Shown here piece by piece: positions 1 through 64,000 of a stretch of DNA of 64,000 bases (positions are counted from its first letter, which is position 1; every line of letters starts with the position of its first letter). The notes below the pieces were generated by a model. That model saw only the letters and a program-made list of their open reading frames with translations, ran no database searches and was not told the origin of the DNA. This DNA is from Mayamaea pseudoterrestris (lineage: Eukaryota). The DNA lies in contig BROI01000002.1 in assembly GCA_027923505.1 (NCBI GenBank), forward strand, positions 2,418,001 through 2,482,000, written 5' to 3'. The position numbers and the translations under genes were made by a program.

Positions 1-3000
1 ATTCTGGACCTGTCAAACGCCCCATGCCTCCCATCCCGCCAAACATGTCCAGGGTATGCCATTGACGGGTGCATAGTTTCAATGGTGCAAAAAGGACTGC
101 CTGGAGGCTGACACCATGGGTACGGCCTCACTGTGGGTATCCAACACCACAAGTTGTCGATTCTGTTTAAACGCCCCATGCCCTGGCCACCCAAATACCC
201 AATGAGTCAGGCCAAACATGTCCAGGGTATGCCATTGATCAAGTGCTTAGTCTCAAATGGTGCAAAAAGGACTGCCTGGAGGCCTGACACCATCGGCAAA
301 AGGGTTCCCACAATTTGTGATTCACCTACCCCCATCCCTGCCACCCAAACCCCAATGAGTCGGCCAAACATGTCCAGGGTGCCATTGACAGGTGAGGGCA
401 GAGTCTCAAATGGTACAAAAACGACTGCCTGGAGGCTCACCATGGTTTGTGCCCTCCGCGGTGGGTATGGCCAACACCACAAATGCCCCATGCCCAACAA
501 AACATTGAGTCCGGCAAAACATGTCCAGGGTGTGCCATTGACATGAGGATGGTTGAAATGGTGCAAAACGGATCTGGAGTGCCAACACCATCTGCAACAT
601 GGGGTGTGGGCCAACACCCAAATTATGGAATCATACAACAATGCCCGGTCCCCTGATCACCAACAACCCAATGAGTCCAGCAAAACATGTCCAGGGTGTG
701 CCATTGATAGGATGGTCTGACATGGTACAAAACGGACTGCTCGAGGTTCCAGAGAATGGTCTACAAGATGGGTGTGGCCAACACCCCCAATTATGGAATC
801 ATACCACTACAATGCCACATGCCCTAGCCACACAACAACCCAATGAGTCAGGCAAAACATGTCCAGGGTGTGCCATTGACATGAGGATGGGCTGAAATGG
901 TGCAAAACGGACTGCCTGGAGGCCTACACCATCTGCAAAATGGGTGTGGCCAACACCCCAAATTAAGAAATCATACCACTACAATGCGTCCCCGATCACC
1001 AACAACAATGAGTCATGCAAAAAGGTCTGAAGAGGATGGTCTAATGGACAAAAGATGCTGAGGCCTACAGATGGAATGGTCTACAAGATGGGTGTGGCCA
1101 ACACCCCAAATCAAGGAATCAACCACACAATGCCCCATGCCATGGCCACCCAACAACCCAATGAGTCAGGCAAAACATGTCGGGTGTGCCATTATGAGGA
1201 TGGGACAAAAGGATGTCCGAGGCTACACCACTGCAAAGTGGCCAAACCCCAAATAATGGAACATACCACACAGCCGAGCACCAACAACCAATGAGTCATG
1301 CAAAACATGTCCGGTGTGCATAAGAGGTTACTGGACAAAACGAGAGGCCACAGCTGAATGGTTACAATTGGCCAACACCCCAAATTATGGAATCATACCA
1401 CTACAATGCCATGCCCTGGCCACCCAACAACCCAATGAGTCAGGCAAAACATGTCCCGGTGTGCATTGACACGGATGGGCTGACCTGGTGCAAAACGGAG
1501 CTGAGGCCTCACCTCTGCAATGGGTGTGGCCAACACCCAAATTATGGAATCATACCACTACAATGCCCGCCCTGATCACCCAAAACCCAATGAGTATGCA
1601 AAACATGTCCAGGGTGTGCATTGACATGAGGATGGTCTGACATGGCACAAAACGGACTGCCTGGAGGTACAGATGAAGTAAGGGTGTGGCAACACCCCAA
1701 ATTATGGAATATACCACTAAATGCCTATGCCCTGGCCACCAACAACCAATGAACAGGCAAAACATGTCCAGGGTGTGCATTGACATGAGGATGGGCTGAA
1801 TGGTGCAAAACGGACTGCCGGGAGGCCTACACCATCTGCAAAATGGGTGTGGCCAACACGGCAAATTATGGAATCATACCACTACAATGCCCCGTCTCCT
1901 GATCACCCAACAACCCAATGAGTCATGCAAAACATGTCCAGGGTGCCACAATAAGGATGGTCTGACATGGACAAAACGAGGGGGGCACAGATGGAATGGT
2001 CCACAAGAGGTGTGGCCAACACCCCAAATTATGGAATCATACCACTACAATGCCCATGCCCTGGCCACCCAACAACCCAATGAGTCCGGCAAAACATGTC
2101 CAGGGTGGCCATTGAAGAGGATGGGCTGAAATGGTGCAAAACGGACTGCCTGAGGCCTACACTATCTGCAAAATGGGTGTGGCCAACACCCAAATTATGG
2201 AATCATACCACAGCCCGCCGATCACCCAAAACAATGAGTCATGCAAAACATGTCCAGGGTGTGCCATTGACATGAGGATGGTCGGACATGGTACAAAACG
2301 GACTGCTGGAGGCTCAGATGGATGGCTACAAGATGGGTGTGGCCAACACCCCAAATTATGGAATCATACCACTCACAATGCCCCATGCTGGCCACCCAAC
2401 AACCAATGAGTCAGGCAAAACATGTCCAGGGTGTGCATGACATAATGGGTGAAAGTGCAAAAGGACTGGGAGGCCACACCTCTGCAAAATGGGTGTGGCC
2501 AACACCCCAAATTATGGAATCATACCACTACAATGCCCCGTCCCCTGATCACCCAACAACCCAATGAGTCATGCAAAACATGTCCAGGGTGTGCCATTGA
2601 CATGAGGATGGTCTGACATGGTACAAAACGGACTGCCTGGAGGCCTACAGCATGGAATGGTCTACAAGATGGGTGTGGCCAACACCCCAAATTGTGGAAT
2701 CATACCACTACAATGCCCCATGCCCTGGCCACCCAACAACCCAATGAGTCAGGCAAAACATGTCCAGGGTGTGCCATTGACATGAGGATGGGCTGAAATG
2801 GTGCAAAACGGACTGCCTGGAGGCCTACACCATCTGCAAAATGGGTGTGGCCAACACCCCAAATTATGGAATCATACCACTACAATGCCCCGTCCCCTGA
2901 TCACCCAACAACCCAATGAGTCATGCAAAACATGTCCAGGGTGTGCCATTGACATGAGGATGGTCTGACATGGTACAAAACGGACTGCCTGGAGGCCTAC

Positions 3001-3900
3001 AGCATGGAATGGTCTACAAGATGGGTGTGGCCAACACCCCCAAATTGTGGAATCATACCACTACAATGCCCCATGCCCTGGCCACCCAACAACCCAATGA
3101 GTCAGGCAAAACATGTCCAGGGTGTGCCATTGACATGAGGATGGGCTGAAATGGTGCAAAACGGACTGCCTGGAGGCCTACACCATCTGCAAAATGGGTG
3201 TGGCCAACACCCCAAATTATGGAATCATACCACTACAATGCCCCGTCCCCTGATCACCCAACAACCCAATGAGTCATGCAAAACATGTCCAGGGTGTGCC
3301 ATAGACATGAGGATGGTCTGACATGGTACAAAACGGACTGCCTGAGGCCAACAGCATGGAATGGTCTACAAGATGGGTGTGGCCAACACCCCAAATTATG
3401 GAATCATACCACTACAATGCCCCATGCCCTGGCCACCCAACAACCCAATGAGTCAGGCAAAACATGTCCAGGGTGTGCCATTGACATGAGGATGGGCTGA
3501 AATGGTGCAAAACGGACTGCCTGGAGGCCTACACCATCTGCAAAATGGGTGTGGCCAACACCGCAAATTATGGAATCATACCACTACAATGCCCCGTCCC
3601 TTGATCACCCAACAACCCAATGAGTCATGCAAAACATTTCCAGGGTGTGCCATGGACTTGAGGTTGGTCTGACATGGTAAAAAACGGACTGCCTGAGGCC
3701 TACAGCATGGAATGGTCTACAAGATGGGTGTGGCCAACACCCCAAATTATGGAATCATACCACTACAATGCCCCATGCCCTGGCCACCAACAACCCAATG
3801 AGTCAGGTAAAACATGTCCAGGGTGTGCCATTGACATGAGGATGGGCTGAAATGGTGCAAAACGGACTGCCGGAGGCCTGGCTAATTATCTGCAAAATGG
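1..3900. repeat. Tandem satellite 1: alternating ~180-bp (A) and 172-bp (B) monomers forming a ~352-bp dimer; runs off the window start
   Basis: TGTCCAGGGTGTGCCAT starts at 2581, 2761, 2933, 3114 and 3286 (spacings 180, 172, 181, 172). A carries CAGCATGGAATGGTCTACAAGATG; B carries CACCATCTGCAAAATG. Region 1-540 holds more diverged monomers and 540-2560 is indel-rich. Confidence 0.95.
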
Positions 3901-4398
3901 GGGATCGCCAATGGTAGTAAGAGCGCTCTGGGGCAAAGGCGCAGGGAGCTCCATTTGCCAGAGTCCAGTGGCCGGACACCGAGCGCCACTCAGGATGAGC
4001 TCTTCTTGATAATGCACGAGGACTCGTTCCTTGTCAAGGGAAACGAGGCAGCCTGCATCACAAAGTGTGCCAAGGGATAGTAGTGAGTGAGTTGATAAAG
4101 CAGGAACAATATGAGCTTTAGTGGCCGACTCGGGCAGGCCGGGGATGTTGAGCGTTGCCTCATGAGTTGAATGCATGAGGGTGCCGTTGGGAGTTTGAAT
4201 TGCAAGGGGGTGTGTCGTTGCAATCTTGTTTAAGATGGGAGCGCTAACGGTGACAAAGTGGGCAGAGGCGCCACTGTCAGCTATGAGGGTAAAAGTAGGA
4301 TTGGCGGGAGGACCAGTGATAGAGGATAACGAAAAACAAGTACTATAAGCATGTGACATGTTGCTATAGGTGTTATCAATCACTGGCGTCCCTCCATC
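3901..4398 (-). pseudogene. pol: Truncated pol (aspartic protease region), in frame with gag after a single TGA
   Basis: LIADSGASAHF protease motif, SLLSLGTLCDAGC and ATGLWQMEL; cut at the satellite junction. Confidence 0.8.
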
Positions 4399-5544
4399 TC
4401 AGCTGCGAGGGTTGGCCGGGTTGCGGGGACTCATCTCGGTAAGGGTGCCACCCATGGTATTGTCAGCAGTCGCCGTGCTGACATGGTTGGGACCAGGATT
4501 CTGGCAAGTAGCGCTAGTGTGGCGGTAGTTGAGGCCGAAGCCATGCGTGTGGCAATAGTGGCGGGCGTGTGGTGAAGCGATGGGCGCTGGCGTAGGCGTG
4601 ATAGCTGGAGCAGGCGTGGTGGTTGTCGCAGGGGTGACATGAGTAGGTGCGGCCGTGGTACCGTTGCGAAGAGCTGCAAGATCACGCTGATGCTGCCCAT
4701 TTTGACGACGGAGATGGGTAAGTTCAGCTTCAGCTGCAGCTAGAGCGGCAATATGCGTGTGGTCTTGGTAGCCAGCGGCACCGGCAGTTTGTTTTTCGCG
4801 GCGGGTCTTGTTGGCCTCGTTGAAACGGGCCATGAGAATGGCGAGCGTGCGCATGGGCACAGGGAATTCGTGTTCAAATCGTGCAACAGCTTCGTTGAAG
4901 ACACCACTGTTTTCGAGGACGGTAAGTGTGTAGCGGACGATGGTTCTTTCACTGAGGGTTTCGCCGGCTGCGGTGGTAAAATCGGTGACTTCAGTGATGC
5001 GACTCCAAATTGTTTCGATGGGTTCGTTGGGATCCCAGGGGGTATGGAGGCGCTGAATGTTTGCATCTTGTTTGGGACCCGTGATGTTGGCGTAGGTAAG
5101 TAACAAATGCGTGAGCAGTTGAAGGGTAGTGATGGTGGCGTAGTTGTGAAGGGCGTGCTTCAAAACCGAGTAGTACGTTTCAGGGACGGCGGCCATGATG
5201 AGCGACTTGAGTGCTACGTCAGCAAGGCGCATCGTGTTGAAATCATTAAGCGCATCTTTGTACTTGCGGTTGCGTTCAGTAAGGGCGTTGGTAGGCATGT
5301 CGTCATCAGCATCAGCAAGAGCGGCTGGCTGAGCAGGCATGACGAAAGGAGTGTCGGGGTGACGGTAGGCGTATTGAGCAGGTTGGAGGCAAAGGAAATC
5401 GTGACCGAAAGTTTCGTCGCCATTACGGAGAGGGATCTTGCGGGCTTGTTCACAGAGAGCGTTGTTGAGTAGGAGCAGATTAGCGTAGCAGGGTTCAGTG
5501 GTGAGTGCGGGCAAGGGCGTCAACTCAGGAAGTTTGATCAACAT
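4399..5544 (-). CDS. gag: Retrotransposon Gag (element 1)
   Basis: Part of the 415-aa ORF, first ATG at 5544. Contains WDPNEPIETIWSRI, a Pro/Thr-rich linker and a C-x2-H-x7-H-x4-C knuckle (YCHTHG...HTSATC). Confidence 0.8.
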   Translation of the reverse strand: MLIKLPELTPLPALTTEPCYANLLLLNNALCEQARKIPLRNGDETFGHDFLCLQPAQYAYRHPDTPFVMPAQPAALADADDDMPTNALTERNRKYKDALNDFNTMRLADVALKSLIMAAVPETYYSVLKHALHNYATITTLQLLTHLLLTYANITGPKQDANIQRLHTPWDPNEPIETIWSRITEVTDFTTAAGETLSERTIVRYTLTVLENSGVFNEAVARFEHEFPVPMRTLAILMARFNEANKTRREKQTAGAAGYQDHTHIAALAAAEAELTHLRRQNGQHQRDLAALRNGTTAAPTHVTPATTTTPAPAITPTPAPIASPHARHYCHTHGFGLNYRHTSATCQNPGPNHVSTATADNTMGGTLTEMSPRNPANPRS

Positions 5545-5676
5545 CGTGAGAAGCTTTGGAGGCACGGAGCAGGGAAGATGAGTAAGCAAGAAGAAGGGTG
5601 GGTGGAACAATTCTGTTGAAGGGCCGCAAGGTACTACAGCGGACACTCGAAGCAGACTAGTTCAATAACGTTGAAT

Positions 5677-5807
5677 TGTTACATTAATGAGATCATGGCG
5701 GTAAGCGCCAGGAGACTCTTGCTAATCGAGTGGCTGAGCACAGCGATGGAATGGATGGTGGACAGAATAGGATATTAATGAGTCATGGCGAGTGCGTATT
5801 CATAACA
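5677..5807 (-). repeat. Putative 5' LTR of the CoDi I-like element (~131 bp)
   Basis: TGTTA...TAACA terminal inverted repeat on the minus strand. The inner boundary is uncertain because no second LTR is available for comparison. Confidence 0.5.
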
Positions 5808-8800
5808 TTTTGGGCACCTACAGGGCTTGCTGTAGGGGCGTTTGAATGTCACGGCATCTGCGGGCAGAGACTGGTGACAAGTTGTCACCAAATACATTGA
5901 CATCACCTGAGACACCAGCCAAGCCTACCATCTTGTAGCGCAGCCTGAAAAATGATGTTGGAACCATTCTGGTGTATTTTGGGCACCCACAGGGCTTCCT
6001 GTAGGGGCGTTTGAGTGTCACGGCATCTGCGGGCTGAGACTGGTGACAAGTTGTCACCAAATACATTTCCATCCCCTGAGACACCAGCCAAGCCTACCAT
6101 CTTGTAGCGCAGCCTGAATAATGATGTTGGCACCATTCTGGTGTATTTTGGGCACCCACAGGGCTTGCTTTAGGGGCGTTTGAATGTCACGGCATCTGCA
6201 GGCTGAGACTGGTGACAAGTTGTCACCAAATACATTTCCATAACCTGAGACACCAGCCAAGCCTACCATCTTGTAGCGCAGCCTGAATAATGATGTTGGC
6301 ACCATTCTGGTGTATTTTGGGCACCTACAGGGCCTCCTGTAGGGTTGTTTGAATGTCACGGCATCTGCGGGCAGAGACTGGTGACAAGTTGTCACCAAAT
6401 ACATTGCCATCCCCTGAGACACCAGCCAAGCCTACCATCTCGTAGCGCAGCCTGAAAAATGATGTTGGAACCATTCTGGTGTAATTTGAGCACCCACAGG
6501 GCTTCCTGTAGGGGCGTTTGAATGTCACGGCATCTGCAGGCTGAGACTGGTGACAAGTTGTCACCAAATACATTGCCATCCCCTGAGACACCAGCCAAGC
6601 CTACCATCTTGTCGCGCAGCCTGAATAATGATGTTGGCACCATTCTGGTGTATTTTGGGCACCTACAGGGCTTGCTGTAGGGGCGTTTGAATGTCACGGC
6701 ATCTGCGGGCAGAGACTGGTGACAAGTTGTCACCAAATACATTGCCATCCCCTGAGACACCAGCCAAGCCTACCATCTTGTAGCGCAGCCTGAATAATGA
6801 TGTTGGCACCATTCTGGTGTAATTTGGGAATTTACAGGGCTTGCTGTAGGTGCGTTTGAATGTTACGGCATCTGCGGGCTGAGACTGGTGACAAGTTGTC
6901 ACCAAATACATTGCCATCCCCTGAGACACCAGCCAAGCCTACCATCCTGTAGCGCAGCCTGCAAAAGGATGTTGGCACCATTCTGGTGTATTTTGGGCAC
7001 CTACAGGGCTTGCTGTAGGGGCGTTTGAATGTCATGGCATCTGCGGGCAGAGACTGGTGACAAGTTGTCACCAAATACATTGTCATCCCCTGACACACCC
7101 TCCAAGCCTACCATCTTGTAGCGCAGCCTGAATAATGATGTTGGCACCATTCTGGTGTATTTTGGGCACCTACAGGGCTTGCTGTAGGGGCGTTTGAATG
7201 TCACGGCATCTGCGGGCAGAGACTGGTGACAAGTTGTCACCAAATACATTGCCATCCCCTGAGACACCAGCCAAGCCTACCATCTTGTAGCGCAGCCTGA
7301 ATAATGATGTTGGCACCATTCTGGTGTATTTTGGGCACCTACAGGGCTTGCTGTAGGGGCATTTGAATGTCACGGCATCTGCGGGCTGAGACTGGTGACA
7401 AGTTGTCACCAAATACATTGCCATCCCCTGAGACACCAGCCAAGCCTACCATCTCGTAGCGCAGCCTGAATAATGATGTTGGCACCATTCTGGTGTATTT
7501 TGGGCACCTACAGGGCTTCCTGTAGGGTTGTTTGAATGTCATGGCATCTGCGGGCAGATGCTGGTGACAAGTTGTCACCAAATACATTGCCATCCCCCGA
7601 GACACCAGCCAAGCCTACCATCTTGTCGCGCAGCCTGAATAATGATGTTGGCACCATTCTGGTGTATTTTGGGCACCTACAGGGCTTCCTGTAGGGGCGT
7701 TTGAATGTCACGGCATCTGCGGGCAGAGACTGGTGACAAGTTGTCACCAAATACATTGACATCACCTGAGACACCAGCCAAGCCAACCATCTTGTAGCGC
7801 AGCCTGAATAATGATGTTGGAACCATTCTGGTGTATTTTGGGCACCCACAGGGCTTCCTGTAGGGGCGTTTGAGTGTCACGGCATCTGCGGGCTGAGACT
7901 GGTGACAAGTTGTCACCAAATACATTTCCATCCCCTGAGACACCAGCCAAGCCTACCATCTTGTAGCGCAGCCTGAATAATGATGTTGGCACCATTCTGG
8001 TGTATTTTGGGCACCCACAGGGCTTCCTGTAGGGGCGTTTGAATGTCACGGCATCTGCAGGCTGAGACTGGTGACAAGTTGTCACCAAATACATTTCCAT
8101 AACCTGAGACACCAGCCAAGCCTACCATCTTGTAGCGCAGCCTGAATAATGATGTTGGCACCATTCTGGTGTATTTTGGGCACCTACAGGGCCTCCTGTA
8201 GGGTTGTTTGAATGTCACGGCATCTGCGGGCAGAGACTGGTGACAAGTTGTCACCAAATACATTGACATCACCTGAGACACCAGCCAAGCCTACCATCTT
8301 GTAGCGCAGCCTGAATAATGATGTTGGAACCATTCTGGTGTATTTTGGGCACCCACAGGGCTTCCTGTAGGGGCGTTTGAGTGTCACGGCATCTGCGGGC
8401 TGAGACTGGTGACAAGTTGTCACCAAATACATTTCCATCCCCTGAGACACCAGCCAAGCCTACCATCTTGTAGCGCAGCCTGAATAATGATGTTGGCACC
8501 ATTCTGGTGTATTTTGGGCACCCACAGGGCTTCCTGTAGGGGCGTTTGAATGTCACGGCATCTGCAGGCTGAGACTGGTGACAAGTTGTCACCAAATACA
8601 TTGCCATAACCTGAGACACCAGCCAAGCCTACCATCTTGTAGCGCAGCCTGAATAATGATGTTGGCACCATTCTGGTGTATTTTGGGCACCTACAGGGCC
8701 TCCTGTAGGGTTGTTTGAATGTCACGGCATCTGCGGGCAGAGACTGGTGACAAGTTGTCACCAAATACATTGCCATCCCCTGAGACACCAGCCAAGCCTA

Positions 8801-11800
8801 CCATCTCGTAGCGCAGCCTGAAAAATGATGTTGGAACCATTCTGGTGTAATTTGGGCACCCACAGGGCTTCCTGTAGGGGCGTTTGAATGTCACGGCATC
8901 TGCAGGCTGAGACTGGTGACAAGTTGTCACCAAATACATTGCCATCCCCTGAGACACCAGCCAAGCCTACCATCTTGTAGCGCAGCCTGAATAATGATGT
9001 TGGCACCATTCTGGTGTTTTTTAGGCAACCACAGGGCTTGCTGTAGGGGCGTTTGAGTGTCACGGCATCTGCGGGCAGAGACTGGTGACAAGTTGTCACC
9101 AAATACATTGCCATCCCCGGAGACACCAGCCAAGCCTACCATCTTGTAGCGCAGCCTGAATAATGATGTTGGCACCATTCTGGTGTAATTTGGGAATTTA
9201 CAGGGCTTGCTGTAGGGGCGTTTGAATGTCACGGCATCTGCGGGCTGAGACTGGTGACAAGTTGTCACCAAATACATTGCCACCCCCTGAGACACCAGCC
9301 AAGCCTACCATCTTGTAGCTCAGCCAGAATAATGATGTTGGCACCATTCTGGTGTATTTTGGGCACCTACAGGGCTTGCTTTAGGGGCGTTTGAATTTCA
9401 GGCATCTGCGGGCTGAGTCTGGTGACAAATTGTCACCAAATACATTGCCATCCCCTGAGACACCAGCCAAGCCTACCATCTTGTAGCGCAGCCTGAATAA
9501 TGATGTTGGCACCATTTTGGTGTATTTTGGGCACCCACAGGGCTTGCTGTAGGGGCGTTTGAATGTCACGGCATCTGCGGGCTGAGTCTGGTGACAAGTT
9601 GTCACCAAATACATTGCCATCCCCTGTGACACCAGCCAAGCCTACCATCTTGTAGCGCAGCCTGAATAATGATGTTGACACCATTCTGGTGTATTTTGGG
9701 CGCCCACAGGGCTTGCTGTAGGGGCAATTGATTGTCACGGCATCTGCAGGCTGAGACTGGTGACAAGCTTGCCATCCCCTGAGACACCAGCCAAGCCTAC
9801 CATCTTGTACCGCAGCCTGAATAATGATGTTGGCACCATTCTGGTGTAATTTAGGCACCTACAGGGCTTGCTGTAAGGGCATTTGAAGGTCATGGCATCT
9901 GCGGGCTGAGACTGGTGACACGTTGTCACCAAATACATTGCCATCCCCTGAGACACCAGCCAAGCCTACCAGTTGATAGCGCAGCCTGAAAATGATGTTG
10001 GCACCATTCTGGTGAAATTAGGGCACCTACAGGGCTTGCTGTAGGGGCGTTTGAATGTCACGGCATCTGCGGGCAGAGACTGGTGACAAGTTGTCACCAA
10101 ATACATTGCCATCACCTGAGACACCAGCCAAGCCTACCATCTTGTAGCGCAGCCTGAAGAATGATGTTGGAACCATTCTGGTGTATTTTGGGCACCCACA
10201 GGGCTTCCTGTAGGGGCGTTTGAATGTCACGGCATCTGCGGGCTGAGACTGGTGACAAGTTGTCACCAAATACATTGCCATCCCCTGAGACACCAGCCAA
10301 GCCTACCATCTTGTAGCGCAGCCTGAATAATGATGTTGGCACCATTCTGGTGTATTTTGGGCACCTACAGGGCTTGCTGTAGGGGCGTTTGAATGTCACG
10401 GCATCTGCGGGCTGAGACTGGTGACAAGTTGTCACCAAATACATTGCCATCCCCTGAGACACCAGCCAAGCCTACCATCTTGTAGCGCAGCCTGTATAAT
10501 GATGTTGGCACATTCAGATTTGGGCACCAGGGCGTTTGAATGTCACGGCATCTGCGGGCAGAGACTGGTGACAAGTTGTCACCAAATACATTGCCATCCC
10601 CTGAGACACCAGCCAAGCCTACCAACTTGTAGCGCAGCCTGAGAAATGATGTTGGAACCATTCTGGTGTATTTTGGGCACCCACAGGGCTTCCTGTAGGG
10701 GCGTTTGAATGTCACGGCATCTGCAGGCTGAGACTGGTGACAAGTTGTCACCAAATACATTGCCATCCCCTGAGACACCAGCCAAGCCTACCATCTTGTA
10801 GCGCAGCCTGAAAAATGATGTTGGAACCATTCTGGTGTACTTTGGGCACCCACAGGGCTTCCTATAGGGGCGTTTGAATGTCACGGCATCTGCGGGCAGA
10901 GACTGGTGACAAGTTGTCACCAAATACATTGCCATCCCCTGAGACACCAGCCAAGCCTACCATCTTGTAGCGCAGCCTGAATAATGATGTTGGCACCATT
11001 CTGGTGTATTTTGGGCACCTACAGGGCTTCCTGTAGGGTTGTTTGAATGTCATGGCATCTGCGGGCAGATGCTGGTGACAAGTTGTCACCAAATACATTG
11101 CCATCCCCCGAGACACCAGCCAAGCCTACCATCTTGTCGCGCAGCCTGCATAATGATGTTGGAACCATTCTGGTGTATTTTGGGCACCCACAGGGCTTCC
11201 TGTAGGGGCGTTTGAATGTCATGGCATCTGCAGGCTGAGTCTGGTGACAAGTTGTCACCAAATACATTGCCATCCCCTGAGACACCAGCCAAGCCTACCA
11301 TCTTGTAGCGCAGCCTGCATAATGATGTTGGAACCATTCTGGTGTATTTTGGGCACCCACAGGGCTTCCTGTAGGGGCGTTTGAATGTCATGGCATCTGC
11401 AGGCTGAGTCTGGTGACAAGTTGTCACCAAATACATTGCCATCCCCTGAGACACCAGCCAAGCCTACCAACTTGTAGCGCAGCCTGAATAATGATGTTGG
11501 AACCATTCTGGTGTATTTTGGGCACCCACAGGGCTTCCTGTAGGGGCGTTTGAATGTCACGGCATCTGCGGGCTGAGACTGGTGACAAGTTGTCACCAAA
11601 TACATTGCCATCCCCTGAGACACCAGCCAAGCCTACCATCTTGTAGCGCAGCCTGAATAATGATGTTGGCACCATTCTGGTGTATTTTGGGCACCTACAG
11701 GGCTTCCTATAGGGGCGTTTGAATGTCACGGCATCTGCGGGCAGAGACTGGTGACAAGTTGTCACCAAATACATTGCCATCCCCTGAGACACCAGCCAAG

Positions 11801-13866
11801 CCTACCATCTTGTAGCGCAGCCTGAATAATGATGTTGGCACCATTCTGGTGTATTTTGGGCACCTACTGGGCCTGCTGTAGGGTTGTCTGAATGTCATGG
11901 CATCTGCGGGCAGAGACTGGTGACAAGTTGTCACCAAATACAATGCCATCCCCTGAGACACCAGCCAAGCCTACCATCTTGTAGCGCAGCCTGAATAATG
12001 ATGTTGGCACCATTCTGGTGTATTTTGGGCAACCACAGGGCTTCCTGTAGGGGCGTTTGAATGTCACGGCATCTGCAGGCAGACACTGGTGACAAGTTGT
12101 CACCAAATACAATGACATCCCCTGAGACACCAGCCAAGCCTACCATCTTGTAGCGCAGCCTGAATAATGATGTTGGCACCATTCTGGTGTATTTTGGGCA
12201 CCTACAGGGCTTGCTGTAGGGGCGTTTGAATGTCACGGCATCTGTGGGCTGAGACTGGTGACAAGTTGTCACCAAATACATTGCCATCCCCTGAGACACC
12301 AGCCAAGCCTACCATCTTGTAGCGCAGCCAGAATAATGATGTTGGCACCATTCTGGTGTATTTTGGGCAACCACAGGGCTTACTGTAGGGGCGTTTGAAT
12401 GTCACGGCATCTGCAGGCAGAGACTGGTGACAAGTTGTCACCAAATACAATGCCATCCCCTGAGACACCAGCCAAGCCTACCATCTTGTAGCGCAGCCTG
12501 AATAATGATGTTGGCACCATTCTGGTGTATTTTGGGCACCTACAGGGCCTCCTGTAGGGTTGTTTGAATGTCACGGCATCTGCGGGCAGAGACTGGTGAC
12601 AAGTTGTCACCAAATACATTGCCATCCCCTGAGACACCAGCCAAGCCTACCATCTTGTAGCGCAGCCAGAATAATGATGTTGGCACCATTCTGGTGTATT
12701 TTGGGCACCTACAGGGCTTGCTGTAGGGGCGTTTGAATGTCACGGCATCTGCGGGCTGAGACTGGTGACAAGTTGTCACCAAATACATTGCCATCCCCTG
12801 AGACACCAGCCAAGCATACCATCTTGTAGCGCAGCCTGCATAATGATGTTGGCACCATTCTGGTGTATTTTGGGCACCTACAGGGCTTGCTGTAGGGGCG
12901 TTTGAATGTCACGGCATCTGCGGGCTGAGACTGGTGACAAGTTGTCACCAAATACATTGCCATCCCCTGAGACACCAGCCAAGCCTACCATCTTGTAGCG
13001 CAGCCTGAATAATGATGTTGGCACCATTCTGGTGTATTTTGGGCACCTACAGGGCTTGCTGTAGGGGCGTTTGAATGTCACGGCATCTGCGGGCTGAGAC
13101 TGGTGACAAGTTGTCACCAAATACATTGCCATCCCCTGAGACACCAGCCAAGCCTACCATCTTGTAGCGCAGCCTGAATAATGATGTTGGCACCATTCTG
13201 GTGTAATTTGGGCACCTACAGGGCTTGCTGTAGGGGCGTTTGAATGTCACGGCATCTGCGGGCTGAGACTGGTGACAAGTTGTCACCAAATACATTGCCA
13301 TCCCCTGAGACACCAGCCAAGCATACCATCTTGTAGCGCAGCCTGAATAATGATGTTGGCACCATTCTGGTGTATTTTGGGCACCTACAGGGCTTGCTGT
13401 AGGGGCGTTTGAATGTCACGGCATCTGCGGGCTGAGACTGGTGACAAGTTGTCACCAAATACATTGCCATCCCCTGAGACACCAGCCAGGCCTACCATCT
13501 TGTAGCGCAGCCGGAAAAATGATGTTGGCACCATTCTGGTGTATTTTGGGCACCCACAGGGCTTGCTGTAGGGGTGTTTTGACTGTCACGGCATGTGCGG
13601 GCTGAGACTGGTGACAAGTTGTCACCAAATACATTGCCATCCCCTGAGACACCAGCCAAGCCTACCATCTTGTAGCGCTGCCGGAAAAATGATGTTGGCA
13701 CCATTCTGGTGTGTTACAGGGCCTGCATGGCGTAATGTGACGGCATCTGCGGGCAGAGACTGGTGACAAGGTGTCACCGAATACATTGGTATCCCCTGAG
13801 ACACCAGCCAGGCATATCATCTGTAGCGCGCTAAAAGTCACCATTCTGACATGGGGCACCACAGGG
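5808..13866. repeat. Tandem satellite 2, 169-bp monomer, ~48 copies (heterogeneous block with higher-order structure)
   Basis: Monomer TTTTGGGCACCTACAGGGCTTGCTGTAGGGGCG...TGGTGACAAGTTGTCACCA...CACCATTCTGGTGTA recurs every 169 bp; the ORF track repeats at 169-bp steps. Confidence 0.98.
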
Positions 13867-14195
13867 TGACACAATATTATTGAGTTGAGTTGACCTGCGT
13901 CTTATGACAAGACGGTTAGCTACCTGTGTTTTGTATGCATTTAATCCTGTGCAGGGTTGAGTCACACTTGTGACCGAATCCTCACATACATGAGTGAAAT
14001 CGCTGACGATCGAGGCGTGAACCTCGACCGTGAACCCAGTGAGAACGAGAAAGAAGCGCACGAGTAGAGTAGCGAGTAACATGCACTATTCTAGCAATTG
14101 AGTTTGTTTGTTTGCTTTACGCTGGACGAAGAGGTTGATCGCTCCGAGTCCATTGTAGTCGCTGGAATAAAGGTTCGTCTGATATTATCGTGTCA
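13867..14195 (+). repeat. 5' LTR (329 bp) of element 2
   Basis: Begins TGACACAATATTAT and ends ATATTATCGTGTCA (12/14 terminal inverted repeat). AATAAA at 14166; followed directly by the PBS-like GATTAACAGTC. Confidence 0.8.
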
Positions 14196-14412
14196 GATTA
14201 ACAGTCTTGCTAGCTTGTCTTGACCTGAGAGAGCTGTGCGAAAGAGAGAGTGAAAGAATCGAGAAATTGAGAGAGAAAGAGCAGATTCCTTGCGGCGTCG
14301 TCAATCCGAATACTTGGCACGAGCGCGTAGAACAGGATCGTATAAGGCTCGACTGCATTGAGAGCGGTTGTTGTGTAAGAAAGGACTTGCGGAAAGCGAG
14401 GTATTCACTATC

Positions 14413-15654
14413 ATGGTTGCGATTACTGCGGAAGCTTTGCAGCTTCTCTGCACGAACGTTTTCGGACGAGACATCCAAGAAGCGTTCTTGTTTTGGAATG
14501 TAACCACCACTACCCAGATGTTGAGATTGACCAAGGAGCAACTTGAAGCCCCCTACTGGGTCGACAGAGCCGCCATCCAAGCTGGCGTTGGACAACCTGA
14601 AGGCGCGCAACCCGACGATGCGCCCGGCGACGAGCCGGCCGAGGAACCGGCCGAGGAACAAGCAGCCGCCGCCCCAGAACGATACGAAACGACATTAGCA
14701 CCAGTCTACGTGAACCTTGTCCTCGATGCATGCGAATGGTTTACCATGCACGACGGACCCCCGAACACCAAGAAGTGGGCGTTGCTTGATTTAGGCAAGC
14801 TCGAGCGATACCAAGCGATTCTCGCGGAACAAGAAATCGCGCGGAAGCGTGAAGAAGGATACTACGTACTCGAGTCCAAGAAGAAGCAAGCCGAGCTACT
14901 TGCCAAGCAACTCGAAAATGAGACCATCAAGGCTGAGAAGGCCGAAAAGGAAGAAGATGCCAAGGGTCGTTTCTCGAACCTCAAGACGAAACGAGACTAC
15001 AAGGACTACAAAACGTTCCAACATCCCCACGCGTGGTTGAGTTGGAGCGCGTCTACCAAGGCAATCGCCAAGCTCCATGGCTGTTCTAACGTGCTCGACA
15101 GCAAGTACGTACCAGTCACGGAAGAAGAGAAATTAGAGTTCGAGAATCAGCAAGTCTTCATGTACACTGCGTTTCGCAATTGTCTCGAAGTCCCTGGACA
15201 CCAGTCGCTCCTGATGAAGTACGGCGACAAGTCTGACGCTCAAGGCGTCTATCGCGAACTCGCGACCAAGTTTGGTTCCGGCGAGTTAGCTACCATCCAA
15301 GCGAACGAACTGCAAGCCAAGCTTGCGACGATTCGCCTAGATTCGACCTGGACGAAAGGACACTACAAGTTCCTAAACTACATCGAACAGCTCATGAAGA
15401 ATCTCGAAGAGTTCCGTCCTGGAGTGACGGATGACAAGAAAAAGTACTACTGGCTCCGAGCTGCAGTGGAAGGCGACGAAGAATTCGGCCCCACATGCAC
15501 GACGTTCGACCAGCACTTGCAATTTGAGCGACGACGCATCATCAGTGCAAATGGTGGCCCGAACGCCGTCGTGACGGAAGATTATGACTGTCTTTTCGAC
15601 ATGTTGTCGCAGCAGGCTCTGCCGGCGTCGACAACAAGAACGCAAGTTGAATAA
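14413..15654 (+). CDS. gag: Retrotransposon Gag (element 2); C-terminus frameshifted near 15620 and continuing into an RG-rich tail
   Basis: Part of the 428-aa ORF. Motifs NVLDSKYVP, FENQQVFMY, SDAQGVYREL and IRLDSTW resemble diatom copia Gag; position is between LTR/PBS and protease. Confidence 0.75.
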   Translation: MVAITAEALQLLCTNVFGRDIQEAFLFWNVTTTTQMLRLTKEQLEAPYWVDRAAIQAGVGQPEGAQPDDAPGDEPAEEPAEEQAAAAPERYETTLAPVYVNLVLDACEWFTMHDGPPNTKKWALLDLGKLERYQAILAEQEIARKREEGYYVLESKKKQAELLAKQLENETIKAEKAEKEEDAKGRFSNLKTKRDYKDYKTFQHPHAWLSWSASTKAIAKLHGCSNVLDSKYVPVTEEEKLEFENQQVFMYTAFRNCLEVPGHQSLLMKYGDKSDAQGVYRELATKFGSGELATIQANELQAKLATIRLDSTWTKGHYKFLNYIEQLMKNLEEFRPGVTDDKKKYYWLRAAVEGDEEFGPTCTTFDQHLQFERRRIISANGGPNAVVTEDYDCLFDMLSQQALPASTTRTQVE

Positions 15655-17035
15655 GGGCAAGAAGAACGCCGACCGCCAAGCGAACAACGCGAACACTTCC
15701 GGACAAGGACGTGGTAATGGGCGCGGTTCCGGTCGTGGCGGGGGCGCGGCGGCCAAGGCGGGCCCGGCGGGGGGCGAGACGGTGGGCCGCGGTTCCCAAG
15801 TGAGCCGTGGTTCCGGAGGGGCGAGGCTCTTCCGCGCCCTACCAGCCGCGATGCGCAAGCGCATCGGGAGCGATTCCCTGGTGATTATCTGAACTTTGAA
15901 CAGTTGTTGCAGAACCCCTGGTCGTACATGTCGTACGAACGACTCGGCCGACACGAGGGCGAATACGCTCAGCTCATGGCTCGGCGAAGCCGTCCCAAGA
16001 CCCGCCACGACAAGGCGCGCGAACAATGGCAACCGCGCGAATAACCAGCAGTCACAAGCGGCTGCCTCGGTGCCTGGTACAATCCTGTATCAGAATGGCG
16101 CTGTCTCGATCGCCCCGGCGACAGCCACTCAAGGTGCACCGGATGACATGATTAGATCTTTCCTTGCGGACGCCGCGTCGTCTCCCTCAAGCTCGAATAA
16201 CACCCAGCAGAGTTTATGGGAGGCGACGGGCGTCGGTACCGCGCAATGGTATCGGTGCGCTACACTGTGAATCGAGCTCGCAGCAACGAGACCCGCCAAG
16301 GATCGCTGATTGACCGGTGCGAACGGTGGACTCGCTGGAAGCGATATGAGAATCTTGAGTACTACCAACCACCGTGTAACGTGACAGGTTTGGCGACCAC
16401 ACGGTTCGCGACCTCCAAGTCGGAACTGGCGTCGCATTGATTGAGACTCCGGACTGGACCCATTATCGGTCAGTTCAACCAGTATGCTTTTGCGACGGTG
16501 CTGTATCCATTCATGCACCATCGCAGCTTCGTTCGTTCGGCCATCTGATCGACGGCGTTGCTCGCTCCCAGAATGGAACACAAGCCATTGTCACCAGTTG
16601 TGGCAAGACCATCCCCTTAGCGATCCGCGACGGTTTGCCTCGAATGGATATCGTCCGCCCGGCGCCGAGTTGGAAATGTATCCGGCGGTCATTTTCTCTG
16701 CGGACACCCTTTGGGATCCGGCGGACTTGGACAATGAATGGAACGAAGAAGAACTTGAGTTTAATCGTCACCTCGACGAATTGGAAGAAACCCACGGTTT
16801 CGTCGACGCCCGCATGGGATGACTTCGGCGACGCCACCTACCGGAACAACATGAATTCAGTGGAACGTTGGTGCAGTATGTCGATCGCAATCAGGCTGAT
16901 ACGACGCGCCAAGCCAATCGACGCATAATGCCACAGAACCTGACTACCAAGCGCTGACCCTACCTTGGCTACACCTCGAGCGAGTCAAGCGCACCATTAA
17001 GAATACGACACAACTTTTCCGTGCATCGGCACACC

Positions 17036-20000
17036 CCCAAGCATACCATCTTGTAGCGCAGCCTTAATAATGATGTTGGCACCATTCTGGTGTATTTTGG
17101 GCTCCTACAGGGCTCGCTGTACGGGCGTTTGAATGTCACGGCTTCTGCGGGTTGAGACTGGTAACAAGTTGTCACCAAATACATTGCCATCCCCTGAGAC
17201 ACCAGCCAAGCCTACCATCTTGTAGCGCAGCTTGAATAATGATGTTGGCACCATTCTGATCTCACAGGGCCTGCTGTAGGGGCGTTTGAATGTCACAGCA
17301 TCTGCGAGGGCTGAGACTGGTGACAAGTTGTCACCAAATACATTGCCATCCCCTGAGACACCAGCCAAGCCTACCATCTTCTAGCGCAGCCTGAATAATG
17401 ATGGTGGCACCATTCTGGTGTATTTTGGGCACCTACAGGGCTTGCTGTAGGGGCGTTTGAATGTCACGGCATCTGCAGGATGAGACTGGTGACAAGTTGT
17501 CACCAAATACATTTCCATCCCCTGAGAAACCGCCAAGCCTACCATCTTGTAGCGCAGCCTGAATAATGATGTTGGCACCATTCTGGTGTATTTTGGGCAC
17601 CTACAGGGCTTGCTGTAGGGGCGTTTGAATGTCACGGCATCTGTGGGCTGAGACTGGTGACAAGTTGTCACCAAATACATTGCCATCCCCTGAGACACCA
17701 GCCAAGCCTACCATCTTGTAGCGCAGCCTGAATAATGATGTTGGCACCATTCTGGTGTATTTTGGGCACCTACAGGGGGGCGGGCGTTTGAATGTCACGG
17801 CATCTGGGGGCTGAGACTGGTGACAAGTTGTCACCAAATACATTGCCATCCCCTGAGACACCAGCCAAGCCTACCATCTTGTAGCGCAGCCTGAATAATG
17901 ATGTTGGCACCATTCTGGTGTATTTTGGGCACCTACAGGGCTTGCTGTAGGGGCGTTTGAATGTCACGGCATCTGGGGGATGAGACTGGTGACAAGTTGT
18001 CACCAAATACATTGCCATCCCCTGAGACACCAGCCAAGCCTACCATCTTGTAGCGCAGCCTGAATAATGATGTTGGCACCATTCTGGTGTATTTTGGGCA
18101 CCTACAGGGCTTGCTGTAGGGCGTTTGAATGTCACGGCATCTGCGGGCTGAGACTGGTGACAAGTTGTCACCAAATACATTGCCATCCCCTGAGACACCA
18201 GCCAAGCCTACCTTCTTGTAGCACAGCCTGAATAATGATGTTGGCACCATTCTGGTGTATTTTGGGCACCTACAGGGCTTGCTGTAGGGGCGTTTGAATG
18301 TCACGGCATCTGCGGGCTGAGACTGGTGACATGTTGTCACCAAATACATTGCCATCCCCTGAGACACCAGCCAAGCCTACCTTCTTGTAGCACAGCCTGA
18401 ATAATGATGTTGGCACCATTCTGGTGTATTTTGGGCACCTACAGGGCTTGCTGTAGGGCGTTTGAATGTCACGGCATCTGCGGGCTGAGACTGGTGACAA
18501 GTTGTCACCAAATACATTGCCATCCCCTGAGACACCAGCCAAGCCTACCATCTTGTAGCGCAGTCTGAATAATAATGTTGGCACCATTCTGGTGTTTTTT
18601 GGGCACCTACAGGGCTTGCTGTAGGGGCGTTTGAATGTCACGGCATCTGCGGGCTGAGACTGGTGACAAGTTGTCACCAAATACATTGCCATCCCCTGAG
18701 ACACCAGCCAAGCCTACCCTCTTGTAGTGCAGCCTAAATAATGATGGAGGCACCATTCTGGTGTATTTTGGGCACCTACAGGGCTTGCTGTAGGGGCGTT
18801 TGAATGTCATGGCATCTTTGGGCTGAGACTGGTGACAAGTTGTCACCAAATACATTGCAATCCCCTGAGACACCAGCCAAGCCTACCATCTTGTAGCGCA
18901 GCCTGAATAATGATGTTGGCACCATTCTGGTGTATTTTGGGCACCTACAGGGCTTGCTGTAGGGGCGTTTGAATGTCACGGCATCTGCGGGCTGAGACTG
19001 GTGACAAGTTGTCACCAAATACATTGCCATCCCCTGAGACACCAGCCAAGCCTACCATCTTGTAGCGCAGCCTGAATAGTGATGTTGGCACCATTCTGGT
19101 GTATTTTGGGCACCTACAGGGCTTGCTGTAGGGGCGTTTGAATGTCACGGCATCTGCGGGCTGAGACTGGTGACAAGTTGTCACCAAATACATTGCCATC
19201 CCCTGAGACACCAGCCAAGCCTACCATCTTGTAGCGCAGCCTGAATAATGATGTTGGCACCATTCTGGTGTATTTTGGGCACCTACAGGGCTTGCTGTAG
19301 GGGCGTTTGAATGTCACGGCATCTGCGGGCTGAGACTGGTGACAAGTTGTCACCAAATACATTGCCATCCCCTGAGACACCAGCCAAGCCTACCATCTTG
19401 TAGCGCAGCCTAATTAATGATGTTGGCACCATTCTGGTGTATTTTGGGCACCTACAGGGCTTGCTGTAGGGGCGTTTGAATGTCACGGCATCTGCGGGCT
19501 GAGACTGGTGACAAGTTGTCACCAAATACATTGCCATCCCCTGAGACACCAGCCAGGCCTACCATCTTGTAGCGCAGCCTGAATAATGATGTTGGCACCA
19601 TTCTGGTGTATTTTGGGCACCTACAGGGCTTGCTGTAGGGGCGTTTGAATGTCACGGCATCTGCGGGCTGAGACTGGTGACAAGTTGTCACCAAATACAT
19701 TGCCATCCCCTGAGACACCAGCCAAGCCTACCATCTTGTAGCGCAGCCTGAATAGTGATGGAGGCACCATTCTGGTGTATTTTGGGCACCTACAGGGCTT
19801 GCTGTAGGGGCGTTTGAATGTCACGGCATCTGCGGGCTAAGACTGGTGACAAGTTGTCACCAAATACATTGCCATCCCCTGAGACACCAGCCAAGCCTAC
19901 CATCTTATAGCGCAGCCTGAATAATGATGGAGGCACCATTCTGGTGTATTTTGGGAACCTACAGGGCTTGCTGTAGGGGCGTTTGAATGTCACGGCATCT

Positions 20001-21140
20001 GCGGGCTGAGACTGGTGACAAGTTGTCACCAAATACATTGCCATCCCCTGAGACACCAGCCAAGCCTACCATCTTGTAGCGCAGCCTGAATAATGATGTT
20101 GGCACCATTCTGGTGTATTTTGGGCACCTACAGGGCTTGCTGTAGGGCGTTTGAATGTTACAGCATCTGCGGGCTGAGACTGGTGACAAGTTGTCACCAA
20201 ATACATTGCCATCCACTGAGACACCAGCCAAGCCTACCATCTTGTAGCGCAGCCTGAATAATGATGTTGGCACCATTCTGGTGTATTTTGGGCACCTACA
20301 GGGCTTGCTGTAGGGGCGTTTGAATGTCACGGCATCTGCGGGCTGAGACTGGTGACAAGTTGTCACCAAATGCATTGCCATCCCCTGAGACACCAGCCAA
20401 GCCTACCATCTTGTAGCGCAGCCTGAATAATGATGTTGGCACCATTCTGGTGTATTTTGGGCACCTACAGGGCTTGCTGTAGGGGCGTTTGAATGCCACG
20501 GCATCTGCGGGCTGAGACTGGTGACAAGTTGTCACCAAATACATTGCCATCCCCTGAGACACCAGCCAAGCCTACCATCTTGTAGCGCAGCCTGAATAAT
20601 GATGTTGGCACCATTCTGGTGTATTTTGGGCACCTACAGGGCTTGCTGTAGGGGCGTTTGAATGTCACGGCATCTGCGGGCTGAGACTGGTGACAAGTTG
20701 TCACCAAATACATTGCCATCCCCTGAGACACCCGCCAAGCCTACCATCTTGTAGCGCAGCCTGAATAATGATGTTGGCACCATTCTGGTGTATTTTGGGC
20801 ACCTACAGGGCTTGCTGTAGGGGCGTTTGAATGTCACGGCATCTGCGGGCTGAGACTGGTGACAAGTTGTCACCAAATACATTGCCATCCCCTGAGACAC
20901 CCGCCAAGCCTACCATCTTGTAGCGCAGCCTGAATAATAATGTTGGCACCATTCTGGTGTATTTTGGGCACCTACAGGGCTTGCTGTAGGGGCGTTTGAA
21001 TGTCACGGCATCTGCGGGCTGAGACTGGTGACAAGTTGTCACCAAATACATTGCCATCCCCTGGGACACCAGCCAAGCCTACCATCTTGTAGCGCAGCCA
21101 GAATAATAATTTTGGCACCATTCTGGTGTTTTTTGGGCAC
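17036..21140. repeat. Satellite 2 resumes: ~24 highly homogeneous 169-bp monomers
   Basis: Near-identical monomers; runs of identical 88-aa spurious ORFs at 169-bp steps. Confidence 0.98.
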
Positions 21141-22390
21141 CTACAGGGCTATGGGCTTTTGAAAATCATGGCATCTGATGGCTGAGACTGGTGACAAGTT
21201 GTCACCAATCACATTGCAGTCTACTGAGGGACCAGCCAGGCAATTCATCTTGTAGCGCAACTGAAATAAGGATGTTAGCACAATTCTGGCTTGATTTGAG
21301 CATACGCATGGCTCTATGTCTGGGCATTTGAAAATCACGGCATCTGCTGGCTGAGACTGGTGACAAGTTGTCACCAATAACATTGCAGTCTACTGAGGGA
21401 CCAGCCAGGCAACTCATCTTGTAGCGTACCTGAAATAAGGATGTTAGCACCATTCTGGCTTGATTTGGGCATACGCATGGCTCTAGGTATGGGCATTTGA
21501 AAATCATGGCATCTGCTGGCTGAGACTGGTGACAAGTTGTCACCAATCACATTGCAGTCTATTGATGGACCAGCCAGGCAACTTATCTTGTAGCGCACCT
21601 GAAATAAGGATGTTAGCACCATTCTGGCTTGATTTGGTCATACGCATGGCTCAAGGTATGAGCATTTGAAAATTATGGCATCTGCTGGCTGAGACTGGTG
21701 ACAAGTTGTCACCAATTGCATTGCAGTCTACTGAGGGACCAACCAGGCAACTTATCTTGTAGCGCACCTGAAATAAGGATGTTAGCACCATTCTGGCTGG
21801 ATTTGGGCATACACATGGCTCTAGGTATGGGCAATTGAAAATTACGGCATCTGCTGGCTGAGACTGGTGACAAGTTGTCACCAATCACATTGCAGTCTAC
21901 TGAGGGACCACTCATGCAACTTATCTTGTAGCGCACCTAAATTAACATTGTTAGCACCATTCTGGCTTGATTTGGGCATACACATTGCTCTAGGTATGGG
22001 CATTTGAAAATCTTGGCATCTGCTGGCTGAGACTGGTGACAAGTTGTCACCAATCACATTGCAGTCTACTGAGGGACCAGCCAGGCAACTCATCTTGTAG
22101 TGCACCTGCAATAAGGATGTTAGCACCATTCTGGCTTGATTTGGGCATACACATGGCTCTAGGAATGGTCATTTGAAAATCATGGCATCTGCTGGCTGAG
22201 ACTGGTGACAAGTTGTCACCAATCACATTGCAGTCTACTGACAGACCAGCCAGGCAACTCATCTTGTAGCGCACCTAAAACAAGGATGTTATCACCATTC
22301 TAGCTTGATTTGGTCATACGCATGGCTCTAGTTATGGGCATTTGAAAAGCCTGGCATCTGCTGGCTATTGTCACCAGTCACATTGCCGTC
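21141..22390. repeat. Satellite 2b: diverged 169-bp variant, ~7 copies at the array edge
   Basis: Same period and the same GAGACTGGTGACAAGTTGTCACCAA core, but a distinct consensus (CACATTGCAGTCTACTGAGGGACC, GCATACGCATGGCTCTAGGTATGG). Confidence 0.95.
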
Positions 22391-22396
22391 CATGGT

Positions 22397-22660
22397 GGTG
22401 CTACAGTGTGTGGCCTTCAAAGACTACCCGCAATAGTCCTGTCCCATGAATTCTATTCTGGCTATCCTTGGGGATACATATGTGGTGAGATTGGTGCATC
22501 AATCAATTTCAGCTCACGTGTAGCATCAGTTGTTTGGGAGGGCAAAGATTCACACAGTAACCAGCTACACGGTGCTACAGTGTGTGGCCTTAACGACTAC
22601 CCCCAATAGTCTTGTTCCATGAATTCTGTTCTGGCTATGCTTGGGGACACATAAGCGGTA
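22397..22660. repeat. ~1.5 copies of an unrelated 174-bp repeat
   Basis: GGTGCTACAGTGTGTGGCCTT at 22397 and 22571, followed by ~90 bp of similar sequence. Confidence 0.8.
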
Positions 22661-22863
22661 CCACAATTATAGTGCGCACTAGGCGTACGTATGCACATTA
22701 TACCGGTAGCACATTGAGTATCGAAGCGACGTTCTTACCGGTACTGGCGGCGATAGGTTCGTGCGGTGTGCGACCATTGCAATTCCATGCCCATCGCTTC
22801 GCATCCCTTCCGACAAAATCTTATTGCGTGGCACCATTGGAACTTACCAACAAGGCATTAAGT

Positions 22864-24456
22864 ATGCAGGAACCTTCGTCTCTAGCTGATATCAGTGCTT
22901 GTTTGCTGAATGTAAGAGAAAGGCTCGCGGAGCAAGACGATCAAGGCGTGAATGATGCGCTCTCGCACCTCGATGCATCTGGATCGCCGCAATCTATTAT
23001 GGAACAACTGGCTCCGCATCTCTTTCGGTTAAACAAATCAAATGAAGAAATTTTCATGTCCAATCAAGAGTCTCTCTCAATTCTTAGTCTGTTGGTGTCT
23101 CATGATCCTTCTAAGTTCCTTCAACCAGCGTCGTTGGCAGTTCGAAAGGAAGCGGTTCGCATGGGATTGGCTGCCGATGAATTAATGATAGTTTCACCAG
23201 AATTATTGAGCGTCATGATCAATCAACTGAGCAGTGACTTGACGGGTGTATCTAGTCAAGCCGATGAAACGCTGGTGGCCTGCTGTCGCAAACTCGGGGT
23301 GGAACGTTTGGGAAACGCTGCTCTACAGATGCTGGTTCAAGCCTGGCGAGGCGCATGGAACGGAGTTGACCAAAATGGTAGCAACAATAGTAAACTGAAT
23401 GAGACAGAAGCGAGTACTATATGTGTCCGCTGTGCCAGCTGTATTGCGGATATTGCGACAATGGGAGATGACTTTATGAGAGCAGCTGCTGCGAATGGGG
23501 CTTTGACAATCATTTTGCAGATGCTTGGTGATGAAGACGATGTTTTGCTGGCAATGGCTAGCTTGGATATAATAGAAAAGATGGTCACGACGCGACCTAT
23601 GCATGACGAGCGAGCTCATTGGTTGTACTCAAAGGCAGTTCTGCTTCCATTGTTGGAAATGGCTGGGTCGGAAGCTGAACCCGATCCAGTGTTGGGTGGG
23701 CCGGCACTTCGCGTTTTATCGCAACTCTGCAAACTTGGCCACAGTGACTCGAATTTGTTCAGCCAAGCTGGTGATTTTCTGCTCAAAGGCTTTCATCAGG
23801 CTTTGCATAACTTTGATGTTTCAAACGAGCTCGACCGTCTTGCGAAAATTGATGCCATTTCAAGCTTTGCCAGCGGTTCACCTGATGCGCTTCAGATTGT
23901 CTTGGACGATGCGGTGACGCGTCGAGATTGGTTGTCTCTTTCAGTGGCGCAGTCAAAGCTAAAGGCTGTTGTTTTGCATTCTATTGCCATGGTTTTGGAC
24001 CCGGCGATAGAGGTTGATGCGAATGGAGACACCATCACTTCGGCCAACATTACGACTGCGAGGATTGCTGACGATGACAGCGGACGAAGGCTGTATTTCA
24101 CCTTTGGTCAGGTGAATAGTGAGGAGCCAACTAAGCTGATATTAACGTTGGCGCGATCTCCGTTACCAGAGCTTCGGCTCGGAGCATATGCCTTATTTAC
24201 GGCTGTAGCCAAACTCGCTCAAGGTCCGCAGATTTTGCTAAGCGATGCTCATTTTCTTGAATTTCTCTTGTCGCGACCTTCTCATGAAACTATAAAGGAA
24301 GGGCGGGAAGCCAAGTACCAGCTTGTCCAGACAATTTATGACAGCAGTGCGAAAGGCTTGCTGGCTGACAAAATTGTGCAGCAGATTGACAAATATCTTC
24401 GCCAAGGTCCTCACTTTATTGAGACTGAAACGTGGGAAGTGGCGACGGAAGGCTAG
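22864..24456 (+). CDS. PSMD5: 26S proteasome assembly chaperone S5b/Hsm3 (PSMD5-like), ARM/HEAT-like helical protein
   Basis: Intronless Leu-rich helical ORF, first ATG at 22864. C-terminus KEGREAKY...YLRQGPHF..EVATEG resembles the PSMD5 C-terminal motif. Confidence 0.7.
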   Translation: MQEPSSLADISACLLNVRERLAEQDDQGVNDALSHLDASGSPQSIMEQLAPHLFRLNKSNEEIFMSNQESLSILSLLVSHDPSKFLQPASLAVRKEAVRMGLAADELMIVSPELLSVMINQLSSDLTGVSSQADETLVACCRKLGVERLGNAALQMLVQAWRGAWNGVDQNGSNNSKLNETEASTICVRCASCIADIATMGDDFMRAAAANGALTIILQMLGDEDDVLLAMASLDIIEKMVTTRPMHDERAHWLYSKAVLLPLLEMAGSEAEPDPVLGGPALRVLSQLCKLGHSDSNLFSQAGDFLLKGFHQALHNFDVSNELDRLAKIDAISSFASGSPDALQIVLDDAVTRRDWLSLSVAQSKLKAVVLHSIAMVLDPAIEVDANGDTITSANITTARIADDDSGRRLYFTFGQVNSEEPTKLILTLARSPLPELRLGAYALFTAVAKLAQGPQILLSDAHFLEFLLSRPSHETIKEGREAKYQLVQTIYDSSAKGLLADKIVQQIDKYLRQGPHFIETETWEVATEG

Positions 24457-24528
24457 AATGACAAAGACTTTGTTGGCTATGACATAAAAGCCGATATTTT
24501 AACAAGTTAAATCCAATCCAGCTGTAGT

Positions 24529-26940
24529 TCAAATAAACTGCCGCCGCACGCGTATTTTATCGAGACCACACGTCAAAGCAGACTGAGTTGTCTTCAATGT
24601 GCTTGCCAAATCCTGTAGACGAACAAGACCCTCGTCGTCATCCTCGTCCATAGGGCCCCAAAGAACAGCCGTATCACCGACAGCAACAGATGCTCCAACA
24701 ACTTCTGAATCGTCTGCAGGGCCAAGTTCGATCATTAACAAATCCATGCACACATTCCCAACAACGGGATATACTGCGTTTCGGATCGCCACTTTGCCAA
24801 CGCCATTGCCCAATTCGCGAGGATATCCATCAGCAAACCCCACTGTCAACGTCGCAATTCGAACGTCAAAGGGGGCTGTATAGCCTCGGTCGTAGCCAAC
24901 ACTTTCGCCCTTTTTGATTATGGCAACGTGGCGAACCGATGCAACGAGCGTCGAAACAGCACGTAGCTGGCGAAAAGCCGGTCGCTGACCATACACAGCG
25001 CCACCAGTTCGAACATAACCACGCGTGCTCGCATGCGCTTGCGACAAAATCAAACTTGGGTCAAAATGCGTTAGCTCCTGCGTCAGCAGCGCAGCGCTAT
25101 TATCTGTACTGATCGTCGGAACAAAAATCTTTGCTTCGCGGACGCGCTTCAAGAGACATATGAAGCGATCGATCTGTGACTGCGTGTAATCCGACGTAGA
25201 TGATGCCTCTGCCATGTGCGTACACATGCCAAAAAACTCAATAGGAGCGTTTTTGTTAATTTCGCAGTCAACAAGCTCCTTAATTACGTCAACCGTGTCT
25301 TGTCTGTCATCGCCGTCCTTGACAGGTTCAGTCCGAAATCCAAGACGTCCCATGCCGGAATCGACCAACGCATGCCAGCGCAAAGCTCGCCGATCAACGA
25401 TTGCATTAATTCCGCCGCTAGCCAACCTTGGTCGTGTACCATCATTGACGACGGCCGCCCGATTTCGTGAAATCCTGGCCGCCTGTTCCACGCCAACAAA
25501 CGCTTGACATGTGCCAGGTGGACGAGGAACACCATTGGCAGCTGTCGATGCTGGTAGCTTTTGATCCGATGAACCTATCGAGTTCTCGCAAGAAGAGTTT
25601 ACAGTACTAATCGGTGTTGACTCAGCTTGTTTTGGCTGATTTTGGTTATGCTGCTGCAAGGCGTCACTAGATGCCTTTTGTATTAGCAAAGCCCTCACTT
25701 CCCGCGCCAAATCTTGTCCCGACACATTGCCCAATGTGGACGAATGAAAACGGGGTAGCTGTGCTTCCTGGGATGGAGTTCGCTTGTGGCCAACAAGTTG
25801 GTGCGAAACAAGCGAAAGGCCCTCATCTCCATTGTTTGGTGAAGGAGAGTCAGTCTTTTTTTCGTCGCCAGCAGAAGTCATGAAATCTCTCGGCAAGCTT
25901 GGATGGTAGAGTGCCTTGGCCTTTAACTCATTCGCGCTTCGCTCCACCTGCGTTCGCTTACGCTCATTCTCGTCCGCTACCCACGCAAATAGCGACTTGG
26001 CAACTTCTGGTCCTGATACCATGAGTTCGATATTGTAATGATAATAGTCATCAAAGCATCGTGGAAACCCAACCGGTGGCCCAAGTACAAGAATTCGAAT
26101 GCGCGTCGGCCGCATAATGCGTGCCGTTTCTTCTGGCGTCGCCGACTCCTGCGTACTCGACGCCTGTGAGCCAGAAAATGTTGCCGCGTTCCATGGATCC
26201 GGTCCATGAATCAAGTGCGGATCTTGTGTATGAAATGCTGATGCCAGCTGCTTGCTCCATCTGCCAGGAGGATTATTGTAGAATGCTTTTCTCAAAGCTA
26301 TGGCTTCCTCCAAAGTTGCCACGGCAAAGGCATCCGCCCCGCAAACATCCGCGAGATACAAGGCAGTCGCAATAGCTCCATGACCATAGCCATCCGCCTT
26401 GATAACGGTAATGACCGAACATTGCTGGCGATTGGCGGCAGCTTCCACGTGAGCGTAATTATGCTGCAAGGCTGACAAGCGAATGCGGTGAACGGCACGG
26501 TGGCTGTCGTCGTCTGGCGCCGGAGGGTTTTTCTCTCTCGCAATGACAACTTCCATTGGTCGATCGTTGAAACTTGATGCACTCGTAAAGTCTGATGGTG
26601 GTGGCGCTATGCCTTGTTCCTCCTGCACCGCTAAAGTTGTAGCCTGCTCGGAAGCAGTGCTTGAGGGCGAGTGCTTAAGTCCTCTTGTTTGGACTGTTTC
26701 TTCTCCCATGCTTTCGTGTCCTTTGCGAAGCCTGCTTGGACTAGTAGAACCAGTATGTCTCTCGATTCCTTTCCTTGATTGGCCTTCGAGGTTTGTTCGT
26801 CCTTCTTCGCGTGGTTTGACCTGTAGAGTCACCGCCATTGTCATGGAGGCGCGTCGAAGGATCATGAGGCGTGAGGGCAATAGTGGAAGTCCCGCGCCAA
26901 CACGACAACACGCTTTCAAAGCGCGAATGAAATGGTCCAT
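24529..26940 (-). CDS. alr: Alanine racemase (PLP fold type III) with long low-complexity insertions
   Basis: VIKADGYGHG (PLP lysine), AVATLEEA, DSGMGRLG, THMA, NSAA, GESVGYD, VGFADGYPR and VGNVCMD. The true start codon is uncertain. Confidence 0.9.
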   Translation of the reverse strand: MDHFIRALKACCRVGAGLPLLPSRLMILRRASMTMAVTLQVKPREEGRTNLEGQSRKGIERHTGSTSPSRLRKGHESMGEETVQTRGLKHSPSSTASEQATTLAVQEEQGIAPPPSDFTSASSFNDRPMEVVIAREKNPPAPDDDSHRAVHRIRLSALQHNYAHVEAAANRQQCSVITVIKADGYGHGAIATALYLADVCGADAFAVATLEEAIALRKAFYNNPPGRWSKQLASAFHTQDPHLIHGPDPWNAATFSGSQASSTQESATPEETARIMRPTRIRILVLGPPVGFPRCFDDYYHYNIELMVSGPEVAKSLFAWVADENERKRTQVERSANELKAKALYHPSLPRDFMTSAGDEKKTDSPSPNNGDEGLSLVSHQLVGHKRTPSQEAQLPRFHSSTLGNVSGQDLAREVRALLIQKASSDALQQHNQNQPKQAESTPISTVNSSCENSIGSSDQKLPASTAANGVPRPPGTCQAFVGVEQAARISRNRAAVVNDGTRPRLASGGINAIVDRRALRWHALVDSGMGRLGFRTEPVKDGDDRQDTVDVIKELVDCEINKNAPIEFFGMCTHMAEASSTSDYTQSQIDRFICLLKRVREAKIFVPTISTDNSAALLTQELTHFDPSLILSQAHASTRGYVRTGGAVYGQRPAFRQLRAVSTLVASVRHVAIIKKGESVGYDRGYTAPFDVRIATLTVGFADGYPRELGNGVGKVAIRNAVYPVVGNVCMDLLMIELGPADDSEVVGASVAVGDTAVLWGPMDEDDDEGLVRLQDLASTLKTTQSALTCGLDKIRVRRQFI

Positions 26941-26956
26941 TACTATCGTTTATGGT

Positions 26957-27113
26957 GTAGTCCAATAACTTTGAAAAAAATCAAAGTTATTGGCACTGTA
27001 GCATTTAGAGTAGTCCAAAAACTTTGAAAATCAAAGTTATTGGCACTGTGGATCAAACAGTAGTCCAAAAACTTTGATTTTCAAAGTAATTGGCACTGTG
27101 GTTTTTATAGTAG
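26957..27113. repeat. Three tandem ~50-bp units, each a hairpin, in the divergent alr/OSCA intergenic region
   Basis: GTAGTCC at 26957, 27010 and 27060. The first unit has perfect 13-bp arms CCAATAACTTTGA/TCAAAGTTATTGG. Confidence 0.9.
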
Positions 27114-27339
27114 ACTGACACGTCAGCCAACATTCAGAATGCGTCGCAAGATATTAGCCTTCTGATACCACTCTGACATGAAATGCGACGTACGCACCCT
27201 TGCTTGCTCACGAACTCCCAAGTCGTCTTTCGCGTTGGGCACGATGGTCGCGGCCCCGCAAACAGCAGCTTGTCTCAACGTCTTTTTTATCGGTTTGACT
27301 ACGGCATTTACAAAGTGAAGCAAAGAATCGTTGTCAGTC

Positions 27340-30300
27340 ATGGCGGCGCGATTCTTGAAGAGCGATTGGTCGTACTACTCGCTATTTGGAAACAACAGCA
27401 CCAACACGACAGACTGGGATTCGCAGCTCGTCGCTCCACAAGACGTTCCTGTCGATAGCGTTCTCACTTCAATTTATCTGAATAGCATCATTTGCGTCGT
27501 TGTCCTTGGTCTCTACGAAATTTTACGCAGATTACTACCGACAGTATACTCCTCCAAGGAACGACTCGACCGCACGGGGACGCAACGTCGGGAGCACCAT
27601 CCGCACTCGCAGCAAACGCCAGCAAAGGGATACTCGACTTACCACGACACTAGTCACAATCAACATAACAACAACCACCATCATGCTTCAGACAATGATA
27701 ATAATGACTTGTTACAGGAGTCGTTAACGTCGCTTCCAAACGACCGGCCCCTTGACTGGGTGTTTCCAGTCTTTGCCATTCCCTGGTCCAAGGTGCGGCG
27801 GATTGCCGGACTTGACGGCTACTTTTTCCTTCGCTACATTCGCATGAACGTTCGCATTACGGCAGTTTCAACATTTTGGTTTTTTGCCATACTAGTACCC
27901 GTCTACATGACGGGAAGTAATCCGTACGAGCAGCAGCAAGGCTGGTATTTAATGTCAGCAGCAAACATTCCATCGGCTGGTTGGAGAATATGGATTGCCA
28001 TTCTATTTGCCTACTTGTTTGCTGGATTTATATTCTTTGTCGTCAAGCAAGAGTACCGACACTTTTTGGAGGTTCGACAAGATTTCTTGGCGCGAGGCGC
28101 CCAACATGTTGACCCCCAACATCACTTTTCCATCATGGTGGAGCGCATACCTTATGAGTTACGCAGTGATCGGGCTTTGAAGGACTACTTTGATAAGCTA
28201 TTTCCGGGTAAGGTGCATTCGGCGAGTGTAGTTATGAAGCTACCGGACTTGGAGGAGGCATCGCAGCGATGTGTCAGAACGGTACGGCGCTTGGAAAAGA
28301 GCATTGCATATCTGTATGCAACTGGAAAGAGACCGACTCATATCGTTGGCCGGGGACGACTTAATGTGCTAGGCGTCGATTTGCAACCGATTGATTGGAG
28401 CTGCATTTGTGCGCCAGATCCTCCAATATATGTACAGGATGGACGATACGTCGAGCGACCAGAGCGGGGCACCCGAGTAGATAGTATTTCTTATTACACG
28501 CAGGAGCTTGCGGCCCACAGTCGCGAGCTATACAAGATGCAACAACGCAAGGCACAAATTGCAGAGTCGGGGAATATTGCCATCAAGGCAGATAATTGGA
28601 TGGAAAAGGCTTTTCGAAACTTTTCTTGGGTGCAAAATATCATCATGGCCGATTCTGCCTTGGCGAACGACCTTTTGGCACCGGAAGACCCATATTCGCA
28701 ATCATCGCCAGTGACACAGTCTCCTCGAGCAGAGCTTATGACATCTCGTTATGGAGCAATCAGTCCGTCGACACTGGAATCCGCAACGTCCTACGAATCG
28801 ATGGATGATGGACCTATTACACTTGTCAAGCAGGACAGTCAACTGGAGGAGCCCGAGTTCACGTCACCTTACGGAAAGTATAAGGAAGACGATGAACGCT
28901 CCACGTTTTGCAGGCGCTGGGCTGGACGAATGGGGCTTGATTTTGTTGTTTCGGGTATACATCTCATGAACAAGCAAATCGATGTCGCCTTGGAGGGTGT
29001 GATTGGCGCGACCATGTCGTCGACCGGCTTTGTAACATTCCATGACCTTTCCTCAACCACCATCGCCGCATCAGCTCCTTTGTCAGTAAAGACTAGCGTA
29101 CTGAGTGTCCGGGTAGCACCAGAGCCTCGGGACATCCGCTGGCAAAATGCCGATGTGTCAAAAACCACGCAGCAGCGACGCGAGCAAATTGTCAATTTCT
29201 TCTTGTTCTTGGGTGTCATTCTCTGGAGTTTTCCTCTGGCGGCGATTCAGGCATTTGCCAAGGCCAAGTATCTGGTGCAGGTTCCGGGCTTGGAGTGGAT
29301 TGACACGATTCATGGTGGTGAATTTAGTCAATTTGTCAATGGCTACCTTCCAGTTGTCGCCCTCCTTGCTCTGATCATGATACTACCAGTGATCTTTGAA
29401 TATGTTGCAGTCAATTTTGAGCACCGAAAAACTTACTCTGACATACAGGCATCAATGCTGGGTCGCTACTTCTACTATCAGCTTGCAAATGTGTATGTTT
29501 CCGTGACGGCTGGTTCGATCGCCAAAGTTCTCGCATCTTTAATAGACCGCCCGTCTAGTTTTCTGGAACTACTGGGTCAATCGCTGCCACAAATGGCCGG
29601 CTACTTTATTGCTCTTTTGGTGACAAAAACTTTGGCGGGTCTGCCAATGATTTTTATCCGGTTTGGGGCGCTCGGGCGAATGCTATTCCTGAAACTTTTA
29701 TCCAACGAGAAGAAACTGACACAGCGCGAATTGGGTATGTACATAGTTGAGACAAACACAATCTTTCTGTTGCTGTCGTCAATACTAACAAATCATCGTG
29801 TTGATGCTAGACGCTGTCTACCGGCTGGAAAACGTACAATACGGATGGGAGTTTCCCACTCAATTGCTGGTTGTCGTGATTGTCTTTACCTATGCCGTCA
29901 TATGGTGCGTGATTAGCAGCAATGTATGTGTGTTTTAAAAATGTATGGCCGCATTCTAACTTTCTTTTCCATTCGTATCAGTCCTATCATTTTGCCCTTT
30001 GGCTTAATCTACTTTCTTGGGGCATTGACCGTCTATAAGAAGCAGGTACTCTACGTTTACTCGCCTGTTTTTGAATCAGGCGGCGCCATGTTTCCAACGG
30101 CTCTGCAGCGAACACTTTTTGGTTTGGTATGTGGCCAAGTGACACTTTTTGGGTACATGATTACAAAAGGTGCTCGCTTCCAGTTGTTTGCCTTGATTCC
30201 CTTGATTGTAACGAGCATATGCGCTATGAACTATTTTGAAAGAAAATATGCTGCGCCTAGCAAACTGCTGTCTTTGGAGCGAGCTAGGGAGTATGATCGG

Positions 30301-30552
30301 TTGATCGTGCTGGAAGAAGAGGTTCACCATGGTGCCGCTGACTTGACTGACTTGACGGGACGACGACGAAAGTTTGATAAAGACGCTTATCGTCAGCCAG
30401 TACTGACAGAGCTCGCTACCGAGCCTTTGTCGTATCGGAAGGGACTACAAGATCCCGAAACACAGAAGGTGTGCGACCAGCTTCGAAGGATAAACTTTTC
30501 GCAAGTGAACGACGAGAATGCTGCCGAACCAGGATTCATTTCGCCATTTTGA
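27340..30552 (+). CDS. OSCA/TMEM63 (CSC1/ERD4 family) mechanosensitive cation channel; introns 29735-29810 and 29905-29981
   Basis: GLDGYFFLRY, TGFVTF, APEPRDIRW, FESGGAMFP and many TM helices. The GT-AG introns restore the frame (ELDAVYR..., YAVICPIILPFG). Confidence 0.92.
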
Positions 30553-31319
30553 CACAGTTGATATGTATACAAAGGCATCGAATTGATTGTATATACGCCC
30601 TTATTCATCTTCAAAGCTTTATAAAGATCACCACTGCATTCTGTTAGTATGCTGGGCACATATAAAGCCGCATAGGCTGCTGCGTAGAAAGTCGACTACT
30701 ACGAAGTAAATCATTGAGTAATTATTACAGGCTGATGTCTTTACGTGCACATTACCCTTCCGGTGAGGCACATGGCCACCAACTGGATTTCATCATGGGC
30801 ATCATGATGAAGTTCATCCGAATGACCAAGCATGCCCAACTGCGCAATGTTCTTCAGATTAGGCTTGGACAGACCGTTACTGAACAATCGAGCTGAAATA
30901 ATAACGGTCTGTCCAAGCACTCGCGCCGCACCTATCACCAGAGAAGCCAATGGACGTGCGCCATATTGTTAGGGAAGAGTGGGTTGATGAGAGCGAGCTC
31001 ATTGCATGAAACACTGCTCACCGTTGATGATTCTCTGTGGCAACCCATCTTGTTCGTACAGCAATTGCTCGACAAGATCTTGGAACTCTGACATCATTCA
31101 TGAGGCTGCTTTACAAGATGGTACGCCTGCCTTAGCGTAGCGCGAGAGAAATGTAAGTATAGGTTGTTGCGATGACAATTGTAAATCTTCGCTAGCGCAG
31201 TGAAATAAATTGCCGCTGTTTATCGCTACGACTCGGACAGCTAGCTGAATAAGAGCACGGAATGATAATTACGAGGTTCTACAGTTAAGTTTATCCAGCG
31301 GCGCATCGCTTGTAACGCA

Positions 31320-32183
31320 TCACGCAGCCTTCTTCTCCTGCATGCTGGAGCTATAAAGCTTGTCGGTATTTTTCTTGTAGGCAAAGTATTGAATAGTCGC
31401 AAGTGTATTAAGGCCAGCCGATAGCAACAATCCCGTCAGCATGGGAATGTCAAAGCCAACCTCAACAATTGTTGTTCCGATACGAGCCAAGCTCCCGAGC
31501 AGATTGGAGCCCGTCGTTCTTTGTACGCACGAACAGGAATAATGATGAGATGCGCAGCACAACATATAATAACATTGCGCCACACTGCATAATTACATGA
31601 TGGACTGCGCTCCCGTGTGCTTGACTTTTTGCGTCTCCAAAATCTGAGCACCTCTCGAATATACCATAATCGGCCAAATGGAGGCCAGGAGGATGTATCG
31701 ATAGTTGTCGGGAAGGAGCTTGGTGACAAGGACGAAATAAGTAGTGGCACCAACCAAGGCCGTCACCTTCTCGTCCACTGTCACATTGGAGAAATGCCAA
31801 GCTAGCAGTAAGACTCCGACAGATTGTATCGAAAGCGCAATATTCTCTCCATAAGCTGTCATTGGCATGTTTGTGAGGTAGCCATACGCTGCAGCATTGA
31901 CTTTGATAAGTATGTCGCCGTAAAGAAAAGTCTTCGACAGTCCCGAGGCGCTCTTGGACTTGTAAAGATTCATCATTACTGGAATTTGATTGAGACACGA
32001 GCCAAGAATGATCACCACGCCAAGAAGCTTTGAAACGAGTTGCGTCCAGCATGCTCCATTCATAATGGGGAACGACTTTGCACAAAAGTCTGCCGACGAA
32101 GTGCCAGTATTCTCGTGGTCGGAGCTGCCCCAAATCCATTCAGCCACGGCGGCTGTCCACGAAGGTTTAGTGATTTCTTCCAT
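31320..32183 (-). CDS. MPDU1: Mannose-P-dolichol utilization defect 1 (PQ-loop membrane protein); intron 31519-31596
   Basis: SKLLGVVIILGS, KSASGLS, AYGE, HTGAQS and GSLARIGTT match the MPDU1 pattern; splicing gives SIITTG. Confidence 0.82.
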
Positions 32184-32759
32184 CCTTGTTAGACTTTTAT
32201 CGAAACTGGTCAACTTTCAAATAGGCTGATCGGCAAAGTTGCGTAGGTAAGTGTGACCGCAGCGTACTGGATCATCGATCGTCGTCCATCGTCCACTGTT
32301 TTGCTGATTTGTCACCCTTTCACAATCTGTCACATTGTCACAGCGGTTTTAATTACGACATCATGTCGTAGTGCAAAAAATAATGGAGCGCTGACTCGAT
32401 CGCATCGCGTTTCTTTGGCCGACAGTTTAGACAAGTTCATGCTAACATGAGATCCTGTTGACTTTCATACCAGTGCTACCAAGTACCGTACAGAACATCA
32501 CTGACCAAAACTAGACGCCTGCTTCACCGCCTACTACTTCGATTTTCGTAGCAGCAAAATGCAATCGACTGCTCGACTGTTCGCCCCCACCATTACCTTT
32601 TTGTCGCCATGTACTGTAGCTGCTGCTCGAGCTTGTGAGAAACTTGAACAATGGACAGCTTTTGCTCGAGTGAACGAACCTAAGATTCGAAGGGAATGGG
32701 GTGTCACATGGGAAATTCATTCTCTTTGCTGCTCGCTGACGGGGACAACAATTCAGTAC

Positions 32760-33575
32760 ATGGCATCCTCAAGATCCTCGTCGACGAAATCCGGTCAGCA
32801 ATCGCTCATATCTGTGCAAGACATTCATGAAAGTCATCTCAATAAGCAGGAGCAACTGTTCCAATTGCTTTGTGAAACGAAAAGTTCGGCAAGACTTTTG
32901 GTCGCAGACATTTTACGTCGGTCCATTTCGCCTCAGACGTTGCTGGGGTCCAGTTTGACGCCAGTAGTGCAAGTGCAGGAGAGCCTAACTAGCGATCACG
33001 TTGACTCGAGCAAGCCTATATTCATGGACGGTGTTCTCAAGGAAATGACACTTCCCTTCTTTATTGCCGACCGAGACACTTCCGAGCAGCTTGCGACGCT
33101 TCCGCGTCTGACCACTGGCCTTTATCGCTTCTGTAATGGTCTTGCTATACGTCCACTACTCGCATCGCAGGAGGATCATGCACTTCCTCCTCCGTCACTC
33201 ATCTTCCACACCACAAAGTGCACTTTAAACGATGAGTTCGACCCAACTGCTATCGTTACCAAAATCGGTTGCTCGGGCACGAATCCCAATGGCCAAGCAA
33301 TGGTTCGGCACGGCGATACGCGCGGCATTGACGTTCGCTTCTGCGCAAGTTCCATTCACTCATCCATGTTTTGCGAGGCACAGGAATCCTTGCTAGCCTC
33401 GAGCTTGAAGGATCTGCAGTCGACAAGTGTTTTGCAAAGTACGGGGCAGGCCGATCCGAAGACGTTGCAAGCGGATTGTTGGGTTGAGTTTCGGGCAAAT
33501 ATGAAGAGGCCCATGGGTTTCGTCAAAAAGACTCAGTCAAAGATTGCTAAAGCACCAAGCTTGCCGTATGAATAG
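32760..33575 (+). CDS. Hypothetical protein (start uncertain; ORF open from 32559)
   Basis: Long ORF between two genes; no recognisable motif. Confidence 0.55.
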   Translation: MASSRSSSTKSGQQSLISVQDIHESHLNKQEQLFQLLCETKSSARLLVADILRRSISPQTLLGSSLTPVVQVQESLTSDHVDSSKPIFMDGVLKEMTLPFFIADRDTSEQLATLPRLTTGLYRFCNGLAIRPLLASQEDHALPPPSLIFHTTKCTLNDEFDPTAIVTKIGCSGTNPNGQAMVRHGDTRGIDVRFCASSIHSSMFCEAQESLLASSLKDLQSTSVLQSTGQADPKTLQADCWVEFRANMKRPMGFVKKTQSKIAKAPSLPYE

Positions 33576-33665
33576 AAATAAATATAATGCCGATTGCATT
33601 TATTTACTTTGGTTGAAAAATTCAATCAACAGGGCAGTGATATAATACAGTCAAGTGATCTTATG

Positions 33666-35618
33666 CTAACTCTTATAGACCTCCATCTTTTGAGTTTTTG
33701 GATTAAGAAAAATCTTGCGATTCTTTTTGGCTTCCTTAATTTGCTCCTTCATCTTTACTGTGTATTCCTCGCGTTGCTGTTGCTGCTGTGCAATAGCTTG
33801 TCGATAGTCATTCAGCTCCGATTTAGCCATTTGAGGAAATGATTTTCTTATATCCAATATTTCTCTCATTTCATCTGCACTCATTGCTGACAGCCAAAGC
33901 GCAAACTCCTCCCTAGTAGCCACGCCGGGAGTCAAAATTTCGGCGGCCAGCAGCTCCGTGCCCAAAAGCTGAATATCCGACTCGGACAAATCATGACACT
34001 TTGACCGAACGACAGCGTAGGTTGGCTTTAGAGCAGTTACAAAAGCTTTTAGTGCATCCTCTTGCTCCTGTCTTCCAGTCCCAAATCGTGGTACAATGTA
34101 TGCCAGCAGATTGACTTTAGCTTCAAGGTCCAAAGCATTGGTATATTCGCCTACTGGTGCCCAAAACTCGGGCGACGGCTTCAGTAAGCCCAAACCTTGA
34201 CGCAGCGCTGTCATTTGTTCGTCGTTGCCGTCAAAACCTGGATCACTGATCAAATCTGCCGCCAATTGCGCTTGCATGCTAAAAGTAAAGGCAAATTGAT
34301 CCATTTTGACAAGTGGTTCATAAACAATAGGCAAGAGGGCTACGTTTTGCTCAATCGCCTTTTTGATTTCGTCATTTACTGATAGCTCGTAGTTGCGAGC
34401 TAACCGAGGTACCACTAGCTTCTTGTCGCGAGCCTCAAGTGTTGGCAACATCCACGTAAGACTGTTTATGGAATCTTCCAAACTGGATGGATCAATTGAG
34501 TCGCTTTGGTATGCCTTGTAGGCTTGGACGACGAATATGTTGTTGTCCTTGCCTTGCTTCACGATATTCGCCAGAGGATTCGCGCCACCGCGATCAATTT
34601 TCTTGGCCGACTCTGGGCTAATGTCAAAGCCGATTAAATCGGTCCAGCCATCGCCAGCGCTGAACTGGAAGAAGCTTCCGGTAATCCACATGTGTTGATC
34701 ATCATTGTATGCCCTCCACGCTTCGGTCTGTGCGTCCGTGTAGAAACTTTTGGTCGCTTCCTTCGCAGAGAATGCCACCATCATGATTCCTCCCGGCTTC
34801 AGCAAGTGCCAAGCACTGCGGAAAACTTCCCTCGGCGACACCAAGTACTCCACAGTGTTTGTCATAATGACAGCATCAAACGGTTCGGTACCCAATTTTC
34901 GGAGCTCTTCGGAATCAACGTCGCCATCATCTTCAACCTTGTTTAAATCCACTACCAGCTTTTCAGTCAGAGAAGGATTTTGATCCATTGCCTTCGGCTC
35001 CAAACTGACCCCAACGTGTCGGATAGGCTTGATTGAGTTTGGGAGATACGAATCTTTGCCGGCGCCAAGCTCTAAGATAGATAATTCATCTTTCAAATAA
35101 AATTGAAAATGACTCTTCAGATTTTCAATAGCTTCTTGATCCAGTTCGAAGGTTTGCGTCGTTTCCTGCCAAAACGTGACGGGGTCAAACTTGTCTTCAT
35201 CGCTTACTGCTTTTTCGTCCGCTCCAGGCGCTTGTGCAACTCCACTGAGCATACTCGCCATGCCTTCCAGCTGCGACTTTCTCTTCTGAGCTTCGGCCTC
35301 CTTGTTAGGAAGGAAGAACTGCTTCGCGTACGGCCAGGCTTGAGGCCACCGCCATGCTCCCTTGCCCACCCGCAGACCAGGTGCTTCATTTGCAGCTTCG
35401 GTCGGAGATGCCATTGGTTCATTCTTCTTATCATTCTCCTCGCGCATCTTTTTGATCATTGGTCCGATAATGAACGGCGGTAGAAGAGCACAGAGTTGTG
35501 ATGGATTCCTTGTCGTCGTCCGTGAATTAATGGCACGAGTTTCGGACGGTCCGACAAAACCGTGGACTTGACAAACGCCGCACACAAATGCAGCAATTGG
35601 GATACTCGAGTACCTCAT
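33666..35618 (-). CDS. Plastid-targeted class I SAM-dependent methyltransferase-like protein with a long C-terminal helical extension
   Basis: Signal peptide ending VHG-FVG followed by a transit-like Arg/Thr/Ser segment. Contains ILELGAG, FDAVIMTNTVEYL and LLKPGG motifs. Confidence 0.75.
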   Translation of the reverse strand: MRYSSIPIAAFVCGVCQVHGFVGPSETRAINSRTTTRNPSQLCALLPPFIIGPMIKKMREENDKKNEPMASPTEAANEAPGLRVGKGAWRWPQAWPYAKQFFLPNKEAEAQKRKSQLEGMASMLSGVAQAPGADEKAVSDEDKFDPVTFWQETTQTFELDQEAIENLKSHFQFYLKDELSILELGAGKDSYLPNSIKPIRHVGVSLEPKAMDQNPSLTEKLVVDLNKVEDDGDVDSEELRKLGTEPFDAVIMTNTVEYLVSPREVFRSAWHLLKPGGIMMVAFSAKEATKSFYTDAQTEAWRAYNDDQHMWITGSFFQFSAGDGWTDLIGFDISPESAKKIDRGGANPLANIVKQGKDNNIFVVQAYKAYQSDSIDPSSLEDSINSLTWMLPTLEARDKKLVVPRLARNYELSVNDEIKKAIEQNVALLPIVYEPLVKMDQFAFTFSMQAQLAADLISDPGFDGNDEQMTALRQGLGLLKPSPEFWAPVGEYTNALDLEAKVNLLAYIVPRFGTGRQEQEDALKAFVTALKPTYAVVRSKCHDLSESDIQLLGTELLAAEILTPGVATREEFALWLSAMSADEMREILDIRKSFPQMAKSELNDYRQAIAQQQQQREEYTVKMKEQIKEAKKNRKIFLNPKTQKMEVYKS

Positions 35619-36022
35619 GATGGTTTGCAAAAAATTGGATCGCTTATTACAAAGATGTGGATCCGTTTTGTTGTTAACCGACACCCGAGTGGATCCGTCT
35701 CCTTGTTGTCATCGAACTTCAACCTCGCGGTGTGTGACGTCGAAAGCGGCAGTGAATTGACACGTTGCGACGCTACGCGTACCGTATGAGAAGAATCCCG
35801 CAGGCACGCATATATGATACATCATACAGTACCGGTACAAACAAACTACTTACCGGTAGTGCTCGTAGCAGCGAGTATGGACATCGGTATTACGTACTAG
35901 AGTATGATAATGATAGCAGTTTTACCGTTGACTGCTCGTGAATGCAACATCTACCGTCTTCCAATCATGCGGAGTCCAGACACGAATAGTATTTTGGTGT
36001 GTGAATCCACCGACGATCAATT

Positions 36023-39000
36023 TCAGAAATATGGGGACTTGCCGATGGATTTGCCCGAACTGCTCGCTGATGCCTTGGCCTTGCCGTCGGGCACTGTAGA
36101 TAAATCGATGTCATTACCGAACTCGTCATCATCATCGTCGTCTAACTGTAAGATGTCTTTCTCGGCTGAGTCTGTCTTCGGACGCTTCGATGGTCGTCGG
36201 TCTTTGACATAAGCCTGGAGCGAATTGCTTTCGATAAAGTTGCCGACAATTCTGACAATCTTCTCGCCATACTCCTTGATGATGTTCTCGCCGAGTATAC
36301 CAAGTTCCTTCAGCTCATCTATTGTCATGGGCACTCCAGCAGCCAAAGCCTTCATGGCATCGTTGCTCATGATATTCCAATGAAAGACGTTGTTCCCAAG
36401 GAGCTGTTCCTCAGCACTCCAGTTCCGTACCAAAGTTTTAAACGTATTCACAAGCTTTTGTGTCATGTCAGCAGGGAGGACCGACAATTTTGCATTCGAT
36501 TGTCCAGTAGATCCAGTGAACATGACTTCATCGTCGCTGCTATCCGTGTCGCCGTCAATGACAACTTCTTTGCGTATTCCGTTCGCCGAGACCTCCGTAG
36601 CTGCTTCCGTCGCAGGCTTTTTTCGGCTGCCAGACTTTGGACTCTTTTTGGGCTTCGTCTTGGTTTTCTTCTCGTCGGCTTTTTTAGTCTTTTGAGTTTT
36701 AGAACCTTCTTTAGCCACTTCAACAAAAAACGGTCTTGATCCATTCTGCACAGCCGATGCGTTTTCAGCAAGGTGAATGTAGTCAGTCGTAAAGCCGCCT
36801 GTATTCTCTTGTGATATCTCCTGAAACACACGATCGAATACAAGAGCGTGCATGATTTGATCAATTTCAAATTTCTTAAATTTGGCACCCTTGCCATAGC
36901 CGCGCAATCGTCCGACGTCAAGGAATTTGGTGGCACTCTGGGCTTTGGAACCGCTGAAGAGTTGGACAAGCTGTGCCATGGTCACCCCTTGGCCGCGTTT
37001 CTGCTGGGAAACATCAGCAAATAAGTCCAGCAAGACCTTTGCGTCATTTGTAAAGTCTTTCCGTTCAGGCTGCCGGCCGGCTTTGCAGTTGTCGCAAGTT
37101 TCGCCGCACTTTGAGCTGTCAAACGTCTCCCCAAAGAATTCAAGCTGCATGGTACGCCGACAACGAAACTGGTCCTCACAGTAACGAACGCACGTATACA
37201 ACTGGTCAATTTTTCTTCGGGTTGCTTGATTGTTTGGGCTTTGCGATGATTTGGTAATCATGTGCTCCAAAATTTTCTTATCCTTGTAGGTGTAGTACAG
37301 TATGCAGTTTGCTTCGTCGCCATCACGACCTGCTCGTCCACTTTCCTGATAGTAATGAGTGATTGACTTTGGCATTGAGTAGTGGATTACGTAGCGGACA
37401 TCAGGCTTGTCGATGCCTGTAAATGAAATGCAAGGAAGAGTAGAAGCGTGAGTGTCTGATAAGTTGGGGTTTTCAAGTCTTCTGATGCTTACCCATGCCA
37501 AATGCAATCGTTGCACAGAGCACACTGCATTGTCCGTTGCTCCAATCCCGATGCCGACGTTCGCGTTCGTACGCATCCAATTCAGCATGATAGTACGACA
37601 CCCGCACACCACTACAGCCAGGTCTTAAGCGCACATTTTCTTGAAGCTTTGTCGACAAATTTTCGCAATCCTTGCGACTCAAACAGTAAATGACACCGGA
37701 ATCTCGTGGACGAGACGCAATGTACGACGCTATTGACTCCAAAGTTTTCCCATCCTTTGAGCGAACTTCGTAATGGAGGTTTGGTCGATTGAAGGACGAG
37801 ACATATCGGTAAGGATCGCGCATACCAAGCAATCGAATGGCATCGTTGACCACCTTTTCGTTGGCGGTTGCTGTGAGCGCCATGAGTGGTACGTTCGGAA
37901 ATTCCCGGCGAAATATACCTAACTCGTTATAGTCTGGTCGGAAATCGTGGCCCCAATCACTCAGACCTGTAACGAATGCGGCAGTAAGTCAACATACACA
38001 GCTCTCCGAGTAAAAGCCTACTGACGCTGAAACTTACAATGTGCTTCGTCAATTACGAAGCGGCTGATTAAACTCTTGTTGCATAGGTTTCGAAGGATCG
38101 ACTGCGCCTGTCCCGAGTTCTTTATTTTTTCCGGTGTAAGATAAAGTAGCTTGATTCCATCGTGCGCACCTGTTTGATATAATTCATGGACGATTGACTG
38201 CACCTCCGTTTGATTGTTAGATGACATGAAGACTGCTCGTACACCAAGCTTGGTCAGCGAAGATACTTGATCTTGAATTAGAGATAGTAGAGGCGAGACA
38301 ACGACGCTCAATCCTGGTGCACACCATGCCGGTAACTGGTAGCAAAGACTCTTGCCTCCGCCAGTCGGCATGAGCACAAAGACGTCGCGACCTTGCATAG
38401 CATTATGAATGACTTGCTCTTGTCCTTGACGAAAAGTTTGATGTCCAAATTTGATTCTATTCTCCCGCACTATATCCTTGACGGGTCCGGAACTTCCATA
38501 TGAGGGTTGAGGAATACTAATGGAACTTGTATAATTAGCATTCGACTCTGTATTGCCATCGGCCCATTGGAAAAATTCGCACTTTTGGTCAACGGGCAAG
38601 GAGCACTTGTAAAATTGTCGACCAGCATTCGCTCCTTGGCGGGCCGTAAGAAGTACGCACGGAAGGCTATGACCTGGACACGGTGGATTGTTGTCGTAAG
38701 CATTGCCGCTGTCTCCGCTTAGCAATTCCGACGGTTGGATGAACGATCCAAATGATTGGTTCTGGTTCGCATAGCTCGCAGTCGAATATGCAAAGTTATT
38801 GCTCGTACTCGATTGCCCGAAACTTGAGATATTAGGATCATGGTGCAATGATAAATAAGGCTCTTTACCAGGCGTTTTGTTGCTTCCAATGTTGCTGCTG
38901 ATTTGCGAGCCATATTCGAAGCGGTTATGATTATCCCGGCTTGCGCCAAACGGTTTATTGTTTAAGTTGTTTCCGTACTTTGTGTAGTTGCTGTCAGTTT

Positions 39001-39541
39001 GATTGCTACTTTTACTTTGCGGTTGACTGTGCTGCTTCGCGACTAACGTATCCACGTCAAGTCCAGCGAGAAGAGCATCATAGTCTTCATCATCGTCGTC
39101 AATATCCATAGATTGGCGATTCGACACGGCATCTCCCGAGCGTGAAGAACGATTAACGGTTTCGCGAGACGAAATTTTCGTATTGTTATGGTTATTATCA
39201 GATTGTATTGGGACGAACGTTCTGCTTGAAGGAGGAGGTGCTTGCGAAATTGGTGGCGATGCGTTCGCTGCCACCCGAGGCTGTCGGCGTCGTTGCTGCG
39301 TAACTTCATACTCGCGAGTAGCGAAATCGACACGGTTCTGAATTTCGTTTAGCGTAATGGGTTGAGACTGAAATTTATGTAGCGTAAAGCAAGAATAGCG
39401 ATCTCGCTTCTGTTGCTGCCAAAGCTTCTCCGCAACGGAGCAGCCATCCTGCACTCCATATTCGAACCCTCCACCGCGATTGCAATTATTGGTTCTCTCT
39501 CTGCACCATTGCAGATTATTTTGGTTTATATGTTGGCTCAT
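36023..39541 (-). CDS. RecQ family DNA helicase (GRF zinc finger, helicase, RQC, HRDC); introns 37967-38037 and 37417-37492
   Basis: [32 protein letters not shown] after splicing, [31 protein letters not shown]...CDNC and an HRDC-like C-terminus. Confidence 0.95.
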
Positions 39542-39665
39542 GTTCTGTTGATAGAGATACTACAGAGAGGCACTGGTGTACAGGTGGCTGGTGCGGCGGT
39601 GCGTCCATGGTGAAGCCAAACAATACAGTAGTACATCACGGTTTCGCCCATGTGACGTCAGTTTA

Positions 39666-39853
39666 TGACGTAATTGACATTGGCACTCGTTTCGTACTAT
39701 TGCCTTGTGGCGTTATTGACACTGGCACTTGTTTCATACTATTGCCTTGTGGCGTGATTGACACTGGCACTCGTTTCGTACTAGTGCCTTCTGACGTAAT
39801 TGACACTGGCACTCGTTTCGTACTATTGCCAAATGAGTTTCGTACTATTGCCT
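39666..39853. repeat. 42-bp minisatellite (~4.4 copies) between divergent RecQ and Brr2
   Basis: CGT(A/T/G)ATTGACA(C/T)TGGCACT(C/T)GTTTC(G/A)TACTA(T/G)TGCC units at 39669, 39711, 39753 and 39795. Confidence 0.92.
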
Positions 39854-40011
39854 TTAAAACGTCTGTCCGTCGTTCAAAATTCTTCCTCGCCACACCATGC
39901 GAGCCTTGCGAGACGTGCCAATCGATCGATAGGTGCACAAGATTGACAGCTGCATTGCCTTCTATTATACTTACCATATTGTCACAGAGAATTAAAGACC
40001 AAACTTGAATC

Positions 40012-43000
40012 ATGGCTGACCGGGAGGAGCTCCAGAAACAATATGCTTACTCTGAAATGTCGAGTAAGGTCCTCCAAGCCGATCGTCGAGGTCGGCCGCG
40101 CGGAGAACCAACAGGAGAAGTTGAATCTTTGCGCAGCAAGCGAAATATTGGTCGCATGGGTGATCGGGTTGTAGCAGACAAGCCAGTTCCAAAGAAGAAG
40201 CAAAAACCTGCTCAGAACGATCAACTGCAGCAACAGCAAACAAAGAAAAGTTCAGCTTCGCTAGCAGTGTCTGGTGAATCAATCCTTGAACTCGGAAATT
40301 TGACTGGATATCAGCCATCGACGGACCAAGCGCGAGCTGCCTATGAAAGCATTTTGACATTACTTGCCAAGCTTTTGGGAAATCAAGGGCCACAGTTTCT
40401 TCGCGATGCGGCCGAGGAAGTGATTCTCACGCTCAAGGATGAAACGTTGCGCGATCCGGACCGACTCGAGTCACTTTCAAAGCTCTTGACTGGGAAGTCT
40501 GCCAAGACTCAAGGAGCTTTGGCGTCAGAGATATTTACGACAATGGTGCAACTTGGAAAGCAGCTAGACGACTATCACGTAAGGGCACGACATGCCGATC
40601 AAAACGACGACAATGATCAAATGGAGGGTGACATGGGTGTCGCAGTAGTATTTGACGAAGAATCGGCTACTGGATCGGACAATGATAATGATGGTGCAGA
40701 AATCATTGGTGAAAATGTTGTTCTTGATGCAGCTTCTTCTGATTCCGAGGAGGAGCACGACGATGGGCCGCAACCTGCTGGCCTTGACGAAAGTGATGAA
40801 GAAAAGTTAGTACAAGGAGCAGCGGCCGATGAAAAGAAGAGGAGCAAACACGGTCATGACCGCACTTTATCAATTCATGAAGTTGATGCTCATTTTCTAC
40901 AGCGTCAATTGTCTAAACACTTTGACGATGCGGAAGTCTCGGCGAAAGTGGCAACAGAAGTTTTGGAAATTCTGGACATCCGCAACAGTGCTGATGTACG
41001 CGAATGCGAAAACAGACTGCTGGTTTTGCTCGGATTTGATTTGTTTAACACCATAAAGCTCGTTCTTCACAACAGAACTCGCGTCTGGGCATGCGTATCG
41101 ATGAAGCGCGCAAGCACCGATCAGGAGCGAAAAGCCATTGAAGCAGCCCTCTTAGACGAAGCGACCGGAGAGGGCAAGCGAGTTTGGGACGAATTGCACT
41201 TAAAAGGCAAAACTGATGATTGGACAAGAGACCGTTTAAAGCCTCAAGATGCTAACAAGGGTGATATTTATAGTGGTGATGACGCAGCCCCAATGGAGAT
41301 TGATAGTGAGCCCGTCGATGAGCTCGATTTAGATGCGCTCGCTTTTAAGGATGGCGCTCATATCATGAGTAACAAATCCTGCAAGTTGCCAGACGCATCC
41401 TGGCGGGTCATGAAGAAAGGCTACGAAGAAGTGCATGTTCCTGCAACTCGCAGTGTCATCTCCAAGGATGAAGTGCTAATCGCGATAAATGATTTGCCCA
41501 AATGGACTCACGCAGCTTTTAAGGGGATGGACAAGCTTAATCGAATCCAGTCCAAAATGTGCGACGTCGCTTTACATACGTCCGAAAACCTATTGCTCTG
41601 TGCGCCCACTGGCGCCGGCAAAACCAACGTCGGCGTGCTGACGATTATGAATATCCTTGGCCAGTATCGACGCAGGGAACTAAATGACAATTTACAAAGT
41701 ATTGGAAATTGTTTTGACCTTTCCGCTTTTAAGATTGTGTATGTGGCTCCGATGAAGGCTCTTGTTCAGGAAGTCGTCAAGAATTTCTCGAGCCGGCTGC
41801 AAGATTACGGCATCACAGTTCGTGAGCTCTCTGGTGACGCGAGTCTCACGCGTCAACAGATCGCCGAGACACAGATGATTGTCACTACCCCAGAAAAATG
41901 GGACATTGTAACTCGACAAGGGGAGGGCAGGGCTTTTACTCAATTGGTGAAATTGGTTATTATCGATGAGATTCACTTGCTGGCTGATGAGCGGGGTCCG
42001 GTTTTGGAAAGTATTGTCTCGCGCATGATCAGACAAGTGGAGTTGTCTGCGGAGCCTATTCGTCTCGTCGGACTTTCGGCGACCTTGCCAAACTTTGCGG
42101 ATGTTGCAGCGTTCTTGCGCGTCAAGCCCGAGCGAGGGTTGTTCTTTTTCGACTCTTCCTACCGACCCGTCCCTTTACAAATGCAGTACATCGGCGTCAC
42201 GGAACGAAATGCTTTTAAACGATTTCAACTTCAAAATGAAATCTGTTACGAAAAAGCTATGGATCAGCGTCGCAATAATAACCAAATACTCATCTTTGTT
42301 CATAGTCGCGCCGAAACGGCCAAGACTGCGAAGGCATTACGTGACATGGCAGTTGCTCGGGACGAGCTCAATTACTTTGTGCGTGATGGTGGCGCCACCT
42401 CCGAAATTCTGCGAGAGGAGGCTTCGTCGGCGAAGAATTCTGATTTAAAGGATGTATTGTCGTACGGCTTTGCCATTCACCATGCCGGCATGCAGCGCGA
42501 GGACAGAGAGCTTGTAGAAGACCTTTTTGCTGATCGACACATTGCAGTGCTTTGCTGCACGGCGTAAGTACATGGTCATGCGTGCGGCATCTAGTTCTGC
42601 CTTAGCCCATCATCTGCTGACATCAATGACTCTCTCTCTCGCAGCACTCTGGCGTGGGGTGTGAACGTGCCCGCTTTTAGCGTCATTATTCGCGGAACCC
42701 AGATATATGATCCATCGAAAGGGCGATGGGCGGAGTTGAGCCCTCTCGACGTCCTCCAGATGCTGGGTCGGGCAGGTCGTCCACAATATGACAGCGAAGG
42801 AGAAGGAATTATTATAACTCAGCATTCGCAACTGCAATTTTACCTGTCGCTTACCAATTTACAACTACCGATTGAGAGTCAGATGATCAAGAGCCTGGCC
42901 AATCATCTTAACGCCGAAGTGGTTCTTGGCACTATTCAATCAATAGAAGACGGCGTGGACTGGCTGAGTTATACTTTTTTATATGTCCGGATGCTGCAAA

Positions 43001-46000
43001 ATCCTGAGCTTTATGGCATTTCAGGCGATGATCTGTTTAGAGACCCCACTTTGAAGCGGCGACGGTTTGCTCTCGTGCACAGCGCGGCAAAATTACTGGA
43101 GAAGAGCCACTTAATTCACTACGACCCAAAAAGCGGCACAATACACCCGACACCATTAGGAAGAGTCGCTAGTCAGTATTACATATCGCATCAGTCAATG
43201 GCAGTTTATGCTAGTCATATGCGACATAGTATGACAGACATTGACTTGCTACGATTGTTCAGTTTGAGCGGTGAGTTCTCGCAGATAACTGTTAGGGAAG
43301 AAGAGAAGCTAGAACTGAGCAAGCTCGCTGGCCGGGTTCCCATTCCTGTAAAGGAAAGCCCAAGCGAACCAATTGCGAAAGTTAACATTCTCTTGCAAGC
43401 TTATATCTCTCGCCTCAAGCTAGATGGGTTTGCTCTTCTCGCCGACATGGCCTTCATTAAGCAATCTTCTGCGCGGTTAATGCGGGCATTGTTTGAAATT
43501 GCTTTGAGGCGTAACTGGGCGTCGCTTGCGAAACTCTGCCTTGACTTTTCTAACATGGTGAGCTCTCGCATCTGGCGGAGCCAAACACCACTTCGACAAT
43601 TCCCGAATGTGCCGGAGGTTGTTGCTCGGAAGCTGGAGCGCAAGGGCGATATTGACTGGGAGCGCTACGCCGACCTTACGCCTTCAGATCTTGGTGAGCT
43701 TGTTGGAGTGCCCAAGATGGGCCGTGTTTTGCACAAGCTTGTAAGCGAATTTCCTCGACTTGAACTTAACGCGCAGGTCCAACCTATCACGCGATCCATG
43801 TTGCGTGTCGAACTCACAGTTAGCCCGGCATTCCAGTTTGATGTGAGCGTTCATGGCTATTCGTTGCTTTTTCACATTCTTGTCGAAGATGTCAACGGCG
43901 AATCGATTTTGCATTATGAAAGTTTTACATTAATAAACAGGAGCGCATCCGACGATCAACAAGCTGTCTTTAGCGTGCCAATCCTCGAGCCGTTGCCTCC
44001 GGCGTACTTTATCCGTGTCATTTCAGATAGGTGGCTCCACTCAACCGCCGTGTTACCAGTTTCATTTAATTCAATGATTCTTCCAGCAAAATTTCCTCCC
44101 ACAACGGAACTGCTTGATCTTCAACCGCTTCAGCCGAGCGCAGTTGGTCCAGCCAGCCTTGCTAGGTTATTTACTGTCCAGAAATTCAACCCTATTCAGA
44201 CACAAACGTTTCATGAGTTGTATCGGACAGATCAAAACTGTCTCATCTGCGCAGCATCTGGTTCTGGCAAGTCAATATGTGCGGAACTCGCCATTATTCG
44301 AATGTTGACAGTGAACGCGGACGGTGTTTGCGTGTATGTTGCGCCAACGGACGAGATTGCAGACCCCGTGTACGACAAATGGAAAAAGATGTTCGGAAGC
44401 ATTTTACCGGAGTCACTAATCGTGCGACTGATCGGGGAAACCTTGTCTGACATGGAGCTTGTTACCGGTTCAAAAATTGTTGTTGCGTCCGCCGTCCAGT
44501 GGGATAAACTAAGTCGCCGGTGGCGACAGAGAAAAGCAATCCATTCAGTAACACTCATGATTTTCGACGAGCTACAATTTCTTGGGGGTGAACATGGACC
44601 GACATTGGAAATAGTCATTTCCCGAACTCGTTACATGAGCGCACAGTTGCAGCAAGGGGGTCATCATCCAGGAATCAGGTTTGTCGGCTTAAGTGCATCT
44701 CTTGCTAATGCGAGGGATGTGGGCGGCTGGATGGGCGTTGGTATCAAAAACGTCTTTAACTTTCCCCCCAAATCGCGGCCAGCGCCATTGGAGTTTAGGT
44801 TTCAGTCCTTTGAGCAGGGAAACTATTCTGCTCGCTTACTGGCCATGTCCAAGCCAGTTTACAACAATGTTGCGAAACATTTGGATGGAAAGTCGGCCAT
44901 GGTTTTTGTTCCCAGTCGGCGTCAAGCCCAGCTGACTGCTATAGACTTAATGTCATACCGAGAAAGTCAAGGGCTACCGCCGTTCCTGAGCGAAAGTTGT
45001 GACAGCAGTCGGCTGTCAGAGATCGCTCTTCTCATTAAGGAACCGGCGCTTCGACAAGTGCTACCCTTTGGCATAGGCTTTGTTTACGGCGGCATGATCG
45101 ATGACGACTGGAAGGTCGTGGTTGAGTTATACGAAGCAAATGTTTTGCAGATCTTGATCTGTCCTGTTGATACATGTTGGAAGCTTCACTGCCGAGCTCA
45201 TTTGGTGGTCATCATGGGGACGGAATATTTCGACGGACGAGTCGGTAGGCATGTCGACTATGCCGCCACTGACCTGCTTCATATGGTGGGGCGTCACAAT
45301 CCGGAAGATAGCAGCAAATGCGTCCTGCTCTACCATGCTCCGAAAAAGGCATTTTTGAAAAAGCTGATTGACGATCCGCTTCCTGTTGAGAGTCACATCG
45401 ATTCGTTCCTTCATGACCCACTGAATGCTGAAGTCGTCAGCAAAACGATAACAAGCATGCAGGACGCCATTGACTACATGACTTGGACCTTTTTATATCG
45501 CCGACTTGTGAAGAATCCAACGTATTACGGCTTACGCGGGACGACGAATGTTATATTGAGCGAACATTTGAGTGACATGATTGAAACGGTGGTTGGCGAT
45601 CTGGAAGAAAGCAAGTGTATTCGCGTTGGTGAGGAAGGTGACATAACGCCGTTGAATTTCGGAATGATTGCAGCGTACTACTCCATTCAATACCGAACAA
45701 TTGAATTGTTTGCATCGTCGGTGACGGCTCGAACGAAAACCAAAGGCATTCTTGAGATTTTATCAGCTGCATGGGAGTACAGCTCCTTACCAATGCGGTA
45801 CGGCGAAGAAAAGAGTATGGCGACGCTTTCACGGCATCTCGTCCACTCTCTACCGAAGGAAGCTGTTTTCGATAGCAATACCAAAGCTCTTGTTTTATTG
45901 CAAAGCCACTTTAGTCGATTGACGCTTCCAGCAGAGATGCGGACAGACTTGGAATGGGTTTTGCGGGAAGCTGTTGATCTCATTCAAGCGCTAGTTGATG

Positions 46001-46680
46001 TCATAAGCAGCAACGGTTGGCTCAAGCCGGCTCTCGCTTCTATGGAAGTGAGCCAGATGATCGTACAAGGACTTTGGAACAAAGAAAATGTTTTAAAGCA
46101 GATCCCGCATTTCACTGACGAGATCATTCGTCGATGCGCTGCGTACAAGGGCGACGAACCTATCGAATCAGTGTTTGATATTCTCACGCTCGATGACGAT
46201 GTGCGCAACGAACTGCTGCAACTTCCGGAGGACAAAATGGCTGATGTTGCAGTGTTTTGCAACAATTATCCGAATCTTGACATCTCATATCAAGTCGAAG
46301 ATTCCGATGATGTTACGGCCGGGGAGTCTGTTCGAATTGTTGTCGAATTGGAGCGAGAAGTTGACGTAGAGGCTAGCGATGACGAATTAAAAGAAGCTGG
46401 TACGGTTTCATGCCCCTTCTTTCCGGCCGACAAGAAGGAGGGCTGGTGGGTCGTTGTTGGTGATGCATCGAAAAATAATCTAATGTCATTGAAGCGTGTC
46501 CACTTGCACCTTAAGCAGAAGGTGGTCCTCGAGTTTATGGCGCCTGAGAATGCTGGAGAATATGAACTAAGTCTTTTTTGCATGAGCGACAGCTATCTGG
46601 GGTGTGACCAAGAATTTATTATAGCTTTCAACGTTGGCGCTGCGCTTGGTTCAGACGAAGATGACGAAATTAATCAATAA
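40012..46680 (+). CDS. BRR2: U5 snRNP 200-kDa helicase Brr2; intron 42564-42644
   Basis: EPTGEVESL N-terminus, APTGAGKT, IIDEIHLL, TLAWGVN after splicing, QMLGRAGRPQYD, a second helicase cassette and Sec63 units ending MSDSYLGCDQE. Confidence 0.97.
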
Positions 46681-46722
46681 ATAAATTCACTCTATATGAT
46701 CATGTGAATATCATAGCTCGAT

Positions 46723-47924
46723 TTATGGATAATGATAGAAATTATTTTCAGTAAAGCCACCAGTGAACGGCCCGCGACTACTTCGCGAGTTATTGTAAGG
46801 AAGTGGTGCGTCTTGACTCATGGCAGTGGGCGCTATGTTGTTCGCCTGATAATCTGAAGAATAGCCATTTCGTCCTGAACGTGGAAGAGAGAGGATGAGC
46901 GCATCAACAACATAAAAACACGACAGCCCATATATAAATATGCATACCTGGTCCAAAGGCGGCCGCGTGATGATGATATAGTGGCTGTGGATGATAGCTA
47001 ACGATATCATGGCGAAACATGGGTCGCTGGCGCGACTTCTCAGCGGTGGCGCGGTGATGGTATGGAATGGGTAGCGAAGTTAGCATCAGCTGTTCGTCAA
47101 CCTTGTTGGCGGCTTCTTCAGCAGAGTGTATACGCAAAGGCTCGAATGGCAAGAAGGGATCGTAACTTAGTTGAGGTGGAGAAGCATCTGTTTGGTGTTC
47201 CCGACGGCCATTTTCAGCTATAATCTTGACAGCACGATGACTCACCCGGCTGGCAACGTCAAGGTGAGCTTGTTGCTCCCGAAATTTCTTAATCATTTCG
47301 TTGTACTCTGCACGCTCACGCAGCTCTCGCTCGATGTAAGGACGACGCTCAGCTTCACTCGCATTGCGCCACATTTCTCCCAATAAACGCGAGACATCGG
47401 TGTTGCCCATGTCTGGGTTCTGGCTTTTGATCGTTGCGCGACGATTTTGAGAGTATTTCAAAAAGGCGGACATAGGTCGCTTTGGTGCAAGTGGGTGTTT
47501 TTTGGCTCGACGCTTCGGCGCCATCCATGGGCCCTTGTATTCGGCCTTCTCTCGAACGTAACGCACCTTGTCGTCCCTTGCGACTTCATCCCAACTTGCA
47601 CGAACAGACTCATCAAGACCACGCCATTCTGACGCAACAATGGTAAGTATCTCGTTTTCGACCGAGACATTAGGATGGCTGTTTCTCATCTCCTCTTTCC
47701 TTGCGTCGGCGAAACACACGAAGGCCGACCGAGGCGCCATGGGAGGACCAAGAGTTGGTCGAGTTGTTGACTGGGACGGATCGTTTTCTTGCGAAGCCGA
47801 CAGCAGTATCTACATTGAATGAGGGCCAAAGTCAGAATCATCTTAAACGTAAGTATTGCTCAATACAGATCATTATCATTACCTTACGATGAGACGATGG
47901 CATGTCCCTCCCCATTCTCCACAT
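46723..47924 (-). CDS. Dual HMG-box protein; introns ~46875-46947 and ~47810-47882; start uncertain
   Basis: PMAPRSAFVCF...W and APKRPMSAFLKYS...LLGEMW HMG boxes. Confidence 0.85.
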
Positions 47925-48172
47925 TGTGCGCCTCGTTCCGCCGACATCTGTTATATGGCAGGCCTCCTGGGAATGAATGCGTTCCAGCTCTCTCAACCGT
48001 AAGTATTCGCACATTTTCGAAAAAGGCAAGCAGCAGCTTCGTCGCGGGATTCGACGGTTTAAGAAGCACCTTTTCTCAGATGCAAGGGTTGACAGCGCGA
48101 CTAGTCGCGTGGACAATGCTGGCATGCACGGCGCTTATACAACAGCGCAACGAGAAGCATATGGAGTGCAAG

Positions 48173-49461
48173 CTAATGCTTCACTCGTTTAGTTGGTGGC
48201 TCATGCAAGTCTCGGTCCTCGTTCCGCAGCTCGGAGAACGAGAAGCCCGATCGCTCAAGGAAAACGCCTCCTTTATCCCATCCCTTGACCTTCCAACCAG
48301 CAGCACCAAACGCAGCACTACCATACCCCGCCTTCCATCCGGACCTTCCATATGCGACTGCCAAACCAGCGAATTCCTCAGAAGTGCTAGCCATCTGGCC
48401 CGCCCGTAAACCCAAATGTTTCGGAACTGCCGGCAAGACTCGCTTCTTGAACTGAGTGTCTCTGGGCGTCGCGAATTTAACTTCAACGCGCTTGTTCAGA
48501 ATCATAAGCGGTTGAGCTTCCACTGACTTTTCTGCACCAAGGCTTCCATTTTCAAAGCTAACAAAACCAAAACCTCTGGAGCGGCCAGTCGCTTGGTCGC
48601 TATTTTGGTAATGGAAGTAAGGAAAAACGAAAAACGAAAAACGTCATGCAAGTATCACGCAGACTGAGTCACAAACGAAAGCGACGAATACGTGCAGGCA
48701 GACAACAACCAGTAACATTTCCACTTACACCATAACGACCGTATCAGTGACAGGCGCAAATTCGGAAAAAATATCCTTCAGTGCGTCGCGATCAATTTCT
48801 GCAGGTAATCCGCCAACAAACACCTTATTCATCTCCTTATTTCCGTCCGCCGAAACTGCAGGAGCAGCGGAGTCTGTTTCATTTATGCTGCTGCTGGTAG
48901 CAGCAAATGACTTGGACGTAAACGTTGGAAGTGCTTTACCCCCCGAGGATGAGTGACTCGGGTCTTGGTGGATGGACTTAGGAGCGACTCCGCGTACTTG
49001 CGCACGTTTGACATCGACGACCTGCGGCGGGTGCAAAGCGATCAATGAAAAAGTTGAGTCTCTTGTTAACCCGTCAATCATCACGCACATTCTAGCTAAT
49101 GCGATAGAGTCAAAAATTACAGTACCTTATGGTTGATTTCATGAACCGGAGTGTCCATGACAACGTCAACACTAGCGCTCTGAACAAAGACGACAAAACC
49201 AAAGCCTCGCGGCTGCCCCGTCATGCGATCACGCATAATTTCGACCGATGCGACTTGGCCGTACTGCTCAAAATGCCATCGTAAAGATTCTTCCGTCGTT
49301 TGCCAGGAGAGACCACCGACGAAGAGTCGGCCTTCAACGTCGGCGCTGCTGTTGATTGGTGGTGCGTGCTGAGTCGCAGCAATTTCAGTTGATGATGTCT
49401 GCTGCGCCGCTGGACTGCTTACAAAGTGTGGATTGCGGCCGTAATATGAACTGTCTGCCAT
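48173..49461 (-). CDS. Two-RRM RNA-binding protein (Musashi/hnRNP A-like); introns 49022-49125 and 48600-48728
   Basis: RNP2 motifs LFVGGL and VFVGGL; RNP1 motifs RGFGFVVF and RGFGFVSF. Confidence 0.9.
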
Positions 49462-49669
49462 GTTATTGAAGCTTGCTTTGAGGGGTATGATAGTTTTTGT
49501 TCTCCGAAGAAGCCTGTTGTTGATTTGCGAAAGATCGGACGGTAGTCACGCAAGTGTCGCAGCACAACTAAATATGATTACGTACGATTTGAATTTTTCC
49601 GTTCGCGCGCCGGCGCGCTTCCTGAACCTGGATCCAACGACCTCCTCTCCGCACAAATCGACCGTGACC

Positions 49670-51052
49670 ATGATGCACCCACACTACCAATTTGCGAACG
49701 AATCCCATCCCCAGCTGGTACCCAGCGTAACAGAGGACGACGATGATGAAGACGACGACGAAGAAAAAGAAAATGTTGGCATGCCTTATCCGACTCCACG
49801 CCATAACATCATAAACCAGCGTCGCTCGAGCATCATCGAGAACAACAACCATGCGATTGCCTACTTCCTGCGATACGAAACATCGATTCGACAGCAAGAG
49901 GCAGGAGACATGGCAACAATGGCTCACCTTCGATCGTGCATTGAACGAATTTTAGAACTCTCTGGTGTAAATGAAGCAGCCAAGAAATCTGATGCGGACC
50001 TGCTCATGCAACAAATCTCGTTCGGCGATCTAGACAAGGCCCGTCAGAAGCTTGAAGCATCCAACCGAGACGACATCAATCCAGAATTTATGACAACGGA
50101 TCAACAAGTCATGATGGTTCTACGAACGGTGACGGAAGATCTGGAAGAACATGATAAGGCTGTCGAAATTACATTCGCCGAGTTTGTGCAGGCTTACAAG
50201 CTTTGCATCACTGGAATAGAAGCCCTACAGAACTTGCCGGCAACCACAAAACCAGATGCCCGCAATCGCGCACGTAATCGCATACTGTCCATGTTGCGAC
50301 TCTTTGACGCTGGATCGACGAGCCTTTTTGACGGTACGCTTTCAACGGCATGCCCAACAGCAGTCGGCGTCGGCACCACGTCGGCCGCACCACACAATTC
50401 ATGCGAAGCCGGCGTACAAAGTGGTGTACTAAATAAGTCAACCAAGAAAGGATGGAAGAGAATTGCTGCTACATTTCTTCTGCTAATTGCCCTGGCAGTC
50501 GGCGCTTCTAAACAAGCAAAGCTCATTGATCCAATTGCCGTCTTCAATTTGACAATGGCCTTGAAGAGCCTCGCCACAGAGTTCCACCAACGACCGAATT
50601 CATTTCATAGGCAAGTGATTAAAGAATTGCAAACAAGCACTGCCAGATTCATTGCGATTAGTGAAATTCTCAGTGCCTTCGCTCCATCGGAAGTTTTGCT
50701 CGACCACCCTCCGATAAATGAGCAAGCGTTGCATGTTGATAGCCATACTCAAACGCCAATTTGCAACAGTCTGGCAGTTTACGCTAGCGACATGGATGAA
50801 ACTGTTGTCATGCCCTCGTACAACAACGTGGCAGTATCTGCCATTCTCGGTGGAATTGTGGGTGCGGCTGGAGCACCGTATGCTGCCTTGCTTCTACAAA
50901 GGGTTTTGTTTTTCCTCGTTGCCTATAGCGCCAGCCATTTTCTTCTCGCAAGCCTTGTGGCAGCATTGATTCCAATGGCTGTGAATGGGGTCTTTGCTCA
51001 CATGCCCAACTATGCTCTGTCTAGTGAACTGGAATACTTTCCAATGGAGTAG
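49670..51052 (+). CDS. Hypothetical protein with acidic N-terminus and C-terminal hydrophobic segments
   Basis: Part of the 530-aa ORF; likely start MMHPHY near 49670; predicted TM stretches. Confidence 0.6.
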   Translation: MMHPHYQFANESHPQLVPSVTEDDDDEDDDEEKENVGMPYPTPRHNIINQRRSSIIENNNHAIAYFLRYETSIRQQEAGDMATMAHLRSCIERILELSGVNEAAKKSDADLLMQQISFGDLDKARQKLEASNRDDINPEFMTTDQQVMMVLRTVTEDLEEHDKAVEITFAEFVQAYKLCITGIEALQNLPATTKPDARNRARNRILSMLRLFDAGSTSLFDGTLSTACPTAVGVGTTSAAPHNSCEAGVQSGVLNKSTKKGWKRIAATFLLLIALAVGASKQAKLIDPIAVFNLTMALKSLATEFHQRPNSFHRQVIKELQTSTARFIAISEILSAFAPSEVLLDHPPINEQALHVDSHTQTPICNSLAVYASDMDETVVMPSYNNVAVSAILGGIVGAAGAPYAALLLQRVLFFLVAYSASHFLLASLVAALIPMAVNGVFAHMPNYALSSELEYFPME

Positions 51053-51226
51053 GTGTGCATCTCTGAACTAAAGCAACTACTAGCTTAATTCTACTTTAGT
51101 TCCACAAATCAGAATAAGTTATTCTAAATAAAAAACTGTTTACACGTACTGTAAACACACAGTCAGACACAAAACCCTTGCTCAGTACAATGATTGGCAC
51201 ACCATTCCTTGTCTTCTCGCCTTGTA

Positions 51227-52474
51227 TCAACGCAACGTTCGGGTTGCATTGAGCTGGTCTACACGCTTTTGAATCAATTTCAAATCATGGACGTCCTGCT
51301 TGACAGCACCATAGAGCTCTATCAACTTTGCACGGTGACCCTTCACCATGGGAAAGAGCTGCTCGCTGAAATTGCGCTGGTTGTTCGGCACCTGGACAAC
51401 CATCTGTCCTCCGCCACTACCTCCGGGCGGTGCAAGCTGCAACGTCTCGGTCAAGTTCTTGGTCGCCTGGTACAACTCGTGTACTTGTTGCAATGACAGC
51501 GCAATCTGCCGCGTCGCTTCAACTTCGTCGCGCTGCAAGGGTAAATTCAAGCAACGAGCGAGCTCCACCTTTTTCATGACTTTCAAAAACTTTACCTTGA
51601 GCATTTCATGTTTGCGTTGCATATATTCGAGCCGCTGTTGCGTCTCGCGACCACGTCGGCGAAGCGTATCTTGCGAAGCGGCAATGGTATCAAGCTGACT
51701 GTTGCACTGGTTTGACAAATTTTGCTGATACGTCAAACGAGCTTGCAAGGCTTCCGCTCCAACAATCGGGATGGGCATGTAGTTCAAAAAGTCAGGATTG
51801 CGCACAAGCGCCTGGTTCCAATCGTGCTCCGAAAATTGCGCGGGTCGGGGGAGTGCGATTGGCCGAGGACGGCCATCCAACGCAATACCTTGCAACCACT
51901 GCTGCTGACTGACTTCACGAGTCACTGGATTATATAGAATGGCTGCAAATTTCGCAGATTCATCATCATTCGCTACTTCAGCTCCCGTGTAGGATCGTTG
52001 AATGCGATCAAATTTCTGGATGACGCGAGCTTCCTCTTGCCGCGCCGATGCTTCCAAGTGAGCCTGCATGGCAGCATGCGCAGGGAGTTGAGTAAATTGC
52101 TGCTGCGGCTGCTGATTATTCGCGCCGAACGCATTTTGACCAAACAATCCTCCAGGTGCTGATGTTGGTGCTGAACCAAAAAGATTGCTTCCGCTAGTCG
52201 AGGCAGGTGCAGAGCCAAAGAGTCCTCCCGTCGTAGCAGTCAGACCACCACCGAATAATGTACTACCAGCCGGCGTAGTTCCAAATGAGCTGCCACCAGC
52301 AGACCCTGCGGGTGCCGGATTTGTAGAGCCATTTAACGCCGATGGGGCAGGAGTTGCATTGATAAAGGCGTTACCGGCAGGAGCGGCACCTGTCGCAGCA
52401 GCAGGAGAATTGTAGTTATTCATGGCTGGCGCTGTATCAAGTTTATGTACTGTATTCGTACCCCAGGTTACCAT
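51227..52474 (-). CDS. NUP54: Nucleoporin Nup54/Nup57-like
   Basis: N-terminal FG/GLFG repeats, WNQALVRNPD..YMPIPIVGAEALQARL (Nup54 domain pattern) and a coiled-coil C-terminus. Confidence 0.85.
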   Translation of the reverse strand: MVTWGTNTVHKLDTAPAMNNYNSPAAATGAAPAGNAFINATPAPSALNGSTNPAPAGSAGGSSFGTTPAGSTLFGGGLTATTGGLFGSAPASTSGSNLFGSAPTSAPGGLFGQNAFGANNQQPQQQFTQLPAHAAMQAHLEASARQEEARVIQKFDRIQRSYTGAEVANDDESAKFAAILYNPVTREVSQQQWLQGIALDGRPRPIALPRPAQFSEHDWNQALVRNPDFLNYMPIPIVGAEALQARLTYQQNLSNQCNSQLDTIAASQDTLRRRGRETQQRLEYMQRKHEMLKVKFLKVMKKVELARCLNLPLQRDEVEATRQIALSLQQVHELYQATKNLTETLQLAPPGGSGGGQMVVQVPNNQRNFSEQLFPMVKGHRAKLIELYGAVKQDVHDLKLIQKRVDQLNATRTLR

Positions 52475-52571
52475 GAAAATCTGTGAATTCTTGATGATCT
52501 GAATGACTTCGTATACAAACGAGTTGTAGTGCTAGTATATGACACAAAATACAACGAAAGCAGCGCCAGGG

Positions 52572-52812
52572 TGATAAATAGCTGCTACTCTATCCTATAG
52601 ACTGTAATGGCCCGTTAGCGCCCAGGACAGAAGATAGCAACAACCCGAGTCCTTTCGAACAACAAGTGGTCCTCCGTCCCGTATTTCTAGTTGAGTTACC
52701 GCTATACTAAACTCGTCTCCGTCGACTAGTTAGTATCGCCTTCAGTGTACTCGGCCAGTACCGTTGCGTCAGTTGCAGCGTGTCACACTCTCCGGAAACC
52801 TAGTTTCTATCA
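52572..52812 (-). repeat. 3' LTR of element 3
   Basis: Preceded on the minus strand by a polypurine tract at 52813-52820. Confidence 0.95.
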
Positions 52813-52901
52813 CTCCTCTTGAGACGCTGGAGAACCCTGCTCTCTTCAACAGACCAATATACTAATAGATTACTAAAGCAGCGCTCCTCTGCAAACTCGC
52901 C

Positions 52902-55900
52902 TTAGCCATGCATGAATCCGCCGACACACTTACTGAACGCCTTCTGCGTTTGCCCCTTCGTGAGGCAGTCTGCAAAGTTGTCCAATCCATCAATCTTGAT
53001 AGGGTGGCAGATCCCTGCCGCTGACGCTTCTCGCGTTTTATGGTAAGCAATAGCAACATGCTTCTTCTTCAAGACGCTGCTGCTCAAGGTCGCGTTCTGA
53101 ATAACGCCCATATTGTCACCACAAATGAAACTGGCCGTCGACACCTTGACGCCGAGGCATCGAAGCATATAACGTACAGCAATGAGCTCCTCTACAGCTG
53201 TCTTCATCGCACAGAATTCGGCTCCGTATGTGGACGTCTCTATTGCCCCTTGACGCTTGCTCATATACATGACTGGCGTCCGCCCGACGACAATCAGCAT
53301 CCCCGTTATGGACCGTCTTGTTAACTGATCGTGCGCATGATCAGAATCAACAAAGACTGTAATGAGCATCTCGTCTATAAGAGCTGTCGGAAGGCTCGCG
53401 TCAATCTCTTCGAACGCGTTAGCGTATTGCTCGGATAGCTCCTTGGTAAGATCCATCGCTCGCGAGTCTTCAGCGCCTGAATAAACTGGGTCTCTTGAAT
53501 CAACGACGATCCTACGATTCGCTCGCTTCTTTAGATACCCAAATACTCGCAGCACTCGCTTGAGATGACCGTCCCTTGGAGCTGCAGTAAATCTCGAGAG
53601 GGAGGACGTGGCGTGAGCGACATCAATTCGTCCAATCGTAACGATCCAAACGAGCATTCCAATCAACATTTGATACTTTCGATGCTCATCATCATTAAGC
53701 ATTGTACTCGTATCAATTTCGGGGTGGTCGCCTGTTTCAGTTGGATTCGTATACTTCTTGAGCATTCCAAACATGCGCTCGACCCGTTTGATTGCTTCCG
53801 TCAAGTACTTCTTGCAACCGATGCACCATCGTCCTTTCCGATCCTTCTTATAATCATTACCCAAGTAGTAATCGGGAGGGCCGATGGATTTGACTGAATA
53901 GACGAGTTGAATGGCCTCCATTATTGCCTCTGGATTCTTGCCGACCAACATGAAATCGTCGACGTGAGTGCAAACGTATTCATAATGGCTGCCGTCTTCT
54001 GCAAGACGGATCCAAACATCCTTATCATATCCAGTAGGAACAAAGCCAAGGCCTCTGAGCGTATCGGCAAAGTGCGCGTGCCATCGTTCGCGAAAGACGA
54101 TAGCCCGTAAAGAGCCTTAACGATAATGACCACCTTGCCTTCAAGCTCTGGTCCAAACTCTGGTCCTGCAATAGCGTATACTTTTTCGTTAGTAAAAGCG
54201 TTCACGTAAGCATTAGCAACGTCGCCGCAAACTTGTCGAAGATTCGCCTTGTGAGCGATGACGTGGAGAAGCTTCACGCTGATGCCTTTTACCGTCGACG
54301 AGTATACGTTATGATCCAAAGCATCAATCAAATGGCCTCCAGCAACAAGCCTAGCTTTGCGCCGCATATCTTGTTTGACAGTAAAGATCATCATGAGCGT
54401 AGTCTTCTGATAGCAAGAGTCGGGTACGAAACCGGCGCCCTTGAAATCAAAGCACTCGAGCTCCGTCAACGATCCAACCTCGGCCTTGATAGCGTCTTGC
54501 CAATGCGTATCGCCGTTAGCTTCATCCAATCGAATAGCCTCTCGAACGTTCTTGGGTACTTGAACGCCGTACTTGAACTCTGGTTTAGCCGTGTACGTCT
54601 TCTTCTTCTTTCGATTCTGAGTCCGTCGAACAGCGTAAACTTCGTCGTTGTCGTCCAGATGAAAGTCATATAGTCTCGTCACTCGCCTCACGGCTCGATT
54701 CAAGTCTCTAATAACCTTTGTAGCCCACGAAAGCGTTCGATCGGTTGCTCTGGCTCGAGTTACGTTCTTGTCGAGGATGTACTGAGCCGTCATCCTTGGA
54801 TAATCTTCCTTCATGTCACGAAGCTCTTCCCAGGATTTCTGCTCCGTATTCCAAACGACTTGCAGTCGCAGTCGCCCTTCAGTCCATTCATGACCAAGGA
54901 TCGCTCGAACATGTGCGCCGCCAATGGATGGTTCGTTCTCGAGCGTGGAGGAATACGCGTTGTTAACTTCCTCCGCCATCTCGATTCCATCGTTCTCCAA
55001 TGGATTGAAGCCTGGCAAAAGCTCCTCTCGAGACCGGCTCCCATTGTTAGCAGTGCTTGGCGTTCGGTTCTCCTCGTCTTCCTCTTCGTCCGACTCGTTG
55101 ACCGTCTCGACCTCCACGTTGCGGTGGCTGCCGAGTCTATCCGAGGCTTCTGTTGAATCCAAATGGTCTTCCGCTGACTCGAACCTTACTCGCTTGTTCT
55201 GATTGCCTGTAGTAGCTGCGTCCGCTGCCCCCTGCTCCTCTGGAACGACGCCCCGTCGAAACTGAGGAGCACTTGCAACGCAGTCTTCATTATCTCCATG
55301 GTCGTCGTCAATTGATTCCACGCTCGAGTCGCTGTCAGAACCGGAGCGATCACGCTGAGCGTTGGTGTCGTTCCGCGACCGTTTGCGACGGTTTGGGCTG
55401 TCGACGTTTTTGCTCCTAGCAGACCCTCCTCCATCAAGCTGTCGTTCGAGTAAAAGATCAGTTTCTTTTATAGCAATTAAACTACAAACTTCCTCATCGT
55501 CGCGGCGTGGTTGGACCACGTTTCGAATGAGCTCGCGCCCCTTCTCCCAGACGCCTTCCGGGGTCGTCCAGATGCGATACGTAAACGCGTCGCCGTGATC
55601 CCAAGCAATCCCTACAAAACGTCCTGGAAGAAAGTTCTTGTGAGGAAAGCTTGCAGTCGGTTCATAGTACCAGACTGGTTGCCAGAAACTGAAGCGAAAG
55701 ACTGATATATCGGGAGTCATCCCATACATCCTTTCGTGTGGCGTGCGCCATTCGAGTTCCTTGCGCGCCGTGAAATTGAGGCAGTCGATAACAAAGAGCA
55801 AACAGTAGCACCAGAATACAAGAGGAGCTTGTGCCGCGCGCAGTACAAGTATGACTCGCTTCTTGACAAGATGGACTGCTCCTTCAGCTTGATTCTGCTG

Positions 55901-56682
55901 CTGGTTGTGAGGTACCGTATTCTTTTGTCGAACCGCAAGGTTGCGACTGGTCGCTGTCCACTTCTTCCCAATCTGCGTTTGAGCATTATCAGTGATAAGA
56001 ACGTTAGGAGCGCCAATGTACCTTATAAAATCCTGATAGGCGCCATGCGATTCAGATTCCTTGCGCATGCAACGCGCAAACAGAAACTTGCTTGTCACAG
56101 CGACAAAGATTTGGACACACATGTAACCTCGAATGGATTTTACTGTAGAGAAGAAAGTATCCGAATCCGTGCGTCCTTCAACACGCCTTGGATGCAAAGC
56201 AAGCAAGCGTTGTTTACGATGCTGTCGGGGACTCTCTCTATTCTCCATCTCGACGGGAGCTTGACAACTGCGTAGTCGCCTCCAAAGTCTTGGCAGCAAC
56301 GAACTCAGGACAGTTTCCTAATCTGATTCGCCAGTCGGCCTTCTCTGGGATTGATTCTGCAGGCGCTCGCCTCGATGGTGTAAACTTGTGTCCGGATTCC
56401 AACCCGAACTTTCGCGGTATGAGCCACAGTACGTTTAACTCTGTTAGCTCCTTCTGTGTTGGCCTGCGTATGTAGAAGGAAAGAGTCTTTTCGTCGACGA
56501 AATCGAGTTTAAAAGTCGTTCCTTCTACCTCAATGAGTGACGCTCCGCCGTCGCGCTCAGCCTTGTCTTCAACCGTAACACCTGCCTCGCGTAGCATGTG
56601 TGAGTTGAATAGAGACTCAGTTTGAGCAGGCGACTCGTCCCACGCGGCGCTTCCAACTCCAAGAAGAATAGGTCCTTTGCTG
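52902..56682 (-). pseudogene. pol: Copia pol (integrase, chromo-like segment, RT, RNase H), split by frameshifts near 56240 and 54090
   Basis: TDSDTFFS, LITDNAQ and QNQAE (integrase); KARLVAGGH, DVANAY, ALYGL and THVDDF (RT); FVDSDHA, AEFCA, GDNMG and NFADCLTK (RNase H). Confidence 0.9.
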
Positions 56683-57735
56683 CACAAATCAGAATAAGTT
56701 ATTCTAAATAAAAAACTGTTTACACGTAAACACACAGTCAGACACAAAACCCTTGCTCAGTACAATGATTGGCACACCATTCCTTGTCTTCTCGCCTTGT
56801 ATCAACGCAACGTTCGGGTTGCATTGAGCTGGTCTACACGCTTTTGAATCAATTTCAAATCATGGACGTCCTGCTTGACAGCACCATAGAGCTCTATCAA
56901 CTTTGCGGTGACCCTTCACCATGGGAAAGAGCTGCTCGCTGAAATTGCGCTGGTTGTTCGGCACCTGGACAACCATCGTCCTCCGCCACTACCTCCGGGC
57001 GGTGCAAGCTGCAAGTCTCGGTCAAGTTCTTGGTCGCCTGGTACAACTCGTGTACTTGTTGCTATGACAGCGCAATCTGCCGCGTCGCTTCAACTTCGTC
57101 GCGCTGCAAGGGTAAATTCAAGCAACGAGCGAGCTCCACCTTTTTCATGACTTTCAAAACTTTACCTTGAGCATTTCTTGTTTGCGTTGCTATTCGAGCC
57201 GCTGTTGCGTCTCGCGACCCGTCGAGCGAAGCGTATCTTGCGAAGCGGCAATGGTATCAAGCTGACTTGTTGCACTGGTTTGACAAATTTTTGCTGATAC
57301 GTCAAACGAGCTTGCAAGGCTTCCGCTCCAACAATCGGGATGGGCATGTAGTTCAAAAAGTCAGGATTGCGCACAAGCGCCTGGTTCCAATCGTGCTCGA
57401 AAATTGCGCGGGTCGGGGAGTGCGATTGGCCGAGGACGGCCATCCAACGCAATACCTTGCAACCACTCTGCTGACTGACTTCACGAGTCACTGGATTATA
57501 TAGAATGGCTGCAAATTTCGCAGATTCATCATCATTCGCTACTTCAGCTCCCGTGTAGGATCGTTGAATGCGATCAAATTTCTGGATGACGCGAGCTTCC
57601 TCTTGCCGCGCCGATGCTTCCAAGTGAGCCTGCATGGCAGCATGCGCAGGGAGTTGAGTAAATTGCTGCTGCGGCTGCTGATTATTCGCGCCGAACGCAT
57701 TTTGACCAAACAATCCTCCAGGTGCTGATGTTGGT
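56683..57735 (-). pseudogene. Indel-containing duplicate of 51103-52169 (Nup54 3' coding region plus 3' flank) inside element 3
   Basis: Near-identical DNA in the same orientation, with several 1-6-bp indels. Confidence 0.9.
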
Positions 57736-57907
57736 CGCCAATGAGCTCAAGCTTGCGCCGAACCATCACAGGAGCTTGGGGTAAAGCCTCCGTAATGTCG
57801 AGGCGAGATACGATGCCAAGATCGTCTTTAGAGATGATTCCACCTGCTGCCAAAGCAGCAACGTACTCGTCCGTCAGACCAGCCAAAGCGATGACGATTG
57901 CCTCCAT
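57736..57907 (-). pseudogene. gag: N-terminus of element 3 gag, interrupted by the Nup54 copy
   Basis: ATG 54 bp inside the 5' LTR (MEAIVIALAG...RRKLELIGD), then an abrupt switch to Nup54 sequence. Confidence 0.65.
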
Positions 57908-57960
57908 GTTTATCTTTCTGGTTTCGTTTGTGACAGTGATACAGATTACGTCTCATAAGC

Positions 57961-58201
57961 TGATAAATAGCTGCTACTCTATCCTATAGACTGTAATGGC
58001 CCGTTAGCGCCCAGGACAGAAGATAGCAACAACCCGAGTCCTTTCGAACAACAAGTGGTCCTCCGTCCCGTATTTCTAGTTGAGTTACCGCTATACTAAA
58101 CTCGTCTCCGTCGACTAGTTAGTATCGCCTTCAGTGTACTCGGCCAGTACCGTTGCGTCAGTTGCAGCGTGTCACACTCTCCGGAAACCTAGTTTCTATC
58201 A
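57961..58201 (-). repeat. 5' LTR of element 3
   Basis: TGATA...TATCA; reads identical to 52572-52812. Confidence 0.95.
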
Positions 58202-58384
58202 AGGGTATGCGGCTCCAGCGGCAATCCCCATGTTGTGTGCGAAGATGCGGCTGTGCTCCGTGTCGCAGCAAGACGATATTTCATTCCCGCACAATCATGA
58301 CTGGAACTAACGCAACTGCAGGGACTGGTGAATTGCAAAAAAATTAGCAAACACAAATCGTTATGATAATTCTCCACCTTGCGC

Positions 58385-59629
58385 TTAGTTTTTAAAGCGC
58401 TCAGGGTTGCAAAAGTCGAGTCGCCATTGCAGCATGTCTTTTCCTAGAGCGAAATCAGCCATCATCGCACCCAGAGCGGGCGCCATCTTGAAGCCATGAC
58501 CACAGCATGCGGACACTCCAAATATTCCTGAACTGGGACTTGCGACTAGAAAGTGACCGTCAGGCGTCATGGTATACAAACAGGGCTCCGTTGCCACGAA
58601 ATGCGGAACGGCGTGGCCAGTCCAAGCAACAGAATGTAAACCAAGCATTGTCGTGTGCTGCAGCTGTGCATACTCGTCGCGTGTGACCTCCAACGAGTGA
58701 GTACTTGGATCAGATATCTGCTCTGCATTACAATGCGTCCCAACCTTGATCCAATGTTTCATAGTGCCGGCTGTTGTATCGGCTGGTGTGCCGTAGATTG
58801 GTATCTGCCAATCAGGAGTCTCCATAAACCAAGCTGGCATCTTTTCAAGTGAGTAAGCCTTTTCATGTTGAGATGTGTCAATCCAGGCTTGAATTTGTCG
58901 AGTGACAGTCAAGTAAGGAGCCCACTGTGGTAACAGTTGGGATGTCCAAGCTCCTGCCGAGACAAGGATCGTATCCGCAACAATTTCTCTTTCCTCCTCC
59001 GGTTCTCCGCCGGTCACATCACAGCTGAATGGCTGTACTCGTATAGCCATTTTACCATCCGATCGCTTCCGCATGTTGGTAACAGCCGTGTTTCCGATCA
59101 TGGCAGCGTACCCGGACAATTGAGCATCAGCTTGCGCTGCCTGAATGACACGTTCCGGTCGCAGGATGCCAGCATTTGGTTCCAATAAGCCGACCATATC
59201 ATGCTCGGACCGAAACTGCGGAAATTTCGTAGCCAATTCCTCATTTTCCAGAAAGTTGACTGGTATATCGTGCTTGGCGGCAGCATGGGCCGATGCAGCT
59301 AAAAGCGGAGGGAGATCGGTTCGACACGCACTCCCTTTTGGTGCCATCAATAACATCCCACATTCATGCATCAGTTCTGTCTCTTGGTCCAAATCCTGCA
59401 ACTCGCGAAAGGCATTCAAGGAGAATTCTATCCAAGGCACATAATGAGGATGTTCAAAGTAAGCGCGTCGATAAATTCTTGTCATGCCATGCGACGAGCC
59501 GCGTGCATGTGCCCCGAGAGAAAATCGTTCAATGCCAAGCCATCGTCCTGGCGTCTTGGATAACGCACGCAAAGCGAACGACCCAACAGCACCTAACCCG
59601 ATGACTACAGCGTCGTAATGGTTGTTCAT
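58385..59629 (-). CDS. FAD-dependent monomeric sarcosine oxidase / N-methyltryptophan oxidase family protein
   Basis: VIGLGAVG, GSSHGMTRIYR, PCLYTMTPDGHF (FAD-attachment Cys motif) and GHGFK. Confidence 0.88.
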   Translation of the reverse strand: MNNHYDAVVIGLGAVGSFALRALSKTPGRWLGIERFSLGAHARGSSHGMTRIYRRAYFEHPHYVPWIEFSLNAFRELQDLDQETELMHECGMLLMAPKGSACRTDLPPLLAASAHAAAKHDIPVNFLENEELATKFPQFRSEHDMVGLLEPNAGILRPERVIQAAQADAQLSGYAAMIGNTAVTNMRKRSDGKMAIRVQPFSCDVTGGEPEEEREIVADTILVSAGAWTSQLLPQWAPYLTVTRQIQAWIDTSQHEKAYSLEKMPAWFMETPDWQIPIYGTPADTTAGTMKHWIKVGTHCNAEQISDPSTHSLEVTRDEYAQLQHTTMLGLHSVAWTGHAVPHFVATEPCLYTMTPDGHFLVASPSSGIFGVSACCGHGFKMAPALGAMMADFALGKDMLQWRLDFCNPERFKN

Positions 59630-60027
59630 TGAATTTGGTTTTTGAACGGGCTTGGGGCTTGGCTGGTTACGTGGTTCGAGGTGCGACGTGCAATCTTCTA
59701 TCTTGGAATTAGGCGGATCCTCTTTGTCTGAAATTTTCCAGCTTTCCCTGGCAAATGACAGTTGTTCGCTGAAGTCGCCCGCAATGGTTGATGAGTTGCG
59801 CCTATGTCATGTTTCTTCGGACGATCAGAGGATATGGGAAGAGACCGGCACACCCTATTTTGCATGCCGGCTCGATATTCGATCGGCGATTCTACGAGTC
59901 GTACCGAGACCAACTTGCATTTAAACGTCACATTGTCTTTCCGGTTTTAACATGACAATGAGTGTGACGATCGCCAGCGTCCGACCTGCCACCATGACGG
60001 GACGACAAATTCAAGGCCTTCACAGTA

Positions 60028-61248
60028 ATGGACACTGAAGAGGACAACTACCCAAGCTCCTTTTGTTGCGCAGGTGCAACGATGGGTTCCAACGGAATTA
60101 GCAACACTACTCGATCGTCCTTACGCAGCCTTCTCAGAGTGCCAACTTCGTCAGCTTGCTTCGATGCTGGTACCCTTGCCAGCGGAACTGCTTTTGATCT
60201 GATCCTGGTACGATCCTCTACGACTGGTCAAACAGCATGCAGTGAACCAACATTCTGCTTTAAGCCCTTTGGTGGCACAGCTTCATCACTCGCTAGTAAC
60301 TTCAAAGTTCTACTGGAGGTTGAAATTCTCAACGAAACCATACACCCTCTCGCGCGCTATCGCAATAGAAGGCGAGTTGTCGAATTCCCGCTTGATAGAA
60401 ACATGAGAATACGTTTGCCAAGTGATCATGGGACAACTGCCAACGCAACCATGAGCGAGCGCGGAAACGAAGATGACGAGGGAACCGATGATTCTGCCTT
60501 AAACACGTTGGCTGATATTTTAAAATGTAGCTGCAGCCGCGGCCGGTACACTTTGCTTAACAATTTTGGAATTATTATTGCCGCAGCGTGCATGAATATT
60601 CATCTTTGGAGCGAGCAGGACCGGATTGCCGTCGTTGACATTGATGGAACCATTACCAAGTCGAACGTGCGCGGCGTGTACGATACAATCCTCACGCGAA
60701 CCTATCTTCACTGCCATGATGGAGTGTGCGAGCTTCTTTCCACGCTTCCCGATAGCGTTCGAGTCGTTTACTTGACCGCCCGACCCATGAGCTTGTCGGA
60801 TAAGACGCGCGCGTTCTTGTCGAGCGTCCGACAGGCGAACCATGGCTTGCCAATGGGCGCTTTGATTGGTTTTACCGGCAGCTTGATGCGAATGATGTTG
60901 ATGGAGCTACTCTACAAGTCAGCCAATGAGTTCAAGCTGGAGGCCCTACAGCGTTATGTAGTGGGACCGTTCCAAGCTCTGGGCGCCACTGTCAGATTCA
61001 GTGCCGCCTTTGGAAATACAACGATGGATATGGAAGCATACCATGCTGCTGGAATGGACCTTCACTCTATATATCTCATCGACAGTCAATCAAGGATTTT
61101 TTGTCTTGATGGCAAGGATCACAATACAAAGGTTGTAGTGGATAGAAATGAATTTTACCTCTTGGCGAGGGGTTCCAGTTTTCACGGCTACAGGGATCGA
61201 CGGCTATTGTCCCACATATCGGAGAGGATTAATATTGTCAACTTATAA
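60028..61248 (+). CDS. LNS2/lipin-type HAD phosphatase (phosphatidate phosphatase-like)
   Basis: VVDIDGTITKS, VYLTARP, FK and AAFGNTTMDMEAY motifs. Confidence 0.82.
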   Translation: MDTEEDNYPSSFCCAGATMGSNGISNTTRSSLRSLLRVPTSSACFDAGTLASGTAFDLILVRSSTTGQTACSEPTFCFKPFGGTASSLASNFKVLLEVEILNETIHPLARYRNRRRVVEFPLDRNMRIRLPSDHGTTANATMSERGNEDDEGTDDSALNTLADILKCSCSRGRYTLLNNFGIIIAAACMNIHLWSEQDRIAVVDIDGTITKSNVRGVYDTILTRTYLHCHDGVCELLSTLPDSVRVVYLTARPMSLSDKTRAFLSSVRQANHGLPMGALIGFTGSLMRMMLMELLYKSANEFKLEALQRYVVGPFQALGATVRFSAAFGNTTMDMEAYHAAGMDLHSIYLIDSQSRIFCLDGKDHNTKVVVDRNEFYLLARGSSFHGYRDRRLLSHISERINIVNL

Positions 61249-61671
61249 ACGATCGGTAACGTACCTACCAGTATTTGATGCGATCTTCGTCATATCTATT
61301 GGTATTCACTGCGACAGCATTGCAATATTATAGTAGGGAACTCATTATCAAAGTTCTTAAGCGTAACTACTCATTGCGAAGGTAGTAAGCACCACAAGCA
61401 AAGTATAAAGGCATACGTTTGCTCTGTTCGCTACTATATACCAAATGCAAGTATACATCACCTTGCTTTTCGGCATCATTGATGGAGTCCGGACGAAAGA
61501 TCCCGCGCAACCTATTCAAGACGCATCATCACGACACGCCATTGAGTCGCAGTACGACATGCATTTTTGCGGAGGGAGATGGAATCTTCCCATGCTCGTC
61601 ACAACCATGACCATCTCCACATACCACTAGTTTGTCGAAGTTGCTCGTCTCGCAAGGCCGGTAAATCGTAA

Positions 61672-63265
61672 ATGTCAAACGACGATACCCTGGAACCGGC
61701 TTCTGTCATGTCTGATGAGGCATCCTCTGTGACCGCGTCGGTTTCGACGTCAGATGGCTCTCCACTGGACGGGGAATACCAATGTCTCATCGAAGGCATG
61801 GAAGACGATACTGAGATTCCTCTAGCTCCATCGGTGGAGCTCGAGCTTCAACGAACCATGTCAGAGTATAGAATCGATTATCAAAGCCGATTGAAAGATA
61901 GTAGTACTGCCTTGTATGGACAGCCCATGCCAGCCCATGAAGCTGAGAATCTCGTGCCAACAGGGGATGGCGGTTTGATTTGGTACGCAACAATTATACC
62001 AACCGAATTCTTTGAAGATGGGAAATTGCGGAAAGGGTTGAATCGCAGGGATTTTGACTTTGAGCACCAGGAGGTTAAGCCTCGTCGTCCTTCACTTCCA
62101 GTGACTTCGGCAGACTTTTTTGCGTCGCTTACCACCGTTGATGGACCGAATGGCAAAAGGTTCATCTTTTCGGGAGTATTAAACGGATGGCCAGCGCTGC
62201 GAAACTTTGAAGTCATGGCGATTGAAGAGAGACGGAGTGGCTCAACCTTGGTTCCTACGACTGTTGAACTCATGTCGGACCATATTCAAAGCATGCTATG
62301 GCGACGAGTCTGGGACACCACAGGACAAACTGGCCCTCCACGCCTTCCAAAGTCTCATGCTGTCTACAGAGCCAAGCTTCGCGGAGCTCCATGGACCAGT
62401 CAAGGATGGTCGAAAGAATCGCCGGGTCTGGCCTTTTGGTATGAGACGTATCCTAAGGAACGTCTTACATTTGGAACGGACATGGTGAAAATTCTTGGCG
62501 AAGAGAAGTGCACTCGCGTGCACATGGTTTCGCATCGCTACGCCGTCCAACGAGAGTCGCCAAGGGACCGTCTGACGTACCATTCCATTTGCTTCTTGGA
62601 ATGGGAGCACGGACAGTATGGGACTGTCGTCGAAAATGCTTACTTGAATGGGCTGGGTGGCTACAAGGGTTTATGCAACTGGTACGACGACAAGGATGAC
62701 CCAGGTCCGACGGGTATTTATAAGGCCATGCCAATGGAAATGATACAGCCATGGATGACGACCCGATCAGAGATTCGAATTATGGATGTCAAGTCAAAAA
62801 GTTTGCCTGAGTTGCAGGCATACATCGCTAGGTATACGGGGTGCACGAAACGTTTTGTGGATCCCCAGTACACGTTTTCGCACGATGTACGCCTTACATT
62901 CCGATCAAAGCGGCAGCTGTCTCAATACTTTATCAATTACATATCTCGAGACTCGACATACGCCGACCTTAAACGAAATTGTCAGACTTTCTCGGCGGAT
63001 CTCTGCGCCTTTTTGGCCGGCAAGCGTAACATTCCGCCTTTTCACCCAGTCAGCAGAATTGAGTACCAGCCAAAGATTCATTATTTTTTGTACGAGGTGA
63101 GCATATATTGCGCGTTTGCGCAAAAAAACCTTAAGTGATCTTAAAATAAAGGGCTCATACCAGCAACAATTTCATCACGCACAGTTTTCCATGTACCTAT
63201 CCCATGACGAGAAAAGGAAACGGAAGGAGCAGAGAGACCGACAGAAGTCGCGACTAAGTTTGTGA
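61672..63265 (+). CDS. Uncharacterised protein, possibly with a permuted papain-like (PPPDE/LRAT-type) C-terminal domain; intron 63097-63184
   Basis: 488-aa ORF plus a spliced last exon (FSMYLSHDEKRK...LSL*); YHS...YADLKRNCQTFS pattern. Confidence 0.6.
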
Positions 63266-63368
63266 CGCGTTCGTAAGCAGTATGTTTTTTACGAAGCGTT
63301 TACGAACTAATGCTGCAGCATTTACGTGCAACAACAGCGGCTTACAACCTTTGATAACAATTCAGCTT

Positions 63369-64000
63369 TTACTCATACATTGCATCATCGTCATCATCAT
63401 CGTTGCCGCCACCGCCATTTCCACCGTTGCCATTGTTTCCTCCACCAGACTCACCGCCGCCGCTAAAGAACCCACCGTCTCCCATTGAGTCCATAAGCAA
63501 GTTGGCAGCCAAAGCCTCATTCTTGTCGCATGCCAAGAAGGCTTGCGCAGCTTCCGATCGATCGAAACCCATCTCCGTCAAACGATCAACTGCCGCCATT
63601 TCTTCCTCCGTCAAGTGTAGAACCGTTGCTCCTGCCGGGGCGCCACCGGCACCGCCATTACCACCACCCATCATGGCCATCATCATATCATCCATATCAT
63701 CTCCGCCTGCATCGCCACCCATAGCCTGCATCATGAACCGGTTCAACTGTTCCGGTGGAAGAGATCCAATCATTTGCGCCGTCTGACGAAGCTGTTCCGG
63801 CGAAATGCCCATCATTTGTGCCATCTGCGCAACCTCTTCTGTACCCATGGACTGAATCATTTGCGCCATTTGCGACGGAGCAGCCACGCCACCGGCAGCA
63901 GCATCCATACCCGCAGCTCCGACCCCACCGGATCCGGCCGATGAGCCAGAGGGAGCACCCGTCGCGACAGGTTCATTCATCATTTGCAAAAAGAGCGCCT
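63369..64000 (-). CDS. RAD23: RAD23 UV excision repair / proteasome shuttle protein, 3' part
   Basis: LTEEEMAAVDRLTEMGFDRSEAAQAFLACDKNEALAANLL matches the RAD23 UBA2; the upstream ALFLQMMNEP marks the end of the XPC-binding domain. Confidence 0.9.
   Translation of the reverse strand, partial: ALFLQMMNEPVATGAPSGSSAGSGGVGAAGMDAAAGGVAAPSQMAQMIQSMGTEEVAQMAQMMGISPEQLRQTAQMIGSLPPEQLNRFMMQAMGGDAGGDDMDDMMMAMMGGGNGGAGGAPAGATVLHLTEEEMAAVDRLTEMGFDRSEAAQAFLACDKNEALAANLLMDSMGDGGFFSGGGESGGGNNGNGGNGGGGNDDDDDDAMYE

Follow-up and report, generated by a model that had tools for sequence, protein, structure and literature searches.

The first 22 kb of the 64,000-nucleotide stretch of Mayamaea pseudoterrestris DNA analysed here (the window) probably form an interstitial island in a nuclear chromosome of this diatom, composed of constitutive satellite heterochromatin with CpG methylation and representing one among many sites occupied by two very abundant satellite families. 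Positions 35-22659 consist of satellites and retrotransposon fragments, and host genes are absent. Indeed, within 1-22593 no ORF of at least 150 aa was found except inside two inserts, and a search for tRNAs and Rfam families found none, which bears out the original prediction of more than 22 kb devoid of host genes. Since the left boundary falls outside the window, 22 kb is the minimum size of the domain. On the right the block stops abruptly at ordinary genes, the first of which is an ORF on the forward strand (22594..24456) matching Proteasom_PSMB, the 26S proteasome non-ATPase subunit family (Pfam PF10508, E 8.4e-20); from 22594 onward, ordinary eukaryotic genes densely fill the window for 41 kb.

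Satellite architecture of the block

The array of satellite A occupies 35..3911 on the forward strand, as delineated by TRF, blast of one dimer, alignment of the two halves and an nhmmer monomer map. All 24 nhmmer matches lie on this strand (35-3878), and the array was traced by blast to 3911. The unit is a 351-bp dimer in which monomer types of 172 bp and 179 bp alternate, as seen by TRF, blast and alignment of the halves. Blast comparison finds the dimers at 2649-3700 to be 97-99% alike, the greatest homogeneity being at 2481-3878, and identity drops to 75-80% close to position 1, beyond which the array extends out of the window. As far as sequence comparison goes, satellites A and B are unrelated families (longest common match 11 bases).

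Satellite B has a monomer of 169 bp, and 81 of its 82 nhmmer matches lie on the forward strand (5807-22391). This array of 81 monomers is interrupted by a 3.2-kb retroelement-like insert, and its core comprises 47 + 24 monomers that are 93.5-100% identical to the consensus. The left block (5807..13866, forward strand) holds 48 monomers with a mean pairwise identity of 95%, the last of which is decayed (88% to the consensus), and polymorphism at columns 13, 23 and 60 results in a weak 338-bp periodicity. These columns, which vary in the left block, are monomorphic in the right block (17031..21129, forward strand), which is composed of 24 full monomers and one partial, 96-100% identical to the consensus. 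A diverged outer layer follows (21131..22391, forward strand), made up of seven monomers and a partial relic at 22309-22391. The seven monomers (21131-22303) are 88-95% identical to one another or to their neighbours and 76-83% identical to the core consensus, as against 94-100% in the homogeneous core; the array displays an age gradient.

The relic of a third repeat (22397..22659, forward strand) comprises two partial copies with a spacing of 173-174 bp (22397-22486 and 22571-22659), which are 87-100% alike over 21+68 bases. Three repeat families had been predicted; satellites A (172/179 bp) and B (169 bp) hold up as such, while the third is represented by these two partial copies only. The monomer map and the identities agree with the anticipated succession of homogeneous satellite, diverged layer, relic repeat and genes. 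Monomers of nucleosome length, which had also been proposed, are present as well (169, 172 and 179 bp), and they form higher-order repeats: a 351-bp dimer and a weak one of 338 bp.

A dyad scan of satellite B revealed a perfect palindrome, its 9-bp arms separated by a single base, inside a 29-bp box (consensus columns 57-85; example copy at 5863..5891, unstranded). The box is the same in the consensus of the core and in that of the diverged layer, although these layers differ at 38 of 169 columns, and a run this long was obtained in 286 of 20000 shuffles. Across the seven diverged monomers, 0 of 203 positions inside the box are mismatched, versus 53 of 938 outside it. This box could represent a protein-binding site.

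Retroelement inserts

The insert termed TE1 (3886..5806, reverse strand) is a truncated Ty1/copia fragment, recognised by its translation, its relatives and protease homology. It presents a gag ORF (4399-5661), one TGA and then a protease ORF (3886-4398) in which a DSGA motif occurs; the copy breaks off directly after the protease, integrase and RT being absent. An LTR pair was looked for and none was found. This copy is a 5' fragment and not a complete element, as it possesses no LTR pair, integrase, RT or RNase H. Its relatives number 5263 at E<=0.001, and those that are named all come from diatoms. Over 143 aa, the protease shares 46% identity (E 2e-37) with a 1417-aa diatom pol that has PF07727 RVT_2; a profile built from 119 stand-alone gag relatives matches the gag at E 1.7e-101, and pol proteins match only 3907-5517 of TE1. 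By our reading of the matches, an integrase-like region lies downstream of the protease in the relatives, and this same region matches long RVT_2-bearing pols, a pattern that fits the protease-integrase-RT order of Ty1/copia. On the basis of this homology, TE1 is assigned to Ty1/copia. It compares to the two-ORF Ty1/copia elements of diatoms, named CoDi or CoDi-like: the gag, the protease and the protease-to-integrase-like order of the relatives are alike, whereas TE1 is without LTRs, integrase and RT, contains one in-frame stop and ends after the protease. Summed contig depth is higher at 5554-5729 within TE1, and 5554-5806, a more abundant stretch, is possibly what is left of an LTR or leader.

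Insert 2 (13867..17030, forward strand) is a 3.2-kb retroelement-like fragment, recognised by its translation and by the phase of the surrounding satellite. It contains an intact gag-like ORF (14362-15654, 430 aa); an RGG-rich stretch and a motif resembling that of a protease come next, in broken frames. The likeness to gag and to protease is our reading of the translation. LTRs were looked for and none were found, a Pfam search returned no family, no relatives were found, and the insert matched neither the TE1 gag profile nor any of 120 copia pols. In the Atlas, its 30 nearest clusters are unnamed (score 0.96), while PF22936 and PF13976 are weak, sub-threshold leads of Copia type (scores 0.85-0.88). 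Two Copia lineages had been proposed for the block; the insert at 3886-5806 is indeed Ty1/copia, but that at about 13867-17030 is retroelement-like and not shown to be Copia.

Satellite B breaks off at about column 20 on one side of insert 2 and resumes at about column 105 on the other, a jump in phase. The junctions are out of satellite phase, and neither a target-site duplication nor an LTR was found at them; a later deletion therefore fits better than a fresh integration. It seems, furthermore, that insert 2 predates the last homogenisation, since satellite B does not have the same set of variants on its two sides.

Copia-like sequence is also present among the genes, at 52902-56317. Retroelements are therefore not restricted to the block.

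Base composition, CpG decay and abundance

All satellite parts are strongly depleted in CpG, with an observed/expected ratio (o/e) of 0.15-0.34 as compared to 1.09 in the genes (22594-64000). The values are 0.15-0.25 for satellite A and, for satellite B, 0.32 in the left block, 0.34 in the right block and 0.17 in the diverged layer, while the o/e of TpG/CpA is 1.63-1.82 in the satellites versus 1.16 in the 41 kb of genes. At the 8 CpG positions of satellite B, 0.072 changes per site per monomer were counted (39 transitions, 3 transversions), as against 0.024 at the 161 other positions (92 transitions, 186 transversions). The per-site rate of change at CpG is thus about three times that at the other positions of this family, and the changes at CpG are nearly always transitions. 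We read this decay as the footprint of long CpG methylation, which speaks of the history of the satellites and not of their present state; methylation and silencing of the island at the present day are probable. The inserts are not CpG-depleted (o/e 0.95 in TE1 and 1.25 in insert 2) and, for this reason, they would either postdate the satellite families or be spared methylation.

The GC content of the block is 46-54% throughout, with a lowest 500-bp value of 45.6% in 1-22 kb. The block holds no 100-bp box of <=32% GC, the sole one of the whole window being at 33601, among the genes. According to the available text of 10.1101/096016, centromeres of the Phaeodactylum type are marked by at least 500 bp with a GC content below about 33% and by clustered 100-bp boxes of <=32% GC, and have no repeats or conserved sequence. 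A centromere of this type was considered and rejected for the block, which is built of tandem repeats and nowhere falls below the 500-bp minimum given above.

In order to gauge abundance, public contig sets were matched to positions 3530-6150 of the window, yielding 80276 contigs in set X1, 14481 in X2, 21 in X4 and 44 in X5. In X1 and X2, the summed word depth is 0.25-13 million over the satellite flanks versus 55-1560 over the TE1 interior (3882-5553), a 10^3-10^4-fold difference in summed contig depth, which is not equivalent to copy number. The flank depth in X4 and X5 is only 2.5-146, far below that of X1 and X2, so satellite abundance differs between data sets. Since X1 and X2, contig sets from two studies, hold huge numbers of A-like and B-like fragments, with many satellite variants among them, both families are probably present at very high copy number genome-wide, as estimated from the contig sets. 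Among the contigs listed for positions 3530-6150, none bridges a satellite-insert junction, and the joins between array and insert therefore rest on the assembly alone.

Identity of the block and comparison with known centromeres

In an island of satellite heterochromatin, as the block probably is, the arrays would grow and become homogenised through unequal exchange and gene conversion. Homogenisation would keep the interiors uniform while the edges decay, giving rise to the layers; retrotransposons would have inserted into the arrays, and later array turnover would have trimmed them to 5' pieces. Being a heterochromatin island does not preclude being a centromere, and the high abundance, nucleosome-length monomers, layering and palindromic box would also fit a satellite centromere.

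That satellite islands of this kind are CENH3 loading sites, whether as a regional centromere or as a unit of a distributed repeat-based centromere, is unlikely; the satellite B box would, in that case, be a protein-binding site. We consider it unlikely that the block is the functional centromere of its chromosome or the immediate flank of it, that is, a satellite-type regional centromere, which diatoms are not known to have. What defines a centromere is occupancy by CENH3 and a single locus per chromosome, so that no more than one block on each chromosome can be it. CENH3 nucleosomes would in this case occupy the homogeneous core of either satellite, while the decayed layers would represent earlier cores displaced to the outside. 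The monomers of 169-179 bp, the dimeric higher-order repeat and the position of the youngest repeats mid-array, with older ones towards both sides, agree with such a centromere without being diagnostic, and the same is true of the retroelement inserts and of the great abundance of both satellites in two independent contig sets. Centromeres are often where the most abundant tandem repeat of a genome resides. The conservation of the 29-bp palindromic box across otherwise diverged layers points in the same direction, as does a stramenopile precedent, the centromeres of Ectocarpus carrying centromere-specific retrotransposons and the same being stated for Phytophthora sojae (available text of PMC11541908). 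However, any tandem array is expected to decay at its edges, and the block has no low-GC core, either as a 500-bp minimum or as 100-bp boxes, unlike Phaeodactylum and Fistulifera.

We know of no evidence for holocentric diatoms, and it is very improbable that the block belongs, as a single unit, to a centromere system of distributed repeats, in which CENH3-binding islands of about 20-30 kb would lie a few hundred kb apart as in Rhynchospora holocentromeres. The island size of at least 22 kb is of the order of that of Tyba arrays (PMC10954556, in the text available) and the satellites are very abundant, but Phaeodactylum chromosome scaffolds are described as having single localised centromeric regions (10.1101/096016, likewise). 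Subtelomeric heterochromatin, raised as an alternative in the original prediction, has an equally slight chance of being correct. Satellite arrays adjoining telomeres are common, and Ectocarpus has a 98-bp subtelomeric satellite (available portion of PMC11541908), yet the arrays adjoin no telomeric repeats in the window, where no run of two or more hexamers (TTAGGG/CCCTAA) occurs on either strand, and 41 kb of genes lie on the right. Finally, the layered order could in part be an artefact of assembly, with arrays collapsed or misjoined and inserts belonging elsewhere, which we regard as decidedly unlikely. Collapse or mis-joining is plausible because copies of both families seem to be vastly more numerous than the 24 + 81 monomers assembled, and the lack of a bridging contig among those listed and the out-of-phase junctions of insert 2 would agree with it. 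Against it, the monomers adjacent to the junctions are more decayed than the interiors, as at true array edges, and the variants of satellite B are not the same in its two halves, which is unexpected if a false join had cut one array.

Even if the block is ordinary satellite heterochromatin, the two satellite consensus sequences and the 29-bp box constitute defined probes for FISH, ChIP and methylation. If CENH3-loading satellite islands did exist, they would differ in type from the centromeres of Phaeodactylum, which are short, AT-rich and repeat-free. The genome analysed here is apparently rich in nucleosome-sized satellites that bear a footprint of long CpG methylation, and it lends itself to asking whether all diatoms share the Phaeodactylum type. 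Further questions concern the organisation of diatom constitutive heterochromatin and its targeting by Copia elements. Among the papers listed by our literature search, none describes satellite centromeres of diatoms or diatom heterochromatin composed of nucleosome-sized satellites.

The centromeres of Phaeodactylum tricornutum, the only ChIP-mapped ones of diatoms, are described in the available text as short, low in GC (<33% over 500 bp) and repeat-free (Diner et al., 10.1101/096016), a simplicity that underlies diatom episome technology and a proposal on foreign DNA acquisition. Those predicted for Fistulifera solaris have a GC content of 36-42% and are not highly repeated, according to the part of 10.1101/2021.11.10.468027 available. 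The block likewise resides in a diatom host and is intergenic; however, these centromeres are low in GC and not built of repeats, whereas the block has 46-54% GC and consists entirely of tandem repeats and retroelement pieces. Rhynchospora Tyba arrays average about 18-20 kb in size and about 375-400 kb in spacing, and their DNA is highly methylated (PMC10954556, text available). Similarly, the block is a satellite island of ~20 kb among genes and, to judge by its CpG footprint, heavily methylated, but Tyba is one family that is CENH3-bound on every unit.

Layered satellite centromeres and pericentromeres are found in plants and animals, for example those of the Arabidopsis 178-bp repeat and of human alpha satellite. 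They resemble the block in having monomers the length of a nucleosome, arranged in a dimeric higher-order repeat, with older, diverged layers outside a homogeneous core. Retrotransposon inserts and a CpG-methylation footprint are further common features, as is, probably, high genomic abundance. They differ from it in extending over hundreds of kb to megabases, compared to the tens of kb assembled here, and in that the block places two unrelated families and the relic of a third side by side.

Organisation of the satellite arrays

The block at positions 35-22659 was found to be built as the original prediction had described it, with its three periods and the order of its layers confirmed. Tandem Repeats Finder placed satellite A at 494-3879 and assigned it two periods, 172 and 351 bp. 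A single unit employed as a blast query covered 38-3878, blast extended the array to 3911, and a profile made from six monomers located 24 monomers at 35-3878, all on the plus strand (24/24). Satellite A repeats as a dimer, in which one monomer measures 172 bp and the other 179 bp. Within 2649-3700, the dimers share 97-99% identity with that at 3001, and identity falls to 75-80% toward the start of the window, beyond the edge of which the array continues.

For satellite B, the same program reported an array at 5807-22301 with periods of 169 and 338 bp, while a single unit matched 5807-13829 and 17031-22301 by blast. Its profile returned 82 matches, of which 81 lie on the plus strand within 5807-22391. 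The left-hand monomers (5807-13712, plus strand, n = 47) are 93.5-100% identical to the consensus and the right-hand monomers (17094-21129, plus strand, n = 24) 96-100%; the monomers on either border of the 3.2-kb interruption between them have decayed to 88% and 91%. The array closes with a diverged layer of seven monomers (21131-22303, plus strand), with 76-83% identity to the consensus and 88-95% to their neighbours. This layer is followed by a partial relic of satellite B (22309-22391) and by two partial copies of a third repeat (22397-22486 and 22571-22659), spaced by 173-174 bp. Satellites A and B have no match longer than 11 bases in common. Upstream of 22594, no ORF of at least 150 aa occurs outside the two inserts, and no tRNA or Rfam families were found in the block. 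A lone 44-bp stretch on the opposite strand of the gene region (31089-31132) bears a weak likeness to columns 111-154 of the 169-bp satellite B consensus (E 1.7e-5), and is probably a stray relic of the satellite or a chance match.

Every satellite B monomer carries, in the same columns, a 29-bp box (for example at 5863-5891) that includes a perfect palindrome with 9-bp arms. The box is the same in the core and diverged-layer consensus sequences, which differ from each other at 38 of 169 columns. In tests picked after the data had been seen, a run of this length was reached in 286 of 20000 shuffles, and the seven diverged monomers displayed 0/203 mismatches inside the box versus 53/938 outside it. 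At most, these figures hint at constraint or biased conversion.

CpG depletion and abundance of the satellites

The CpG observed/expected ratio is 0.15-0.25 in satellite A, 0.32-0.34 in the satellite B core and 0.17 in its diverged layer, as compared to 0.95 in insert 1, 1.25 in insert 2 and 1.09 across 41 kb of genes. The satellites also exhibit a TpG/CpA excess of 1.63-1.82 versus 1.16 in genes. Changes were counted in the 73 satellite B monomers that precede the diverged layer. At the 8 CpG positions they amount to 0.072 per site per monomer (39 transitions, 3 transversions), and at the 161 other positions to 0.024 (92 transitions, 186 transversions). Read from sequence composition, this pattern is the footprint that deamination of methylated CpG would be expected to leave, and such deamination would have affected both the family consensus and the copies within the array. 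The inserts show no CpG depletion; they either postdate the satellite families or are unmethylated. Furthermore, three satellite B columns are polymorphic in the left half of the array and fixed in the right half; the two halves were therefore homogenised separately once the interruption had arisen.

Eight public sequencing runs cover part of 20000-27000, all of them contig sets and none recorded as RNA. Four runs (X1, X2, X4 and X5) were compared with 3530-6150, on which they placed 80276, 14481, 21 and 44 contigs, respectively. Summed word depth, which does not equate to copy number, reached 1.1-5.0 million (X1) and 0.25-0.98 million (X2) in the satellite A flank, 4.2-13.3 million and 0.5-1.3 million in the satellite B flank, and 325-1560 and 55-370 in the interior of insert 1 (3882-5553). 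These depths suggest only that satellites A and B have many more variants and copies than the 24 and 81 monomers of the window; probably over 99% of each family is located outside it. X4 and X5 carry the same organism label as X2, yet their summed depth in the satellite flanks is only 2.5-146, and they leave most of the insert 1 interior uncovered; satellite content may vary strongly with the sample or library type. Their contigs link satellite-A-like pieces to unrelated sequence, with an identical loose end at 3866 in both. None of the contigs listed bridges a satellite-insert junction, although contig sets cannot show that a junction is absent. Finally, the segment that separates satellite B from the start of gag in insert 1 (5554-5806) has a summed depth several-fold above that of the insert interior (2930-6252 versus 325-1560 in X1). 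It could be what remains of an LTR or leader, commoner than the coding part.

Two truncated inserts, one Ty1/copia and one retroelement-like

Insert 1 (3886-5806, minus strand) encodes a 420-aa gag, a single TGA and a protease of 170 aa bearing a DSGA motif, directly past which the sequence stops. No Pfam family was recognised in it. When read through the stop (X at the stop), it retrieved 5263 relatives at E<=0.001, mostly stand-alone gag ORFs of 350-400 aa. Fifteen of these relatives gave no Pfam family at E<=0.001, and three of the fifteen gave chance-level rows only at E<=10. In three relatives (P0004, P0006 and P0052), the protease runs on into a region read as integrase, based on the sequence itself and on matches of this region in P0006 to RVT_2-bearing proteins. 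At E<=1e-5, the post-protease region of P0006 matched 288 long proteins. Among the 120 matches listed, many contain PF07727 (copia-type RT), and the source names are those of Fragilaria, Cylindrotheca, Fistulifera and Nitzschia. These names support the assignment of the window to a diatom; none of four host ORFs had an exact counterpart in the collection. The insert 1 protease shares 46% identity over 143 aa with one of these matches (P0158; E 2e-37), and the 120 pol proteins produced 119 tblastn matches in the window, all inside 3907-5517. An LTR pair was not found for insert 1. Judged by these relatives, the insert derives from a diatom Ty1/copia element, of which it is a truncated 5' fragment.

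Insert 2 (~13867-17030, plus strand) possesses an intact 430-aa ORF, read as gag-like, followed by an RGG-rich stretch and a protease-like motif in broken frames. It contains no Pfam family, even at E<=10. Neither longer relatives of the gag-like ORF or of the ORF at 16380-16925, nor related metagenome loci, nor LTRs were found, and by tblastx it matched neither insert 1 nor the Copia-like piece at 52.9-56.3 kb. In the Atlas, it falls in unnamed clusters, and the named leads, to copia-type protease and pre-integrase families, are sub-threshold. The insert thus appears retroelement-like, with its Copia identity unproven. Of the two Copia lineages proposed in the original prediction, that of insert 1 is borne out by the pol matches with PF07727, while for insert 2 the relative searches came back empty. 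The phase of satellite B shifts across insert 2 from ~column 20 to ~column 105, and its present junctions therefore do not stem from clean integration.

Both inserts retain the 5' part of an element (leader, gag, protease) and end near the protease/integrase boundary, in opposite orientations (3886-3911 and 16990-17030). This common end point may be coincidental, or may point either to a preferred breakpoint or to a non-autonomous gag-protease derivative. Capture of an incomplete cDNA at a break was set aside as a source, as both inserts are 5' parts; in reverse transcription, unfinished minus-strand cDNA is expected to keep the 3' parts of an element.

Nature of the block and its surroundings

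From 22594 onwards, the window contains dense, ordinary eukaryotic genes, including those for a proteasome subunit, alanine racemase, a CSC1/OSCA-type channel, a RecQ helicase, a Brr2-type helicase, Nup54 and a lipin-like protein. A Copia-like integrase-RT fragment lies among them (52902-56317, minus strand; rve 18.9 bits and RVT_2 30.6 bits, both slightly below the Pfam cut-offs), its RT broken by a frameshift. On either side of this fragment lie the copies of a directly duplicated Nup54 region (51103-52169 versus 56683-57735, 98%; 52572-52812 versus 57961-58201, 100%), and a partial second Nup54 match occurs in the ORF at 57162-57746. The direct repeats at 52572 and 57961, identical and 241 bp long, were rejected as LTRs because they are part of this 1.7-kb duplication. 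The arrangement at 51103-58201 could be a segmental duplication associated with a retroelement, or else an artefact of assembly or haplotype.

The block itself is real and well structured; it is most likely a satellite heterochromatin island, and one of many in the genome. The original prediction had raised the question as to whether it is a satellite-type regional centromere. Its monomer length, higher-order repeats and layering, the abundance of satellites A and B and the conserved 29-bp box would all suit such a role, as would the retroelement inserts; however, retroelements are not specific to the block, since the Copia-like integrase-RT fragment sits among genes. Base composition also argues against a centromere: GC over 500 bp is always at least 45.6% in the block, which has no 100-bp box with GC <=32%. 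In contrast, the ChIP-mapped centromeres of Phaeodactylum are low in GC and repeat-free (10.1101/096016), and those predicted in Fistulifera have 36-42% GC and are not highly repeated (10.1101/2021.11.10.468027). A centromere function is possible but unsupported. It is unlikely that the block is subtelomeric, as the prediction had offered in its place; the window contains no telomere repeat.

No description of a satellite heterochromatin region of this kind in diatoms was found in the literature searched. On the ordinary reading, the heterochromatin island belongs to a well-known class of chromosome region, of which it is a new example, in diatoms. In Rhynchospora holocentromeres, the Tyba units (PMC10954556) are ~20 kb long, ~400 kb apart and heavily methylated, and the block is similar to these units in size.
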